Shown here in pieces: positions 1-45,625 of a stretch of 45,625 bases of DNA. Made by a program: the position numbers and the translations under genes. Source of the DNA: Rhodocyclaceae bacterium (GTDB lineage: Bacteria > Pseudomonadota > Gammaproteobacteria > Burkholderiales > Rhodocyclaceae); NCBI GenBank assembly GCA_027492775.1, contig JAPUEC010000189.1, forward strand, positions 1-45,625, given 5' to 3'. Each line of letters opens with the position of its first letter. The first letter of the stretch is position 1. Below the pieces are notes generated by a model. It saw only the letters and a program-made list of their open reading frames with translations, had not been told where the DNA came from and did no database searches.

Positions 1-585
1 ACCGCTCCCGGAGCCATCGCTGCCGTCACCGGAGCCACCACCGCCCGCACCCCCGCCGCGGGAGCCATCGCCCGCGCCGCCACCGCCCGCGCCGCCACCG
101 CCGGTGCCGCCGCCACCGCTCCCTGAACCATCGCCGCCGTCGCCGGTACCGCCACCGCCCGAGCCACCGCCGCCGGAACCACCGCCACCCGAGCCATCGC
201 CCGCGCCGCCATCGCCCGTTCCGCCGCCACCGCTCCCTGAGCCATCGCCGCCGTCACCGGTGCCGCCACCGCCCGAGCCATCCCCACCGGAGCCATCCCC
301 CGAACCGCCATCGCCAGTTCCGCCGCCACCGCCGCCGGTTCCGGTTCCGCCGTCTCCACCGCCGCCGGTGCCATCGCCGGTGTCGTCCGTTCCTGAACCG
401 TCGCCGCCCGCGCCGCCGCCATCGGTGCCGTCGGTGCTGGGTTTGGTCTCGGGCGGAAATGGATCCGTGTTGGGGGGCGCCGGGGGGCAGCCTTTACAGC
501 CGCCACCGCCGGGATCGCCCGGATCTCCCGGGTCGCCGGGAGTGGTGCCCCCGCCGCCGCCGCCATCCGGCGGGATGGGATCGGG
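1..585. repeat. Coding low-complexity / tandem-repeat DNA (Gly/Asp/Ser/Thr-rich tail of TpsA, with a Pro-rich shadow ORF on the plus strand)
   Basis: The minus frame gives ...PGDPGDPGDPGGGGCKGCPPAPPNTDPFPPETKPSTDGTDGGGAGGDGSG...GGGGTGDGGDGSGSGGGG... to the window edge. The 20-mer ccgccgccaccgctccctga occurs at 107-126 and again at 221-240, which is a 114-nt (38-codon) in-frame period, and the flanks are near-identical. Confidence 0.8.
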
Positions 586-3500
586 GTAGGGACTCGGATT
601 TTCACTCTTGCATACGGTCAGGTTGGTGCAGCCATTCCAGAGGCCGCCGCTGGTCCCGCCATTGGTTTCCTTGGTGTATTGCGGCGTGGCACCATAGGTG
701 TAGATGTTCTTGCCGGTGGACAAGATCAGTTTGCGGTTGCCTAGCGAAACGCCGAGGCTGTCGTTCCAGGGAATGTGAATGTCGCCGTAACCGGCTCCGC
801 CGCTGGGGAATGGGTAATCGGTGCTGCCGCTGATGATGATGGTGCTGCCGTCGGGCAGCTTGACGATGGTGGTGGAGCGGATTTCCTTTTCGTCCGGGCG
901 GGACTTGGACGAGGGGGCGATGCCGATCCAGACGGTTTCGTCGTTCAACGTGCGCAGCGTGATTTTCGGTTTATTGGGGTTGACGTAGCTCGAGGTTGGA
1001 TTCGGCAGGCTGAAGTTGTTGCTGAAAAAATGCAGTTGCGGGCCGAATGTGTCGAAGGAATGGATAGTCAGGTTGGGCGCGACCAGTCGCAGGTTGTACA
1101 GCGGCCCGACATTGTGGGCGACGATGCTGCCGGAGGTTTGCGCCGAAAGGCTGCGATAACCGAGGTTGAAGGCGCCGTCAGAACCGATATGGATGTCGCC
1201 GGCCTGGATGTTCTTGGCGCTTGAATGGATGTTCGCATCGTTGCGGATCGACTCCGGCGCGGTGCCGATGTAGAACGTGACGGTGGGATTGACGAACTTG
1301 AGCAGCGTCGCCGCGTCGTAATTGGTGTCGGCGGTGAAGTCGCTGTCGGTGCCGTTGTTGATGCCGATCCTGTTGGTGCTGGTAAAGGGTTGCAGCAAGA
1401 TTTTCGCGCCATCGGCAGTGGTCGCGTCGATCAGAATGTCCAGCGAATTGGCGCGCAGCAGCAAGGTATCGCCCTTGCTGATCAGTTTGATGATATTGAG
1501 CGCGCCGCCGGTTTGGAGGTAGAAGTTGCCAACCGGCTTGCTGGCGCTGTCGACCGAGACCGAACCCCCGCCGCTACTGGCACTGGCGTTCGCCGCCGGC
1601 GCGCCGATACCGATGGCGTTGAGGGTGCCGGTCTGGGCGGAATTGTCGATCCACATCAATTTGCCGCCGGCGGCCGCCAGCGACGATGCCTTCGATTCGA
1701 TGTAGAAAGTGCCCTTCAGGTCATCGCCGAAAACGCCCAGGGTATTGGCCTCGATGCGCTTGCCGGGCGCGGTGCGGGCGGTGAAATCGCCGCCGATGCC
1801 GATCGACACTACGCCCGAGCCGGTGGTGGTGGCGGCATTGATGTTCTGGTTGATATTGAGATTGCCGCCGATGGACAGCGACACGTTGTTGTCGTTGTAA
1901 ATGTCCGGCGTCGCTTGGCCGGTGGCGTCAACGCCGGCCGGCACGACGATGGTATTGGAAGTGGTGGTGATGCCGGAGGTGCCATTGACGGTGCCGACCG
2001 TCAGCGGGCCACCGGTATAGCTGACCGAGCCGTTGGTCGACGCGGCGAGGGTGCCGACCAGGTTGTTGGCGTTGTTGAGGACAAAGGGCGCAACCGCCGT
2101 CGCGCTGTTGCCGCGCAGCAGCAGGCTGCCGGCGGTGATCGAACCAGCGGGATCGGGCAGATTCGAAGCGTTCAAGTCGCGACGCTGGTAAACACCGCCT
2201 TCGCCGACGGTGAGCTGCACCGTCCCGACGCCGGCATTGATGCTTTGATTCAGGGTCAGGCTGGCGGGATTGGTGCCGTCGGGGAGTTTGGTCTTGTCGA
2301 AACCTGTGGCGTTGCCTGTGTTGATCGTGACATTGCCGTTGCCGGTGCTGATGCCATTGACGCTGTAGACGCTGCCCACCGTGACCGCGTTGGTGTCGGT
2401 GTAACTGAAGGCGCCATTGACCGAAGCGGCGATGGTGGAAAGGTTGTTGCCGCTGCTTGTCAGGCTCGCTGCCCCGCCGACCACCGCCATGCTGCTGGCG
2501 GTAATGGCGCCGCCGGTCTGGTTCGTTCCGCCGGAGGCACGGATGTAGAGGCTGCCGGTATCGATGTTCTGCGCCAGTGTCAAAGCGGCACTGTTTCGAT
2601 CCAGATAGAGCTGGGTGCTGCCATTGGTCTGCGTGATGCCGGAAAAGCCGTCCACCGTGCCGACGGTAAAGTTTTTGTCATTGGAAAAGCGCAATAGCCC
2701 GCCATTCAGATTGGCGGCAAAGGTATTGACCTTGTTCCAGCTATTGATGAAGCCGCTGCTGCCGACACCTGCCAGATCCCAGGCGCCACCACCGGAAATG
2801 AGCAGCGAATTGGCGCCGATGACGGTGCCAGCGCTCTGCGAGGCACCACCGGGTGCGCTCATGACGATGCTGCCGTTGTAGCCCTCGACATTCGACTTGA
2901 TGACGATCTGGTTGTTCGCCTGCAACCGCAGCGTCGTGGCCGCGCCCCATTGCACGCCACCGCCGCCGCCATCGTCGATGGTGATTGTGCCGCCCTTGGG
3001 CGCGGTGCCGGCGGCGGTGCTGGTAGTGACCGTGACGTTGCCGCTGTTGAGCGCGGCTTCCAGCGCCCCCACCGTCATGCGCGAAGTGCCGCCATTGTCG
3101 GTGGCATCCTGGAATGGCGAGCTTGCCGTCATGTCGGCGGTGGCTGGGTCGACGGCCTGGAGGATTTCGATATCGGACGGGTCCAGCAGCAACTTGCCGG
3201 CGCGGCCCTTTGGTGCCAGCGTATCGACCTTGCCGTTGAAATCGAGCAACGCCTTGCCGGAAACCTCGACCTCGCCGCCGTCGCCGGCCTGTGCGCCGCC
3301 CCGCGCCGAGATCCTGCCGTGGTAGCGGGTCAGGTCATCCGACCAGACCACCACCTTGCCGCCGTCGCCGCGACTGATGGCATCGGCGGTAATGGTGGTG
3401 TCCTTGCCGACATAGGCGGTGTTGGCGTTCGGTTGCGGCCCCTGGCCCTGGAAGCCGCCGCCGATGCGCACCGTTCCGCCGCCGGTGTCGCCGGAAGCAT

Positions 3501-4440
3501 CGATCCGGGCGGCATCGACCAGCGCCACGCGCTCGCCCAGCACGTCGACGCTGCCGCCCTTCTGACCTGCCGTCCGCCCGGAGGCATCCAGTGTTCCGGA
3601 GACCTGCGCATTGCCGCCGTCGGCCGAGAGGATGATGACGCCGTCGCGTTCCTCGACCCCCTGCGCCCGCACCAGGCCAGTGTTATTGACGGTCGCCGCC
3701 GCCATGTCGCGCGCCACCGCCGCCGTCATGATGGCGCGGCCGCCGTCGGCCAGCAATTGCCCGTTGTTTTCGACGCCGGAGAGTTCGGCCGCGGTTTTTT
3801 CGTTGACGGCGAAGTTGATCAGGCTGTCGCCGGCGATATCCAGCGTTATCTTGCTGCCGGCGGCCAGCACCACGGTACCGAGCCGGGCCTGGATCACGCC
3901 CCTGTTGGCGGCATAGTCGCCGGCCAGCACCACGTAGCCGCCGTCGCTCGCGCGGAGGATGCCGGCATTGACGACGTCACCCCGTTTAGTAAGCATGCCG
4001 GCGCGGTTGAACGCAAAGCGCCCGGCCAGGAAATCGTCATTGGAGATATTCAGGGTGGTGGCCACCAGGCCGCCCACGTCGACGGTCGCCCCGGCGCCGA
4101 AGTACACCCCGGCCGGATTGACCAGGAAAACTTGGCCGTTGGCGGAGAGGCTGCCGAGGATCGTCGAACGGTCATAACCCACCACGCGGTTGAGGATGAC
4201 CGACGCGGCATTGGGCTGCTTGAACACGACACTGTTCGCGCCGCCGATGGAAAAGCTTTGCCAGTCGATCACCGCCTTGGGCGTGGACTGGGTGATGGTC
4301 TGGTTGGCACCGGATTGCGAGACGGTGGCGGAACCGCCGGTGACGGTTCCGCCGGTCGGCAGTTGCGCGAGCGCGACGCCCCAGCAGGGCAAGGCCAGGG
4401 CGAGAACCAGCGCGCGCTTTTTGGGCTTAAAAGCTGCCAT
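1..4440 (-). CDS. Two-partner-secretion exoprotein (TpsA, filamentous-haemagglutinin family); 5' end complete, 3' end runs off the window (at least 1480 codons)
   Basis: I checked every triplet of the minus frame from ATG 4440 to position 1 and found no stop (no tta/cta/tca at plus positions 1 mod 3). The ORF is missing from the track only because it has no stop in the window. The N-terminus reads MAAFKPKKRALVLALALPCWGVALAQLPTGGTVTGGSATVSQSGANQTITQSTPKAVIDWQSFSIGGANSVVFKQPNAASVILNRVVGYDRSTILGSLSANGQVFLVNPAGVYFGAGATV, which is a signal peptide plus the TPS (haemagg_act) secretion domain. Further in is GKVVVWSDDLTRYHGRISAR, typical of this family. The start overlaps the stop of the upstream ShlB-type TpsB by 14 nt. 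Confidence 0.9.
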   Translation of the reverse strand, partial: MAAFKPKKRALVLALALPCWGVALAQLPTGGTVTGGSATVSQSGANQTITQSTPKAVIDWQSFSIGGANSVVFKQPNAASVILNRVVGYDRSTILGSLSANGQVFLVNPAGVYFGAGATVDVGGLVATTLNISNDDFLAGRFAFNRAGMLTKRGDVVNAGILRASDGGYVVLAGDYAANRGVIQARLGTVVLAAGSKITLDIAGDSLINFAVNEKTAAELSGVENNGQLLADGGRAIMTAAVARDMAAATVNNTGLVRAQGVEERDGVIILSADGGNAQVSGTLDASGRTAGQKGGSVDVLGERVALVDAARIDASGDTGGGTVRIGGGFQGQGPQPNANTAYVGKDTTITADAISRGDGGKVVVWSDDLTRYHGRISARGGAQAGDGGEVEVSGKALLDFNGKVDTLAPKGRAGKLLLDPSDIEILQAVDPATADMTASSPFQDATDNGGTSRMTVGALEAALNSGNVTVTTSTAAGTAPKGGTITIDDGGGGGVQWGAATTLRLQANNQIVIKSNVEGYNGSIVMSAPGGASQSAGTVIGANSLLISGGGAWDLAGVGSSGFINSWNKVNTFAANLNGGLLRFSNDKNFTVGTVDGFSGITQTNGSTQLYLDRNSAALTLAQNIDTGSLYIRASGGTNQTGGAITASSMAVVGGAASLTSSGNNLSTIAASVNGAFSYTDTNAVTVGSVYSVNGISTGNGNVTINTGNATGFDKTKLPDGTNPASLTLNQSINAGVGTVQLTVGEGGVYQRRDLNASNLPDPAGSITAGSLLLRGNSATAVAPFVLNNANNLVGTLAASTNGSVSYTGGPLTVGTVNGTSGITTTSNTIVVPAGVDATGQATPDIYNDNNVSLSIGGNLNINQNINAATTTGSGVVSIGIGGDFTARTAPGKRIEANTLGVFGDDLKGTFYIESKASSLAAAGGKLMWIDNSAQTGTLNAIGIGAPAANASASSGGGSVSVDSASKPVGNFYLQTGGALNIIKLISKGDTLLLRANSLDILIDATTADGAKILLQPFTSTNRIGINNGTDSDFTADTNYDAATLLKFVNPTVTFYIGTAPESIRNDANIHSSAKNIQAGDIHIGSDGAFNLGYRSLSAQTSGSIVAHNVGPLYNLRLVAPNLTIHSFDTFGPQLHFFSNNFSLPNPTSSYVNPNKPKITLRTLNDETVWIGIAPSSKSRPDEKEIRSTTIVKLPDGSTIIISGSTDYPFPSGGAGYGDIHIPWNDSLGVSLGNRKLILSTGKNIYTYGATPQYTKETNGGTSGGLWNGCTNLTVCKSENPSPYPDPIPPDGGGGGGTTPGDPGDPGDPGGGGCKGCPPAPPNTDPFPPETKPSTDGTDGGGAGGDGSGTDDTGDGTGGGGDGGTGTGGGGGGTGDGGSGDGSGGDGSGGGGTGDGGDGSGSGGGGTGDGGAGDGSGGGGSGGGGSGGGGTGDGGDGSGSGGGGTGGGGAGGGGAGDGSRGGGAGGGGSGDGSDGSGSG

Positions 4441-6094
4441 TGATGCTGATCCAGAATCGTTGGCGCTTGCCCTCGTTGCTGGCGCCGGATGAACCGATTT
4501 TTCGCGCGAAATCGAAGGACAACGCCGTTCCGGCAAAGGGATAGAAACTGGTGCCAAAACCGGCGCTACGTAGCCGGTCGCTGCTGTCGCTGTATCCCGG
4601 CATCTTGTAGATGACCTGGCCCATGTCGGCCGTCAGCCGAAAGACGCCCATGCGGCCGGCCAATGCGAATGGATGGCGCAATTCCGCGGTCGCCAGATAG
4701 CCGGTATCGCCGCGCACCTCAGAGGGACGAAAAGCCCGGACGCTGCCCGGCCCGCCGAGAGAGAATTTCTCGGTGTCCGGCAACATGTCCTTGCTGTAGA
4801 CCATGTTGCCGCGCAGGTAGAAATCCCATTCCTTGAAGAAGGGCGTGGTGTGGCTGACGTCGGCTTCCAGGCGGCCAAACAGCGCATCCCGCTGTTGCGG
4901 CGTTTTCACGCCCTTGAAATTGGTGGCCAGCGACAGGCTCGCGCTCGTGACCGAAGTGTCCTCATGCACATGGTTCAGCAGGTAGTTGAGGTTGAACACA
5001 TTGATCTTGTGGTCCGAGATCGGCACGCCGAGCGCGGTTTGCGTCAAATGGCTCTGCTTGACGCCGACATTGAACCACTGGCTGGTGTGGCGTGTGCGCT
5101 GGAACGGGTGGCTGATCGTAATGTCGGCGGTGCGGATTTCTCCGGTGATGCCGAGTGCCGCCAGCGCGCCGGAAACATCGTACTGGGCGCGCGAGCTGCC
5201 GAATGCGATCCGCGTGCCGTCGGTATTCAGGGGCGCGGAATAGCCAAACTTCCAATAGCGCACCAGCTTATGCTCGGTGCTCGACCCGGAAAACGCCAAC
5301 TGATCGCCGAATCCGAAGGGGGAATTGAGATTGAGCGCCACTTCCGCCTTGTTCTGGCCGGTTTCCCGGCGGCCATGGTTGTTGATGCCGACGTTGCCGG
5401 AGACCAGCTTTTCGATGACGCGGACCTCGGCATTGGTGGTGCCGAATTCTGTGCCGGGGTCGAGCACCGCCTTGGCCGACAAGCCGGGGATGTCGTTGAG
5501 CAGAAGCATGCTGCGCTCCAGCGCCTCGCCGGTGACCAGCGTTCCCGGTGCGAGCGGCGCCGTGCGAGCGGCCAGGAAGTGGGCGCTGTGACGGCGGTTG
5601 CCGGTGAACGACACCTTACCGATGCGGCCCTCGACGATGCGTACCGTCACCGCGCCATCGACCACGCGCTGCGGCGGGATCACCGCGCGAGCCAGCGGGT
5701 AGCCGCGCTCCTGGTAGAAGGCGGTGATGGTGTCGGCAGCCAGATTCAAATCGTAAAGATTCAACTCCATGTCGAGAAAGCGCTCGAGCTGCGTCTTCAA
5801 GGTGCGGCTGGAAAACACCGTGTTGCCCGACATGTTGAACGCATGCACCTGGAAGCGGCGTGCCCGGGGATCATGCGGCGAAGGTTTCGGCTGAACTGGC
5901 ATCACGACCTGCGCCGGCGTCGCCGGCAGGCGCATGCGTGCCGGTTCCATCGTGTCCTGCACGCTGCCCGGCGTCAGCGGCGCATCCGCCGCCCAGGCCG
6001 GCAGCACCGCTTGCAGCAGCAGCCATGCGCCCAGCCACCGGCGCGGCGCACGGGCCGGCGAAGACGCGATGGGGAGCGGACGCAAAATGGGCAC
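4427..6094 (-). CDS. TpsB outer-membrane transporter (ShlB/FhaC/HecB family, POTRA domains plus beta-barrel)
   Basis: 555 aa. Signal peptide MPILRPLPIASSPARAPRRWLGAWLLLQAVLPAWAADA. POTRA-like FQVHAFNMSGNTVFSSRTLKTQLERF...VRIVEGRIGKVSFTGN, followed by a long barrel ending ...FWISINGSF (terminal aromatic residue). It lies directly upstream of a TPS-domain protein and overlaps it. Confidence 0.9.
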   Translation of the reverse strand: MPILRPLPIASSPARAPRRWLGAWLLLQAVLPAWAADAPLTPGSVQDTMEPARMRLPATPAQVVMPVQPKPSPHDPRARRFQVHAFNMSGNTVFSSRTLKTQLERFLDMELNLYDLNLAADTITAFYQERGYPLARAVIPPQRVVDGAVTVRIVEGRIGKVSFTGNRRHSAHFLAARTAPLAPGTLVTGEALERSMLLLNDIPGLSAKAVLDPGTEFGTTNAEVRVIEKLVSGNVGINNHGRRETGQNKAEVALNLNSPFGFGDQLAFSGSSTEHKLVRYWKFGYSAPLNTDGTRIAFGSSRAQYDVSGALAALGITGEIRTADITISHPFQRTRHTSQWFNVGVKQSHLTQTALGVPISDHKINVFNLNYLLNHVHEDTSVTSASLSLATNFKGVKTPQQRDALFGRLEADVSHTTPFFKEWDFYLRGNMVYSKDMLPDTEKFSLGGPGSVRAFRPSEVRGDTGYLATAELRHPFALAGRMGVFRLTADMGQVIYKMPGYSDSSDRLRSAGFGTSFYPFAGTALSFDFARKIGSSGASNEGKRQRFWISINGSF

Positions 6095-6112
6095 GATGGC
6101 GGGCGGCCCTGA

Positions 6113-6568
6113 CTATGCGGAGAGCGCTTCGCGCAGGCGGCGGTTGGCATCCTGCAGGTCGCGCGCCATCTGAACCGCGATCATGTATTGGAGATGGCGG
6201 CCGATCGGCGAGGCCTCCTGGAAGAGCTTGGCGAAGCCTTCGCGAGAGAGCGCTGCGGTCTGGCCGGGACCGACCGCGGCGCAGGTCGAAGCCGCCGGCA
6301 GATTGTCGACCAGCGAAAGGATGCCGAACATCTCGCCATCGCAAACTTCGCGCAGCTCGTACTCATCGCCGCCTTCGGCGTCATGCCGGGTGATGCGCAC
6401 CACGCCGCGCAGCAGGAGATACAGTGCCTCGCCCTGCTGTCCCTGATGAATGAATGTGTGACCGGCCTCGTGGTCGCGCACGGTGAGCTGGGCGGCGAAG
6501 GCTTCCAACTGCGGCGGGCTGAAATCCTCGAATGCCGGCAGGTTTTTGAGGAAAATTTTCAAGTCCAT
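6113..6568 (-). CDS. Standalone cyclic-nucleotide-binding (CAP/Crp effector-domain-like) protein with no output domain
   Basis: 151 aa. FLKNLPAFEDFSPPQLEAFAAQLTVRDHEAGHTFIHQGQQGEALYLLLRGVVRI...DGEMFGILSLVDNLPAASTCAAV has the CNB beta-roll layout. No HTH or other domain follows. Confidence 0.7.
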   Translation of the reverse strand: MDLKIFLKNLPAFEDFSPPQLEAFAAQLTVRDHEAGHTFIHQGQQGEALYLLLRGVVRITRHDAEGGDEYELREVCDGEMFGILSLVDNLPAASTCAAVGPGQTAALSREGFAKLFQEASPIGRHLQYMIAVQMARDLQDANRRLREALSA

Positions 6569-6601
6569 ATCGGGCTTTCCAATGCGTGAGGTGATGCCGA
6601 T

Positions 6602-7045
6602 TCAGGATTCGGCACGCAGGCGCTTGGCCATCAGGTCGATGAATTGATCGAGGAGCGCCTTGGCAACCGCCTCGTTCTGCGCGATCAGCGATTCGAAGGA
6701 TTTGTGATGAATCCGCATGACCCGACCATCGGTCTCGGCCACGATGGTGGCGCTGGCCTTGAATTCGCCGCTCAAAACCGACACTTCGCCCAGCCATTCA
6801 CCGGGGCGCACGGTGGCGATGCGCTTGCCCTTGCCGGCATCCTCGATGTAGACGCCAAATTCGCCATCGAGCACGAAGTAAAGGAACTCAACCGGCATGC
6901 GGTCGCGGATCAGGGTGCGGCCGACGGCGATGTCCTGCATCGTGGCGCCTTCGAGCAGGGCGGCCAGATGCTCGGCGGACAGCGACCCGGCGATTTTGGG
7001 AAAGCGCTGGGCGAAATCGGCAGCCGCGTGCGGGTCGGTCTTCAT
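6602..7045 (-). CDS. Standalone cyclic-nucleotide-binding-like protein (paralogous arrangement to 6113-6568)
   Basis: 147 aa. ...IAVGRTLIRDRMPVEFLYFVLDGEFGVYIED...RPGEWLGEVSVLSGEFKASATIVAETDGRVMRIHHKSFESLI. Its ATG (7045) overlaps the TGA of the upstream DUF805 gene (ATGA). Confidence 0.7.
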   Translation of the reverse strand: MKTDPHAAADFAQRFPKIAGSLSAEHLAALLEGATMQDIAVGRTLIRDRMPVEFLYFVLDGEFGVYIEDAGKGKRIATVRPGEWLGEVSVLSGEFKASATIVAETDGRVMRIHHKSFESLIAQNEAVAKALLDQFIDLMAKRLRAES

Positions 7046-7584
7046 GGGGTGTAGGGCTTCAAGGTGGTGGAGGGCGGTGTTTCCGGTGCAGCCGGCGCGC
7101 CGGCCTGGTAGAGGTGGATGCCGCCGCTGGCGAGGAAAGTCGCCACCAGCAGGATGGGCACCACGACGGCAACCAGCTTCATGCCGGCCGATTCTTCATC
7201 CGGCGCCGCGCCGTAGGCATTGGCGCCGGGGGTGCCGGGAATGAACCAGAACAGGAGATTGACGACCGGGACGAACAGCAACAGTGCGATCCAGCCGCCG
7301 CGGTTGAAATCATGGGCGCGGCGCACCGTCAGGATGGCGAACCAGATCGGCAAGACGCAATACAGCAGGAGCACGCTGATCGATATGTAGAGCAGTTGGC
7401 CGAGCTGGCCGGAAGGCACCAGCGCCAGTCCGGCCAGGATCATGAAAACGAACAGCGCCGCGATGGTGGCCAGGCAATAGACGATGTAGCGGACGCGGTT
7501 GAGCCGCCCCCGCAGCGACAGGAAGCCGGGCTTTTTCGTATCGGCCGGCGCGGCGGCGGGCAGATCGAATGGCGGCGCGGTCAT
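7042..7584 (-). CDS. DUF805-family inner-membrane protein
   Basis: The track ORF 7042-7818 was trimmed to the ATG at 7584, which overlaps the TGA of the upstream gene (ATGA). Motifs: SLRGRLNRVRYIVY, three or four hydrophobic helices, and VRRAHDFNRGGWIALLLFVPVVNLLFWFIPGTPGANAYGAAP, the DUF805 signature. Confidence 0.75.
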   Translation of the reverse strand: MTAPPFDLPAAAPADTKKPGFLSLRGRLNRVRYIVYCLATIAALFVFMILAGLALVPSGQLGQLLYISISVLLLYCVLPIWFAILTVRRAHDFNRGGWIALLLFVPVVNLLFWFIPGTPGANAYGAAPDEESAGMKLVAVVVPILLVATFLASGGIHLYQAGAPAAPETPPSTTLKPYTP

Positions 7585-8351
7585 GGTCCCACCCATTTGC
7601 CGGGGCTCTTGAAGGGCGTCTGCATCCGCACGATGGCCTCCGAGGTGACCGGGATGCGGTATTCGTCTGCAATGTCGGTGCAGCGCTTGCTCGTGGTGCC
7701 GCCGCCGGTCGAAGCGAGCATGTCGGCCGCCGTGGTGCCGACGACCGGCGTCGGCGGCGGATCGATGGCGAGGTTGTAGATCAGCTTGTTGAGAATCGGC
7801 ACGACCATCTTGTAGCAATAGGTCACGCGGACTTTCAGCAGGTTAGCGTCCTGGATGTTCATGCCGCCGCCGGCGATATCGGTCGGACGGTACATCAGGT
7901 TGTCGTTCGGGATCTCGTCGCCGGCTTCGGATTGCCCCTGATAGGCGGAAAGTGCCGCCGAGGTTGGATTGACGATGGTGATCTGGGTGATCTTGGTGTT
8001 GGTCACCTCGGTGTTCGCTTTCTTCCAGGCATCCTTCAACAGGGCGAGATTGCGGCTGCCACCGTTGGTCTGGCTGTGGGCGAACATCGGCATCATGCCG
8101 GAGGTGAGGCCGTCGACGATTGCGGTCATCGAACCGTTGTTGAGTGCGCCCTGGCGGGTGGCATTGAAGGTGGCGTAATTGAGGGTCGCCTTGGTCTGGT
8201 AAATGAAACCGAACTGGATCGCGCCGAGAATCAGCATGATCAGGATGGGGAAGACGTAGATGTATTCGACCAGCGCCTGCCCCGATGCGGCCGAATGGCG
8301 GCGCATCGCCGGCTGCGCCCGGATAGCGGGGGCTGGCGGCGTGGCCATCAT
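7581..8351 (-). CDS. TadE/TadF-like pseudopilin
   Basis: 256 aa. The N-terminus ...RRHSAASGQALVEYIYVFPILIMLILGAIQFGF is the G-x4-EY prepilin-like motif followed by a hydrophobic helix (TadE N-terminal domain). Its start overlaps the stop of the upstream TPR gene. Confidence 0.75.
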   Translation of the reverse strand: MMATPPAPAIRAQPAMRRHSAASGQALVEYIYVFPILIMLILGAIQFGFIYQTKATLNYATFNATRQGALNNGSMTAIVDGLTSGMMPMFAHSQTNGGSRNLALLKDAWKKANTEVTNTKITQITIVNPTSAALSAYQGQSEAGDEIPNDNLMYRPTDIAGGGMNIQDANLLKVRVTYCYKMVVPILNKLIYNLAIDPPPTPVVGTTAADMLASTGGGTTSKRCTDIADEYRIPVTSEAIVRMQTPFKSPGKWVGP

Positions 8352-8872
8352 TTCTTGTTCTCGGGGGCAGGGCCGGGGTTGACACTGCCTGCGGAAGCGG
8401 CGGGCGGCACCTTGCGTTGCAAGCCGTCCAGCGGCAGCTTTTCCATGGTGGCGATCAAGGCCTCCAGCCGCGCATGCAGGGGATCGTCGGGGCCGACCAG
8501 GCCATGCGCCTGGATAAAAGCCGCCCAGGCTTCGCGCAGGCGCACGACGCCGATGTTGTGCCAGGCGCGCGCATCGCCAGGGTTGAGCATCAAGGCCTTC
8601 TGATAGGCTTGCGTCGCCAGTTCCGGGCGGGCGGAGCGCGCATAGAGGTTGCCGAGATAGAACCAGGTTTCACCATCGTTCGGCGCGGCCCGGGATAGAC
8701 CCAGCAACAGCTTTTCCGCACGCTCGTCCTGGTTGCCGGCATAGGCGACCTGCGCTTCCCGGCGCAGGTCGTAAAGGCTCCCTTGCTCGTTCGGCAGCAG
8801 GGCGCAACCGCCAGCCGGGAGCAAGGCGGACAAGAGGGCGGCCTGGGCAATGAATCGTCGCATTTGCCTCAT
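8348..8872 (-). CDS. TPR-repeat lipoprotein (TadD-like candidate secretin pilotin)
   Basis: 174 aa. The signal/lipobox-like sequence is AALLSALLPAGGC. TPR-like helices include WFYLGNLYARSARPELATQAYQKALMLNPGDARAWHNIGVV. The position after tadC matches tadD in canonical loci. Confidence 0.6.
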   Translation of the reverse strand: MRQMRRFIAQAALLSALLPAGGCALLPNEQGSLYDLRREAQVAYAGNQDERAEKLLLGLSRAAPNDGETWFYLGNLYARSARPELATQAYQKALMLNPGDARAWHNIGVVRLREAWAAFIQAHGLVGPDDPLHARLEALIATMEKLPLDGLQRKVPPAASAGSVNPGPAPENKK

Positions 8873-9219
8873 GCCGCCTCCCGGAAACTCAACTCGTCGC
8901 CAACCTTGATGCCGGCTTGCGCCAGCGTTCCGGGCGCCATCTCCAGGGTGAGGCTGGCGGCCAGGCTGCCCGCCATGCGGGCGGGTACCACATTCGACGC
9001 CAACTTCCGGATGCGGCCGCGGCTGTCGAGAAAGGCGAGGTCGAGCGGGTAGGCCATGCCTACGGTATGCACCATGCCGCAGCGCGGGATGAGGAAGCCT
9101 TCTCCGGCAGCCAGCATCGGGCGTCCGAGAAGGCCGCGCAGGCGTTCCCAGGCCGAGGTCGCCTGCCAGACCCGCGGCAGGAGGCAGCGTTCGCCGAGGT
9201 AAATGGCGCCGGATTTCAC
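8869..9219 (-). CDS. DUF192 domain protein
   Basis: 116 aa with a GTG start overlapping the tadC stop. ATSAWERLRGLLGRPMLAAGEGFLIPRCGMVHTVGMAYPLDLAFLDSRGRI matches the DUF192 pattern. Confidence 0.7.
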   Translation of the reverse strand: MKSGAIYLGERCLLPRVWQATSAWERLRGLLGRPMLAAGEGFLIPRCGMVHTVGMAYPLDLAFLDSRGRIRKLASNVVPARMAGSLAASLTLEMAPGTLAQAGIKVGDELSFREAA

Positions 9220-10103
9220 AGCATGCCTTCCTGCATGAATTTAACCACGATCGGGAAGGCCAGGACGATAAAGGTCACCGGGAAGATGAAGGCGATCAGC
9301 GGCAGAATGAGTTTAACCGGCGCTTCCATCGCCAGCTTTTCGGCGCGCTGGAAGCGCTCGATGCGGCGCTGTTGCGACTGCACGCGGAGCGCCGCGCCGA
9401 CCGACGCGCCCATCTTTTCGGCCTGGATGACGGTGCCGACGAAGCTGGTGATGGCTTTCATGTTCAAGCGCGCTTCCATCCGGCGCAGGGCATCCGAGCG
9501 CGGCACACCGGCGCGCAGGTCGCGCGTGACCATCTGGAATTCATTGCGCAAGGCGCCGGCCGGGCCCTTATCCATCGCCTGCTTGATGGCGCCGGTGAGG
9601 TTGAGGCCGGCTTCCACCGCCAGGGTGATGAAATCGAGATAGACGGGCAGCGCCTTGAGGATTTCCTTTTCGCGCCGGGAACGGACGTCGCGCAGCCAGA
9701 GCTGGGGATAGTAGTTGCCGAGGAGCGTCAGCCCCGCCAATAGGATCGGCGAGGAATAATCGAGCGCATGCATGCAGAACAGCGTCAGCAAGAAGGCGAC
9801 GAGGGTGGAAAAGATGCGCACGGCGTAATACTGCTCGGCCGTGAGAATGTAGCCAACGCCCGTTTCCTGCAGGCGCTTGTGGGCCTTTTCCAGCCATTCC
9901 GGCGGCAGACGCGAGGCGAAGTGGTATTCGAGAAAGGTGATGACCGGCCAGGTGGTTTTCAGCACCGGCGGCAGCGGGTCCATGTATTCCCGCTCTTCCT
10001 TCGGCACCTCGGCCTTGAGCTTGGAGACGCTGAAACTGATGAGAAGAAAGGACACGCCGACCATGATGCCGATCAGGAGTGCAATGAGGGAGGTGGGGAT
10101 CAT
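9216..10103 (-). CDS. tadC: Tad/Cpa inner-membrane platform protein TadC (T2SS-F family)
   Basis: 295 aa. Polytopic protein with a T2SSF-like cytoplasmic domain (LPVYLDFITLAVEAGLNLTGAI...). It is the second of two paralogous platform genes after the ATPase. Confidence 0.85.
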   Translation of the reverse strand: MIPTSLIALLIGIMVGVSFLLISFSVSKLKAEVPKEEREYMDPLPPVLKTTWPVITFLEYHFASRLPPEWLEKAHKRLQETGVGYILTAEQYYAVRIFSTLVAFLLTLFCMHALDYSSPILLAGLTLLGNYYPQLWLRDVRSRREKEILKALPVYLDFITLAVEAGLNLTGAIKQAMDKGPAGALRNEFQMVTRDLRAGVPRSDALRRMEARLNMKAITSFVGTVIQAEKMGASVGAALRVQSQQRRIERFQRAEKLAMEAPVKLILPLIAFIFPVTFIVLAFPIVVKFMQEGML

Positions 10104-10104
10104 G

Positions 10105-10959
10105 TCAGACGTCGATGGTGGTGATCTTGCGGATGAACAGATAGCCGATGCCGATCATGACGATGATCACGGTCAGCGTCGCCCAGCCGAACAGGGTCGT
10201 AAACATCGCGCCCATGGCCTTGGGTTCGATCCAGTTGAGCGCGGCCATCATCAACAGGGGCAGGCAGGACATGATGATGCCCTGCATCTTGCCCTGCGCC
10301 GTGAGGCTCCTGATCTTGCCCTCCATGATGGCTTTTTCGCGCAGTGTGTGGGCCAGCGACTCCAGGATCTCGGCCAGATTGCCGCCGACTTCGCGCGAAA
10401 TGCGCAGGCCCGAAACCACCAGCGAGAAATCCTGTAGCGGATTGCGCTTTTCCATATTGACCAGGGCGGTGTCGAAATCCACGCCCAGGCGCTGCTCGCG
10501 CAGCATCAACTCGAACTCCTGGGCCAGCGGCGGCTTTTGCTCCTTGACCATCGATTCCAGCGCCACCGTCAGACTGGCGCCGGCCTTCATGGCGCCGGAG
10601 ACCATCAGCAGCGCGTCCGGCAACTGCTCCTCGAAGCGTTTCATGCGCCGGGTCACCAGCGTCTTGATGTAGTACTTGGGCAGAATCAGTGTGGCGATGG
10701 CGGTGAAGGTGACCAGCACCGGATTGTCGGTGATGATCCAGACCAGCGTCGGCAGCGCGATGAGCGCGGCGACGTTGTAATAGAAGATCTTGGTCGGATC
10801 GAGGAAGATGAACATGTCGGCCAGCGTCGTGCGGGTCGAGGTTTCCAGTTCCGAACGCTGCCGCGCCAGCACCGCGCGCATGCCCTGCATCACCAGCCAG
10901 ATGACGGTGAATGCGGTCAGCAGGCCGACCGCTGCCAGTATCAGCCCGATGTTGTTCAC
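10105..10959 (-). CDS. tadB: Tad/Cpa inner-membrane platform protein TadB (T2SS-F family)
   Basis: 284 aa with a GTG start overlapping the ATPase stop (GTGA). Contains LPDALLMVSGAMKAGASLTVALE... and C-terminal TM helices. Confidence 0.85.
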   Translation of the reverse strand: MNNIGLILAAVGLLTAFTVIWLVMQGMRAVLARQRSELETSTRTTLADMFIFLDPTKIFYYNVAALIALPTLVWIITDNPVLVTFTAIATLILPKYYIKTLVTRRMKRFEEQLPDALLMVSGAMKAGASLTVALESMVKEQKPPLAQEFELMLREQRLGVDFDTALVNMEKRNPLQDFSLVVSGLRISREVGGNLAEILESLAHTLREKAIMEGKIRSLTAQGKMQGIIMSCLPLLMMAALNWIEPKAMGAMFTTLFGWATLTVIIVMIGIGYLFIRKITTIDV

Positions 10960-12626
10960 GACCGCTTGTCCTCCGCCGCAAACATGCTGAAATCGATTTC
11001 CAGGCCGCGTTCCGCCAACTCTTCATAAAATTCCGGAATCTGGCCGGTGGCGATATGGCGCCCCTTGACCTTGCCGTCCGCGCCGAAGCCTTCGCGCTTG
11101 AAGAGGAAGATGTCCTGGAGCTGGATGACGTCGCCTTCCATGCCGGTAATCTCGGTGACGTGGGTGATCTTGCGCGAGCCGCAGGAAAAGCGATTCTGCT
11201 GGACGATGAAGCGCACCGCCGAGGCGATCTGTTCGCGGATCGCCCGGATCGGCAGATCCATGCCGGCCATCATCACCATCACTTCGATCCGCGCCAGACA
11301 ATCGCGCGGGGTGTTAGCGTGGGCAGTGGTGAGCGAGCCGTCGTGGCCGGTGTTCATCGCCGTCAGCATGTCGAGGGCTTCGCCGCCACGGCATTCACCG
11401 ACGACAATGCGGTCCGGGCGCATGCGCAAGCAGTTCTTGACCAGGTCGCGAATCGAGACCAGCCCCTTGCCTTCGGCGTTGGCCGGGCGCGATTCGAGGC
11501 CGACCAGGTTGGGCTGGCCGAGCTGCAGTTCGGCCGCATCCTCGACCGTGACGATGCGCTCGTCTTCCGGGATGTAATTCGACATGACGTTCAAGAGCGT
11601 GGTCTTGCCCGAGCCGGTGCCGCCGGAAATGATGATGTTGGCCTTCTGCTCGACAATGGTTCTCAGGAAATTGAGGATGGCCGGAGTCATCGAGCCGAAG
11701 CGGATCAGGTCTTCGCCGGCAAGCTTCTTTTTCGAGAACTTGCGGATGGTGATATTGGCGCCCTTCAGGGCCAGCGGCGGGATCACCGCATTCACACGCG
11801 AGCCGTCCTTGAGCCGGGCGTCGACCATGGGCGAGCTTTCGTCGATGCGCCGGCCGATGGGCGTGACGATGCGCTCGATCGCCGAGAGCACCGCCTGGTT
11901 GCTGGTGAAGGTGATTTCCGATTTGCGCAGCTTGCCATTGCGCTCGATGAAGATTTCCTCATGGTTATTCACCATGATTTCGGAAACCGTTTCATCGGCG
12001 ATCAAGTCTTCCAGCGGGCCCAGGCCGACCACTTCGTCGAGGACGCGCTTGACCAGCATGGCGCGATCCAGATGCGGCGGGATGCTGCGGTCGGCGGCAA
12101 CGATTTCTTCCAGCATGTTGCGCGTATTGGTGCGCAATTCCTCTTCGCTCTGGCGGTTGACGTCGACCCGGCGCAGGTCCATTTGCTTGATGAGCTGCAG
12201 ATGCAGGTGCTTGAGGAATTTGACGATTTCAGCGGCGGCGGCAGCGGCCGCCTCGTCGGCTTCCTCGCAGCCGGCGGCGGGGGCGGCCGTCGGTGCCGGC
12301 GCGGCATCGACGGGAGGTGACGCGACCTCATCCTCCAGGTCCAGCACCTCCATGGAGTAGTCGCAGATCGTGATCTTGTTGCCCGGTTTCAGCGGCCCGA
12401 ACATGCCCTCGATCTTCACGCCATCGACGCTGGTGCCGGCCGAAGCCCCGTGGTCCTCCACATACACGCCGTCGCTCTTGCGGTGCACCGTTGCGTGGCG
12501 GCGCCCGACGCTCCAGCCTTGAAGGATGATGCGGTTATCGTCGTTCTTGCCGATCGTGCAGCTGTCGATCGTGCATTCCTCTTCGGTGCGCACGCCTTTC
12601 GGCGTGATGACGGCAATTCGTAGCAT
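10956..12626 (-). CDS. cpaF: CpaF/TadA secretion ATPase with an N-terminal FHA domain
   Basis: 556 aa. N-terminal FHA-like sequence: CTIGKNDDNRIILQGWSVGRRHATVHRKSDGVYVEDHGASAGTSVDGVKI. An Ala-rich linker follows, then a VirB11/CpaF core with Walker A GGTGSGKTTLLN, DRIVVGECRGGEA and LTAMNTGHDGSLTTAHAN. Confidence 0.9.
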   Translation of the reverse strand: MLRIAVITPKGVRTEEECTIDSCTIGKNDDNRIILQGWSVGRRHATVHRKSDGVYVEDHGASAGTSVDGVKIEGMFGPLKPGNKITICDYSMEVLDLEDEVASPPVDAAPAPTAAPAAGCEEADEAAAAAAAEIVKFLKHLHLQLIKQMDLRRVDVNRQSEEELRTNTRNMLEEIVAADRSIPPHLDRAMLVKRVLDEVVGLGPLEDLIADETVSEIMVNNHEEIFIERNGKLRKSEITFTSNQAVLSAIERIVTPIGRRIDESSPMVDARLKDGSRVNAVIPPLALKGANITIRKFSKKKLAGEDLIRFGSMTPAILNFLRTIVEQKANIIISGGTGSGKTTLLNVMSNYIPEDERIVTVEDAAELQLGQPNLVGLESRPANAEGKGLVSIRDLVKNCLRMRPDRIVVGECRGGEALDMLTAMNTGHDGSLTTAHANTPRDCLARIEVMVMMAGMDLPIRAIREQIASAVRFIVQQNRFSCGSRKITHVTEITGMEGDVIQLQDIFLFKREGFGADGKVKGRHIATGQIPEFYEELAERGLEIDFSMFAAEDKRS

Positions 12627-12635
12627 GCCTGTTCC

Positions 12636-13925
12636 TTAGTCGACGATGTCCTGATTGTTCAACTTGCGCTCAAAACGCTGACGCATGTCCATGCCTTTTT
12701 CCACACGTTCGCGGTTGACGGTCGAGGCCGGATCGAAAACGTTGGGCGTGACCAGGATGACCAGATCGGTGCGGCCCGATTTGAAGTTGTCGGACCGGAA
12801 CAGGCGGCCGATGACCGGCAGGTTGGAAATGCCGGGCACCCGGGTGGTGTCGTTGGTCATTTCGGAATTGACCAGGCCCGACAGGACGATGGTTTGCCCC
12901 GCTTTGACGTTGATCTCGGTCTCGGACTGGCGGGTCAGGAAGCCGGGGATGCCCTGCACCTGCACCGAGGAATCGATGCTGCTGATCTCGGTCTGGATCT
13001 TGGCGACGATGTTGCCGTCGTTGTCGGCAATCGGCTTGATCGCCAACCGGATGCCGTAATCCTTGAATTCCACCGAGCCGCCGCCGAGTGCGGAGGTCGC
13101 GGGCAGCGGAATCTGGCCGCCAGCCAGGAACTTGGCTTCGCCGCCACTGCGCGCAGACAGTTCCGGTTCCGCCAGCGTATAGACGTCGCCGTTGTTCTTG
13201 CCGAGATTGATGGTGGTGTTGATCAGCGTGGATATGCCGAGATAGGTGGCGACCCCGCTGTGCGGCATGGGCAGAATGCCCTTCAACGCGCCCTGGGTTT
13301 GCGGCATGTTGCTGCCGAGATTGCCGCTAAAGCCGAGCATCGGGCCGGCAGCCGAACCGGGCCATTGCAGGCCGATGTTTTCCATGAGCGACTTCTTGAT
13401 CTCGATGATCTGCACCTTCATGTAAATCATCTTCTTCATCGACATTTCTTCCTCGGAGACGAGGCTGGTCGCTTGCGGGTAGGCCTTGGTCACGGCCGCG
13501 ATCCGCGCCAGGTCTTCTTTGCTGGCACTGCCGGTGATGACGACGTTGGCGCCCACCGGGGTCACCTTGATCGACTTGATGCCGCCCAGCATGGCGCTGA
13601 CATTGCGATAGGCGTCGCCGGAATCGCGCGGGCTGATGCGGACGGTGTAAGCGCTGCGCCGGTTTTTGCCGGACCAGATGATCAGCGAGGTCTCGCCCGG
13701 CGCTTCGGCAATCAGCAGCAGTTCCTGGCTGTTGAGAATCGACGTCGTGATCAGCTTGCCGTTTCCAACGGCGATGCGCTGCACCCGGTCGACCGGCAGC
13801 GTTTTGACCTCCCCGGCGAACATCAATATTTCATGCGGCCTGGCGTCGGATGCCTTGTCTTGGGCGAGCGCCGCGCCGGCCAGCGCGAAAAGGCAGCAGA
13901 AAATGGCGAGAAATCGGTTGGACAT
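12636..13925 (-). CDS. cpaC: CpaC/RcpA secretin
   Basis: 429 aa with a signal peptide and BON-like N-domains. The secretin C-domain reads ...GQTIVLSGLVNSEMTNDTTRVPGISNLPVIGRLFRSDNFKSGRTDLVILVTPNV. Confidence 0.9.
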   Translation of the reverse strand: MSNRFLAIFCCLFALAGAALAQDKASDARPHEILMFAGEVKTLPVDRVQRIAVGNGKLITTSILNSQELLLIAEAPGETSLIIWSGKNRRSAYTVRISPRDSGDAYRNVSAMLGGIKSIKVTPVGANVVITGSASKEDLARIAAVTKAYPQATSLVSEEEMSMKKMIYMKVQIIEIKKSLMENIGLQWPGSAAGPMLGFSGNLGSNMPQTQGALKGILPMPHSGVATYLGISTLINTTINLGKNNGDVYTLAEPELSARSGGEAKFLAGGQIPLPATSALGGGSVEFKDYGIRLAIKPIADNDGNIVAKIQTEISSIDSSVQVQGIPGFLTRQSETEINVKAGQTIVLSGLVNSEMTNDTTRVPGISNLPVIGRLFRSDNFKSGRTDLVILVTPNVFDPASTVNRERVEKGMDMRQRFERKLNNQDIVD

Positions 13926-13939
13926 GGTCTACCTGCTTG

Positions 13940-15016
13940 TCATTTGGAGGGTTTGCCGCCGGCACTCTGGCTATTGGCGGTGCTGAGCTTGATCAGATCG
14001 GTCAGGGATTGCGGCAGCGCCGCCTGGGCGGCGGCGGTGCCGGTGGGCGCGGCAGCCGCCGGGCCGGCCGGCGTCGGCGTCAGGCTGGCGGGCATCGGCA
14101 CGTTGATCACCGGTGCAACCGCATCGCTCCCGCCCTTGCCACCGATGAAATACTCGACGTAGGAGGCGGAATACGGAGCGCGCGCCGCCGGTTTTTCGGC
14201 GGCCCGGGCCATGCGCCGCTCGCGCTCACGCTCGCGGATGTCTTCCAGCAGGTTGTTGGCCGAAACCGTCTCGAAATCGACTTCCTGGCGGTCCTTCTCG
14301 TTGCGCAGCACGGCGCGGAGCTTGCCGAGTTCCTGTGCCAGCGCCAGGCGCGCCGCTTGGGTCGGCGTGACTTCGAGGGTCAGGTTGCTGTAGCTGCGCC
14401 GCCGCTCGGTGCTGGCGGTGGCCGGGTCATCCTGCGTCACCTTCTGACCGGTTGCCAGCACCTTGATCTGGTCGAGGAAGGGAACGACCGTTTGATTGCT
14501 GCCGCCGGGTTCCTGGCCGCTGGAAATGACGAGCATCAGATCGACCATGTTGCCGGGTTCGACCATGTGGGACACCGAGTTCATTTCATCGACGGCGATG
14601 GTCATGGCGCGCCGGCCGGCTTTCAGGGTGCCGGAAAAATCGGCGAAGACCTCGCGGACATCGGCCTTGCGCAGCGGTCGGCCGCGCTCCACCGGACGGA
14701 TCAGCGCCTGGCCCTTGAGGGCGTCGAACTGCGCCACGGTGATCGTGTCCTCATAGACGAAATCCGCCGAGATGTTGCGCGCGGCGACCAGATTCTCCTC
14801 GAGCAGGGTGCCCGGGGGCAGGGCCTTGATCGGCACCACCACGGCGACGGTCCCCCCCTTGTCCTGGGTACGCGCCTTGATTTCCGCTTCCATGCTCTGT
14901 TCGCGGAACCGTAGATATTGCATCGACAGCCATGCGGTCAGCAGGCTGAGGACGATGGCGACGATCAACATCAGCCAGGTTTTGTTGATCTTGATATTCG
15001 GGCGCTGGAGTTTCAA
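13940..15016 (-). CDS. cpaB: CpaB/RcpC Flp pilus assembly protein
   Basis: 358 aa. N-terminal TM helix WLMLIVAIVLSLLTAWL, a SAF-like segment (VVVPIKALPPGTLLEENLV...), an RcpC-like domain and a Pro/Ala-rich tail. The start at 15016 is TTG, preceded by AGGAAA. The alternative ATG at 14971 would remove the charged N-terminus. Confidence 0.8.
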   Translation of the reverse strand: MKLQRPNIKINKTWLMLIVAIVLSLLTAWLSMQYLRFREQSMEAEIKARTQDKGGTVAVVVPIKALPPGTLLEENLVAARNISADFVYEDTITVAQFDALKGQALIRPVERGRPLRKADVREVFADFSGTLKAGRRAMTIAVDEMNSVSHMVEPGNMVDLMLVISSGQEPGGSNQTVVPFLDQIKVLATGQKVTQDDPATASTERRRSYSNLTLEVTPTQAARLALAQELGKLRAVLRNEKDRQEVDFETVSANNLLEDIRERERERRMARAAEKPAARAPYSASYVEYFIGGKGGSDAVAPVINVPMPASLTPTPAGPAAAAPTGTAAAQAALPQSLTDLIKLSTANSQSAGGKPSK

Positions 15017-15070
15017 TTCGGTTTCCTGCCTAAGGTTGGAATTGCGAATGGACTGCGTCGGACCTGAAAA

Positions 15071-15376
15071 CTAGTTGAAGGAGATATCGATCGGCCATTC
15101 CGGATCCTTCAAGTCAATGCATTTGTCGATCGAGATCGAGACCGGGCCCATGCCCGCCGAATTGAAGCAATTGGGCATCGACGACACGGAAATAGCGTAG
15201 GAATAGTCGGTGTAATAGTTGCGAATCGCAGTCGCCAGCTTCTGGATCGGCGGATCGCTGCCGGTCACAAGGACGATGACGCCAACCATCAGCACCACCA
15301 GGTATTCGATGATCGACTGCCCGCGCATGCGCGCGGGCGGCGCCACCAGCCTTGATCGCATGAGGCGCGTCGTCAT
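15071..15376 (-). CDS. Small prepilin-like protein (Flp/TadE-type G-x4-EY motif)
   Basis: 101 aa. ...PPARMRGQSIIEYLVVLMVGVIVLV is the cleavage-type motif plus a hydrophobic helix. Its ATG overlaps the stop of the upstream gene (ATGA). Confidence 0.6.
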   Translation of the reverse strand: MTTRLMRSRLVAPPARMRGQSIIEYLVVLMVGVIVLVTGSDPPIQKLATAIRNYYTDYSYAISVSSMPNCFNSAGMGPVSISIDKCIDLKDPEWPIDISFN

Positions 15377-16092
15377 GGGTTTTCCACCAGGTTGGCCAGG
15401 ACCATGGTGTGCTGGCCCTCGCGCGTGATCACGAGGCTGGCTTCGGCCGCGCCTTTTTTCATCACCAGCGTGATTCCCGGGCCGCGCTTGGTGCTGATCT
15501 GATAGCTATTCACCATCTTCCAGCCGCGGTCGGCGAGGTTCTGGCGGTAGAAGCCGGCGTTGGTTTCGGCGGAGAAACCGTTGGAAAGCAGAATGGTCCT
15601 GGCGCTCTTGCCCTCGTCGCGATGGTCGATATCGTTGAGGACAGTGCTGCCCGTCATCATCGGCAAAGCCTTGTCAGCGGGCGTGACCTTGGTCTGTCCC
15701 GGCGCCTGGGTTGCGCTCAGGAGGCCGGTCGAGCCGGGTCCGGCCGCCTGCACCTGCACGGTGAAAAAGCATCGGCCGCGCATGGCGGTGATGGTTCGCC
15801 AGGGTTCGACTGTATTTTCCACCGGCGCGGCGGGGCCGGTACCGCGCCATGCCTGGCGGTAGAAGGCGAGTATTTCCTCCGGCTTTTGTTCGCTGTCGAA
15901 GCGCTTGATGCTCATCGGCACGCCGTTGTACATCATGTACGGCGCCACCCACTGCAGCTTGGCCTTGCTCGGTTCTACGAAGCTGGGGCAATCGAGTTCC
16001 TCTGCCCGGAGGCTCGGGGTGAGCAGCATGCAAGTCGCCGCGAGGGCTGCGCCCACTAGGAAAATCCGGTGATGGAGGCGGGCGCTCGCCAT
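15373..16092 (-). CDS. Exported protein of unknown function with an internal duplication
   Basis: 239 aa. Signal peptide MASARLHHRIFLVGAALAATCMLLTPSLRAEE. Two similar halves: ILAFYRQAWRGTG...CFFTVQVQAAG and NAGFYRQNLADRGWKMV...ASLVITREGQHTMVLANLV. I cannot name a family for it. Confidence 0.55.
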   Translation of the reverse strand: MASARLHHRIFLVGAALAATCMLLTPSLRAEELDCPSFVEPSKAKLQWVAPYMMYNGVPMSIKRFDSEQKPEEILAFYRQAWRGTGPAAPVENTVEPWRTITAMRGRCFFTVQVQAAGPGSTGLLSATQAPGQTKVTPADKALPMMTGSTVLNDIDHRDEGKSARTILLSNGFSAETNAGFYRQNLADRGWKMVNSYQISTKRGPGITLVMKKGAAEASLVITREGQHTMVLANLVENP

Positions 16093-16093
16093 G

Positions 16094-16942
16094 TTATTTC
16101 AGCCGATCGGCGGGAACGGCATCCGGCGCGATCTTGCCCGGCTCGAGCTTCGAGGCTTCCGGAAGGAAGACGGACAAGGCGCCCAGCACGTAGTCCATGA
16201 CTTTTACGCCACCGATTTCGGCGGCGAAAATCGAGGTTGGCACCAGGCCCTTCGCCTGTTGCTTGACGCTGGTCTTGTTCGCATCGTCCGGGCCGTTGGC
16301 GCTCCAGCCGTTAGCCAGCAGCACATTGGTTTCGGTGAAGCTGGCCGTCGAGTTCTTGGAGAGGAAATGGTCGTAGTCGATATCCTTGACCTTGATCGTC
16401 ACCTTCGCCGAGTAATTGCCCTTCATTTCCAGCACGAAGGGGCCGAGGGTCGAGGCGAAATTGGCGATGGGGTCGAGAATCACGTTCAGCGTTCCCGGCG
16501 CCTGGTTGCTGCCGACGTTGTTCTCGATGTCGCTGTAGTTGGCCAGGAGCGCGGTGCCGCGGCGATCTTGCCAGAGGGTTTTGGTGCTGGTCTTGAAGCC
16601 GGTAGCGCTCCGGTCGGCATTCGAAAAGGCATCGGTGGCCGTGGTCTCCGAGAGGTGGCGCACCCCGAGTTCACGGCGAATCTGATCGTCGGTCTTTTCA
16701 TTGGCTTGCCAGCGGCGGGAGACGCCGAACCAGCCGAGCGATGAAGCCGCGTCGCCGCCGTACCAAACCGTCCGTTCCCAGGCGGCATAGCGCGAGGTCT
16801 GCACCGCGGCGGCGCGCATGTCGAGGTACTTGCCGAGCAGCGGAATTGCCAGGAACAACGGCACCAGCACGAAGGCCGCGACGATCAGCAGTTCGATCAT
16901 CGCCTGGCCTCGGGCATGACGGATGGTGGCGTTGGTTACCAT
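16094..16942 (-). CDS. TadE-like pseudopilin
   Basis: The track ORF 16094-17431 was trimmed to the ATG at 16942, which overlaps the TAA of the upstream gene by 7 nt. MVTNATIRHARGQAMIELLIVAAFVLVPLFLAIPLLGKYLDMRAAAVQTSRYAAWERT matches the TadE N-terminal domain. Confidence 0.7.
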   Translation of the reverse strand: MVTNATIRHARGQAMIELLIVAAFVLVPLFLAIPLLGKYLDMRAAAVQTSRYAAWERTVWYGGDAASSLGWFGVSRRWQANEKTDDQIRRELGVRHLSETTATDAFSNADRSATGFKTSTKTLWQDRRGTALLANYSDIENNVGSNQAPGTLNVILDPIANFASTLGPFVLEMKGNYSAKVTIKVKDIDYDHFLSKNSTASFTETNVLLANGWSANGPDDANKTSVKQQAKGLVPTSIFAAEIGGVKVMDYVLGALSVFLPEASKLEPGKIAPDAVPADRLK

Positions 16943-18504
16943 AGGTGATAGGAAAGCGAGGCGTATTTTTCCAGGAAGTTGTTCGGGGCGACCCGGGCCT
17001 GCCAGTAGGGGTTGTAGAGGCTGCCGAGTTCGGCCTTGCTGTCGCTGCGCGCCCACAGTTTTTTTGGCCGCGAGAAATAGATTTCCGCCTTGGTCAGGCT
17101 GCGCATGTAGCCGCTTTGAGTGCCGTTGGTCAGCGCCAAGGAGCCGCCGGAAATGTTGTTGCTGGTCGGAATCTTGCTGTCGGCCTTTTCGACTTCGAGG
17201 ATCAGCGCCGGACCGACCAGATTGTCCTTGTCGACCTTCTTGACATCGAAATAGGTGCGCAGACCGGAGCTGGAAGAGAGCACGCTGCCAGCCCCCTTGC
17301 CGCGCTGAATCGCCGCGGCGCCGGCCGTGTTCACATTGTTGTAAACGCCGCCGTAGGCATCCGCCGTCGCCGTGCCAAAGTTGTTGTTCGGGTTCAAATT
17401 GCTGCTTTGGCCGGATTGGGCGGCGCCCCACCCCATGGGAATGAAGGGGAAGGGAATCGGGATGGGAATGGGAATGCCGAGAATGCTGATCCAGAAGATG
17501 GCGATGCCGAAAAACCCCGTGCCGTCCATGGCGCTCCAGGTCTTCTTCTGGTTATTGGCGAGTTTCAATTCGGTGCCGCCGCGGTGCCACAGGTACATCA
17601 GCAGCGCCCCATTTTGATAGGGAATGAAGCGCGTCGGATCGACCACGAAGGGCGTCAGATACATCATTTCGGGGAAATTCTTCGTCGGCCCGCCATTCCT
17701 GGTGCTACGGTTCTTGGAAAAGCCATCGAGAGAATCGATGGTGACCTGCGCCATACGGTCGCCCTTGGTGCCGTCCTGGTCGGCGGTGTTCGGGTCCTTC
17801 TTCTGGGTGAAGGTAAACCACTGCGCCAAGTGAACGATGGCCGCGATCGTGCCCGGTGTGCTGAGATCGGCATTGGCGTCGTTCAGCTTGATGACGTTGT
17901 AAGCCTCGTTGAAGGTCAACAGATCCTGGACCGGGCCCAGCGATGTGGCATCCACGCCGGCCAGCTTGTTCAGCACTTGGGCCGGCGAGAGGCCGATGGT
18001 TTGCGCCACCGTCAATGCCGTGCCGTAGTGATAGACCATCTGGGCAACGCGCAGCACGTCGATCAGGCCGTCGAGCAGCTTTGCCGTGATCGGCCCGGCG
18101 GTATTCATGACGTTCATAAAGGTCTTGGAGGCCGGTTTGTAGAGCTTCACCGGGGTATCCCAGAGAATTTTCGCCAGTGGGCCGCCAAGCGAAGTCAATA
18201 CCTGCGGGACCCACGAGGATGGGCCGTTATAGGTGCCTGAATAATTGCGTGCCCAGGAAGTGATGCCCACCACCTGCGCCACGGCCACCTGGTTAGCGAT
18301 AATGGCGCGGTTGGTATAGGCGGAAAAATTATAGTCGCGCGCCTCTGCCAGAACGGCGCTGTAGGCGGCGGCGTCGGCGGTGTTCTGCAGGCGCATCTTG
18401 GCGATCGACTGCTGGCCCATGGTGTACAGGGACACCATCACCAGCAAGATGATGGTGACGGTAATCAGCGAGAACACCAGCGCCTGTCCGCGCTGGCGGC
18501 TCAT
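16936..18504 (-). CDS. TadG-like large pseudopilin / pilus-associated protein
   Basis: MSRQRGQALVFSLITVTIILLVMVSLYTMGQQSIAKMRLQNTADAAAYSAVLAEARD matches the TadE/G-like N-terminal domain. I prefer the ATG at 18504 over the track's TTG at 18561. Confidence 0.7.
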   Translation of the reverse strand: MSRQRGQALVFSLITVTIILLVMVSLYTMGQQSIAKMRLQNTADAAAYSAVLAEARDYNFSAYTNRAIIANQVAVAQVVGITSWARNYSGTYNGPSSWVPQVLTSLGGPLAKILWDTPVKLYKPASKTFMNVMNTAGPITAKLLDGLIDVLRVAQMVYHYGTALTVAQTIGLSPAQVLNKLAGVDATSLGPVQDLLTFNEAYNVIKLNDANADLSTPGTIAAIVHLAQWFTFTQKKDPNTADQDGTKGDRMAQVTIDSLDGFSKNRSTRNGGPTKNFPEMMYLTPFVVDPTRFIPYQNGALLMYLWHRGGTELKLANNQKKTWSAMDGTGFFGIAIFWISILGIPIPIPIPFPFIPMGWGAAQSGQSSNLNPNNNFGTATADAYGGVYNNVNTAGAAAIQRGKGAGSVLSSSSGLRTYFDVKKVDKDNLVGPALILEVEKADSKIPTSNNISGGSLALTNGTQSGYMRSLTKAEIYFSRPKKLWARSDSKAELGSLYNPYWQARVAPNNFLEKYASLSYHLW

Positions 18505-18564
18505 GGTCAGCGGCGACGCCAAGGTCACACCCGCGGCATGGGCGTCCGGGCCAAAGAACAATAC

Positions 18565-18597
18565 GCCATCCGGCCGCAGCGGCGGCGGGCGGATGGC
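18565..18597 (-). terminator. Stem-loop between flp and the assembly genes (candidate partial terminator / attenuator)
   Basis: The minus strand reads GCCATCCG-CCC-GCCGC-CGCT-GCGGC-CGGATGGC: an 8-bp stem plus a 5-bp stem, a 3-nt bulge and a tetraloop. It is followed by GTATTGTTCTTTGG. It lies 26 nt after the flp stop. Confidence 0.45.
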
Positions 18598-18622
18598 TGC
18601 ATGGAGATGGCCCGGGCCGGTG

Positions 18623-18901
18623 CTACTTGTTGCCTGAGTCGTAGCTGGACATGCCCTTGGATTCGGCCGCCTTGGTCTGGGCGCTCTTCGCCGAATCCGC
18701 GGCAGTCTTCTTGCCTTCAGTCGCGCCGGTGCCGGCGACTTCGCCCGCGAGGCCGGAGACCTGACCGCGGATGGTCTGCCCGAACATGCTGTAGACGCCG
18801 ATGGCGGCCACGGCGATGAGTGCGACGATGATGATGTATTCGGTCATACCCTGGCCGGCTTGACGGAGAGAAAAACGCTCATTGCTACGCTTGCTTTGCA
18901 T
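18623..18901 (-). CDS. flp: Flp-family type IVb pilin
   Basis: The track ORF was trimmed to the ATG at 18901. MQSKRSNERFSLRQAGQGMTEYIIIVALIAVAAIGVYSMFGQ contains the Flp motif G-x4-EY plus a hydrophobic helix. The 92-aa protein has a Lys/Ala/Ser/Thr-rich C-terminal tail. Confidence 0.85.
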   Translation of the reverse strand: MQSKRSNERFSLRQAGQGMTEYIIIVALIAVAAIGVYSMFGQTIRGQVSGLAGEVAGTGATEGKKTAADSAKSAQTKAAESKGMSSYDSGNK

Positions 18902-19178
18902 GTTGCACCCCCAGAAGGTGTCGGTTTGTTGGCAAAAACTGAATGCTTGTCCGGATCCGTCGACCACCCGTTCACGGAAACGAATACTATACTAACGTAA
19001 TAATAGATAAATTTTTGAAAGTTACCTTGGCTTTTCGAAACACAAGCGTCGTTTCGAGGCAAGCAAATACAGGGCGCTATTTTCATATCATGGCGCCGGT
19101 CGATTTTCGTGGTGCGGTAAGCGCAGCGCGGCTGTCGGCGGTTGCGGCTGAACCTCGTTTCTTGGAGAAGGAAGCGGA

Positions 19179-20084
19179 ATGAACCAGCTCATGGTAAAGA
19201 TTGGGCTTCTGGCCGGTTTGACGGTGGCGGCACTGACGGCGCATGCCGATGTGGAACTTGGCCGCGCCGCGTATCAACGGGGCAATTATGCGCAGGCGAT
19301 GAAGGAAATGGCGCCCGACGCCGCGCGCGGCGATGTCCGGGCGCAAAACTATTTAGGCGTTATGTATGAAAAGGGCCAGGGCGTCACCGCAGATCTGGCG
19401 CAGGCGCTTTCCTGGTACCGCAAAGCCGCCGACAAGGGCTATCCGCCTGCACAAACCTCGGTCGGTTATTTCTATGAACAAGGCCTGGCCGTGCCGCGCG
19501 ATTACGTACAAGCACTGTCGTGGTACCGCAAGGCCGCTGCCCAGAACTTCGCGCAGGCGCAAAACAATATCGGCGCTTTTTATGAAACCGGGCGGGGGGT
19601 GCAAGTGGACCCGGCGAAGGCGGCGGAATGGTATCGAAAAGCCGCCGATCAGGGCCACGCCTCGGGAATGACCAATCTCGGCTTTCTATATGCTCGCGGT
19701 AAAGGTGTGACGCAGGACGATGCGATGGCGGTAACGCTCTATCGCAAGGCGGCGGAGCAGAATTTCCCCCTGGCGCAGAACAACCTTGGCTTCATGATCG
19801 CCGAAGGGCGAGGCGTCACCCAGGATTTCGCGGCGGCGGCCGAGTGGTACCGACGGGCCGCGGAACAACGTTTTGGGCTGGCGCAATTCAATCTTGCCCG
19901 GTTGTACGAGCAGGGCAAGGGCGTCGCACAGGACAATGCCCAAGCGCTGCACTGGTTCACCGAGGCGGCCAATGTCGGCTACCGGCCGGCTGCGCAGCGC
20001 CTGGCGCAGGTTTATACCCGCGGCTTGCTCGGGCAGCAGCCATCGCCCGATCTGGCGCGCCGATGGGCCGAGAAGGCGCGTTGA
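19179..20084 (+). CDS. Sel1-repeat (SLR/TPR-like) exported protein
   Basis: 301 aa with signal peptide MNQLMVKIGLLAGLTVAALTAHA. It carries about 7 repeats of the type AQxxLGxxYExGxGVxxDxxxAxxWYRKAAxQG. Confidence 0.85.
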   Translation: MNQLMVKIGLLAGLTVAALTAHADVELGRAAYQRGNYAQAMKEMAPDAARGDVRAQNYLGVMYEKGQGVTADLAQALSWYRKAADKGYPPAQTSVGYFYEQGLAVPRDYVQALSWYRKAAAQNFAQAQNNIGAFYETGRGVQVDPAKAAEWYRKAADQGHASGMTNLGFLYARGKGVTQDDAMAVTLYRKAAEQNFPLAQNNLGFMIAEGRGVTQDFAAAAEWYRRAAEQRFGLAQFNLARLYEQGKGVAQDNAQALHWFTEAANVGYRPAAQRLAQVYTRGLLGQQPSPDLARRWAEKAR

Positions 20085-20111
20085 TGCCGGGTGGCGCAGC
20101 GTGGGCCGCTT

Positions 20112-20888
20112 TTAAGAGGCCGCTCCGGATGCCTGCCGGGAAATTCCGCAGCGAGTCCCGTCCGTGAGATAGCCGAGGCGGCGCAGCGCAGCTTCGGCCA
20201 GTGACAAGGTCACATCGATGGCGGGCAAGTCGCCTTGATAGACTAACGGCAGTTCGGTGCAGCCGAGGATCAGCGTGGCAACGCTTCGCGCCTTGAGCGT
20301 TGCTTGAAGCCGCTGCAGGTCGTCGCTCGCTTGATCGAGCTTCCCCGCCTTGACGTCATGGATGACCCCGTCGACCACGCATTGGTCGACCTCCGCCAGC
20401 CGCCCAACTTCAAAGCCCGCCGCCAATATACGGCGCTCATAAATTTGACTCCGGATGGCGCCGCGGGTGGCGAGCACCGCGATCGGCCCCTTGCCGCAAT
20501 CGGTTCGCTGCCGCAGGGCCTCGATTGCCGCGTCGGCGATATGGAGGATCGGGACTTGCGTGACCGGCTGCACGCGATCGAACCAGTAGTGGCTGGTACT
20601 GCAAGGAATCGCGATTAGCCGCACGCCTTGCGCAGCGAGGTAGGTGACGCCCTGGACGAGGTAAGGCAGCGGGCCATCGTCGCCATTTTCGATGGCGCGG
20701 CTGCGGTCGGGCATGCCCGGCTGGCTCAAGGTGATCCAGGGCAGATGCTCCTGATCGCATCCGACCGGCAGGGCGCGGGTGAGCTTGCCGAGGAAATCGA
20801 CCGTCGCCAGCGGCCCCATGCCGCCCAAAATGCCCAGGAGCGGCGGCTGTGCCGGTTGTATAGCGACATTCGGTAGCCTCCCGACCAT
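20112..20888 (-). CDS. Asp/Glu racemase-family protein (aspartate-racemase-like)
   Basis: LGILGGMGPLATVDFLGKL is present. The two catalytic-Cys contexts are IAIPCSTSHYW and LILGCTELPLV. The ATG at 20888 lies 2 nt after the upstream transporter stop; the track's start is TTG at 20894. Confidence 0.75.
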   Translation of the reverse strand: MVGRLPNVAIQPAQPPLLGILGGMGPLATVDFLGKLTRALPVGCDQEHLPWITLSQPGMPDRSRAIENGDDGPLPYLVQGVTYLAAQGVRLIAIPCSTSHYWFDRVQPVTQVPILHIADAAIEALRQRTDCGKGPIAVLATRGAIRSQIYERRILAAGFEVGRLAEVDQCVVDGVIHDVKAGKLDQASDDLQRLQATLKARSVATLILGCTELPLVYQGDLPAIDVTLSLAEAALRRLGYLTDGTRCGISRQASGAAS

Positions 20889-20890
20889 GC

Positions 20891-22234
20891 TCAACTCCCG
20901 CCGGATTGCGGTTGCGGTGCGACGTCGGAAGGGGCCGAAGCCCCATCCTCAGCCGTTTCCGGCTCGCGATCTGGGCTCGTACGGGGTGCGATCAGGGCGA
21001 CCAGCGCATTGATCGAGAGCACCAGCAGCACGGTGCGCAGCGTGTCGCATACCGGTTCGATGGCGACGAAGAGCACGAAGGCGGCCTCGAAAGGCAAGCC
21101 CAGCACGGCGCAGACGATTGCGGTTTGCGAAATGGTGACGATGCCGTTCATGCCGGTTGAAGAAAAGCCGGCGATGATGGAGGCGACCAGCACGATGCCA
21201 TAGTCGGCCGGGGAGAGCGCGCGCCCGTACAGCTGAGCGATAAAGAGCGTCGCCATGCAGTAGTACAGCACCGGCCCGATGCGAAACAGCGCCGTGCCGA
21301 GCGGCACCAGCAATTCGGTAATTCCCTTGTCGAAATGGAGGCGGTCGGTCAGCGAAGTCATCATCTCAGGCATGCAGGCCGCACTGTTGCGGGTGGCCAC
21401 GGCGATGAAGAAGGGGGATTGCTGCGAGGCCAGCACTTCACGCCAGGAGCGGCCGGAACGGCGGTAAAGAATGAGGAGGCATGCCCCCAGCAGCACGGCC
21501 GTGGCGACCGCGAAAGCGAGCAGGAAATGGATCATCACTTTGAACGGCTCGATGCCGGTGGTGGCGATCTGCTCGGCCGCCAACGCAAAAGAGGCAAGCG
21601 GCAAAAGCAGCAGCAGCCAACCGGTCAAACGCTGGCAGGCGCGGAAAACCGCCTCGCAGCTATCGACCAGGCTGATCGATTTCTCGTGTGGCGTGGTAGC
21701 GAGCGCGAAGCCGAAGAGCAGCGCAAAGAACAGCGCTTTCAAAGTGTCGCCAAGCGAGAGGGCATGGAAGATGTTGCTCGGGACCAGACGCATCAACAAC
21801 TCCGCCGCCGGGGCTTCCTTCGCCGGGGCAAGGGTCGAGAAAAGCCGGACGCTGGTTTCGACGCTGCTCACATCGGCTTGAACCAGCCGCCCGAATGCCT
21901 GCAATGCCTCCGCATCCAGGTGCGCACCGGGTTGAATCGCCGCCATATAGACCGCCCCTGCCGCCGCCGCCAGCGCCATGCCGGCGAGGAGCGAAAACAC
22001 GATGCGCCCGAGATAGCCGGAGGCCGACGGATCGCGCGCCAGGCGGTTGATGCTGACGATGACCGCAGACACGAGGAAGGGCAGGATCACCATCTTGAGC
22101 AGGTCAATGTAGAACTCGCCGATGAATTTCAGCTGCACGGCAAATTCCGGCGCCTGGGCGCCAACCAGCGCGCCGGCGACAATGGCGGCGATGATGGTGA
22201 TGGGGCTGGCGGCGGCTTTTCTCAGCAGGGACAT
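20891..22234 (-). CDS. Dicarboxylate/amino acid:cation symporter (DAACS/SDF family)
   Basis: 447 aa polytopic protein. The N-terminus ITIIAAIVAGALVGAQAPEFAVQLKFIGEFYIDLLKMVILPFLVSAVIVSI and the overall layout resemble the GltP/DctA family. Confidence 0.7.
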   Translation of the reverse strand: MSLLRKAAASPITIIAAIVAGALVGAQAPEFAVQLKFIGEFYIDLLKMVILPFLVSAVIVSINRLARDPSASGYLGRIVFSLLAGMALAAAAGAVYMAAIQPGAHLDAEALQAFGRLVQADVSSVETSVRLFSTLAPAKEAPAAELLMRLVPSNIFHALSLGDTLKALFFALLFGFALATTPHEKSISLVDSCEAVFRACQRLTGWLLLLLPLASFALAAEQIATTGIEPFKVMIHFLLAFAVATAVLLGACLLILYRRSGRSWREVLASQQSPFFIAVATRNSAACMPEMMTSLTDRLHFDKGITELLVPLGTALFRIGPVLYYCMATLFIAQLYGRALSPADYGIVLVASIIAGFSSTGMNGIVTISQTAIVCAVLGLPFEAAFVLFVAIEPVCDTLRTVLLVLSINALVALIAPRTSPDREPETAEDGASAPSDVAPQPQSGGS

Positions 22235-22249
22235 GGGCTCGGCTTGTCC

Positions 22250-23062
22250 TTATTGCAGATATTTCTCGTAGCGGGCCAGGATCTGGTCGGACGTGTATTT
22301 GACGTTGCGCTGGGCGAGGAAGAGATTCAGGTAGCCATGCAGGTGATATTGGCCGGCGCCGACGGCGATGCCGATGGTGTCGGTGATGTCTTCGATCACG
22401 ACCGAACGCAGCGCCAGGCTGAGGCCTGGACGGACCTTGAAGATGCGCTTGGCTTCAAAGGAATCGCGATAGGCGGCGGTGACCTTGCCTGTGGCGACCG
22501 CCTCGATGACCGCCTCCCAGGAATCGAACTCAATTACGGTCGCCTTGGGGAAATTGGCCCGCGCAAAGCCGACGAAGGCCGAATTCGCGATTACGCCGAT
22601 GCTGCCGTTGAAATCCTGCAAAACCCGCTCGATGGCGCGCCCGCGGGCGATTTCGGCGAAGCGCAGCCGGTTAACCAGCAGGGCGTGCGGCAGGACGATG
22701 TAGGGGTCGGTAAATAGCACGGTTTGGGCGCGCGGCAAGGTGCGGCTGATCTTGGCGGCGGCGATGTCGGCGCGCCCGCGCTCGACCAGTTGCACCGCCT
22801 CGTTGAAGCTCTTGGCTTCGCGGTTGAATACCGCCCTGACACCCAGCGATTCGGCGATGGACTTGGCGAGATCGACATCGAGCCCCTTCAGTTCGCCGTT
22901 TTCATCGAAAAAGAAGGGCGGCGTCCGAACATCGGGCAGCGCCACCACCAGCGTGCCGCTGGCCTTGATCGCCGCGATGTCCCGCGCGCCCGCCGCACCG
23001 GTGAGCAGCATGGCGCAACAGGCGATCGGTAGCAGCAGTTTGATCAAACGGCTTAGTCGCAT
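22250..23062 (-). CDS. Periplasmic solute-binding protein, family 3 (polar amino-acid type), with no ABC partners nearby
   Basis: Trimmed to the ATG at 23062. MRLSRLIKLLLPIACCAMLLTGAAGA is a signal peptide. It is followed by GTLVVALPDVRTPPFFFDENGELKGLDVDLAKSIAESLGV...TDPYIV. Confidence 0.75.
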   Translation of the reverse strand: MRLSRLIKLLLPIACCAMLLTGAAGARDIAAIKASGTLVVALPDVRTPPFFFDENGELKGLDVDLAKSIAESLGVRAVFNREAKSFNEAVQLVERGRADIAAAKISRTLPRAQTVLFTDPYIVLPHALLVNRLRFAEIARGRAIERVLQDFNGSIGVIANSAFVGFARANFPKATVIEFDSWEAVIEAVATGKVTAAYRDSFEAKRIFKVRPGLSLALRSVVIEDITDTIGIAVGAGQYHLHGYLNLFLAQRNVKYTSDQILARYEKYLQ

Positions 23063-23120
23063 TTGTCGGTCGCCGATTCGAAACGAAGACGGAGGCGCAG
23101 GTGGGGGCGGCTCGCCGGCA

Positions 23121-25214
23121 TCATGCTTGGTGCAGCGCTGCGCGGCATTTTTCGAGCATGCGCAGCGCAACCCGGTCGTTTGGCGAGTGCGCCAGCACCG
23201 CGCTATAGCCTTCCTCCGCGGCACTGAATTCGCCTTTCGCGTAAGCGGCATAGGCGCGGCAGGTCAATTCGCACAGTCGCGCTTCTTCCGGCGTTGCTTC
23301 CAACTCAGGTCCGGCACCGCGAATTGCCAGCAATTCGTAGATCAACAGTTCCGCCTTGCGCCCCTTGACGGTGACGGTGTCGATCGGACGCAGCCAGAGC
23401 CGTTCGCCGCATTCGCGGTAAACGTTATGGCTGACGCAGGTCCAGGTGCCCATATCCTTGTTGATGCCTTCCAGGCGCGCGGCGACATTCACACCATCAC
23501 CCATCACCGTATAGCTCACCCGCTCCCGGGAGCCGACGTTGCCGACCAACGTGGAATCGGCGTGAATGCCGATGCGCACCCGCAGCGGCGCGACTTCCAG
23601 GGATGCCCATTCGGCATTCTTGGCCGCCATGCCGCGCTGCGCCTGAACCGCCGCAACGCAGGCGTGGTAGGCGTGGTCGTCGATCGCCACCGGTGCTCCC
23701 CAGAAGGCCATCACCGCATCGCCGATGAATTTGTCCACCGTGCCGCGTTCCCGCTCGATGGCCTGAGTGACGATGGAGAAGTATTCCGACACGCGCGAGA
23801 GCAGTTGCTGCGAGGGCTCGTTCTCGGTCAGCGTCGAGAAGCCCTCGAGGTCGGTGAAAAGCATGGTCAGGTAACGGCTTTGCACCCCAAGCTGGGTACC
23901 GTGCCCGGACGCCACCAGTTGTCGCACCAGCCCTTTTGGAACATAGGAGGCAAAGGATTCGAGTCCGCTATTGAGCAATTTCACGGCCTCGGCCAGGCAC
24001 TTGATCTCGTACACCCGCGAATCGACGGCGCGGACCTTGTCGAAACGGAATTCACGGATATGCGTGACTTCGTCGGCGAGTTCCTCGATCGGGCGCGACA
24101 CCGCACGGGATAAGCGCAGTATGAGGATGATTTGCAGCAGCAGCGCGGCGGCGCCGAAGATCAGCAGGTTGCGGTTGATGCGGCGGATCTCGCCGATAAA
24201 ATCGTCGGTCGGCGTGAGTATCAGAAGCTCCCAGCCCTTTTTGAAATCCGTCGGGAAGGGCGAAAAAATGCCAAGGTATTCGGTGCCATCGACGAGGAAG
24301 CGAAAGCGGTCCTTGCCGCTGCGCAGGCGCTCGGCCAGGGCCGCCTTGATGCGCGCATCGGGCAGCTTTTCCAGGCGGTTCTGCACCAATTCCTCGCCGA
24401 TTTTGGTCAGCGTCTGTTCGAATTGCGGATGCGCGACCACGCCGCCGGCGGCATCGGCGATGATGGTGATGCTGTTGGGCGATACCCGGTTCGCCGACAG
24501 GTATTCGGACAGCGTTTTCAAGGTGATGTCGGCGGCGAAAATGCCAACCGCCTCCCCATGGCGAAAGGCTGGTGCGCTGGCGGTCACACCCAGTTCGCCG
24601 GAGCTGGCAAAGAGATAGGGGTCGGAAATATTCGCCGCTTTGAGACGCAGGGAATCGCGGTAAAAGCCCCGCACCCTGGGGTCGTAATTGGCTGGACCGG
24701 CGCGCTCGCCAATACGCTCTCCCCAACGCGCGTGGAAGGTGTAGGCATCGACCGGCGCACCATGTCTTCGGGTATCGAGAAAGCGGCTGACAAACCGGGC
24801 ATTGTCGGGGGGGGGACGGTCGAGCACGGCCGCGGCGGCGAGATTGCGGCGCACCTGGCGAAACGAGCCGTCGGGGAAGCTCACATAGGCGGCATAGACG
24901 GCTTCGTTCAACGACACCACGTCGGAAAGATAATCGGCTGAGGATTCCTGGCGAAAGTAGTCCGGCTGATCACGGATCAGATTGGCAGCGGTGCGCACCG
25001 TCGTCAGCATGGGGTTGAACAATCGCGTGGTGACGTTGACCGTATCGGCCAGTGACTTTTCGACGAAACGTTCCGAATAACGCTCGCTCAATCCCAGGTT
25101 GGCGCGATAGCTGGTGACGACGAAGATCGCCATCACCGGGAGGGTGAGGATGACGAAGATCAGGCTGATCGTCACATGCAGCCGTATGGCCGTTTTCCGG
25201 AAAAAAACCCTCAT
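23121..25214 (-). CDS. Membrane sensor class III nucleotide cyclase (TM, Cache-like periplasmic domain, TM, HAMP, cyclase, C-terminal TPR-like helix pair)
   Basis: Trimmed to the ATG at 25214 (MRVFFRKTAIRLHVTISLIFVILTLPVMAIF). The second TM is LLIFGAAALLLQIILILRL. The catalytic core reads LFTDLEGFSTL...KFIGDAVMAFWGAP...RIGIHADSTLVGNVGSRERVSYTVMGDGVNVAARLEG. Confidence 0.85.
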   Translation of the reverse strand: MRVFFRKTAIRLHVTISLIFVILTLPVMAIFVVTSYRANLGLSERYSERFVEKSLADTVNVTTRLFNPMLTTVRTAANLIRDQPDYFRQESSADYLSDVVSLNEAVYAAYVSFPDGSFRQVRRNLAAAAVLDRPPPDNARFVSRFLDTRRHGAPVDAYTFHARWGERIGERAGPANYDPRVRGFYRDSLRLKAANISDPYLFASSGELGVTASAPAFRHGEAVGIFAADITLKTLSEYLSANRVSPNSITIIADAAGGVVAHPQFEQTLTKIGEELVQNRLEKLPDARIKAALAERLRSGKDRFRFLVDGTEYLGIFSPFPTDFKKGWELLILTPTDDFIGEIRRINRNLLIFGAAALLLQIILILRLSRAVSRPIEELADEVTHIREFRFDKVRAVDSRVYEIKCLAEAVKLLNSGLESFASYVPKGLVRQLVASGHGTQLGVQSRYLTMLFTDLEGFSTLTENEPSQQLLSRVSEYFSIVTQAIERERGTVDKFIGDAVMAFWGAPVAIDDHAYHACVAAVQAQRGMAAKNAEWASLEVAPLRVRIGIHADSTLVGNVGSRERVSYTVMGDGVNVAARLEGINKDMGTWTCVSHNVYRECGERLWLRPIDTVTVKGRKAELLIYELLAIRGAGPELEATPEEARLCELTCRAYAAYAKGEFSAAEEGYSAVLAHSPNDRVALRMLEKCRAALHQA

Positions 25215-25537
25215 TTTTCGGCACGCGGCGCCGCTATTGCCACGCGGCACCACTTCTCTCCCCAAGTCCCGCGAATGTTGATGTTTTATGAAAACAGGAA
25301 TTCTTATGATAGACGAATTCAGGCGCCGAATTGCCGGTTTTATTAGCCTTCGATGACGAATGGGGATCACCTTGCAGTGCGCTCGCGCGGCGCTCCGGGA
25401 TCCTAGCGCAATTCGCTGATCATCGGGCTACGGCAGGGCGAATGTACCCCGCCCAGCGTTCGTCTCCCGGCGGGGCGCGGCAGTAGCCGAATGCGCCAAA
25501 CCTGATTGAACTCACGAAGCGCGAACTTCCACTTTCG

Positions 25538-25567
25538 TTAGCACTCTAATGACACGAGTGCTAAAAT
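25538..25567 (+). promoter_or_regulatory. Candidate sigma70-type promoter of rpoH
   Basis: TTAGCA (25538-25543), an 18-nt spacer, then TAAAAT (25562-25567), about 32 nt upstream of the ATG. Assigned by pattern only. Confidence 0.35.
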
Positions 25568-25598
25568 ATTTTCGTCTCTTTTGTGGAGGATGTTCGTG

Positions 25599-26453
25599 AT
25601 GACGCAAACTCTGGCGCTTCCCATCCCCGCTGCGGTTGGCAATCTGGATGCATACATTCAGACGGCGAAGCGTTTCCCGATGCTCTCCGAGGCGGAGGAA
25701 ATGCGGCTGGCCAAACTGTTCCGGGACGAGGGTGATATCGACGCTGCCCGCCAGCTCGTGTTGTCTCATCTGCGCCTGGTGATTTCCATCGCACGTGGCT
25801 ATGCCGGCTACGGGCTGCCGCACGCCGATCTCATCCAGGAAGGCAATATCGGCCTGATGAAGGCCGTCAAGCGCTTCGATCCGGACCGCGGCGTGCGTCT
25901 TGTTTCCTTCGCCATCCACTGGATCAAGGCGGAAATCCACGAATACATTCTCAAGAACTGGCGTTTGGTCAAGGTGGCGACGACCAAGGCGCAGCGCAAG
26001 CTCTTCTTCAACCTGCGCAGCCTGAAGAACGCCCACGAGGGCGTGGAAACGCTTTCCGGCCCCCAGGCCACGGAAGTGGCCCGGCACCTCGACGTCAAGG
26101 TCGACGAGGTGGTGGAGATGGAAACCCGGCTCTCGGGCCGCGACATCGCGCTCGAAGGCCATCCGGACGATGGCGACGAAGCGTTTGCGCCGATCGATTA
26201 TCTCGCCGACTCGCGCTACGAGCCCACCCGCGTCATCGAATCCAAGACCGTGGCGCGCCTGCAGAACGAGGGCTTGAGCGGCGCGCTGGACGCTCTAGAC
26301 GCCCGCAGCCGCCGCATCGTCGAAACCCGCTGGCTGCACGACGAGCCGGCGACGCTCCAGGATCTCGCCGATGAATTCGGCGTGTCGGCTGAGCGCATCC
26401 GCCAGATCGAAGTCAAGGCGCTGCAGAAAATGCGGGGCGCGCTCGCCGCTTGA
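25599..26453 (+). CDS. rpoH: RNA polymerase sigma-32 (heat-shock sigma factor)
   Basis: GGAGGA lies 8 nt upstream of the ATG at 25599. LVLSHLRLVISIARGYAGYGLPHADLIQEGNIGLMKAVKRFDP is sigma70 region 2. The RpoH box is present as QRKLFFNLRSLK. Confidence 0.95.
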   Translation: MTQTLALPIPAAVGNLDAYIQTAKRFPMLSEAEEMRLAKLFRDEGDIDAARQLVLSHLRLVISIARGYAGYGLPHADLIQEGNIGLMKAVKRFDPDRGVRLVSFAIHWIKAEIHEYILKNWRLVKVATTKAQRKLFFNLRSLKNAHEGVETLSGPQATEVARHLDVKVDEVVEMETRLSGRDIALEGHPDDGDEAFAPIDYLADSRYEPTRVIESKTVARLQNEGLSGALDALDARSRRIVETRWLHDEPATLQDLADEFGVSAERIRQIEVKALQKMRGALAA

Positions 26454-26501
26454 GCCGGATAGCGGCGGGGCTCTTCCCTGTCCGCTCCCCCTGCGTAAGC
26501 C

Positions 26502-27857
26502 CTAAGCCTGTTGGCGCGAAAGGGCCGCTAGTAGCTTCGCGTGAATGCCGTTGAAACCGCCGTTGCTCATCACCAGGATGTGATCTCCCGGCTTAGCAAA
26601 GGCGGCAATCGTTTCCACCAGTCGGTCGAAATCGGTTTCCACCGTCGCTTTCTCACCGAGCGGCGCCAGCGCCGCGACGGCATCCCAATCCAGATTGCCG
26701 GCATAGCAGAACACTTGGTCAGCATCCGTGAGGCTGGCCGGCAGCTTGTCCTTCATGACCCCGAGCTTCATGGTGTTGGAGCGGGGCTCCAAAACGGCGA
26801 GGATGCGTTGGGTGCCGACGCGGCGGCGCAAACCGGCCATGGTCGTGGCGATGGCGGTCGGATGGTGGGCGAAGTCGTCATATACGGCGACGCCATTCAC
26901 CGCGCCGCGTTCTTCCAGCCGGCGCTTGACGTTCTCGAACCGCGCCAATGCTTCCAGTCCCTTGTCGAGCGGAACGCCGACATGCCTGGCGGCGAGCAGC
27001 GCTGCGCAGGCGTTGGCGCGATTGTGATCGCCAGTCAGGCGCCAGGTGGTGCGTCCGAGTTCGCCTTCCGGTCCATGCATCACCAATTCGCCGGTCGCAT
27101 CGTCGCCAGAAACTCGCAAACCCTCGTCCGTATTGAACCACTCCACCGGCGTCCAACAGCCGCGCTCGACCACCCGCTTCAGACTTGCTTCCTGAGCATT
27201 GGCGACGATGAGGCCACTGGCTGGGATGGTGCGGACCAAGTGGTGGAACTGCGTTTCAATCGCTGCCAGATCGGCGAAGATATCTGCATGATCGAATTCC
27301 AGGTTGTTCAGGACGGCGGTTCGCGGACGGTAGTGCACAAATTTGGAGCGTTTGTCGCAGAACGCGGTGTCGTATTCGTCGGCTTCAATAACGAAGAAGG
27401 GCGTGCTGCCGAGCCGGGCTGAAACGCCGAAGTTGAGAGGGACGCCGCCAATGAGAAATCCGGGCCCCATCCCCGCGTCTTCGAGAATCCACGCCAGCAT
27501 CGAGGCGGTCGTCGTTTTGCCGTGGGTGCCTGCCACCGCCAGCACCCAATGCCCGGTGAGGATGTATTCCGCCAGCCATTGTGGCCCCGAAACATAGGGC
27601 AGGCCACGGTCGAGAATGGCTTCGAGCAGGGGATTGCCGCGCGAAACAGCGTTGCCGATGACGAACATGTCCGGGAACAGCTCGACCTGCTGGGCATCGT
27701 AGCCTTCAATCAATTCGATCCCGGATTTGCGCAGCTGATCGCTCATCGGCGGATAAACATTGGCATCGCAGCCGGTGACGCGATGCCCGCAAGCGCGCGC
27801 GAGTTGGGCGATGCCGCCCATGAAGGTGCCGCAGATGCCGAGGATGTGGATGTGCAT
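26502..27857 (-). CDS. mpl: UDP-N-acetylmuramate:L-alanyl-gamma-D-glutamyl-meso-diaminopimelate ligase
   Basis: 451 aa. MHIHILGICGTFMGGIAQLARACGHRVTGCDANVYPPMSDQL... and Mur-ligase motifs (AVAGTHGKTTT). Confidence 0.9.
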   Translation of the reverse strand: MHIHILGICGTFMGGIAQLARACGHRVTGCDANVYPPMSDQLRKSGIELIEGYDAQQVELFPDMFVIGNAVSRGNPLLEAILDRGLPYVSGPQWLAEYILTGHWVLAVAGTHGKTTTASMLAWILEDAGMGPGFLIGGVPLNFGVSARLGSTPFFVIEADEYDTAFCDKRSKFVHYRPRTAVLNNLEFDHADIFADLAAIETQFHHLVRTIPASGLIVANAQEASLKRVVERGCWTPVEWFNTDEGLRVSGDDATGELVMHGPEGELGRTTWRLTGDHNRANACAALLAARHVGVPLDKGLEALARFENVKRRLEERGAVNGVAVYDDFAHHPTAIATTMAGLRRRVGTQRILAVLEPRSNTMKLGVMKDKLPASLTDADQVFCYAGNLDWDAVAALAPLGEKATVETDFDRLVETIAAFAKPGDHILVMSNGGFNGIHAKLLAALSRQQA

Positions 27858-27877
27858 GTGGACAAAGACCCGTTAGA

Positions 27878-28519
27878 ATGGCCGCGATTGTACTCTCGAT
27901 GAGACCTCCCATGCCCCGCCACGAACGCGTGCGGCAAGCCAGTAACTCCCGCCTTCGCATCGCCAGCGCCGCCGCACGCCTAATGGCTGATGGGGGCATC
28001 GGCGATTTCGGGCTGGCTAAGAAAAAGGCACTTCGCCAGTTGGGGCTGCCGGAAAACACGCCCTTGCCCGATAACGCTGAAATCGAGGCTGAATTGCGTG
28101 CTTACCAGGCGCTTTATCATGGCGACGAGCAACTCGAACACCTCCAGGCGCTGCGCGAGACAGCCGTCGAGATCATGGAATTACTGGCCGATTTCAAGCC
28201 CTATCTCACCGGCTCGGTGTTGGATGGCACCGCCGGAAGTTTCTCCGACATCAATATCCTGCTCTTCGCCGACAGCGCCAAGGATGTCGAGATATTCCTG
28301 CTCAACCAGGATGCGGCGTTCACGCACCTGGAAGCGAACGATGAGCGAATCGACGCGGTATTGCAGCTACAAACCGAAATCGCCGACGTCAAATTGGTGA
28401 TCCTGGCGCCGAACCTGGAACGCGTTACTTTCCGGAGCCACGACGGCAGAGTGCGCGAAAAGGCGCGAATTGCGTCGGTACGACAACTTCTCGATCCGAG
28501 CGGTGTCACCGAAGCGTAA
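27878..28519 (+). CDS. Conserved hypothetical protein, possibly a degenerate minimal nucleotidyltransferase fold
   Basis: 213 aa. GSVLDGTAGSFSDINILLFAD resembles the GS-x(10)-D-x-D nucleotidyltransferase motif, but with Asn in place of the second Asp. The start is uncertain; in-frame ATGs also occur at 27899 and 27911. Confidence 0.4.
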   Translation: MAAIVLSMRPPMPRHERVRQASNSRLRIASAAARLMADGGIGDFGLAKKKALRQLGLPENTPLPDNAEIEAELRAYQALYHGDEQLEHLQALRETAVEIMELLADFKPYLTGSVLDGTAGSFSDINILLFADSAKDVEIFLLNQDAAFTHLEANDERIDAVLQLQTEIADVKLVILAPNLERVTFRSHDGRVREKARIASVRQLLDPSGVTEA

Positions 28520-28588
28520 TGTTCTGATTTGCAGCTATTTGTCCGAAAGGCTGGACAAATTGCGTCGATTTGCGGCAAACTCGCCGCC

Positions 28589-29068
28589 ATGACGAAGCAC
28601 AAAAACAGCTCCGCTAAGCCGCAAAAAGCCCGCCTGCTGGTTTTGCATGGGCCGAATCTCAATCTTTTGGGAACGCGGGAGCCAGACCATTACGGCAATG
28701 TCACCCTCGAAGAGATCAACCGAGCGCTCGCGCTTCGGGCAAACGCGGCCGAGGTCGAACTCGAAACCTTCCAGAGCAACCATGAAGGCGCTTTGATCGA
28801 ACGGGTTCATGCCGCTCGGGAGCAGGGCGTTCGCTACATCGTCATCAATCCGGCCGGCTACACGCACACTAGCGTGGCGTTGCGTGATGCGCTGGCGGCG
28901 ACCAACATCCCATTTGTTGAAGTGCATCTCTCCAATGTGCATGCGCGGGAGCCGTTCCGTCAGCACTCTTATTTTTCCGATTTGGCCATCGGCGTCATTG
29001 CCGGGCTCGGCCATGAGGGCTACATGCTCGCCCTCGAGTATCTCCTCAACAAGATCAACACCGATTAA
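28589..29068 (+). CDS. aroQ: 3-dehydroquinate dehydratase, type II
   Basis: [21 protein letters not shown]...[17 protein letters not shown]...[20 protein letters not shown] chose the ATG at 28589. Confidence 0.9.
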
Positions 29069-29115
29069 CCGCCAAAGTGCGGCATGCAGCATATATCGCC
29101 GCCAAGGGAGGAAAC

Positions 29116-29559
29116 ATGGATTTGCGTAAACTAAAAAAATTGATCGACCTGGTTCAGGAATCCGGCATTTCGGAACTTGAAGTGACCGAGGGCGAGGAAA
29201 AGGTCCGCATCGCCAAGAATTACGGCGTGCCCATGCAGATGGCGCCGACCTACGCCGCCGCGCCGCAGGCCGCGCCGCTCGCCGCCAGCACCGTCAATCT
29301 CGACGACGACGAGGAATTGCCGGCGGGCCACGTCGTCAAGGCGCCGATGGTCGGCACGTTCTACCGCTCTCCCTCGCCGGGATCCGGCACTTTCGTCGAA
29401 GTTGGCCACACGGTGAAGCAGGGCGATACCCTCTGCATCATCGAGGCGATGAAGCTGCTCAACGAAATCGAAGCCGACGCTTCCGGCACCATCAAGGCCA
29501 TCCTCGTCGAGAACGGTCAGCCGGTCGAATACGGCGAGCCCCTCTTCATCATTGGCTGA
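29116..29559 (+). CDS. accB: Biotin carboxyl carrier protein of acetyl-CoA carboxylase
   Basis: AAGGGAGGA precedes the ATG at 29116. The protein starts [23 protein letters not shown] and carries the biotinylation motif [15 protein letters not shown]. Confidence 0.95.
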
Positions 29560-29564
29560 ACGCC

Positions 29565-30923
29565 ATGTTTGAAAAAATTCTGATTGCCAATCGCGGCGAG
29601 ATTGCGCTGCGCATCCAGCGGGCCTGCCGTGAACTCGGCATCAAAACGGTGGTGGTTCACTCCGAGGCCGACCGCGAAGCCAAATACGTCAAGCTGGCGG
29701 ACGAGTCGGTCTGTATCGGCCCGGCGGCGTCGGCACTGAGTTATTTGAATGTTCCCGCCATCATTTCAGCGGCGGAAGTGACCGATGCCCAGGCGATCCA
29801 CCCCGGCTATGGCTTCCTCTCCGAAAACGCCGACTTTGCCGAGCGCGTCGAATCCTCGGGATTCGTCTTCATCGGCCCGCGCGCCGACACCATTCGCCTC
29901 ATGGGCGACAAGGTATCCGCCAAGGACGCAATGAAGGCGGCTGGCGTGCCCTGCGTGCCCGGCTCCGAAGGCGCCTTGCCGGAGAATTCCAAGGAAATCG
30001 TCCGCATCGCCCGCAGCATCGGCTATCCAGTGATCATCAAAGCGGCCGGTGGCGGCGGTGGTCGCGGCATGCGCGTGGTGCATACCGAAGCGGCGCTGGT
30101 GAATGCGGTTCAAATGACGCGCGCCGAAGCCGGCGCGGCTTTCGGCAACCCGACCGTCTACATGGAAAAGTATCTTGAAAATCCGCGCCATGTGGAAATC
30201 CAGGTACTGGCCGACCAGCACAAGAATGCGGTTTATCTCGGCGACCGCGATTGTTCCATGCAGCGCCGCCATCAGAAGGTGATCGAAGAAGCGCCCGCGC
30301 CGCACATCCCGCCACGGCTCATCGCCCGCATCGGCGAGCGCTGTGCCGACGCCTGTCGCCGGATCGGCTACCGGGGCGCGGGTACTTTCGAGTTCCTGTA
30401 CGAAAATAACGAGTTCTACTTCATCGAAATGAACACGCGCGTCCAGGTTGAGCATCCGGTGACCGAGATGATCACCGGCGTCGATATCGTCCAGGAGCAG
30501 ATTCGGGTCGCGGCCGGCGAGAAACTGCGTTTCAAGCAGCGCGACATCGAGTTCCGCGGCCACGCCATCGAATGCCGCATCAACGCCGAGGACCCCTTCA
30601 CCTTCGTGCCCTGCCCGGGGAAGATCAGCTTCTATCATCCGCCTGGCGGTCCCGGCATCCGTGTGGATTCCCACATCTACCAAGGCTACACGGTTCCTCC
30701 TTACTACGACTCGATGGTGGCCAAAGTGATCGCTTACGGCGATACCCGCCAGCAAGCGATTTGCCGTATGCGCATCGCGCTTTCCGAAATGGGCATCGAG
30801 GGCATCAAGACCAATATCGCCCTGCATCATGAGTTGATGCATGACGCCAACTTCATCAAGGGCGGCACCAACATTCATTACCTTGAGCAGAAACTCGCCC
30901 ATAAAGGCGAGGTCGGCAACTAG
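29565..30923 (+). CDS. accC: Acetyl-CoA carboxylase biotin carboxylase subunit
   Basis: 452 aa. [29 protein letters not shown]..., ATP-grasp motifs, and [14 protein letters not shown]. Confidence 0.95.
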
Positions 30924-30930
30924 GCCTGCC

Positions 30931-31824
30931 GTGTCCTGGCTGTCGGCGACCCTTTACACCGACGCAGTGCATGCGGAGTCGCTCTGCGATGCACTGCTCG
31001 AAGGTGGCGCGCTCTCGGCCCGCATCGAGGATGCGGATGCCGGCACGCCGGACGAGCAGCCGCAATTCGGCGAGCCCGGCTCATTGACGACGCCGGGCTG
31101 GACCAACTCCAAGATCGTCGCCCTGTTCGAACCGGATGCCGACATTGCGGAGATGCTGGCGCTCGCCGCCGAAGCCTGCCATTTGCCGGAGTGCCCTGAT
31201 TTTTCGGTAACGGAAATCGCCGAGCAGAACTGGGTACAACTCACCCAATCCCAGTTCGAGCCCATCCGGATCTCCCGTCGGCTCTGGATCGTTCCCTCCT
31301 GGCATGATGCGCCCGATCCCAAGGCGATCAACCTCGTGCTCGACCCCGGCATGGCGTTCGGCACCGGATCTCATCCCACCACCCGGCTCTGCCTCGAGTG
31401 GCTCGAGCGAAATGTCGTTGCTGGCGCATCGCTGCTCGACTATGGATGCGGCTCGGGCATTCTTGCGATTGCGGCGTCAAAGCTCGGGGCCGTTCCGGTG
31501 GCCGGCGTCGATATCGATGCCCAGGCGGTCACGGCCGCGCAAGCCAACGCCCAAGCCAACGACGTCGAGGCGCGCTTCGCCGATAGCGCCGAGCCGGTGG
31601 CCGGGGAGTACGACCTCGTTGTCGCCAATATTCTTTCCAACCCGCTGCGCGTTCTCGCGCCGGCCATTTGCGCCCATGTCCGGCCCGGTGGCAAACTTGC
31701 GCTTTCCGGCATTCTGTTCGATCAGGCGGACGAAATCATCGCTATCTACCGTTCCTCGATTCCGCTCACCATCGCCGATACGCGCGATGGCTGGGTCTGT
31801 CTTGCCGGCGTCAAACCCGACTGA
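30931..31824 (+). CDS. prmA: Ribosomal protein L11 methyltransferase
   Basis: GTG start at 30931, just after the accC stop. The SAM-binding motif is LLDYGCGSGILAIAASKLGA. PrmA-typical sequences FEPIRISRRLWIVPSWH and LDPGMAFGTGSHPTT are present. Confidence 0.9.
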   Translation: MSWLSATLYTDAVHAESLCDALLEGGALSARIEDADAGTPDEQPQFGEPGSLTTPGWTNSKIVALFEPDADIAEMLALAAEACHLPECPDFSVTEIAEQNWVQLTQSQFEPIRISRRLWIVPSWHDAPDPKAINLVLDPGMAFGTGSHPTTRLCLEWLERNVVAGASLLDYGCGSGILAIAASKLGAVPVAGVDIDAQAVTAAQANAQANDVEARFADSAEPVAGEYDLVVANILSNPLRVLAPAICAHVRPGGKLALSGILFDQADEIIAIYRSSIPLTIADTRDGWVCLAGVKPD

Positions 31825-32915
31825 TGCGTACCTGCTGTCCCGATTGCGCCACCGTCTTCCGCATCAGTGCGGAGCAATTGCGGGCGCGCAACGGCATGGT
31901 GCGTTGCGGCCAATGCCGGGCGGTGTTCAACGCCTTCGACAGCCTGATCGAGGACGTGGTGCCACCGACATCCGGCATGCCGCTTCCCGCGCATCAAGCC
32001 CCGCTCGCCCAGCCACGCCCGGTCGCCGTCCCGCCACCCGCGCCGCGCCCCGAGGCGCCGCAAAAGCCGGTTTCGCCACCCGCGCCGGAGATCGCTCCCG
32101 AAGCGGCTCATAAGCCCGCACCCAAGGCGCACCCGGAACACGCGGGGATCAACGACAACCTCGAGAAGCTGGAAGTGCTGCGTCAGGATCTTGAGCGGGC
32201 CTTGGAGGTGGATGTCCCACCTGCGCCGGAGCCGACGACCGAGCTGCCGTCACCGCCCGAACTGGAAGTCGCGCCGGCGCTCGACCCCATCGATGCCGCA
32301 TTGCGATCCGACGAAACGCCCGAGGAATCGGCGCGGGCAGCGCGCGACGCCGGCCTCGCCGCGGTTCGGGAGCTCTCCGAATCGCCGGGTTACGACCGCT
32401 GGGCGGCGGGAGCGCTGCACCTGGATTCGGCCGGTCGCATCATCACCGAGCCGGGCAAGCGCCCGGTGTGGCCCTTCATCACCGTCGTTGCGGTGCTGGC
32501 GATCGCCCTGCTGGCGCAGCTTGCCTATCATTTCCGGTCTGAGCTGACCCAACGCCTTCCAGGATTGGCCGGCGCCTATGCTGCCTTGAACATTGCCATT
32601 CCGCTGCCACGCCAGGTCGATCTGGTGACGATCGAAACCTCGGATCTGCAATCGGACAACGCTCGCGGCCTGCTCGTCCTTAATGCCACGCTCAAGAATC
32701 GCGCTTCTTTTGCCCAGGCCTGGCCGGCGCTGGAATTGACGCTGACCGACACCAACGATTCGGTCGTGGCGCGCCGCGTCCTCACCGCCGCCGACTATCT
32801 GCCGCCCAAGGCGGACGCCCAATCCTTTGCCGCCGCCAGCGAAATCGGCCTCAAGCTCTGGCTGGAATCCAAGGAAGCCGCTGCCGGCTATCGTCTTTAC
32901 GTCTTTTACCCATAA
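31824..32915 (+). CDS. Zinc-ribbon (MJ0042-type) plus DUF3426 membrane protein
   Basis: The ATG overlaps the prmA stop (TGATG). MRTCCPDCATVFRISAEQLRARNGMVRCGQCRAVFNAF is followed by a Pro-rich linker, one TM helix (WPFITVVAVLAIALLAQLAY) and a C-terminal beta-rich domain. Confidence 0.75.
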   Translation: MRTCCPDCATVFRISAEQLRARNGMVRCGQCRAVFNAFDSLIEDVVPPTSGMPLPAHQAPLAQPRPVAVPPPAPRPEAPQKPVSPPAPEIAPEAAHKPAPKAHPEHAGINDNLEKLEVLRQDLERALEVDVPPAPEPTTELPSPPELEVAPALDPIDAALRSDETPEESARAARDAGLAAVRELSESPGYDRWAAGALHLDSAGRIITEPGKRPVWPFITVVAVLAIALLAQLAYHFRSELTQRLPGLAGAYAALNIAIPLPRQVDLVTIETSDLQSDNARGLLVLNATLKNRASFAQAWPALELTLTDTNDSVVARRVLTAADYLPPKADAQSFAAASEIGLKLWLESKEAAAGYRLYVFYP

Positions 32916-32927
32916 CAGACCATCCCC

Positions 32928-33863
32928 ATGTCCTCACTCATTTGCGGTTCGCTTGCCTTCGACAACATCATGGTGTTTCCGGATCGCTTCCGGAATCACA
33001 TCCTGCCCGAACAGATTCACATCCTGAACGTCGCCTTCCTGGTGCCCGAGTTGCGCCGCGAGTTCGGCGGCTGCGCCGGCAACATCGCCTACAACCTCAA
33101 TCTCCTGGGCGGCGAAGCGCTGATCATGGCCACCGTCGGAGACGATGCGCCGACCTATCTCGACCGCCTCGACAAGCTCGGCCTGTCGCGCGCGCACGTG
33201 CGGCATGTACCCGGTACCTTCACCGCGCAGGCCTTCATCACCACCGACATCGACGACAACCAGATCACCGCCTTCCATCCGGGCGCGATGAGCTTTTCCC
33301 ACCTCAACAAGGTTGAGCATGCCATCGGCGTCACCCTAGGCATCGTCGCGCCGGACGGCCGCGAAGGCATGCAGCAGCACGCCCGCGACTTCGCCGAGCG
33401 CGGCATTCCCTTTATTTTCGATCCGGGTCAGGGCCTGCCCATGTTCAACGGCGAGGAACTGATGCAATTCATGCATCTCGCCGACTACGCCTGCTTCAAT
33501 GACTACGAGGCCAAGCTGCTTTCGAATCGTGCGGGCAAGAGCATCGAGGAACTGGCCAGGGAAGTGAAGGCGCTGATCATTACCCGCGGCGGCGAGGGAT
33601 CGATCATCTATGCCGGCGGTCAACGTCTGGACATCCCATGCGTTCAGGCAGAACAGGTGGTCGACCCTACGGGTTGTGGCGACGCGTACCGCGCAGGCTT
33701 GCTCTACGGTATCTCTAACGGCTTCGACTGGTCGACCACCGGCCAACTCGCCTCCCTCATGGGGGCGATCAAGATCGCCCAACGCGGCGGACAAAACCAC
33801 ATGCCGAGCCGAGCGGAAATCGGGGATCGCTACCGGCGGACTTTCGGCGCGGTGCTCTGGTAA
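32928..33863 (+). CDS. PfkB-family carbohydrate/nucleoside kinase (adenosine-kinase-like)
   Basis: 311 aa. GGCAGNIAYNLNLLGG near the N-terminus and DPTGCGDAYRAGLLYG (the PfkB signature 2 region). Confidence 0.8.
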   Translation: MSSLICGSLAFDNIMVFPDRFRNHILPEQIHILNVAFLVPELRREFGGCAGNIAYNLNLLGGEALIMATVGDDAPTYLDRLDKLGLSRAHVRHVPGTFTAQAFITTDIDDNQITAFHPGAMSFSHLNKVEHAIGVTLGIVAPDGREGMQQHARDFAERGIPFIFDPGQGLPMFNGEELMQFMHLADYACFNDYEAKLLSNRAGKSIEELAREVKALIITRGGEGSIIYAGGQRLDIPCVQAEQVVDPTGCGDAYRAGLLYGISNGFDWSTTGQLASLMGAIKIAQRGGQNHMPSRAEIGDRYRRTFGAVLW

Positions 33864-33874
33864 GGAAGATTGCG

Positions 33875-34333
33875 ATGAAAAGCTCGAGAATTTTGGTTTC
33901 GCTGTTGGCGGCGGCCCTGGCGCTGGGCGGCTGTGCCAGTAGCAAATCCGGCGATACCTACAGCCGCAGCCAGGCGCGGCAGGAAATGACGGTGCGCATG
34001 GGCGTCGTCGAATCGGTACGCGAGGTCACCTTGGAAGGCACCAAGACGGGCGTCGGCAGTACGGCGGGCGCCGTAGTCGGCGGCGTTGCCGGCAGCAGCG
34101 TCGGCCGGGGCAAGGGCCAGATCGTCGGCGCCGTGCTGGGCGCCGTCGCCGGTGGCATTGCCGGCAATGCTGTGGAACAAGGAACCACCGGAAAGCCGGC
34201 GATGGAAATCACCGTCCGTCTCGACAGCGGCACCATGATCGCCATCGTCCAGGAAGGCGATGTCCGCGAATTCCGCGCCGGCGACCGCGTTCGCGTCCTT
34301 TCCGGCGGCGGGGAGACGCGCGTCTCCCGCTGA
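33875..34333 (+). CDS. Outer-membrane lipoprotein with glycine-zipper (SlyB/Pcp-like)
   Basis: Lipobox LALGGC. Glycine zipper GSTAGAVVGGVAGSSVGRGKGQIVGAVLGAVAGGIAGNAV. Confidence 0.8.
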   Translation: MKSSRILVSLLAAALALGGCASSKSGDTYSRSQARQEMTVRMGVVESVREVTLEGTKTGVGSTAGAVVGGVAGSSVGRGKGQIVGAVLGAVAGGIAGNAVEQGTTGKPAMEITVRLDSGTMIAIVQEGDVREFRAGDRVRVLSGGGETRVSR

Positions 34334-34420
34334 CATGCCACTGTCAACCGGGTGCAATATGGCGGTAATCCGGGCCGCCTACATTTCGTTTCCACAACAT
34401 GGAAAAAGGGAAACGAAACG

Positions 34421-35182
34421 ATGGAATCACTGCATCAGAATGCACAGGGGCCGGTTCGGGTCGCGCGGCGCAGGCTTTCGGTCGGCCTCGCCCGGAGCGC
34501 CGATGAAATCCTCGAGGCGCAACGCTTGCGTTACCGTGTCTTCGCCGGAGAAATGGGCGCGCGGCTGACGACGCGGATCGCCGGCGTCGATCAGGATATC
34601 TATGATCCGTGGTGCGAACACCTGGTTGTTCGCGACGATGTTCTCGGCGAGGTCGTCGGCACTTATCGCATTCTCGCCCCCATCAATGCCCGGCGCATCG
34701 GCTATTACTCCGAAACCGAATTCGACCTCACCCGTTTGCAGCACCTGCGCCCGCGTTTGGTCGAGGCCGGGCGCTCGTGCGTCCATCCCGACTACCGCGA
34801 CGGCGCCACCATCGCCCTGCTCTGGGCCGGTCTGGCCCGCTACATGCAGGAAAACGGCTACATCTATCTCATGGGCTGCGCCTCCATCAGCATGAGCGAC
34901 GGCGGGCACACCGCCGCCAGCCTCTACCGGCGTTTGCAGGATCATCTCGGTCCAATCGAATATCGGGTCTTTCCGCGCTGTCCCTTGCCGCTGGATTCGC
35001 TCCGCCAGGACGACATCGTCGAAGCGCCGCCGTTGATCAAGGGCTACCTGCGCGCCGGGGCGTGGATTTGCGGCGAGCCGGCGTGGGACCCGGATTTCAA
35101 TACCGCGGATTTACCCATCCTCCTGCGCATGTCCAAGGTCGAAGGGCGTTACGCCAAGCGTTTCATGGGGCAGAAAGACTGA
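34421..35182 (+). CDS. olsB: GNAT-type N-acyltransferase, ornithine-lipid synthase OlsB-like
   Basis: ILEAQRLRYRVFAGEMGARL...DIYDPWCEHLVVRDDVLGEVVGTYRIL...GRSCVHPDYR. It is followed by a PlsC-type acyltransferase, which is the olsBA arrangement. Confidence 0.7.
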   Translation: MESLHQNAQGPVRVARRRLSVGLARSADEILEAQRLRYRVFAGEMGARLTTRIAGVDQDIYDPWCEHLVVRDDVLGEVVGTYRILAPINARRIGYYSETEFDLTRLQHLRPRLVEAGRSCVHPDYRDGATIALLWAGLARYMQENGYIYLMGCASISMSDGGHTAASLYRRLQDHLGPIEYRVFPRCPLPLDSLRQDDIVEAPPLIKGYLRAGAWICGEPAWDPDFNTADLPILLRMSKVEGRYAKRFMGQKD

Positions 35183-35223
35183 CTTCGCGGCCGACTTCTC
35201 TCATCCAGCGCTGGTTCCGCCTC

Positions 35224-36027
35224 ATGCGAACCCTCCTACTCGTCCTGCGTGGCATCGCGACGGTTGCTTTCATCTACCCGTTCGCCGGTGAAGACAAGCT
35301 GGCCCGCCTGCGCCAATGCTGGTCCAAAGCGCTGCTCGACCGACTCGGCGTTCGCCTGGAAGCGGATGTCGAGCACGTGTCGGCGGGCGGCATGGTCGTC
35401 GCCAACCATGTCTCCTGGCTGGATGTCTTTGCCATCAACGCCGCCATTTCCACCGCCTTCGTCGCCAAGGCCGATGTCCGGCAATGGCCCTTGCTGGGCT
35501 GGCTGGCGGCCAAGAACGAAACCGTGTTCCTGCGTCGCGGCAGCCGTGGCCACGCCCGCGAGATCGGCGGCGCCATTGTCGAGAAATTGGATGCGGGCAG
35601 GATCGTCGCGGTGTTTCCCGAGGGTACGACGACAGATGGCAGATCGGTACAGCACTTCCATGCCGCGCTATTGCAGCCGGCGCTGACAGCCGGATACCCG
35701 ATCGTCCCGCTGGCGATTTCGTATTGGGATGAAAACGGTGAGCGCAGCCTGGCGGCGCGCTATGACGGGGATGTGACCTTGAGCCAATCGCTGCGAGCGA
35801 TTCTTGCCTGTAGCCAACTTACCGTGCGCCTGCGCAGCCTGCCACCGGATAGCCGGCTCGACCGCCGCGCCGTGGCGGCGGCTGCCCGCGCAGCGATTAT
35901 CGCGGCTGCGCTTCTTGAGCCGAGCACGCCACCTGGAACACCCGCCGATCTTCAAGACGCACGGCAGTCAGGCGATTCCCCCAGAGACAGCCGGAATCGA
36001 GCGCGAGAAGGTTCGGCAGCAGTTTGA
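35224..36027 (+). CDS. olsA: Lysophospholipid (PlsC-family) acyltransferase, OlsA-like
   Basis: HX4D motif NHVSWLD and the FPEGTT motif. The start is set at ATG 35224. The 3' end overlaps the convergent apaH by 131 nt, so the stop is as read but the tail could be non-functional. Confidence 0.65.
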   Translation: MRTLLLVLRGIATVAFIYPFAGEDKLARLRQCWSKALLDRLGVRLEADVEHVSAGGMVVANHVSWLDVFAINAAISTAFVAKADVRQWPLLGWLAAKNETVFLRRGSRGHAREIGGAIVEKLDAGRIVAVFPEGTTTDGRSVQHFHAALLQPALTAGYPIVPLAISYWDENGERSLAARYDGDVTLSQSLRAILACSQLTVRLRSLPPDSRLDRRAVAAAARAAIIAAALLEPSTPPGTPADLQDARQSGDSPRDSRNRAREGSAAV

Positions 36028-36721
36028 GCCCGAGGGCCGACCAGTGCCCGAAGACCACCACGCGCTCGGCGCTCTTGCGCGCCGGGGCTTCGAACCAGGG
36101 CAGATGACCGGGCGGGGCGTTGGTGACTTCGCCCTTGGTGGCGAACTCCATGACCCCCTCCGGCGTACAAAAGCGCATGCGCGTCATGGCATTGACGATG
36201 ACCCGCAACCGCGGCCAGCCGGTGAGATCGTCCGACCAGGCGGCCGGCTCGCTGCCCCACATGTTGCGGATAAAGTCGGCGTGATCGTCGGCTTGCAGCG
36301 CCGCCTCGACTTCGCCGGCGAGCGCGCGTGCCTGTTCGGTCGTCCATTGCGGCAGGACGCCGGCGTGCACCAGGCAGTATTCGCTTTCCGTATGACAGAG
36401 CGGCCGATGGCGCAGCCAGTCCAGCAACTCGTCGCGGTCGGGGGCGTCGAGGATGGGCTGGATGGTGTCGTCGCTGCCCTTTTTGCGTGCGGCGCCGAAA
36501 GCGACCATGAGCAGGTAGAGGTCATGGTTGCCGAGGACAGTGATGGCGGCATCGCCCAGGTCGCGCACATAGCGCAAGGTTTCCAGCGATTGCGGTCCGC
36601 GATTGACGAGATCGCCGACCAGCCAGAGGCGATCCTTGGCAGGATCGAAACTGCAGGCGCCGAGCAGGCGCTTGAACGAGCCGAAGCAGCCCTGGATGTC
36701 GCCGATGGCGTAGGTGGCCAT
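35897..36721 (-). CDS. apaH: Bis(5'-nucleosyl)-tetraphosphatase, symmetrical
   Basis: Trimmed to the ATG at 36721. MATYAIGDIQGCFGSFKRLL...LWLVGDLVNRGPQSLETLRYV...VLGNHDLYLL are metallophosphatase motifs. Confidence 0.9.
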   Translation of the reverse strand: MATYAIGDIQGCFGSFKRLLGACSFDPAKDRLWLVGDLVNRGPQSLETLRYVRDLGDAAITVLGNHDLYLLMVAFGAARKKGSDDTIQPILDAPDRDELLDWLRHRPLCHTESEYCLVHAGVLPQWTTEQARALAGEVEAALQADDHADFIRNMWGSEPAAWSDDLTGWPRLRVIVNAMTRMRFCTPEGVMEFATKGEVTNAPPGHLPWFEAPARKSAERVVVFGHWSALGLKLLPNLLALDSGCLWGNRLTAVRLEDRRVFQVACSAQEAQPR

Positions 36722-36731
36722 GCCTACTCGC

Positions 36732-37739
36732 TCAGACCTTGTAGTACTGGCGGTACCACTCGACGAAGCGGCGGACGCCCTCCGGCACTGGCGTCGCCGG
36801 CGCGAAATCCACCCAGTCGCGCAGCGCCGCGGTGTCGGCGTAAGTGGCGGGCACGTCGCCATCCTGCAGCGGCAGGAAGTTCTTTTCGGCGGTCTTGCCC
36901 AGCGCTGTCTCGATGGCGCCGATGAAGTCGAGCAGCGGCACCGGGTCGTGGTTGCCGATGTTGAAGACGCGGAAGGGTACGTTGCTGGTGCCTGGGTCGG
37001 GCGTCTCGGCGGTGTAGGCGGGATTCGCCTCGGCGGTGCGGTCGCAGACGCGGATCACGCCTTCGACGATGTCGTCGATGTAGGTGAAATCGCGCTGCAT
37101 CTTGCCGTGGTTGAAGACGTCGATGGGCTTGCCTTCGAGGATGGCCTTGGTAAACAGGAAGAGCGCCATGTCCGGCCGGCCCCAGGGGCCATAGACGGTG
37201 AAGAAGCGCAGGCCGGTGGTCGGCAGGCCGTAGAGATGGCTGTAGGTGTGCGCCATCAACTCGTTGGCCTTCTTGGTCGCGGCATAGAGGCTGACCGGGT
37301 GGTCGACGCTGTCGTGCTCGGAGAAAGGCATGCGGGTGTTGCCGCCGTAGACACTCGAACTGCTGGCGTAGGCCAGGTGCTGCACGCCATTGTGGCGGCA
37401 GCCCTCCAGGATATTGACGAAGCCGACCAGGTTGCTATCGACGTAGGCATGCGGGTTTTGCAGCGAATAGCGGACGCCGGCCTGGGCCGCGAGGTGAATG
37501 ACGCGGTCGAATTTCTCCCTTGCGAATAACGCTTCCATGCCCGGCCGGTCGGCAACGTCCAGTTTCACGAAGCGGAAGCCGGCGTGGGGGGCGAGTCGCG
37601 CCAGACGCGCTTCCTTGAGCGTCGGGTCGTAGTAATCATTGAGATTGTCGATGCCGACGACTTGGTCGCCACGCGCAAGCAGGCGAAGGGAAGTGTGCAT
37701 GCCGATGAATCCGGCGGCACCGGTAACGAGAATTTTCAT
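36732..37739 (-). CDS. NAD-dependent nucleotide-sugar epimerase (UDP-glucuronate 4-epimerase-like)
   Basis: [46 protein letters not shown], a YAATK catalytic motif, 335 aa. Confidence 0.8.
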
Positions 37740-37900
37740 GAGTGGCCCGGTCAGCGAAAACGGTGATTTTAGGGCATCCCGGCCAGAGCACGAAATTCCT
37801 GCTGCCCGCGCCGAGGATGGCGGCGCGATCCATGGGTGTCGGTTCGGGACCGGCGACGCTCGTATAATGGCGCTTTATAAAAACGACATGGTCGCCGCCG

Positions 37901-38854
37901 ATGCGGATCCTGATTGTCAAAACCTCTTCCCTCGGCGATGTCATCCATGCATTGCCGGTGGTCAGCGATCTGCGCCGGGAATATCCCGCCTATGCCATTG
38001 ATTGGTGCGTGGAAGAGAGCTTCGCCGCCATTCCCCGTCTGCATCCCGCGGTTGAGCGGGTGCACACCGTCGCCGTGCGGCGTTGGCGCTCACAACTCCT
38101 CTCCGCCGCGACTTGGCGGGAAATGCGCGATTTCCGGCGGCGTTTGCGAACAACGGAATACGACATCGTCCTCGATCTTCAAGGCCTCCTGAAAAGCGCC
38201 ATCATCGCCCGGCAGGCGCGCGGCCCGATCTGCGGCTATGCCGCCGAGTCGGCGCGCGAGCCGCTGGCGGCGCGCCTCTACGATCTCGGGCTGGCGATCC
38301 CCAAGGTCGGCCACGCGGTCATGCGCAACCGCTGGCTTGCCGCCGCCGCGCTGGAAATGCCGCTGGAGATGCCGCTCGATTATGGAATCGATGCCGAACC
38401 CCTGGCGGCTGATTGGCTGCCGCTGATGCCTTACGCGGTACTGCTCACCGCGACCAGCCGCGACGATAAACTCTGGCCGGAGGCCCATTGGATCGCCTTG
38501 GGCAAGGCCTTGCACGCGGCCGGGATCGCCGCCGTACTGCCGGCCGGCAGCGCCGAAGAACGTTCGCGCGCGGCCCGCATCGCCGCAGGCATCCCCAGCG
38601 CCGCCGTGGCGCCACCCCTCGACATCGCCCAAATCGCCGGTCTGCTCGCGGGCGGCATTGGCGCCATCGGCGTCGATACGGGTCTCACCCATTTGTCGGC
38701 GGCGCTGGCGCGGCCGACGGTGGCAATCTATACCGCCACCGACCCCGGTCTGACCGGGGTTCTCGGCACGGCTCCCTTCCGCAATCTTGGCGGCAAAGCG
38801 GTCGTTCCTGAAGCAATGGCGACGTTCAACGCCTTCATGACTTGCCGATCGTGA
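37901..38854 (+). CDS. waaC: ADP-heptose:LPS heptosyltransferase I
   Basis: MRILIVKTSSLGDVIHALPVVSDLRREYPAYAIDWCVEESF... It lies directly upstream of waaA. Confidence 0.85.
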   Translation: MRILIVKTSSLGDVIHALPVVSDLRREYPAYAIDWCVEESFAAIPRLHPAVERVHTVAVRRWRSQLLSAATWREMRDFRRRLRTTEYDIVLDLQGLLKSAIIARQARGPICGYAAESAREPLAARLYDLGLAIPKVGHAVMRNRWLAAAALEMPLEMPLDYGIDAEPLAADWLPLMPYAVLLTATSRDDKLWPEAHWIALGKALHAAGIAAVLPAGSAEERSRAARIAAGIPSAAVAPPLDIAQIAGLLAGGIGAIGVDTGLTHLSAALARPTVAIYTATDPGLTGVLGTAPFRNLGGKAVVPEAMATFNAFMTCRS

Positions 38855-40098
38855 TGGCGCGCCTGCTCTATCGCCTGGCGCTTTATCTTGCCAGCCCCCT
38901 GGTCTGGCTGCGTTTGTTCTGGCGCAGTCGCAAACAACCCGAGTACCTCCGTCATCTTGGCGAGCGCTGGGGCTTCCATGCCACCAAAAGCGCATTGCCG
39001 GTCATATGGGTGCATGCCGTCTCGGTCGGCGAGACCCGCGCTGCCGAACCGCTGGTGCGCGCGCTGATCGAGCGCTTTCCGGGGCACACGCTGCTGCTGA
39101 CCGGCATGACGCCCACCGGCCGCGAGGCGGCCCTGCAGGTCTATGGAAACAGCGTTTTACAAGCCTATCTGCCCTACGATTACCCCGGCGCCGTCCGGCG
39201 CTTCCTCGAGCACTTCCGGCCGCGCTGGGGCGTTCTGATGGAAACCGAAGTCTGGCCCAACCTGCTCGCGGCCTGCGCCGACCGCGGCGTTCCGGTCTTT
39301 CTCGCCAATGCCCGCCTTTCCGAACGTTCGGCGCGTGGTTATGCGCGATTCGGCGCGCTGGCGCGTCCGGCCTTCGCCGCCTTGGCCGGGGCGGCGGCAC
39401 AGGGTGAGGATGACGCTGCCCGTCTGCGGGCGCTCGGCGTCAACCCGGTTGCGGTTTGCGGCAATCTCAAATTCGACGTGCCTGTCGCCGAAGAAATGAG
39501 GGAGCAGGGCCGCCACTGGCGAACCGCCGTCGGCGCCCGCCCAGTCTGGTTGGCGGCGAGCACGCGCGAGGGGGAGGAAGCGCTCGTGCTCGATGCCCTG
39601 GCTCGCATGGAGGGAAACGCCTTGCTGGTGCTGGTGCCTCGGCATCCGCAGCGCTTCGCGGCCGTCGCCGAACTGCTGGCACAGCGCGGTTTGGCCGCGG
39701 CACGCCGCAGCGCCGGACTGCCTGGTGCAGAAACCCGGGTCTGGTTGGGCGACAGCATGGGGGAAATGACCGCCTATTACAGCCTGGCCGATGTCGCCTT
39801 CATCGGCGGCAGCCTGCTGCCACTGGGCGGTCAGAACCTGATCGAGGCCGCGGCCTGTGGCTGCCCGGTGCTGGTGGGGCCGCACACCTTCAATTTCGCC
39901 CAGGCAACCGAGGATGCGATCGCCGGCGGCGCGGCCTGCCGGGTGGAGGACGCTTGCGGGCTGGCGAGCGTGGTGACGGAACTGCTTGGGGACGAGGCTC
40001 GCCGCAAAACGATGAGCGCCGCCGCGCTGGCTTACGCAGCCGCCCATGGCGGCGCCACGGCGCGGGTCATGGATTTTATCGAAGGCCGCTTACGCTGA
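38854..40098 (+). CDS. waaA: 3-deoxy-D-manno-octulosonic acid (Kdo) transferase
   Basis: The ATG at 38854 overlaps the waaC stop (TGATG). MARLLYRLALYLASPLVWLRLFWRSRKQPEYLRHLGERWG...WVHAVSVGETRAA. Confidence 0.9.
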   Translation: MARLLYRLALYLASPLVWLRLFWRSRKQPEYLRHLGERWGFHATKSALPVIWVHAVSVGETRAAEPLVRALIERFPGHTLLLTGMTPTGREAALQVYGNSVLQAYLPYDYPGAVRRFLEHFRPRWGVLMETEVWPNLLAACADRGVPVFLANARLSERSARGYARFGALARPAFAALAGAAAQGEDDAARLRALGVNPVAVCGNLKFDVPVAEEMREQGRHWRTAVGARPVWLAASTREGEEALVLDALARMEGNALLVLVPRHPQRFAAVAELLAQRGLAAARRSAGLPGAETRVWLGDSMGEMTAYYSLADVAFIGGSLLPLGGQNLIEAAACGCPVLVGPHTFNFAQATEDAIAGGAACRVEDACGLASVVTELLGDEARRKTMSAAALAYAAAHGGATARVMDFIEGRLR

Positions 40099-40161
40099 GT
40101 TGGGACCGGTGAACGCCGGCCTTGGCTTCGGGCGGTACGGCCCCACGCTTATTACGCAGTG

Positions 40162-41481
40162 CTATTTAGCGGCTGTCGGGTCGAGCAGGGTGTTGATCTT
40201 GGCGACATCCTCATCGCCGAGGGCGCCCACTGCGGCCTTCAGACGCAACTGCGCCATCAGCGTGTCGTACTTGGCCTTGGCCAGGTCGCGCCGGGTGCTA
40301 TAGACCTGCTGTTCGGCGTTGAGCACGTCGATATTGATGCGCACGCCCACTTCATAACCCAGCCGGTTCGATTCCAGCGCCAGACGCGAAGAGGCGAGGC
40401 CGGCTTCCAGCGCCTTGATTTGCGCCACGCCATTGACGACGCCCAGGTAATACTGGCGTGCGGCGAGGACGGCGGCGCGCTTCGCGGCTTCGAGTTGCGA
40501 TTCGGCGGCGCGGCGGTTGGCCACCGCCTCGCGATCCTTGGACATGACATAGCCGCCCTGGAAGAGCGGAATATTGACCTGCACGCCGACGTTGCTGAAA
40601 TTTGTTTCCGGCAACGTGCCGATCGCCGAGAGCGTGCGCGACTTGCCGGTGGAGGCCACCAAATCGACCGTGGGCAGGTGCCCGGCGCGTTGCTTCTGCA
40701 CTTCCTTTTCGGCAATTTCGAGCGCCGCCTGCTGCACTTGAACGCTGACTGCACCGCTTTCGGCCGCGTCCACCCACTTGTCCATGGCGGCGGGCTGTGG
40801 GGGTGAAGGCGCCGCATCGGCGCGCGGCGGTGCCAGGGGGCCGGGTTCCTTGGCGATAATCGCCTGCAGGGCGCGCCGTCGCACTTCCAGTTCGCTCTCC
40901 GCCGCGATTTCCTGGGCGCTGGCGAGGTCGAAGCGCGCTTGCGCTTCATGCGTGTCGGTGATGGTGGCGGTGCCGACCTCGAAATTCTTCTTCGCCTGCT
41001 CCAATTGCTGGGAGATGGCGATCTTGTTGGCCTGAACCGCGAGCAGATTTTCCTGGGCGTAAAGGAGATCGAAATAAGCCTGGGAGGTGCGCAGGATGAG
41101 GTCTTGCCTGGCCTGAATGAAGTTCGCTTCCGCCTGCGCCGCCAACAGCTTGCCCTGGCCGTAGTTTGCCCAGTTCTGCCAGCGGAACAGCGGCTGGCTC
41201 AAAGTGACCGTGTAGCCGTTGCTGTTGTAGTTGCTGCGGTTGTTGAGGCTCCCGTTTTTGATGTCGACTTCGTTCCAGGTGCTGCTGCCGGAGGCGCCGA
41301 GGACGGGCAGCAAGCCGGCCAGTCCCTGTGGCCGTTTTTCGATGCCGGCGTCGCGCGTGGCCTTGGCCGCGGCGAAATTCGGATCATTCTCCTGGGCGGC
41401 ACGATAAATCTGCATGAGATCGGCGGCATGCAGCGACGCCGAGACGAAAAGAGTCGACAAGAGCCAGGCGGTTTTTTTCAT
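40162..41481 (-). CDS. tolC: TolC-family outer-membrane channel
   Basis: 439 aa. Signal peptide MKKTAWLLSTLFVSASLHA, then ADLMQIYRAAQENDPNFAAAKA and the duplicated OEP repeats. Confidence 0.9.
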   Translation of the reverse strand: MKKTAWLLSTLFVSASLHAADLMQIYRAAQENDPNFAAAKATRDAGIEKRPQGLAGLLPVLGASGSSTWNEVDIKNGSLNNRSNYNSNGYTVTLSQPLFRWQNWANYGQGKLLAAQAEANFIQARQDLILRTSQAYFDLLYAQENLLAVQANKIAISQQLEQAKKNFEVGTATITDTHEAQARFDLASAQEIAAESELEVRRRALQAIIAKEPGPLAPPRADAAPSPPQPAAMDKWVDAAESGAVSVQVQQAALEIAEKEVQKQRAGHLPTVDLVASTGKSRTLSAIGTLPETNFSNVGVQVNIPLFQGGYVMSKDREAVANRRAAESQLEAAKRAAVLAARQYYLGVVNGVAQIKALEAGLASSRLALESNRLGYEVGVRINIDVLNAEQQVYSTRRDLAKAKYDTLMAQLRLKAAVGALGDEDVAKINTLLDPTAAK

Positions 41482-41490
41482 TTTTTTTCC

Positions 41491-41814
41491 TCAATATCGA
41501 CGCATGGAAGGATCGACCGCATTCGACCAGGCATCGATGCCACCCGCCAGATTACGCACGGCGGTAAAACCGGAATGTTCAAGATACAGGGCGACCTGCT
41601 GGCTGCGCACGCCGTGATGGCAAACGACGACGGTTTCAGCCTGCGGGTCAAGTTCGGCGATGCGATCCGGGATGGTCCGCATCGGAATCTGCAGGCTGTC
41701 AGGCAGATGGCAGAGCTCGAATTCCCAATCTTCGCGCACATCGAGCACGACCGGGCGGGCGCGATTCGCATCGGCCAGCCAGTCGGAGAGTTCGTGGGCG
41801 AAAATCTGCTGCAT
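41491..41814 (-). CDS. Single-domain rhodanese (sulfurtransferase-like)
   Basis: 107 aa. VVLDVREDWEFELCHLPDSLQIP... and the active-site loop VVVCHHGVRS. Confidence 0.85.
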   Translation of the reverse strand: MQQIFAHELSDWLADANRARPVVLDVREDWEFELCHLPDSLQIPMRTIPDRIAELDPQAETVVVCHHGVRSQQVALYLEHSGFTAVRNLAGGIDAWSNAVDPSMRRY

Positions 41815-41816
41815 GG

Positions 41817-42470
41817 TCAGAATCGGAAAGCGTTGACGGGCGCCAGGCCATCAAGCGCCGGGATCACCGTCTCGAACAGATTCACCGTGCTATAGACGCC
41901 TTCGGCGGTGCAGGTCGTCAACTGCGCCGTCATCGCCGGCGCTTCGCCGACCACGGCGGCCAGCCGCCCGCCGACATTGAGTTGCGCCAGGATTTCATTC
42001 GGCAATCGCGGCACGGACCCGGAGAGCACGATCACGTCGTAAGGCGCGCCGCGGGACCAGCCTTGAGCGCCGTTGGCGGTTTCCACGGCGACATTGTCGA
42101 TACCGGCGTGCGCCAGGTTCAGCCGCGCGATTTCCGCCAATTCGGGCACCATTTCCAGCGTCGTGACCTGTTGCGCACGGGCGCCGAGGAGCGCTGCCAG
42201 GTAGCCGCTGCCGGTGCCGATTTCCAGCACCCGGTCGGGTTTGCGCACGGCAAGTTCCTGCAGCAGGCGGGCCTCGATTTTGGGCGCGAGCATCACCTGA
42301 CCGTGACCAATGGGGATTTCCATGTCGGCGAAGGCGAGCGATTTGTAAGTCGGCGGCGTGAAGTCCTCGCGCTTGACCACGAACAAGAGATCGAGCACTT
42401 GCTGATCCAGCACGTCCCAGGGTCGGATTTGCTGCTCGATCATGTTGAAGCGGGCTTGTTCGACGTTCAT
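41817..42470 (-). CDS. pcm: Protein-L-isoaspartate O-methyltransferase-family protein
   Basis: 217 aa. SAM motif VLEIGTGSGYLAALLG. The pcm-rhodanese-tolC arrangement is a known conserved neighbourhood. Confidence 0.8.
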   Translation of the reverse strand: MNVEQARFNMIEQQIRPWDVLDQQVLDLLFVVKREDFTPPTYKSLAFADMEIPIGHGQVMLAPKIEARLLQELAVRKPDRVLEIGTGSGYLAALLGARAQQVTTLEMVPELAEIARLNLAHAGIDNVAVETANGAQGWSRGAPYDVIVLSGSVPRLPNEILAQLNVGGRLAAVVGEAPAMTAQLTTCTAEGVYSTVNLFETVIPALDGLAPVNAFRF

Positions 42471-42530
42471 TGCTATCTCCGGATATACATTAGCATACGC
42501 TAATAATCGTTTGCACAGTAAGGCGGTAGT

Positions 42531-43163
42531 TTACCTCGCCATCAGTCCTTCGCGCAGCACCTCGAGATGGGTGCGCATGATTGCCTCGGGATCGCGCGCG
42601 CGTCTGATTTCGCAATGGACGATGGAATGCTGCCAGATGGCGAGTGTAAACAGCGGGCCGAGCGCCACATCAATGCAGCTTTCCACGTCGACGCTGCGGA
42701 ATTCCCCGCTTTTCATGCCACGTTCGAGCGCGCTGCCGATCATGGCGCGCCCGCGCTGAATGACATTCTCGTAATAGAAGCGGGCGACCTCGGGGAAGTT
42801 CCGGGATTCGCAGACGATGAGCTTGGGAATGCCGGAAAGACGGGGGTCGCCGCCAAGGTTGTCCCAGCAGCCGCGCAGGATTGCGGCGAGCAGATCGAAA
42901 CTGCCGCCGCTGTAGTTCGCCACTCTCGATTCGGCTTCGTCCATGAGCGGCAGGATGCCTTCGCGAATGACCGCCTTGAACAGCGCGTCCTTGCTGTCGA
43001 AGTAAAGATAGAGCGTGCCCTTGGAGACACCCGCCCGTGCTGCGATATCCTCGAGCCGGGTTGCGGCAAAGCCTTTTTCGACGAAAAGCTCGAGCGCCGC
43101 CGCCGCCAGTTCGGAGGGGCGCGCTTCCTTGCGACGTTTGCGGAGGAGGGTAGGCAACGACAT
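42531..43163 (-). CDS. TetR-family transcriptional regulator
   Basis: 210 aa. The N-terminal HTH region reads AAAALELFVEKGFAATRLEDIAARAGVSKGTLYLYFDSKDALF. Confidence 0.9.
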   Translation of the reverse strand: MSLPTLLRKRRKEARPSELAAAALELFVEKGFAATRLEDIAARAGVSKGTLYLYFDSKDALFKAVIREGILPLMDEAESRVANYSGGSFDLLAAILRGCWDNLGGDPRLSGIPKLIVCESRNFPEVARFYYENVIQRGRAMIGSALERGMKSGEFRSVDVESCIDVALGPLFTLAIWQHSIVHCEIRRARDPEAIMRTHLEVLREGLMAR

Positions 43164-43167
43164 GATA

Positions 43168-43191
43168 GTTAATGACTAATCGGTCATTAAC
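43168..43191. promoter_or_regulatory. Perfect inverted repeat, candidate TetR auto-operator
   Basis: GTTAATGAC-taatcg-GTCATTAAC: 9-bp perfect arms with a 6-nt spacer, 5-28 nt upstream of the TetR start codon (43163, minus strand). Confidence 0.55.
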
Positions 43192-43214
43192 TTACCATCG
43201 CAACTATGCCAGGG

Positions 43215-44498
43215 TCAACGACCTTCCTTGATCAGGCGATTGGCACTCGGCTGGGTCGGCCGTGCATTATTGGGATAAAGGCGCGAGAAAATGGCGATCT
43301 GCTCGGCGGAAACCGGCACCGGTTGCTTCATCACCAGCCAAAGTACGCCCTCGGTGCAGGGCGGCGTCGTGAGCGAACCCATATAGGTGTAATAGCTGCG
43401 GCTCACGGGCAGGAAGGCGCCGAGGTCGATGCTGGCGGCGGGCGGGGTGACGGGCAGATTTTTTTCCAGCGGCAGGTAATTCCACAAGGTTTGCACCAAC
43501 GGGTTCTCCGCGCCCTTTTCCATCAGCACGGCCACCACCGCCAGGCGGCCGTCGTCCGATTTGTGCACCAGGTGCGCCACCATGTCGAAGGCCTTGCCGT
43601 CGATTTTCTCTTCCGCCGGCCGGTGGAAGTGCATTTGCACCAGGTCGTAGGTCTTGCCGGTGACGGTGATGCTGCCGCTGCCGGTCACCGCCTCGACCGT
43701 GTGGCCGTTATCGACCACCCGGAAGGTCGAGGGGCGGTAATCGAACTTGATCGGTTCAAGGTCCACCTTGATGCCATTTTGAATGTCGATGGGGGATTGG
43801 CGTTCGCCCGTCGCGCAGCCGGCATAGCGCGGATTGAGCTTATGCCAGTTCTCGGGGCCGCCCTCGCCGGCATAGGACCAATGCGCTTCGCCATGGGCCG
43901 TGGGCGCGGAGGCAGGCGCCGAGGTGTGTGCCTGGCGGTTCTTGCGGCGAACCGTTACGGTAGGTTCGGGCGCTGCAGCTTCACCGGCGCTGCTCGTGCG
44001 GACGATGCGTGCCTTGGCCTGTTCGCGCTGGATCATGGCCTCGTTCGCGGCGCGCAGCTTGGCGGCGGCGGCGTGGACCTTGTCGGCGACTTCGACCGCG
44101 GCGGCGCGGCCGGTGGGGCGGCAGACCTCACGCAATACTTTGTCGTCGAGCGTGCCGCTACGGACTGGCAGGTTGCTGCCGCGAATCTCCTGTTCGCGCA
44201 GGGGGGTATCTTCGTCCTTCTTGTAAATGCGCTTGAGGGTGGCCGCGTTGCGGCTGGCGCAGTCGTAACGCGTCAGCGCCTCGATGACCCGGTAGGGGCT
44301 GCCGGACTGAATGTCGGTGATCGATTTTTCCAGGACGATCCGCCCGCGCGCCACCACCTTGCCGTCGTCCTCGCGCTTGATGCCGCTGCGGTCGAGCTCG
44401 ATACGCTTGCCCGGCTCGGCGGAAATGAGCTGCCACACCGGTGCGGCCTGCGCCAGCAGGGGAAGTGCCGCGATAGCGGCCAGGAAAATCCGGCGCAT
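43215..44498 (-). CDS. Alpha-class carbonic anhydrase with an extra N-terminal domain of about 190 aa
   Basis: Trimmed to the ATG at 44498 (MRRIFLAAIAALPLLAQA is a signal peptide; AGAGGGA upstream). The CA core contains HWSYAGEGGPENWHKL, GERQSPIDI, QMHFHRPAEEKIDGKAFDMVAHLVH and YTYMGSLTTPPCTEGVLW. Confidence 0.85.
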   Translation of the reverse strand: MRRIFLAAIAALPLLAQAAPVWQLISAEPGKRIELDRSGIKREDDGKVVARGRIVLEKSITDIQSGSPYRVIEALTRYDCASRNAATLKRIYKKDEDTPLREQEIRGSNLPVRSGTLDDKVLREVCRPTGRAAAVEVADKVHAAAAKLRAANEAMIQREQAKARIVRTSSAGEAAAPEPTVTVRRKNRQAHTSAPASAPTAHGEAHWSYAGEGGPENWHKLNPRYAGCATGERQSPIDIQNGIKVDLEPIKFDYRPSTFRVVDNGHTVEAVTGSGSITVTGKTYDLVQMHFHRPAEEKIDGKAFDMVAHLVHKSDDGRLAVVAVLMEKGAENPLVQTLWNYLPLEKNLPVTPPAASIDLGAFLPVSRSYYTYMGSLTTPPCTEGVLWLVMKQPVPVSAEQIAIFSRLYPNNARPTQPSANRLIKEGR

Positions 44499-44611
44499 GG
44501 TATCCCTCTCACTCTTTTTTCTGTTGGGTAACAGTATATTTCGGCTGATCGACCGAAATCTTGAGTCGCGCGCGTTTCTTGCAATTGAACCACCTTTCCA
44601 GTAACGTTGGG

Positions 44612-44760
44612 CGATCGTTAGGGGTGCCGCCATGTCACGGAACATGCGGCTGAGAATTCACCCTCCGAACCTGTACGGGTCATGCCGGCGTAGGGAAACG
44701 AACTCGCTTCCCTCCTTGCACGTCCAATCCCCCGGCGACCTATTTCCCGCAAGGAGCATC
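44612..44760 (+). promoter_or_regulatory. TPP (THI-box) riboswitch with expression platform, controlling thiC
   Basis: GGGGTGCC (44621-44628), then a hairpin, CTGAGA (44650-44655), and ACCTGTACGGGTCATGCCGGCGTAGGGAA (44669-44697). This matches the THI-box core. It lies directly upstream of thiC. Confidence 0.9.
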
Positions 44761-45625
44761 ATGAACGCCAACGAAAAATTTGTCGCTGCCCAGGCCCACG
44801 TGGACACTGCGGCGGTGCAACCCTTCCCCCAATCGCGCAAGATCTATGTCGAGGGCTCGCGCCCCGATATTCGTGTTCCCATGCGGGAGATCAGTCAGGC
44901 GGACACGGCTACCGCCTTTGGCGGCGAGCAGAATCCGCCGATCACGGTCTATGACTGCTCCGGCCCCTACACCGACCCGTCCGCGCAGATCGACATCCGC
45001 AAGGGTTTGCCGGCACTGCGCGCCGGCTGGATCGCCGAGCGCAACGACACCGAGGAACTGCCCGGCCTTTCCTCCGACTACGGCCGCGCCCGCGAGACCG
45101 ACGGCGAACTCGTCGGCATGCGCTTCGAACTGGGGCGCAAGCCGCGCCGCGCCAAGCCTGGAATGAACGTCACCCAGATGCATTACGCCAGGAAGGGCAT
45201 CGTCACGCCGGAAATGGAATACGTCGCCATCCGCGAGAACCTGCGCCGCCGCGAATATCTGGAAGCGATGCGCCAGAGCGGGCCGCAGGGCGAGAAAATG
45301 GCGAAGTTGATGGGTCGCCAGCATGCCGGCCAGAACTTCGGCGCCAGCATTCCCGAGGAAATCACGCCGGAATTCGTCCGTGACGAAATCGCCCGTGGCC
45401 GCGCCATCATCCCCAACAACATCAATCACCCTGAATCGGAGCCGATGATCATCGGCCGCAATTTCCTGACCAAGATCAACTGCAACATCGGCAATTCGCC
45501 AGTGGTTTCCTCGATTCAAGAGGAAGTCGACAAGATGACCTGGGCCATCCGCTGGGGCGGCGACACGGTCATGGACCTGTCCACCGGCAAGAACATCCAC
45601 GAAACGCGCGAGTGGATCATCCGCA
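44761..45625 (+). CDS. thiC: Phosphomethylpyrimidine synthase, 5' part (runs off the window)
   Basis: AAGGAG lies 5 nt upstream of the ATG at 44761. The protein starts [46 protein letters not shown] and the visible part ends ...[17 protein letters not shown]. It has no stop in the window, so it is absent from the ORF track. Confidence 0.9.

Follow-up and report, generated by a model that had tools for sequence, protein, structure and literature searches.

A probable composite surface-attachment locus joining a class III Tad/Flp pilus machine to a two-partner-secretion module with an EtpA/HMW1-like exoprotein

Exoproteins of two-partner secretion (TPS) systems are encoded inside or beside a pilus operon in Bordetella (fhaB-fimBCD-fhaC) and in Pseudomonas aeruginosa cupB (CupB5 with TpsB4), exoprotein and pilus serving there a joint adhesion programme. 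A CupB5/Tps4 reference is among those cited in PMC5422565, and the TPS exoprotein EtpA binds flagellar tips, i.e. cooperates with a filament (PMC5422565). A C-terminal cysteine hook retains the TPS adhesin CdrA of P. aeruginosa in its transporter, and the CdrAB system is under nucleotide second messenger control (PMC7616799, PMC5422565). The Tad pilus, for its part, has no defined adhesion module (PMC7616799). An FHA-IDR-ATPase architecture characterises the published class III CpaF motors (PMC12019362), and the Kil system of Myxococcus xanthus is a diverged Tad machine with an FHA-fused CpaF-type ATPase (KilF) and many extra FHA proteins, in which TadG and TadD are lacking (PMC8460266).

We analysed a 45,625-nucleotide stretch of DNA (hereafter the window) from a soil or freshwater betaproteobacterium, in which 18 tightly packed minus-strand genes run from flp to tpsA, with only 248 nt of intergenic DNA in the 18.9-kb array. 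We found no published description of this combined locus. The features discussed below are, in the direction of transcription of the array:

23121..25370, minus strand: class III nucleotide cyclase with a dCache sensor (Guanylate_cyc and dCache_1); start codon uncertain
19179..20084, plus strand: Sel1-repeat periplasmic protein, 301 aa, 6 repeats (Pfam Sel1, 4e-66; signal peptide ...LTAHA|D)
18902..19178, no strand assigned: intergenic region separating flp from the divergent Sel1 gene, AT-rich at about 18990-19060
18623..18901, minus strand: flp, Flp-type prepilin, 92 aa, predicted cleavage AG|QGMTEY
18561..18602, minus strand: hairpin and U-rich tract between flp and tadG (fold; terminator-like match)
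16936..18504, minus strand: tadG-like gene, 522 aa (PF13400 Tad, 1e-08)
16094..16942, minus strand: tadE1, TadE/TadF-like minor pilin, 282 aa (G|QAMIEL motif)
15373..16092, minus strand: subtype-specific periplasmic protein, 239 aa (signal peptide)
15071..15376, minus strand: mini-pilin, 101 aa (G|QSIIEY motif; position conserved)
13940..15016, minus strand: cpaB/RcpC (RcpC, 6e-28; TIGR03177, 4e-44)
12636..13925, minus strand: cpaC/RcpA secretin (Secretin, 1e-37, and T2SS-T3SS_pil_N)
10956..12626, minus strand: FHA-CpaF motor ATPase of class III architecture (FHA, 9e-12; T2SSE, 2e-62)
10105..10959, minus strand: tadB platform protein (T2SSF, 1.5e-18; frame checked)
9216..10103, minus strand: tadC platform protein (T2SSF, 1.5e-16)
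8869..9219, minus strand: DUF192 protein (PF02643, 3e-17)
8348..8872, minus strand: TPR protein, TadD-like (TPR families; signal peptide ending in Cys, ...LLPAGGC)
7581..8351, minus strand: tadE2, TadE-like minor pilin, 256 aa (PF07811, 3e-11)
7042..7584, minus strand: DUF805 inner-membrane protein, 180 aa, about 4 TM segments (PF05656, 2e-18; hydropathy)
6602..7045, minus strand: CNB1, cytoplasmic cNMP-binding-like protein (PF00027, 5e-17)
6113..6568, minus strand: CNB2, second cNMP-binding-like protein (PF00027, 6e-16)
4427..6094, minus strand: tpsB, POTRA domain and ShlB-type barrel (ShlB, 3e-28; POTRA_2, 8e-19)
1..4440, minus strand: tpsA, EtpA/HMW1-like exoprotein (TPS, PF05860, 3e-36; TIGR01901, 2e-22)

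All starts, stops, overlaps and gaps were re-derived from the sequence. A 118-nt gap follows flp, tadG overlaps tadE1 by 7 nt, and 1 nt separates tadE1 from the gene for the 239-aa protein, which is joined to the mini-pilin gene by an ATGA overlap; gaps of 54, 14 and 9 nt then lead to cpaB, cpaC and cpaF. GTGA overlaps connect cpaF to tadB and tadC to the DUF192 gene, with 1 nt between tadB and tadC, and ATGA overlaps link the DUF192, TPR, tadE2 and DUF805 genes. Further on, CNB1 and CNB2 lie 33 nt apart, CNB2 and tpsB 18 nt apart, and tpsB overlaps tpsA by 14 nt. Longest-ORF calls for tadB (10100-11026) and the DUF805 gene (7042-7818) are wrong-frame or over-extended, the shorter 10105-10959 and 7042-7584 being correct. 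Domains above Pfam cut-offs comprise Tad (in TadG), RcpC, Secretin with the pilus-N domain, FHA with T2SSE, T2SSF twice, DUF192, TPR, TadE, DUF805, cNMP_binding twice, POTRA_2 with ShlB, and TPS. The 18 genes, every junction and all domain assignments given by a first-pass annotation of this DNA were thereby recovered, as was the hairpin that it had placed in the flp-tadG gap (-61.5 kcal/mol, z = -3.0). This hairpin precedes a U-rich run, is matched in a terminator-like scan and may act as an attenuator or stabilise the transcript; Paucimonas has, at the equivalent place, a hairpin that differs in sequence, and none is present in loci whose flp-tadG gap measures 15-30 nt.

The first 13 genes, flp to tadE2, form a module that is, from its predicted products, a class III (FHA-CpaF) Tad/Flp pilus machine. 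Among the hallmarks of Tad/Flp (type IVc) systems it holds the Flp prepilin motif, TadA/CpaF with TadB/TadC, RcpA/CpaC with RcpC/CpaB, and TadE/TadF with TadG, the in-locus TadV/CpaA peptidase and TadZ/CpaE ATPase being missing. A class III signal of the form G|Qxx[VI]E[YL] is carried by four products (flp, tadE1, mini-pilin and tadE2). The flp product matches Flp_Fap below the Pfam cut-off (20 bits) and has a homologue of 63% identity in L053/L061; tadE1, whose product gave no match in a Pfam search, is conserved in all loci of this Tad subtype, and tadE2 is the final gene where the Tad module stands alone. The 239-aa protein has 109 homologues, all within Tad loci of the same subtype where context was read, and its AF2 model (pLDDT 86.6) retrieved no neighbour at E < 1e-3 in a PDB search. 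We infer that the TPR protein is a TadD-like candidate pilotin. The first-pass annotation had also noted the lack of tadZ/cpaE and tadV, and the scanned ORFs of the window yielded neither: no ORF matched the prepilin peptidase (TadV; Peptidase_A24), which was likewise not found within 10 kb in L056-L061 and may sit elsewhere in the genome, and no ParA/MinD-like gene for TadZ/CpaE was present in the array, in homologous loci or among the scanned ORFs of the window remainder. This lack of linked tadZ and tadV is a trait of the whole Tad subtype. That annotation had called the Tad-like machine "atypical"; for the FHA-CpaF this does not hold in the sense of unknown, as the protein matches class III CpaF (PMC12019362), which is very abundant.

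The TPS module is, again on its predicted products, made up of a periplasmic Sel1-repeat protein, two CNB-like proteins, TpsB and TpsA. The Sel1 gene is divergent from flp and lies beyond the interval covered by the first-pass annotation. Over the full length, its product shares 44-50% identity with that of the Sel1 gene preceding tpsB in 23 class-B loci; identity to the product of the Paucimonas gene at the equivalent position is 72%. This homology marks it as a conserved companion of the TPS pair and a member of the TPS module. In TpsA the TPS domain is N-terminal and follows a Sec signal peptide, and TpsB is encoded adjacent to it, the two marks of a type Vb system. The best PDB matches of TpsB are CdiB (top), TpsB4 and FhaC. 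Starting at 4440, the tpsA gene stays open as far as base 1, comprising at least 1480 codons with its 3' end beyond the window; full-length orthologues measure 1713-1849 aa. Among the five solved chains matched by TpsA, EtpA is the best (8vba, E 3e-70, aa 20-876, strongest over the N-terminal ~460 aa and weaker to ~876), HMW1 comes next, HxuA is also included and CdiA is not. A Pfam search of TpsA finds the TPS domain alone and no toxin domain, and a VENN motif was not found in any of 18 full-length orthologues. In 16 orthologues (from the colinear, L076 and Chitinimonas loci) the C-terminus holds a conserved motif with two Cys about 40 aa apart and no polymorphic toxin, and the C-terminal half of the orthologues includes a long, low-complexity acidic spacer. 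The window stops inside tpsA; the genes 3' of tpsA are small unnamed ORFs in L001 and riboflavin genes in L005, and no glycosyltransferase (EtpC/HMW1C) was found in the array or 3' of tpsA in these two loci.

CNB1 and CNB2 share 25% identity and contain neither a DNA-binding nor a membrane domain; in L053/L061 they are fused as one 329-aa ORF, a fused gene that rests on one assembly. The CNB1 family has an invariant Ala97 aligned with the phosphate-binding cassette (PBC) Arg of PKG, and the CNB2 family a PA[AS][AS]TC motif whose Ala aligns with Arg82 of CAP. Both families thus lack the canonical PBC Arg (…R[ST]A…) of cAMP/cGMP receptors, with the cassette Gly-Glu retained, and since this Arg binds the cyclic phosphate, they may have a ligand that is neither cAMP nor cGMP. 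The class III cyclase at 23121..25370 is a tentative candidate for the source of a signal to the CNB pair: a cyclase of 68% identity occupies the equivalent position in Paucimonas, cyclases adjoin the CNB pair in Chitinimonas and L111, and class III cyclases lie near the pair in three arrangements. The DUF805 gene sits at the joint of the Tad and TPS modules and recurs near the system in other gene orders (L076, L081).

Gene overlaps make a single transcription unit for the whole array plausible, and the divergent region upstream of flp is its presumed promoter region; a consensus promoter scan gave no match. Some other genomes have tpsA-tpsB in convergent orientation to the Tad operon, indicating that co-transcription is dispensable and not what is conserved.

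The first-pass annotation had asked whether the adjacency recurs elsewhere or is unique to this genome. It is not unique: at least 15 Oxalobacteraceae genomes or MAGs, and additional metagenome contigs, carry the colinear array. Sources of the full array, at protein identities of 45-89%, are metagenomes and genomes or MAGs of Paucimonas, Noviherbaspirillum, Herminiimonas and Oxalicibacterium. Every locus with the exact 18-gene order belongs to this one family, and elsewhere in Burkholderiales, outside Oxalobacteraceae, the association of Tad, TPS and CNB genes recurs with these parts arranged in at least four further ways: Tad-tpsB-tpsA-(DUF805 reversed)-CNB1-CNB2 (L076 and others), Tad followed by convergent tpsA<-tpsB (L085, L088, L089, L094, L123, L081), Tad-CNB1-CNB2-tpsA' (L132), and fused CNB divergent from Tad-tpsA'-CHAT (L061). 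Among metagenome loci with tadE2 of at least 40% identity and at least 6 kb of downstream sequence, 13 of 14 carry an orthologous TPS gene, compared with none of eight more distant Tad loci. Many loci are MAG or metagenome contigs, and loci of one arrangement are related by descent, so that independent events are fewer than these counts suggest. The modules also occur apart, with Sel1-tpsB-tpsA divergent from CNB1-CNB2 and no linked Tad in about 33 loci, and with the Tad module alone in L058 and L059; each can therefore presumably work by itself.

As many related bacteria have the same parts side by side in varying order, a joint role in surface attachment is most likely, and we favour, with a probability of roughly 0.6, a reading of the array as a composite surface-attachment locus in which two modules, each also found separately, have been fused. 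In the corresponding model a prepilin peptidase encoded elsewhere would cut the four G|Qxx[VI]E[YL] leaders, and a Tad machine would be assembled from Flp, the minor pilins TadE1, mini-pilin and TadE2, TadG, the FHA-CpaF/TadB/TadC motor, the CpaC secretin, CpaB and the TadD-like TPR protein. Sec would export TpsA, the POTRA domains of TpsB would capture its TPS domain, and the protein would fold outside the cell as an EtpA-like beta-helical adhesin; there the spacer and C-terminal Cys pair known from the orthologues, which resemble the CdrA "cysteine hook", would tether it in its transporter. The periplasmic Sel1-repeat protein and the two cytoplasmic CNB-like proteins, the latter probably forming a heterodimer, accompany the TPS pair as conserved accessories. 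In Oxalobacteraceae overlapping stop and start codons weld the two modules and the DUF805 protein, such that pilus and adhesin would be made together, probably under a cyclic-nucleotide-type signal sensed by the CNB pair.

A tighter integration, in which secreted or tethered TpsA would dock on the tip or shaft of the Tad pilus as its adhesive module, appeals to EtpA, the closest solved TpsA relative, as a flagellar-tip binder that bridges to host cells (PMC5422565), to the missing adhesion module of the Tad pilus (PMC7616799), and to the position of the TPS genes, which adjoin the 3' end of this Tad subtype specifically and in several orientations. We nevertheless consider such docking unlikely, with the TPS module lacking a linked Tad in the ~33 loci mentioned above and with a likely Cys-hook that would hold TpsA at its dedicated transporter and not on the pilus. 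Neutral juxtaposition of two independent surface systems, their order inherited vertically in one family, is already strongly weakened and retains little probability: stop and start codons are common to adjoining genes at the junctions, the association has re-formed in at least four other orders and orientations outside Oxalobacteraceae, and TPS genes follow the close but not the distant Tad loci (13/14 versus 0/8), even though each module occurs alone and the exact 18-gene order is confined to Oxalobacteraceae. The contact-dependent antagonism that the first-pass annotation had raised as an option, through a CDI-like toxin on TpsA or a Kil-like killing Tad machine, is likewise disfavoured and appears improbable. 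The tpsB-before-tpsA order, the CdiB match of TpsB and the FHA-CpaF that Kil also possesses (PMC8460266) would fit such a device, but the TPS region is EtpA/HMW1/HxuA-like, the orthologue C-termini hold the Cys pair in place of VENN or a toxin domain, TPS is the sole Pfam domain of TpsA, and TadG and a TadD-like protein, absent from Kil, are present here. Nor was a conserved immunity-like gene apparent 3' of tpsA in the two loci read (L001, L005). That the Tad-like genes form a short pseudopilus or secretion piston, and not an external pilus, for the export or release of the TPS cargo or another substrate is very improbable, for while the type IV filament superfamily takes in secretion machines and the array combines many minor-pilin-like genes (four plus TadG) with no linked TadZ or TadV, it also encodes Flp, the secretin, CpaB and a TadD-like protein, the complete complement that pilus-forming Tad systems typically have, TpsA already has a dedicated transporter, and the Tad module often occurs without any TPS.

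Overall, the array resembles several described systems in part. It shares the FHA-CpaF of Kil but has TadG and a TadD-like TPR protein, no other FHA proteins were found, and the array gives no sign of a killing function. The pili of Bordetella fha-fim and cupB are chaperone-usher fimbriae and not type IV-family Tad pili, and those systems have no CNB, Sel1 or DUF805 proteins. TIGR03896 ("cyc_nuc_ocin") describes tandem CNB domains beside bacteriocin-type exporters, and two CNB domains and an export system are likewise found here; its first half is matched by CNB2 and its second half by CNB1 (56 and 35 bits versus a cut-off of 161), whereas lineage, domain order and transport system are all different. 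As in CdrAB of P. aeruginosa, the TpsA orthologues have a conserved C-terminal Cys pair, suggestive of tethering, but no LapD/LapG was seen among Pfam-annotated genes of the window and related loci, the receptor would be CNB-like instead of c-di-GMP-type, and the passenger is EtpA-like in place of MBG2 repeats. The N-terminal region of TpsA and the B-before-A gene order are shared with ETEC EtpBAC and H. influenzae HMW1ABC, from which the array differs in lacking the EtpC/HMW1C glycosyltransferase and in the C-terminal half of TpsA, with its acidic low-complexity spacer and Cys-pair motif; in contrast to both, its TPS pair is accompanied by Sel1 and CNB proteins, and its filament neighbour is a Tad pilus. 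Finally, the Tad loci of A. actinomycetemcomitans (flp-tadV-rcpCAB-tadZABCDEFG) and C. crescentus (cpa) have in common with the array the Flp pilin, TadE-like pilins, TadG, RcpC/CpaB, secretin, CpaF-family ATPase, two T2SSF proteins and a TadD-like TPR protein. Relative to these the array is without linked TadV, TadZ/CpaE and RcpB, and extends beyond them with the conserved 239-aa periplasmic protein, the mini-pilin and DUF192, and in being welded to DUF805, the CNB pair and TpsBA.

The locus is best read as a composite, putatively co-expressed attachment locus, in which a class III Tad pilus module (with an FHA-fused CpaF motor ATPase) is joined, in Oxalobacteraceae, to an adhesin module of Sel1/CNB/CNB/TpsB/TpsA, with a DUF805 membrane protein as the link. 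In the window, 18 consecutive minus-strand genes fill the low-coordinate 18.9 kb, and the starts, stops, overlaps and gaps assigned to them in the first-pass annotation all agree with our independent re-derivation from the sequence. Ten junctions overlap (ATGA or GTGA, with one 7-nt and one 14-nt overlap), and the intergenic gaps of 118, 54, 33, 18, 14, 9, 1 and 1 nt total 248 nt. The gene models for tadB (10105-10959) and DUF805 (7042-7584) proved sensible, and the longest-ORF calls at 10100-11026 and 7042-7818 were rejected as in the wrong frame or over-extended. The domain calls were borne out by Pfam matches above cut-offs, namely Tad (in TadG), RcpC, Secretin, FHA with T2SSE, two T2SSF, DUF192, TPR, TadE, DUF805, two cNMP_binding, POTRA_2 with ShlB, and TPS; the Flp match is weak, and NCBIfam provided no new names for tadE1, the 239-aa protein, the mini-pilin, DUF192, tadE2 or DUF805. 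A G|Qxx[VI]E[YL] leader is common to flp, tadE1, the mini-pilin and tadE2. The flp-tadG gap holds a hairpin with a U-rich tail and a stable fold (z = -3.0), which has a counterpart of different sequence at the same position in Paucimonas, and the gap shrinks to only 15-30 nt in more distant loci. All other terminator-like matches fall within coding sequence, and a scan for sigma-70-like promoters returned 0 sites in 19.4 kb vs 3.7 expected, a result that is uninformative at 62% GC. Recent horizontal gain of the two-partner secretion (TPS) half was rejected, since GC content is even along the array. Among the ORFs scanned elsewhere in the window, which are of housekeeping type (accBC, prmA, LPS core genes, TolC and others), no prepilin peptidase and no CpaE/TadZ was found; an ORF at 43215-44645 on the minus strand encodes a eukaryotic-type carbonic anhydrase domain preceded by a weakly Adhesin_E-like N-terminal region (E 1e-4).

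GTDB representative genomes were scanned with an alignment of CNB1, the first of two cNMP-binding-like proteins, and the resulting 50 loci were mapped with the window proteins by tblastn. CNB1 homologues occur in Oxalobacteraceae, other Burkholderiales, Rhodocyclaceae and Chitinimonas. At least 15 loci, plus L001 and L005, display the full colinear order (class A), retaining tadE1 through tadE2-DUF805-CNB1-CNB2-tpsB-tpsA, the overlapping junctions tadE2/DUF805/CNB1, and protein identities to the window of 45% (DUF805) to 89% (TadC); they come from Paucimonas, Noviherbaspirillum, Herminiimonas, Oxalicibacterium and further Oxalobacteraceae. The entire locus is present in a cultured strain, Paucimonas lemoignei DSM 7445. 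On the upstream side of flp in the window, 277 nt of intergenic DNA with an AT-rich stretch separate the array from a divergent Sel1 gene, beyond which lie, in order, racemase, SDF symporter, SBP_bac_3 and dCache-sensor class III nucleotide cyclase genes:

19179-20084, divergent from flp: Sel1-repeat protein with a signal peptide and six Sel1 repeats
20112-25370, minus strand: dCache class III cyclase, SBP_bac_3, SDF symporter and Asp/Glu racemase

This entire upstream order is retained in Paucimonas lemoignei (Sel1 72% and cyclase 68% identical), with the four-gene block syntenic directly beyond Sel1 (L056, 995-5964). As the longest-ORF calls for the window SBP and cyclase overlap by ~130 nt, one start in this pair is probably mis-set.

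Both halves also occur on their own. In class B, comprising about 33 loci, CNB1-CNB2 are transcribed divergently to tpsB-tpsA and Tad genes are absent over 10 kb, and because a Sel1-repeat gene lies between CNB1 and tpsB in 23 of these loci (44-50% full-length identity to the window Sel1), we assign it to the TPS module, whose core on this comparative evidence is Sel1, TpsB, TpsA, CNB1 and CNB2. The Tad half can likewise be found by itself: L058 and L059 carry just the 13-gene stretch that begins with flp and closes with tadE2, after which comes either a 2OG-Fe(II) oxygenase gene or a gene on the opposite strand. Class-B genomes with an unlinked TPS/CNB module and an FHA-CpaF elsewhere number at least two and probably three, as anecdotal cases: the MAG CAZHJU01 holds both class-B L026 and the full Tad subtype L057, the JWN94 MAG combines P0063 with the FHA-CpaF record P0252 (only the CpaF was read for P0252), and contig JAUXYA010000029 probably carries L036 with the FHA-CpaF record P0348 (again only the CpaF was read). 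Homologues of the 239-aa protein are markers of this Tad subtype, and no linked TadV or TadZ was found in L057, L058, L059, L060 or L119. Four of these loci, all TPS-less copies of the FHA-CpaF subtype, have a Ser/Thr kinase neighbour, and in the type of kinase that carries a CNB domain the PBC reads 'FGE..RSAS':

L057, 5834-7177: Pkinase with a canonical CNB domain, directly upstream of flp
L059, 5439-6776: Pkinase with a canonical CNB domain, directly upstream of flp
L060, 5829-7172: Pkinase with a canonical CNB domain, directly upstream of flp
L119, 1120-3489: Pkinase with a Peripla_BP_6 sensor, after tadE2

These neighbours fit the phospho-threonine-reading FHA domain on CpaF, and suggest that a kinase controls the pilus motor through phospho-Thr and FHA. 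The FHA-CpaF fusion corresponds to the class III architecture described in PMC12019362, Myxococcus KilF is also FHA-bearing (PMC8460266), and FHA-CpaF is highly abundant, with 8000 or more database proteins matching at E < 1e-100. The kinase-fused CNB domains of L057 and L059 were rejected as close kin of CNB1 or CNB2, with no BLAST match, and are not counted as the same module. The 239-aa protein itself (15373-16092) yields a confident model (pLDDT 86.6) of two repeats of a beta-beta-alpha-beta4 unit, for which a Foldseek search of the PDB returned nothing at E < 1e-3 and only weak partial matches to TplEi, DcrB and PsbP-like folds; one UniRef name terms an orthologue TcpQ-like.

Tad and TPS parts further meet in other orders. 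In L053/L061, from a Burkholderiaceae MAG, a 1074-aa TPS-domain protein directly follows tadE2 and precedes a large TPR-CHAT protein (L061, 15716-21722); it is 35% identical to window TpsA over aa 10-527, and no TpsB is visible within the locus. A metagenome collection scanned with a tadE2 alignment gave 80 loci, among which we distinguish (i) the window order (L062, L065, L068, L069, L071, L072), (ii) Tad followed directly by tpsB-tpsA, L076 adding a reversed DUF805 and CNB1-CNB2 after tpsA, (iii) Tad with one small gene (2OG oxygenase, DUF3617 or DUF805), facing a giant tpsA (2100-3083 aa) in convergent orientation, with the end of tpsB beyond it in L094, and (iv) Tad-CNB1-CNB2, to which L132 adds an L061-type tpsA and L111 (2364-5758, on a low-GC contig of 48%) a FecR protein and a CHASE2 class III cyclase. 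Where at least 6 kb of sequence follows tadE2, a TPS gene is present in 13 of 21 metagenome loci, in 13 of the 14 whose tadE2 is at least 40% identical, and in none of eight more distant Tad loci. The first-pass annotation had counted an adjacency peculiar to this genome, a chance juxtaposition, as grounds against its idea; the adjacency recurs in class A and among these other arrangements. Common descent links the loci of any one arrangement, so that the independent events number nearer five than thirteen. A neighbourhood retained through changes of order and strand is nonetheless the classical signature of functional coupling, and chance is unlikely. The same changes imply that co-transcription as such, put forward initially as one long transcription unit, is not the conserved feature. 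Overall, the comparative data show an apparent functional coupling of the two modules, which could consist of co-regulation only, of sequential action in attachment, or of TpsA docking on the pilus.

The CNB proteins are ~150-aa paralogues, 25% identical, without a signal peptide, TM segment or DNA-binding domain. L053/L061 encodes both domains, in CNB1-CNB2 order, within one 329-aa ORF divergent from flp, a fusion that points to a CNB1-CNB2 heterodimer. In both families the phosphate-binding-cassette Arg is replaced by a conserved Ala while Gly-Glu is kept, CNB1 bears an invariant [VLI]IRDRMPV[DE] motif, and both match TIGR03896 (tandem-CNB, bacteriocin-exporter-associated) far below cut-off. 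Sensor-linked class III cyclases adjoin in three unrelated layouts: the dCache enzyme four genes upstream of Sel1 in the window and Paucimonas, the CHASE2 enzyme after CNB2 in L111, and, in four Chitinimonas loci, an enzyme between tpsB and the divergent CNB pair, in Sel1's place:

L046, L047 and L048, 7996-9822, minus strand: dCache-HAMP-class III cyclase
L051, 7896-9722, minus strand: dCache-HAMP-class III cyclase

From this recurrence of neighbours we favour a nucleotide-type signalling role for the CNB pair.

The first ~460 residues of TpsA align to ETEC EtpA (PDB 8vba; E 7e-76), and more weakly beyond, up to ~876 (aa 20-876, E 3e-70), the next matches being HMW1 and HxuA; the best solved relatives of TpsB are CdiB, the TpsB4 POTRA domain and FhaC. 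Full-length TpsA orthologues (1713-3083 aa) share one plan: the TPS domain is followed by a long beta-helix-like passenger, then by a Cys/Pro-rich motif and a low-complexity spacer of 300-450 aa (rich in G/D/S/T/N or in P/T), and the C-terminal motif is short and conserved. In the window, positions 1-700 (TpsA residues ~1250-1480) encode a long Gly/Asp/Ser/Thr-rich tract with a local GC of 70%, shared with the L001 and L005 orthologues and displaying GGxGDG-like periodicity without the hydrophobic positions of RTX repeats; the equivalent spacer in class-B L002 is Pro/Thr/Gly-rich. The 3083-aa convergent TpsA of L089 (11350-20601, minus strand) has no Pfam match at E up to 1e-3, which may be a composition-filter effect, and its N-terminal region is 43% identical to window TpsA aa 13-698 (tblastn). 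Contact-dependent antagonism, also raised by the first-pass annotation, is unlikely as judged from the orthologues, the window's own TpsA C-terminus lying off the window: among 18 full-length orthologues neither VENN nor a Pfam toxin domain was found and the C-terminus is conserved and non-polymorphic, which argues against a CDI toxin. In 16 of these 18 (colinear-type, L076, Chitinimonas) two Cys ~40 residues apart bracket the C-terminal motif, a pattern that, in these orthologues, seems to resemble the cysteine hook holding the TPS adhesin CdrA in CdrB (PMC7616799).

Tad pili are widespread colonisation factors, and TPS adhesins are usually studied alone. No publication describing a Tad-TPS-CNB linkage was found in literature searches that covered few subscription journals; the components are all of known kinds. 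That one particular Tad subtype and one particular family of EtpA-like TPS proteins show a conserved genetic coupling suggests that, in environmental Betaproteobacteria, the two serve a common attachment programme, and the case is strengthened by the dedicated CNB-like pair, by Sel1 and by the sensor cyclases or Ser/Thr kinases that recur nearby. The coupling also yields candidates for FHA-CpaF motor control, for the role of arginine-less stand-alone CNB proteins, and for the tethering and regulation of a TPS adhesin. EtpA is a known TPS adhesin working with a filament, as it binds flagellar tips (PMC5422565), and the Tad pilus is without a defined adhesive module (PMC7616799). Taken to its full extent, the composite attachment locus would be one device, an undescribed, widely distributed Burkholderiales adhesion system pairing a Tad pilus with a TPS fibre that is EtpA-like and tethered by a Cys hook, a conjunction that we consider rather improbable as a whole (roughly one chance in five). 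TpsA would then either be the adhesive module that the pilus lacks or work in relay with the pilus. The switch for deployment would lie inside the cell, in an arginine-less CNB heterodimer that serves as receptor and receives its input from sensor cyclases, and from there the signal would reach the tethered adhesin by way of the DUF805 membrane protein and the periplasmic Sel1 protein. Such an inside-out circuit would be analogous to LapD/LapG-CdrA, but assembled from unrelated parts.
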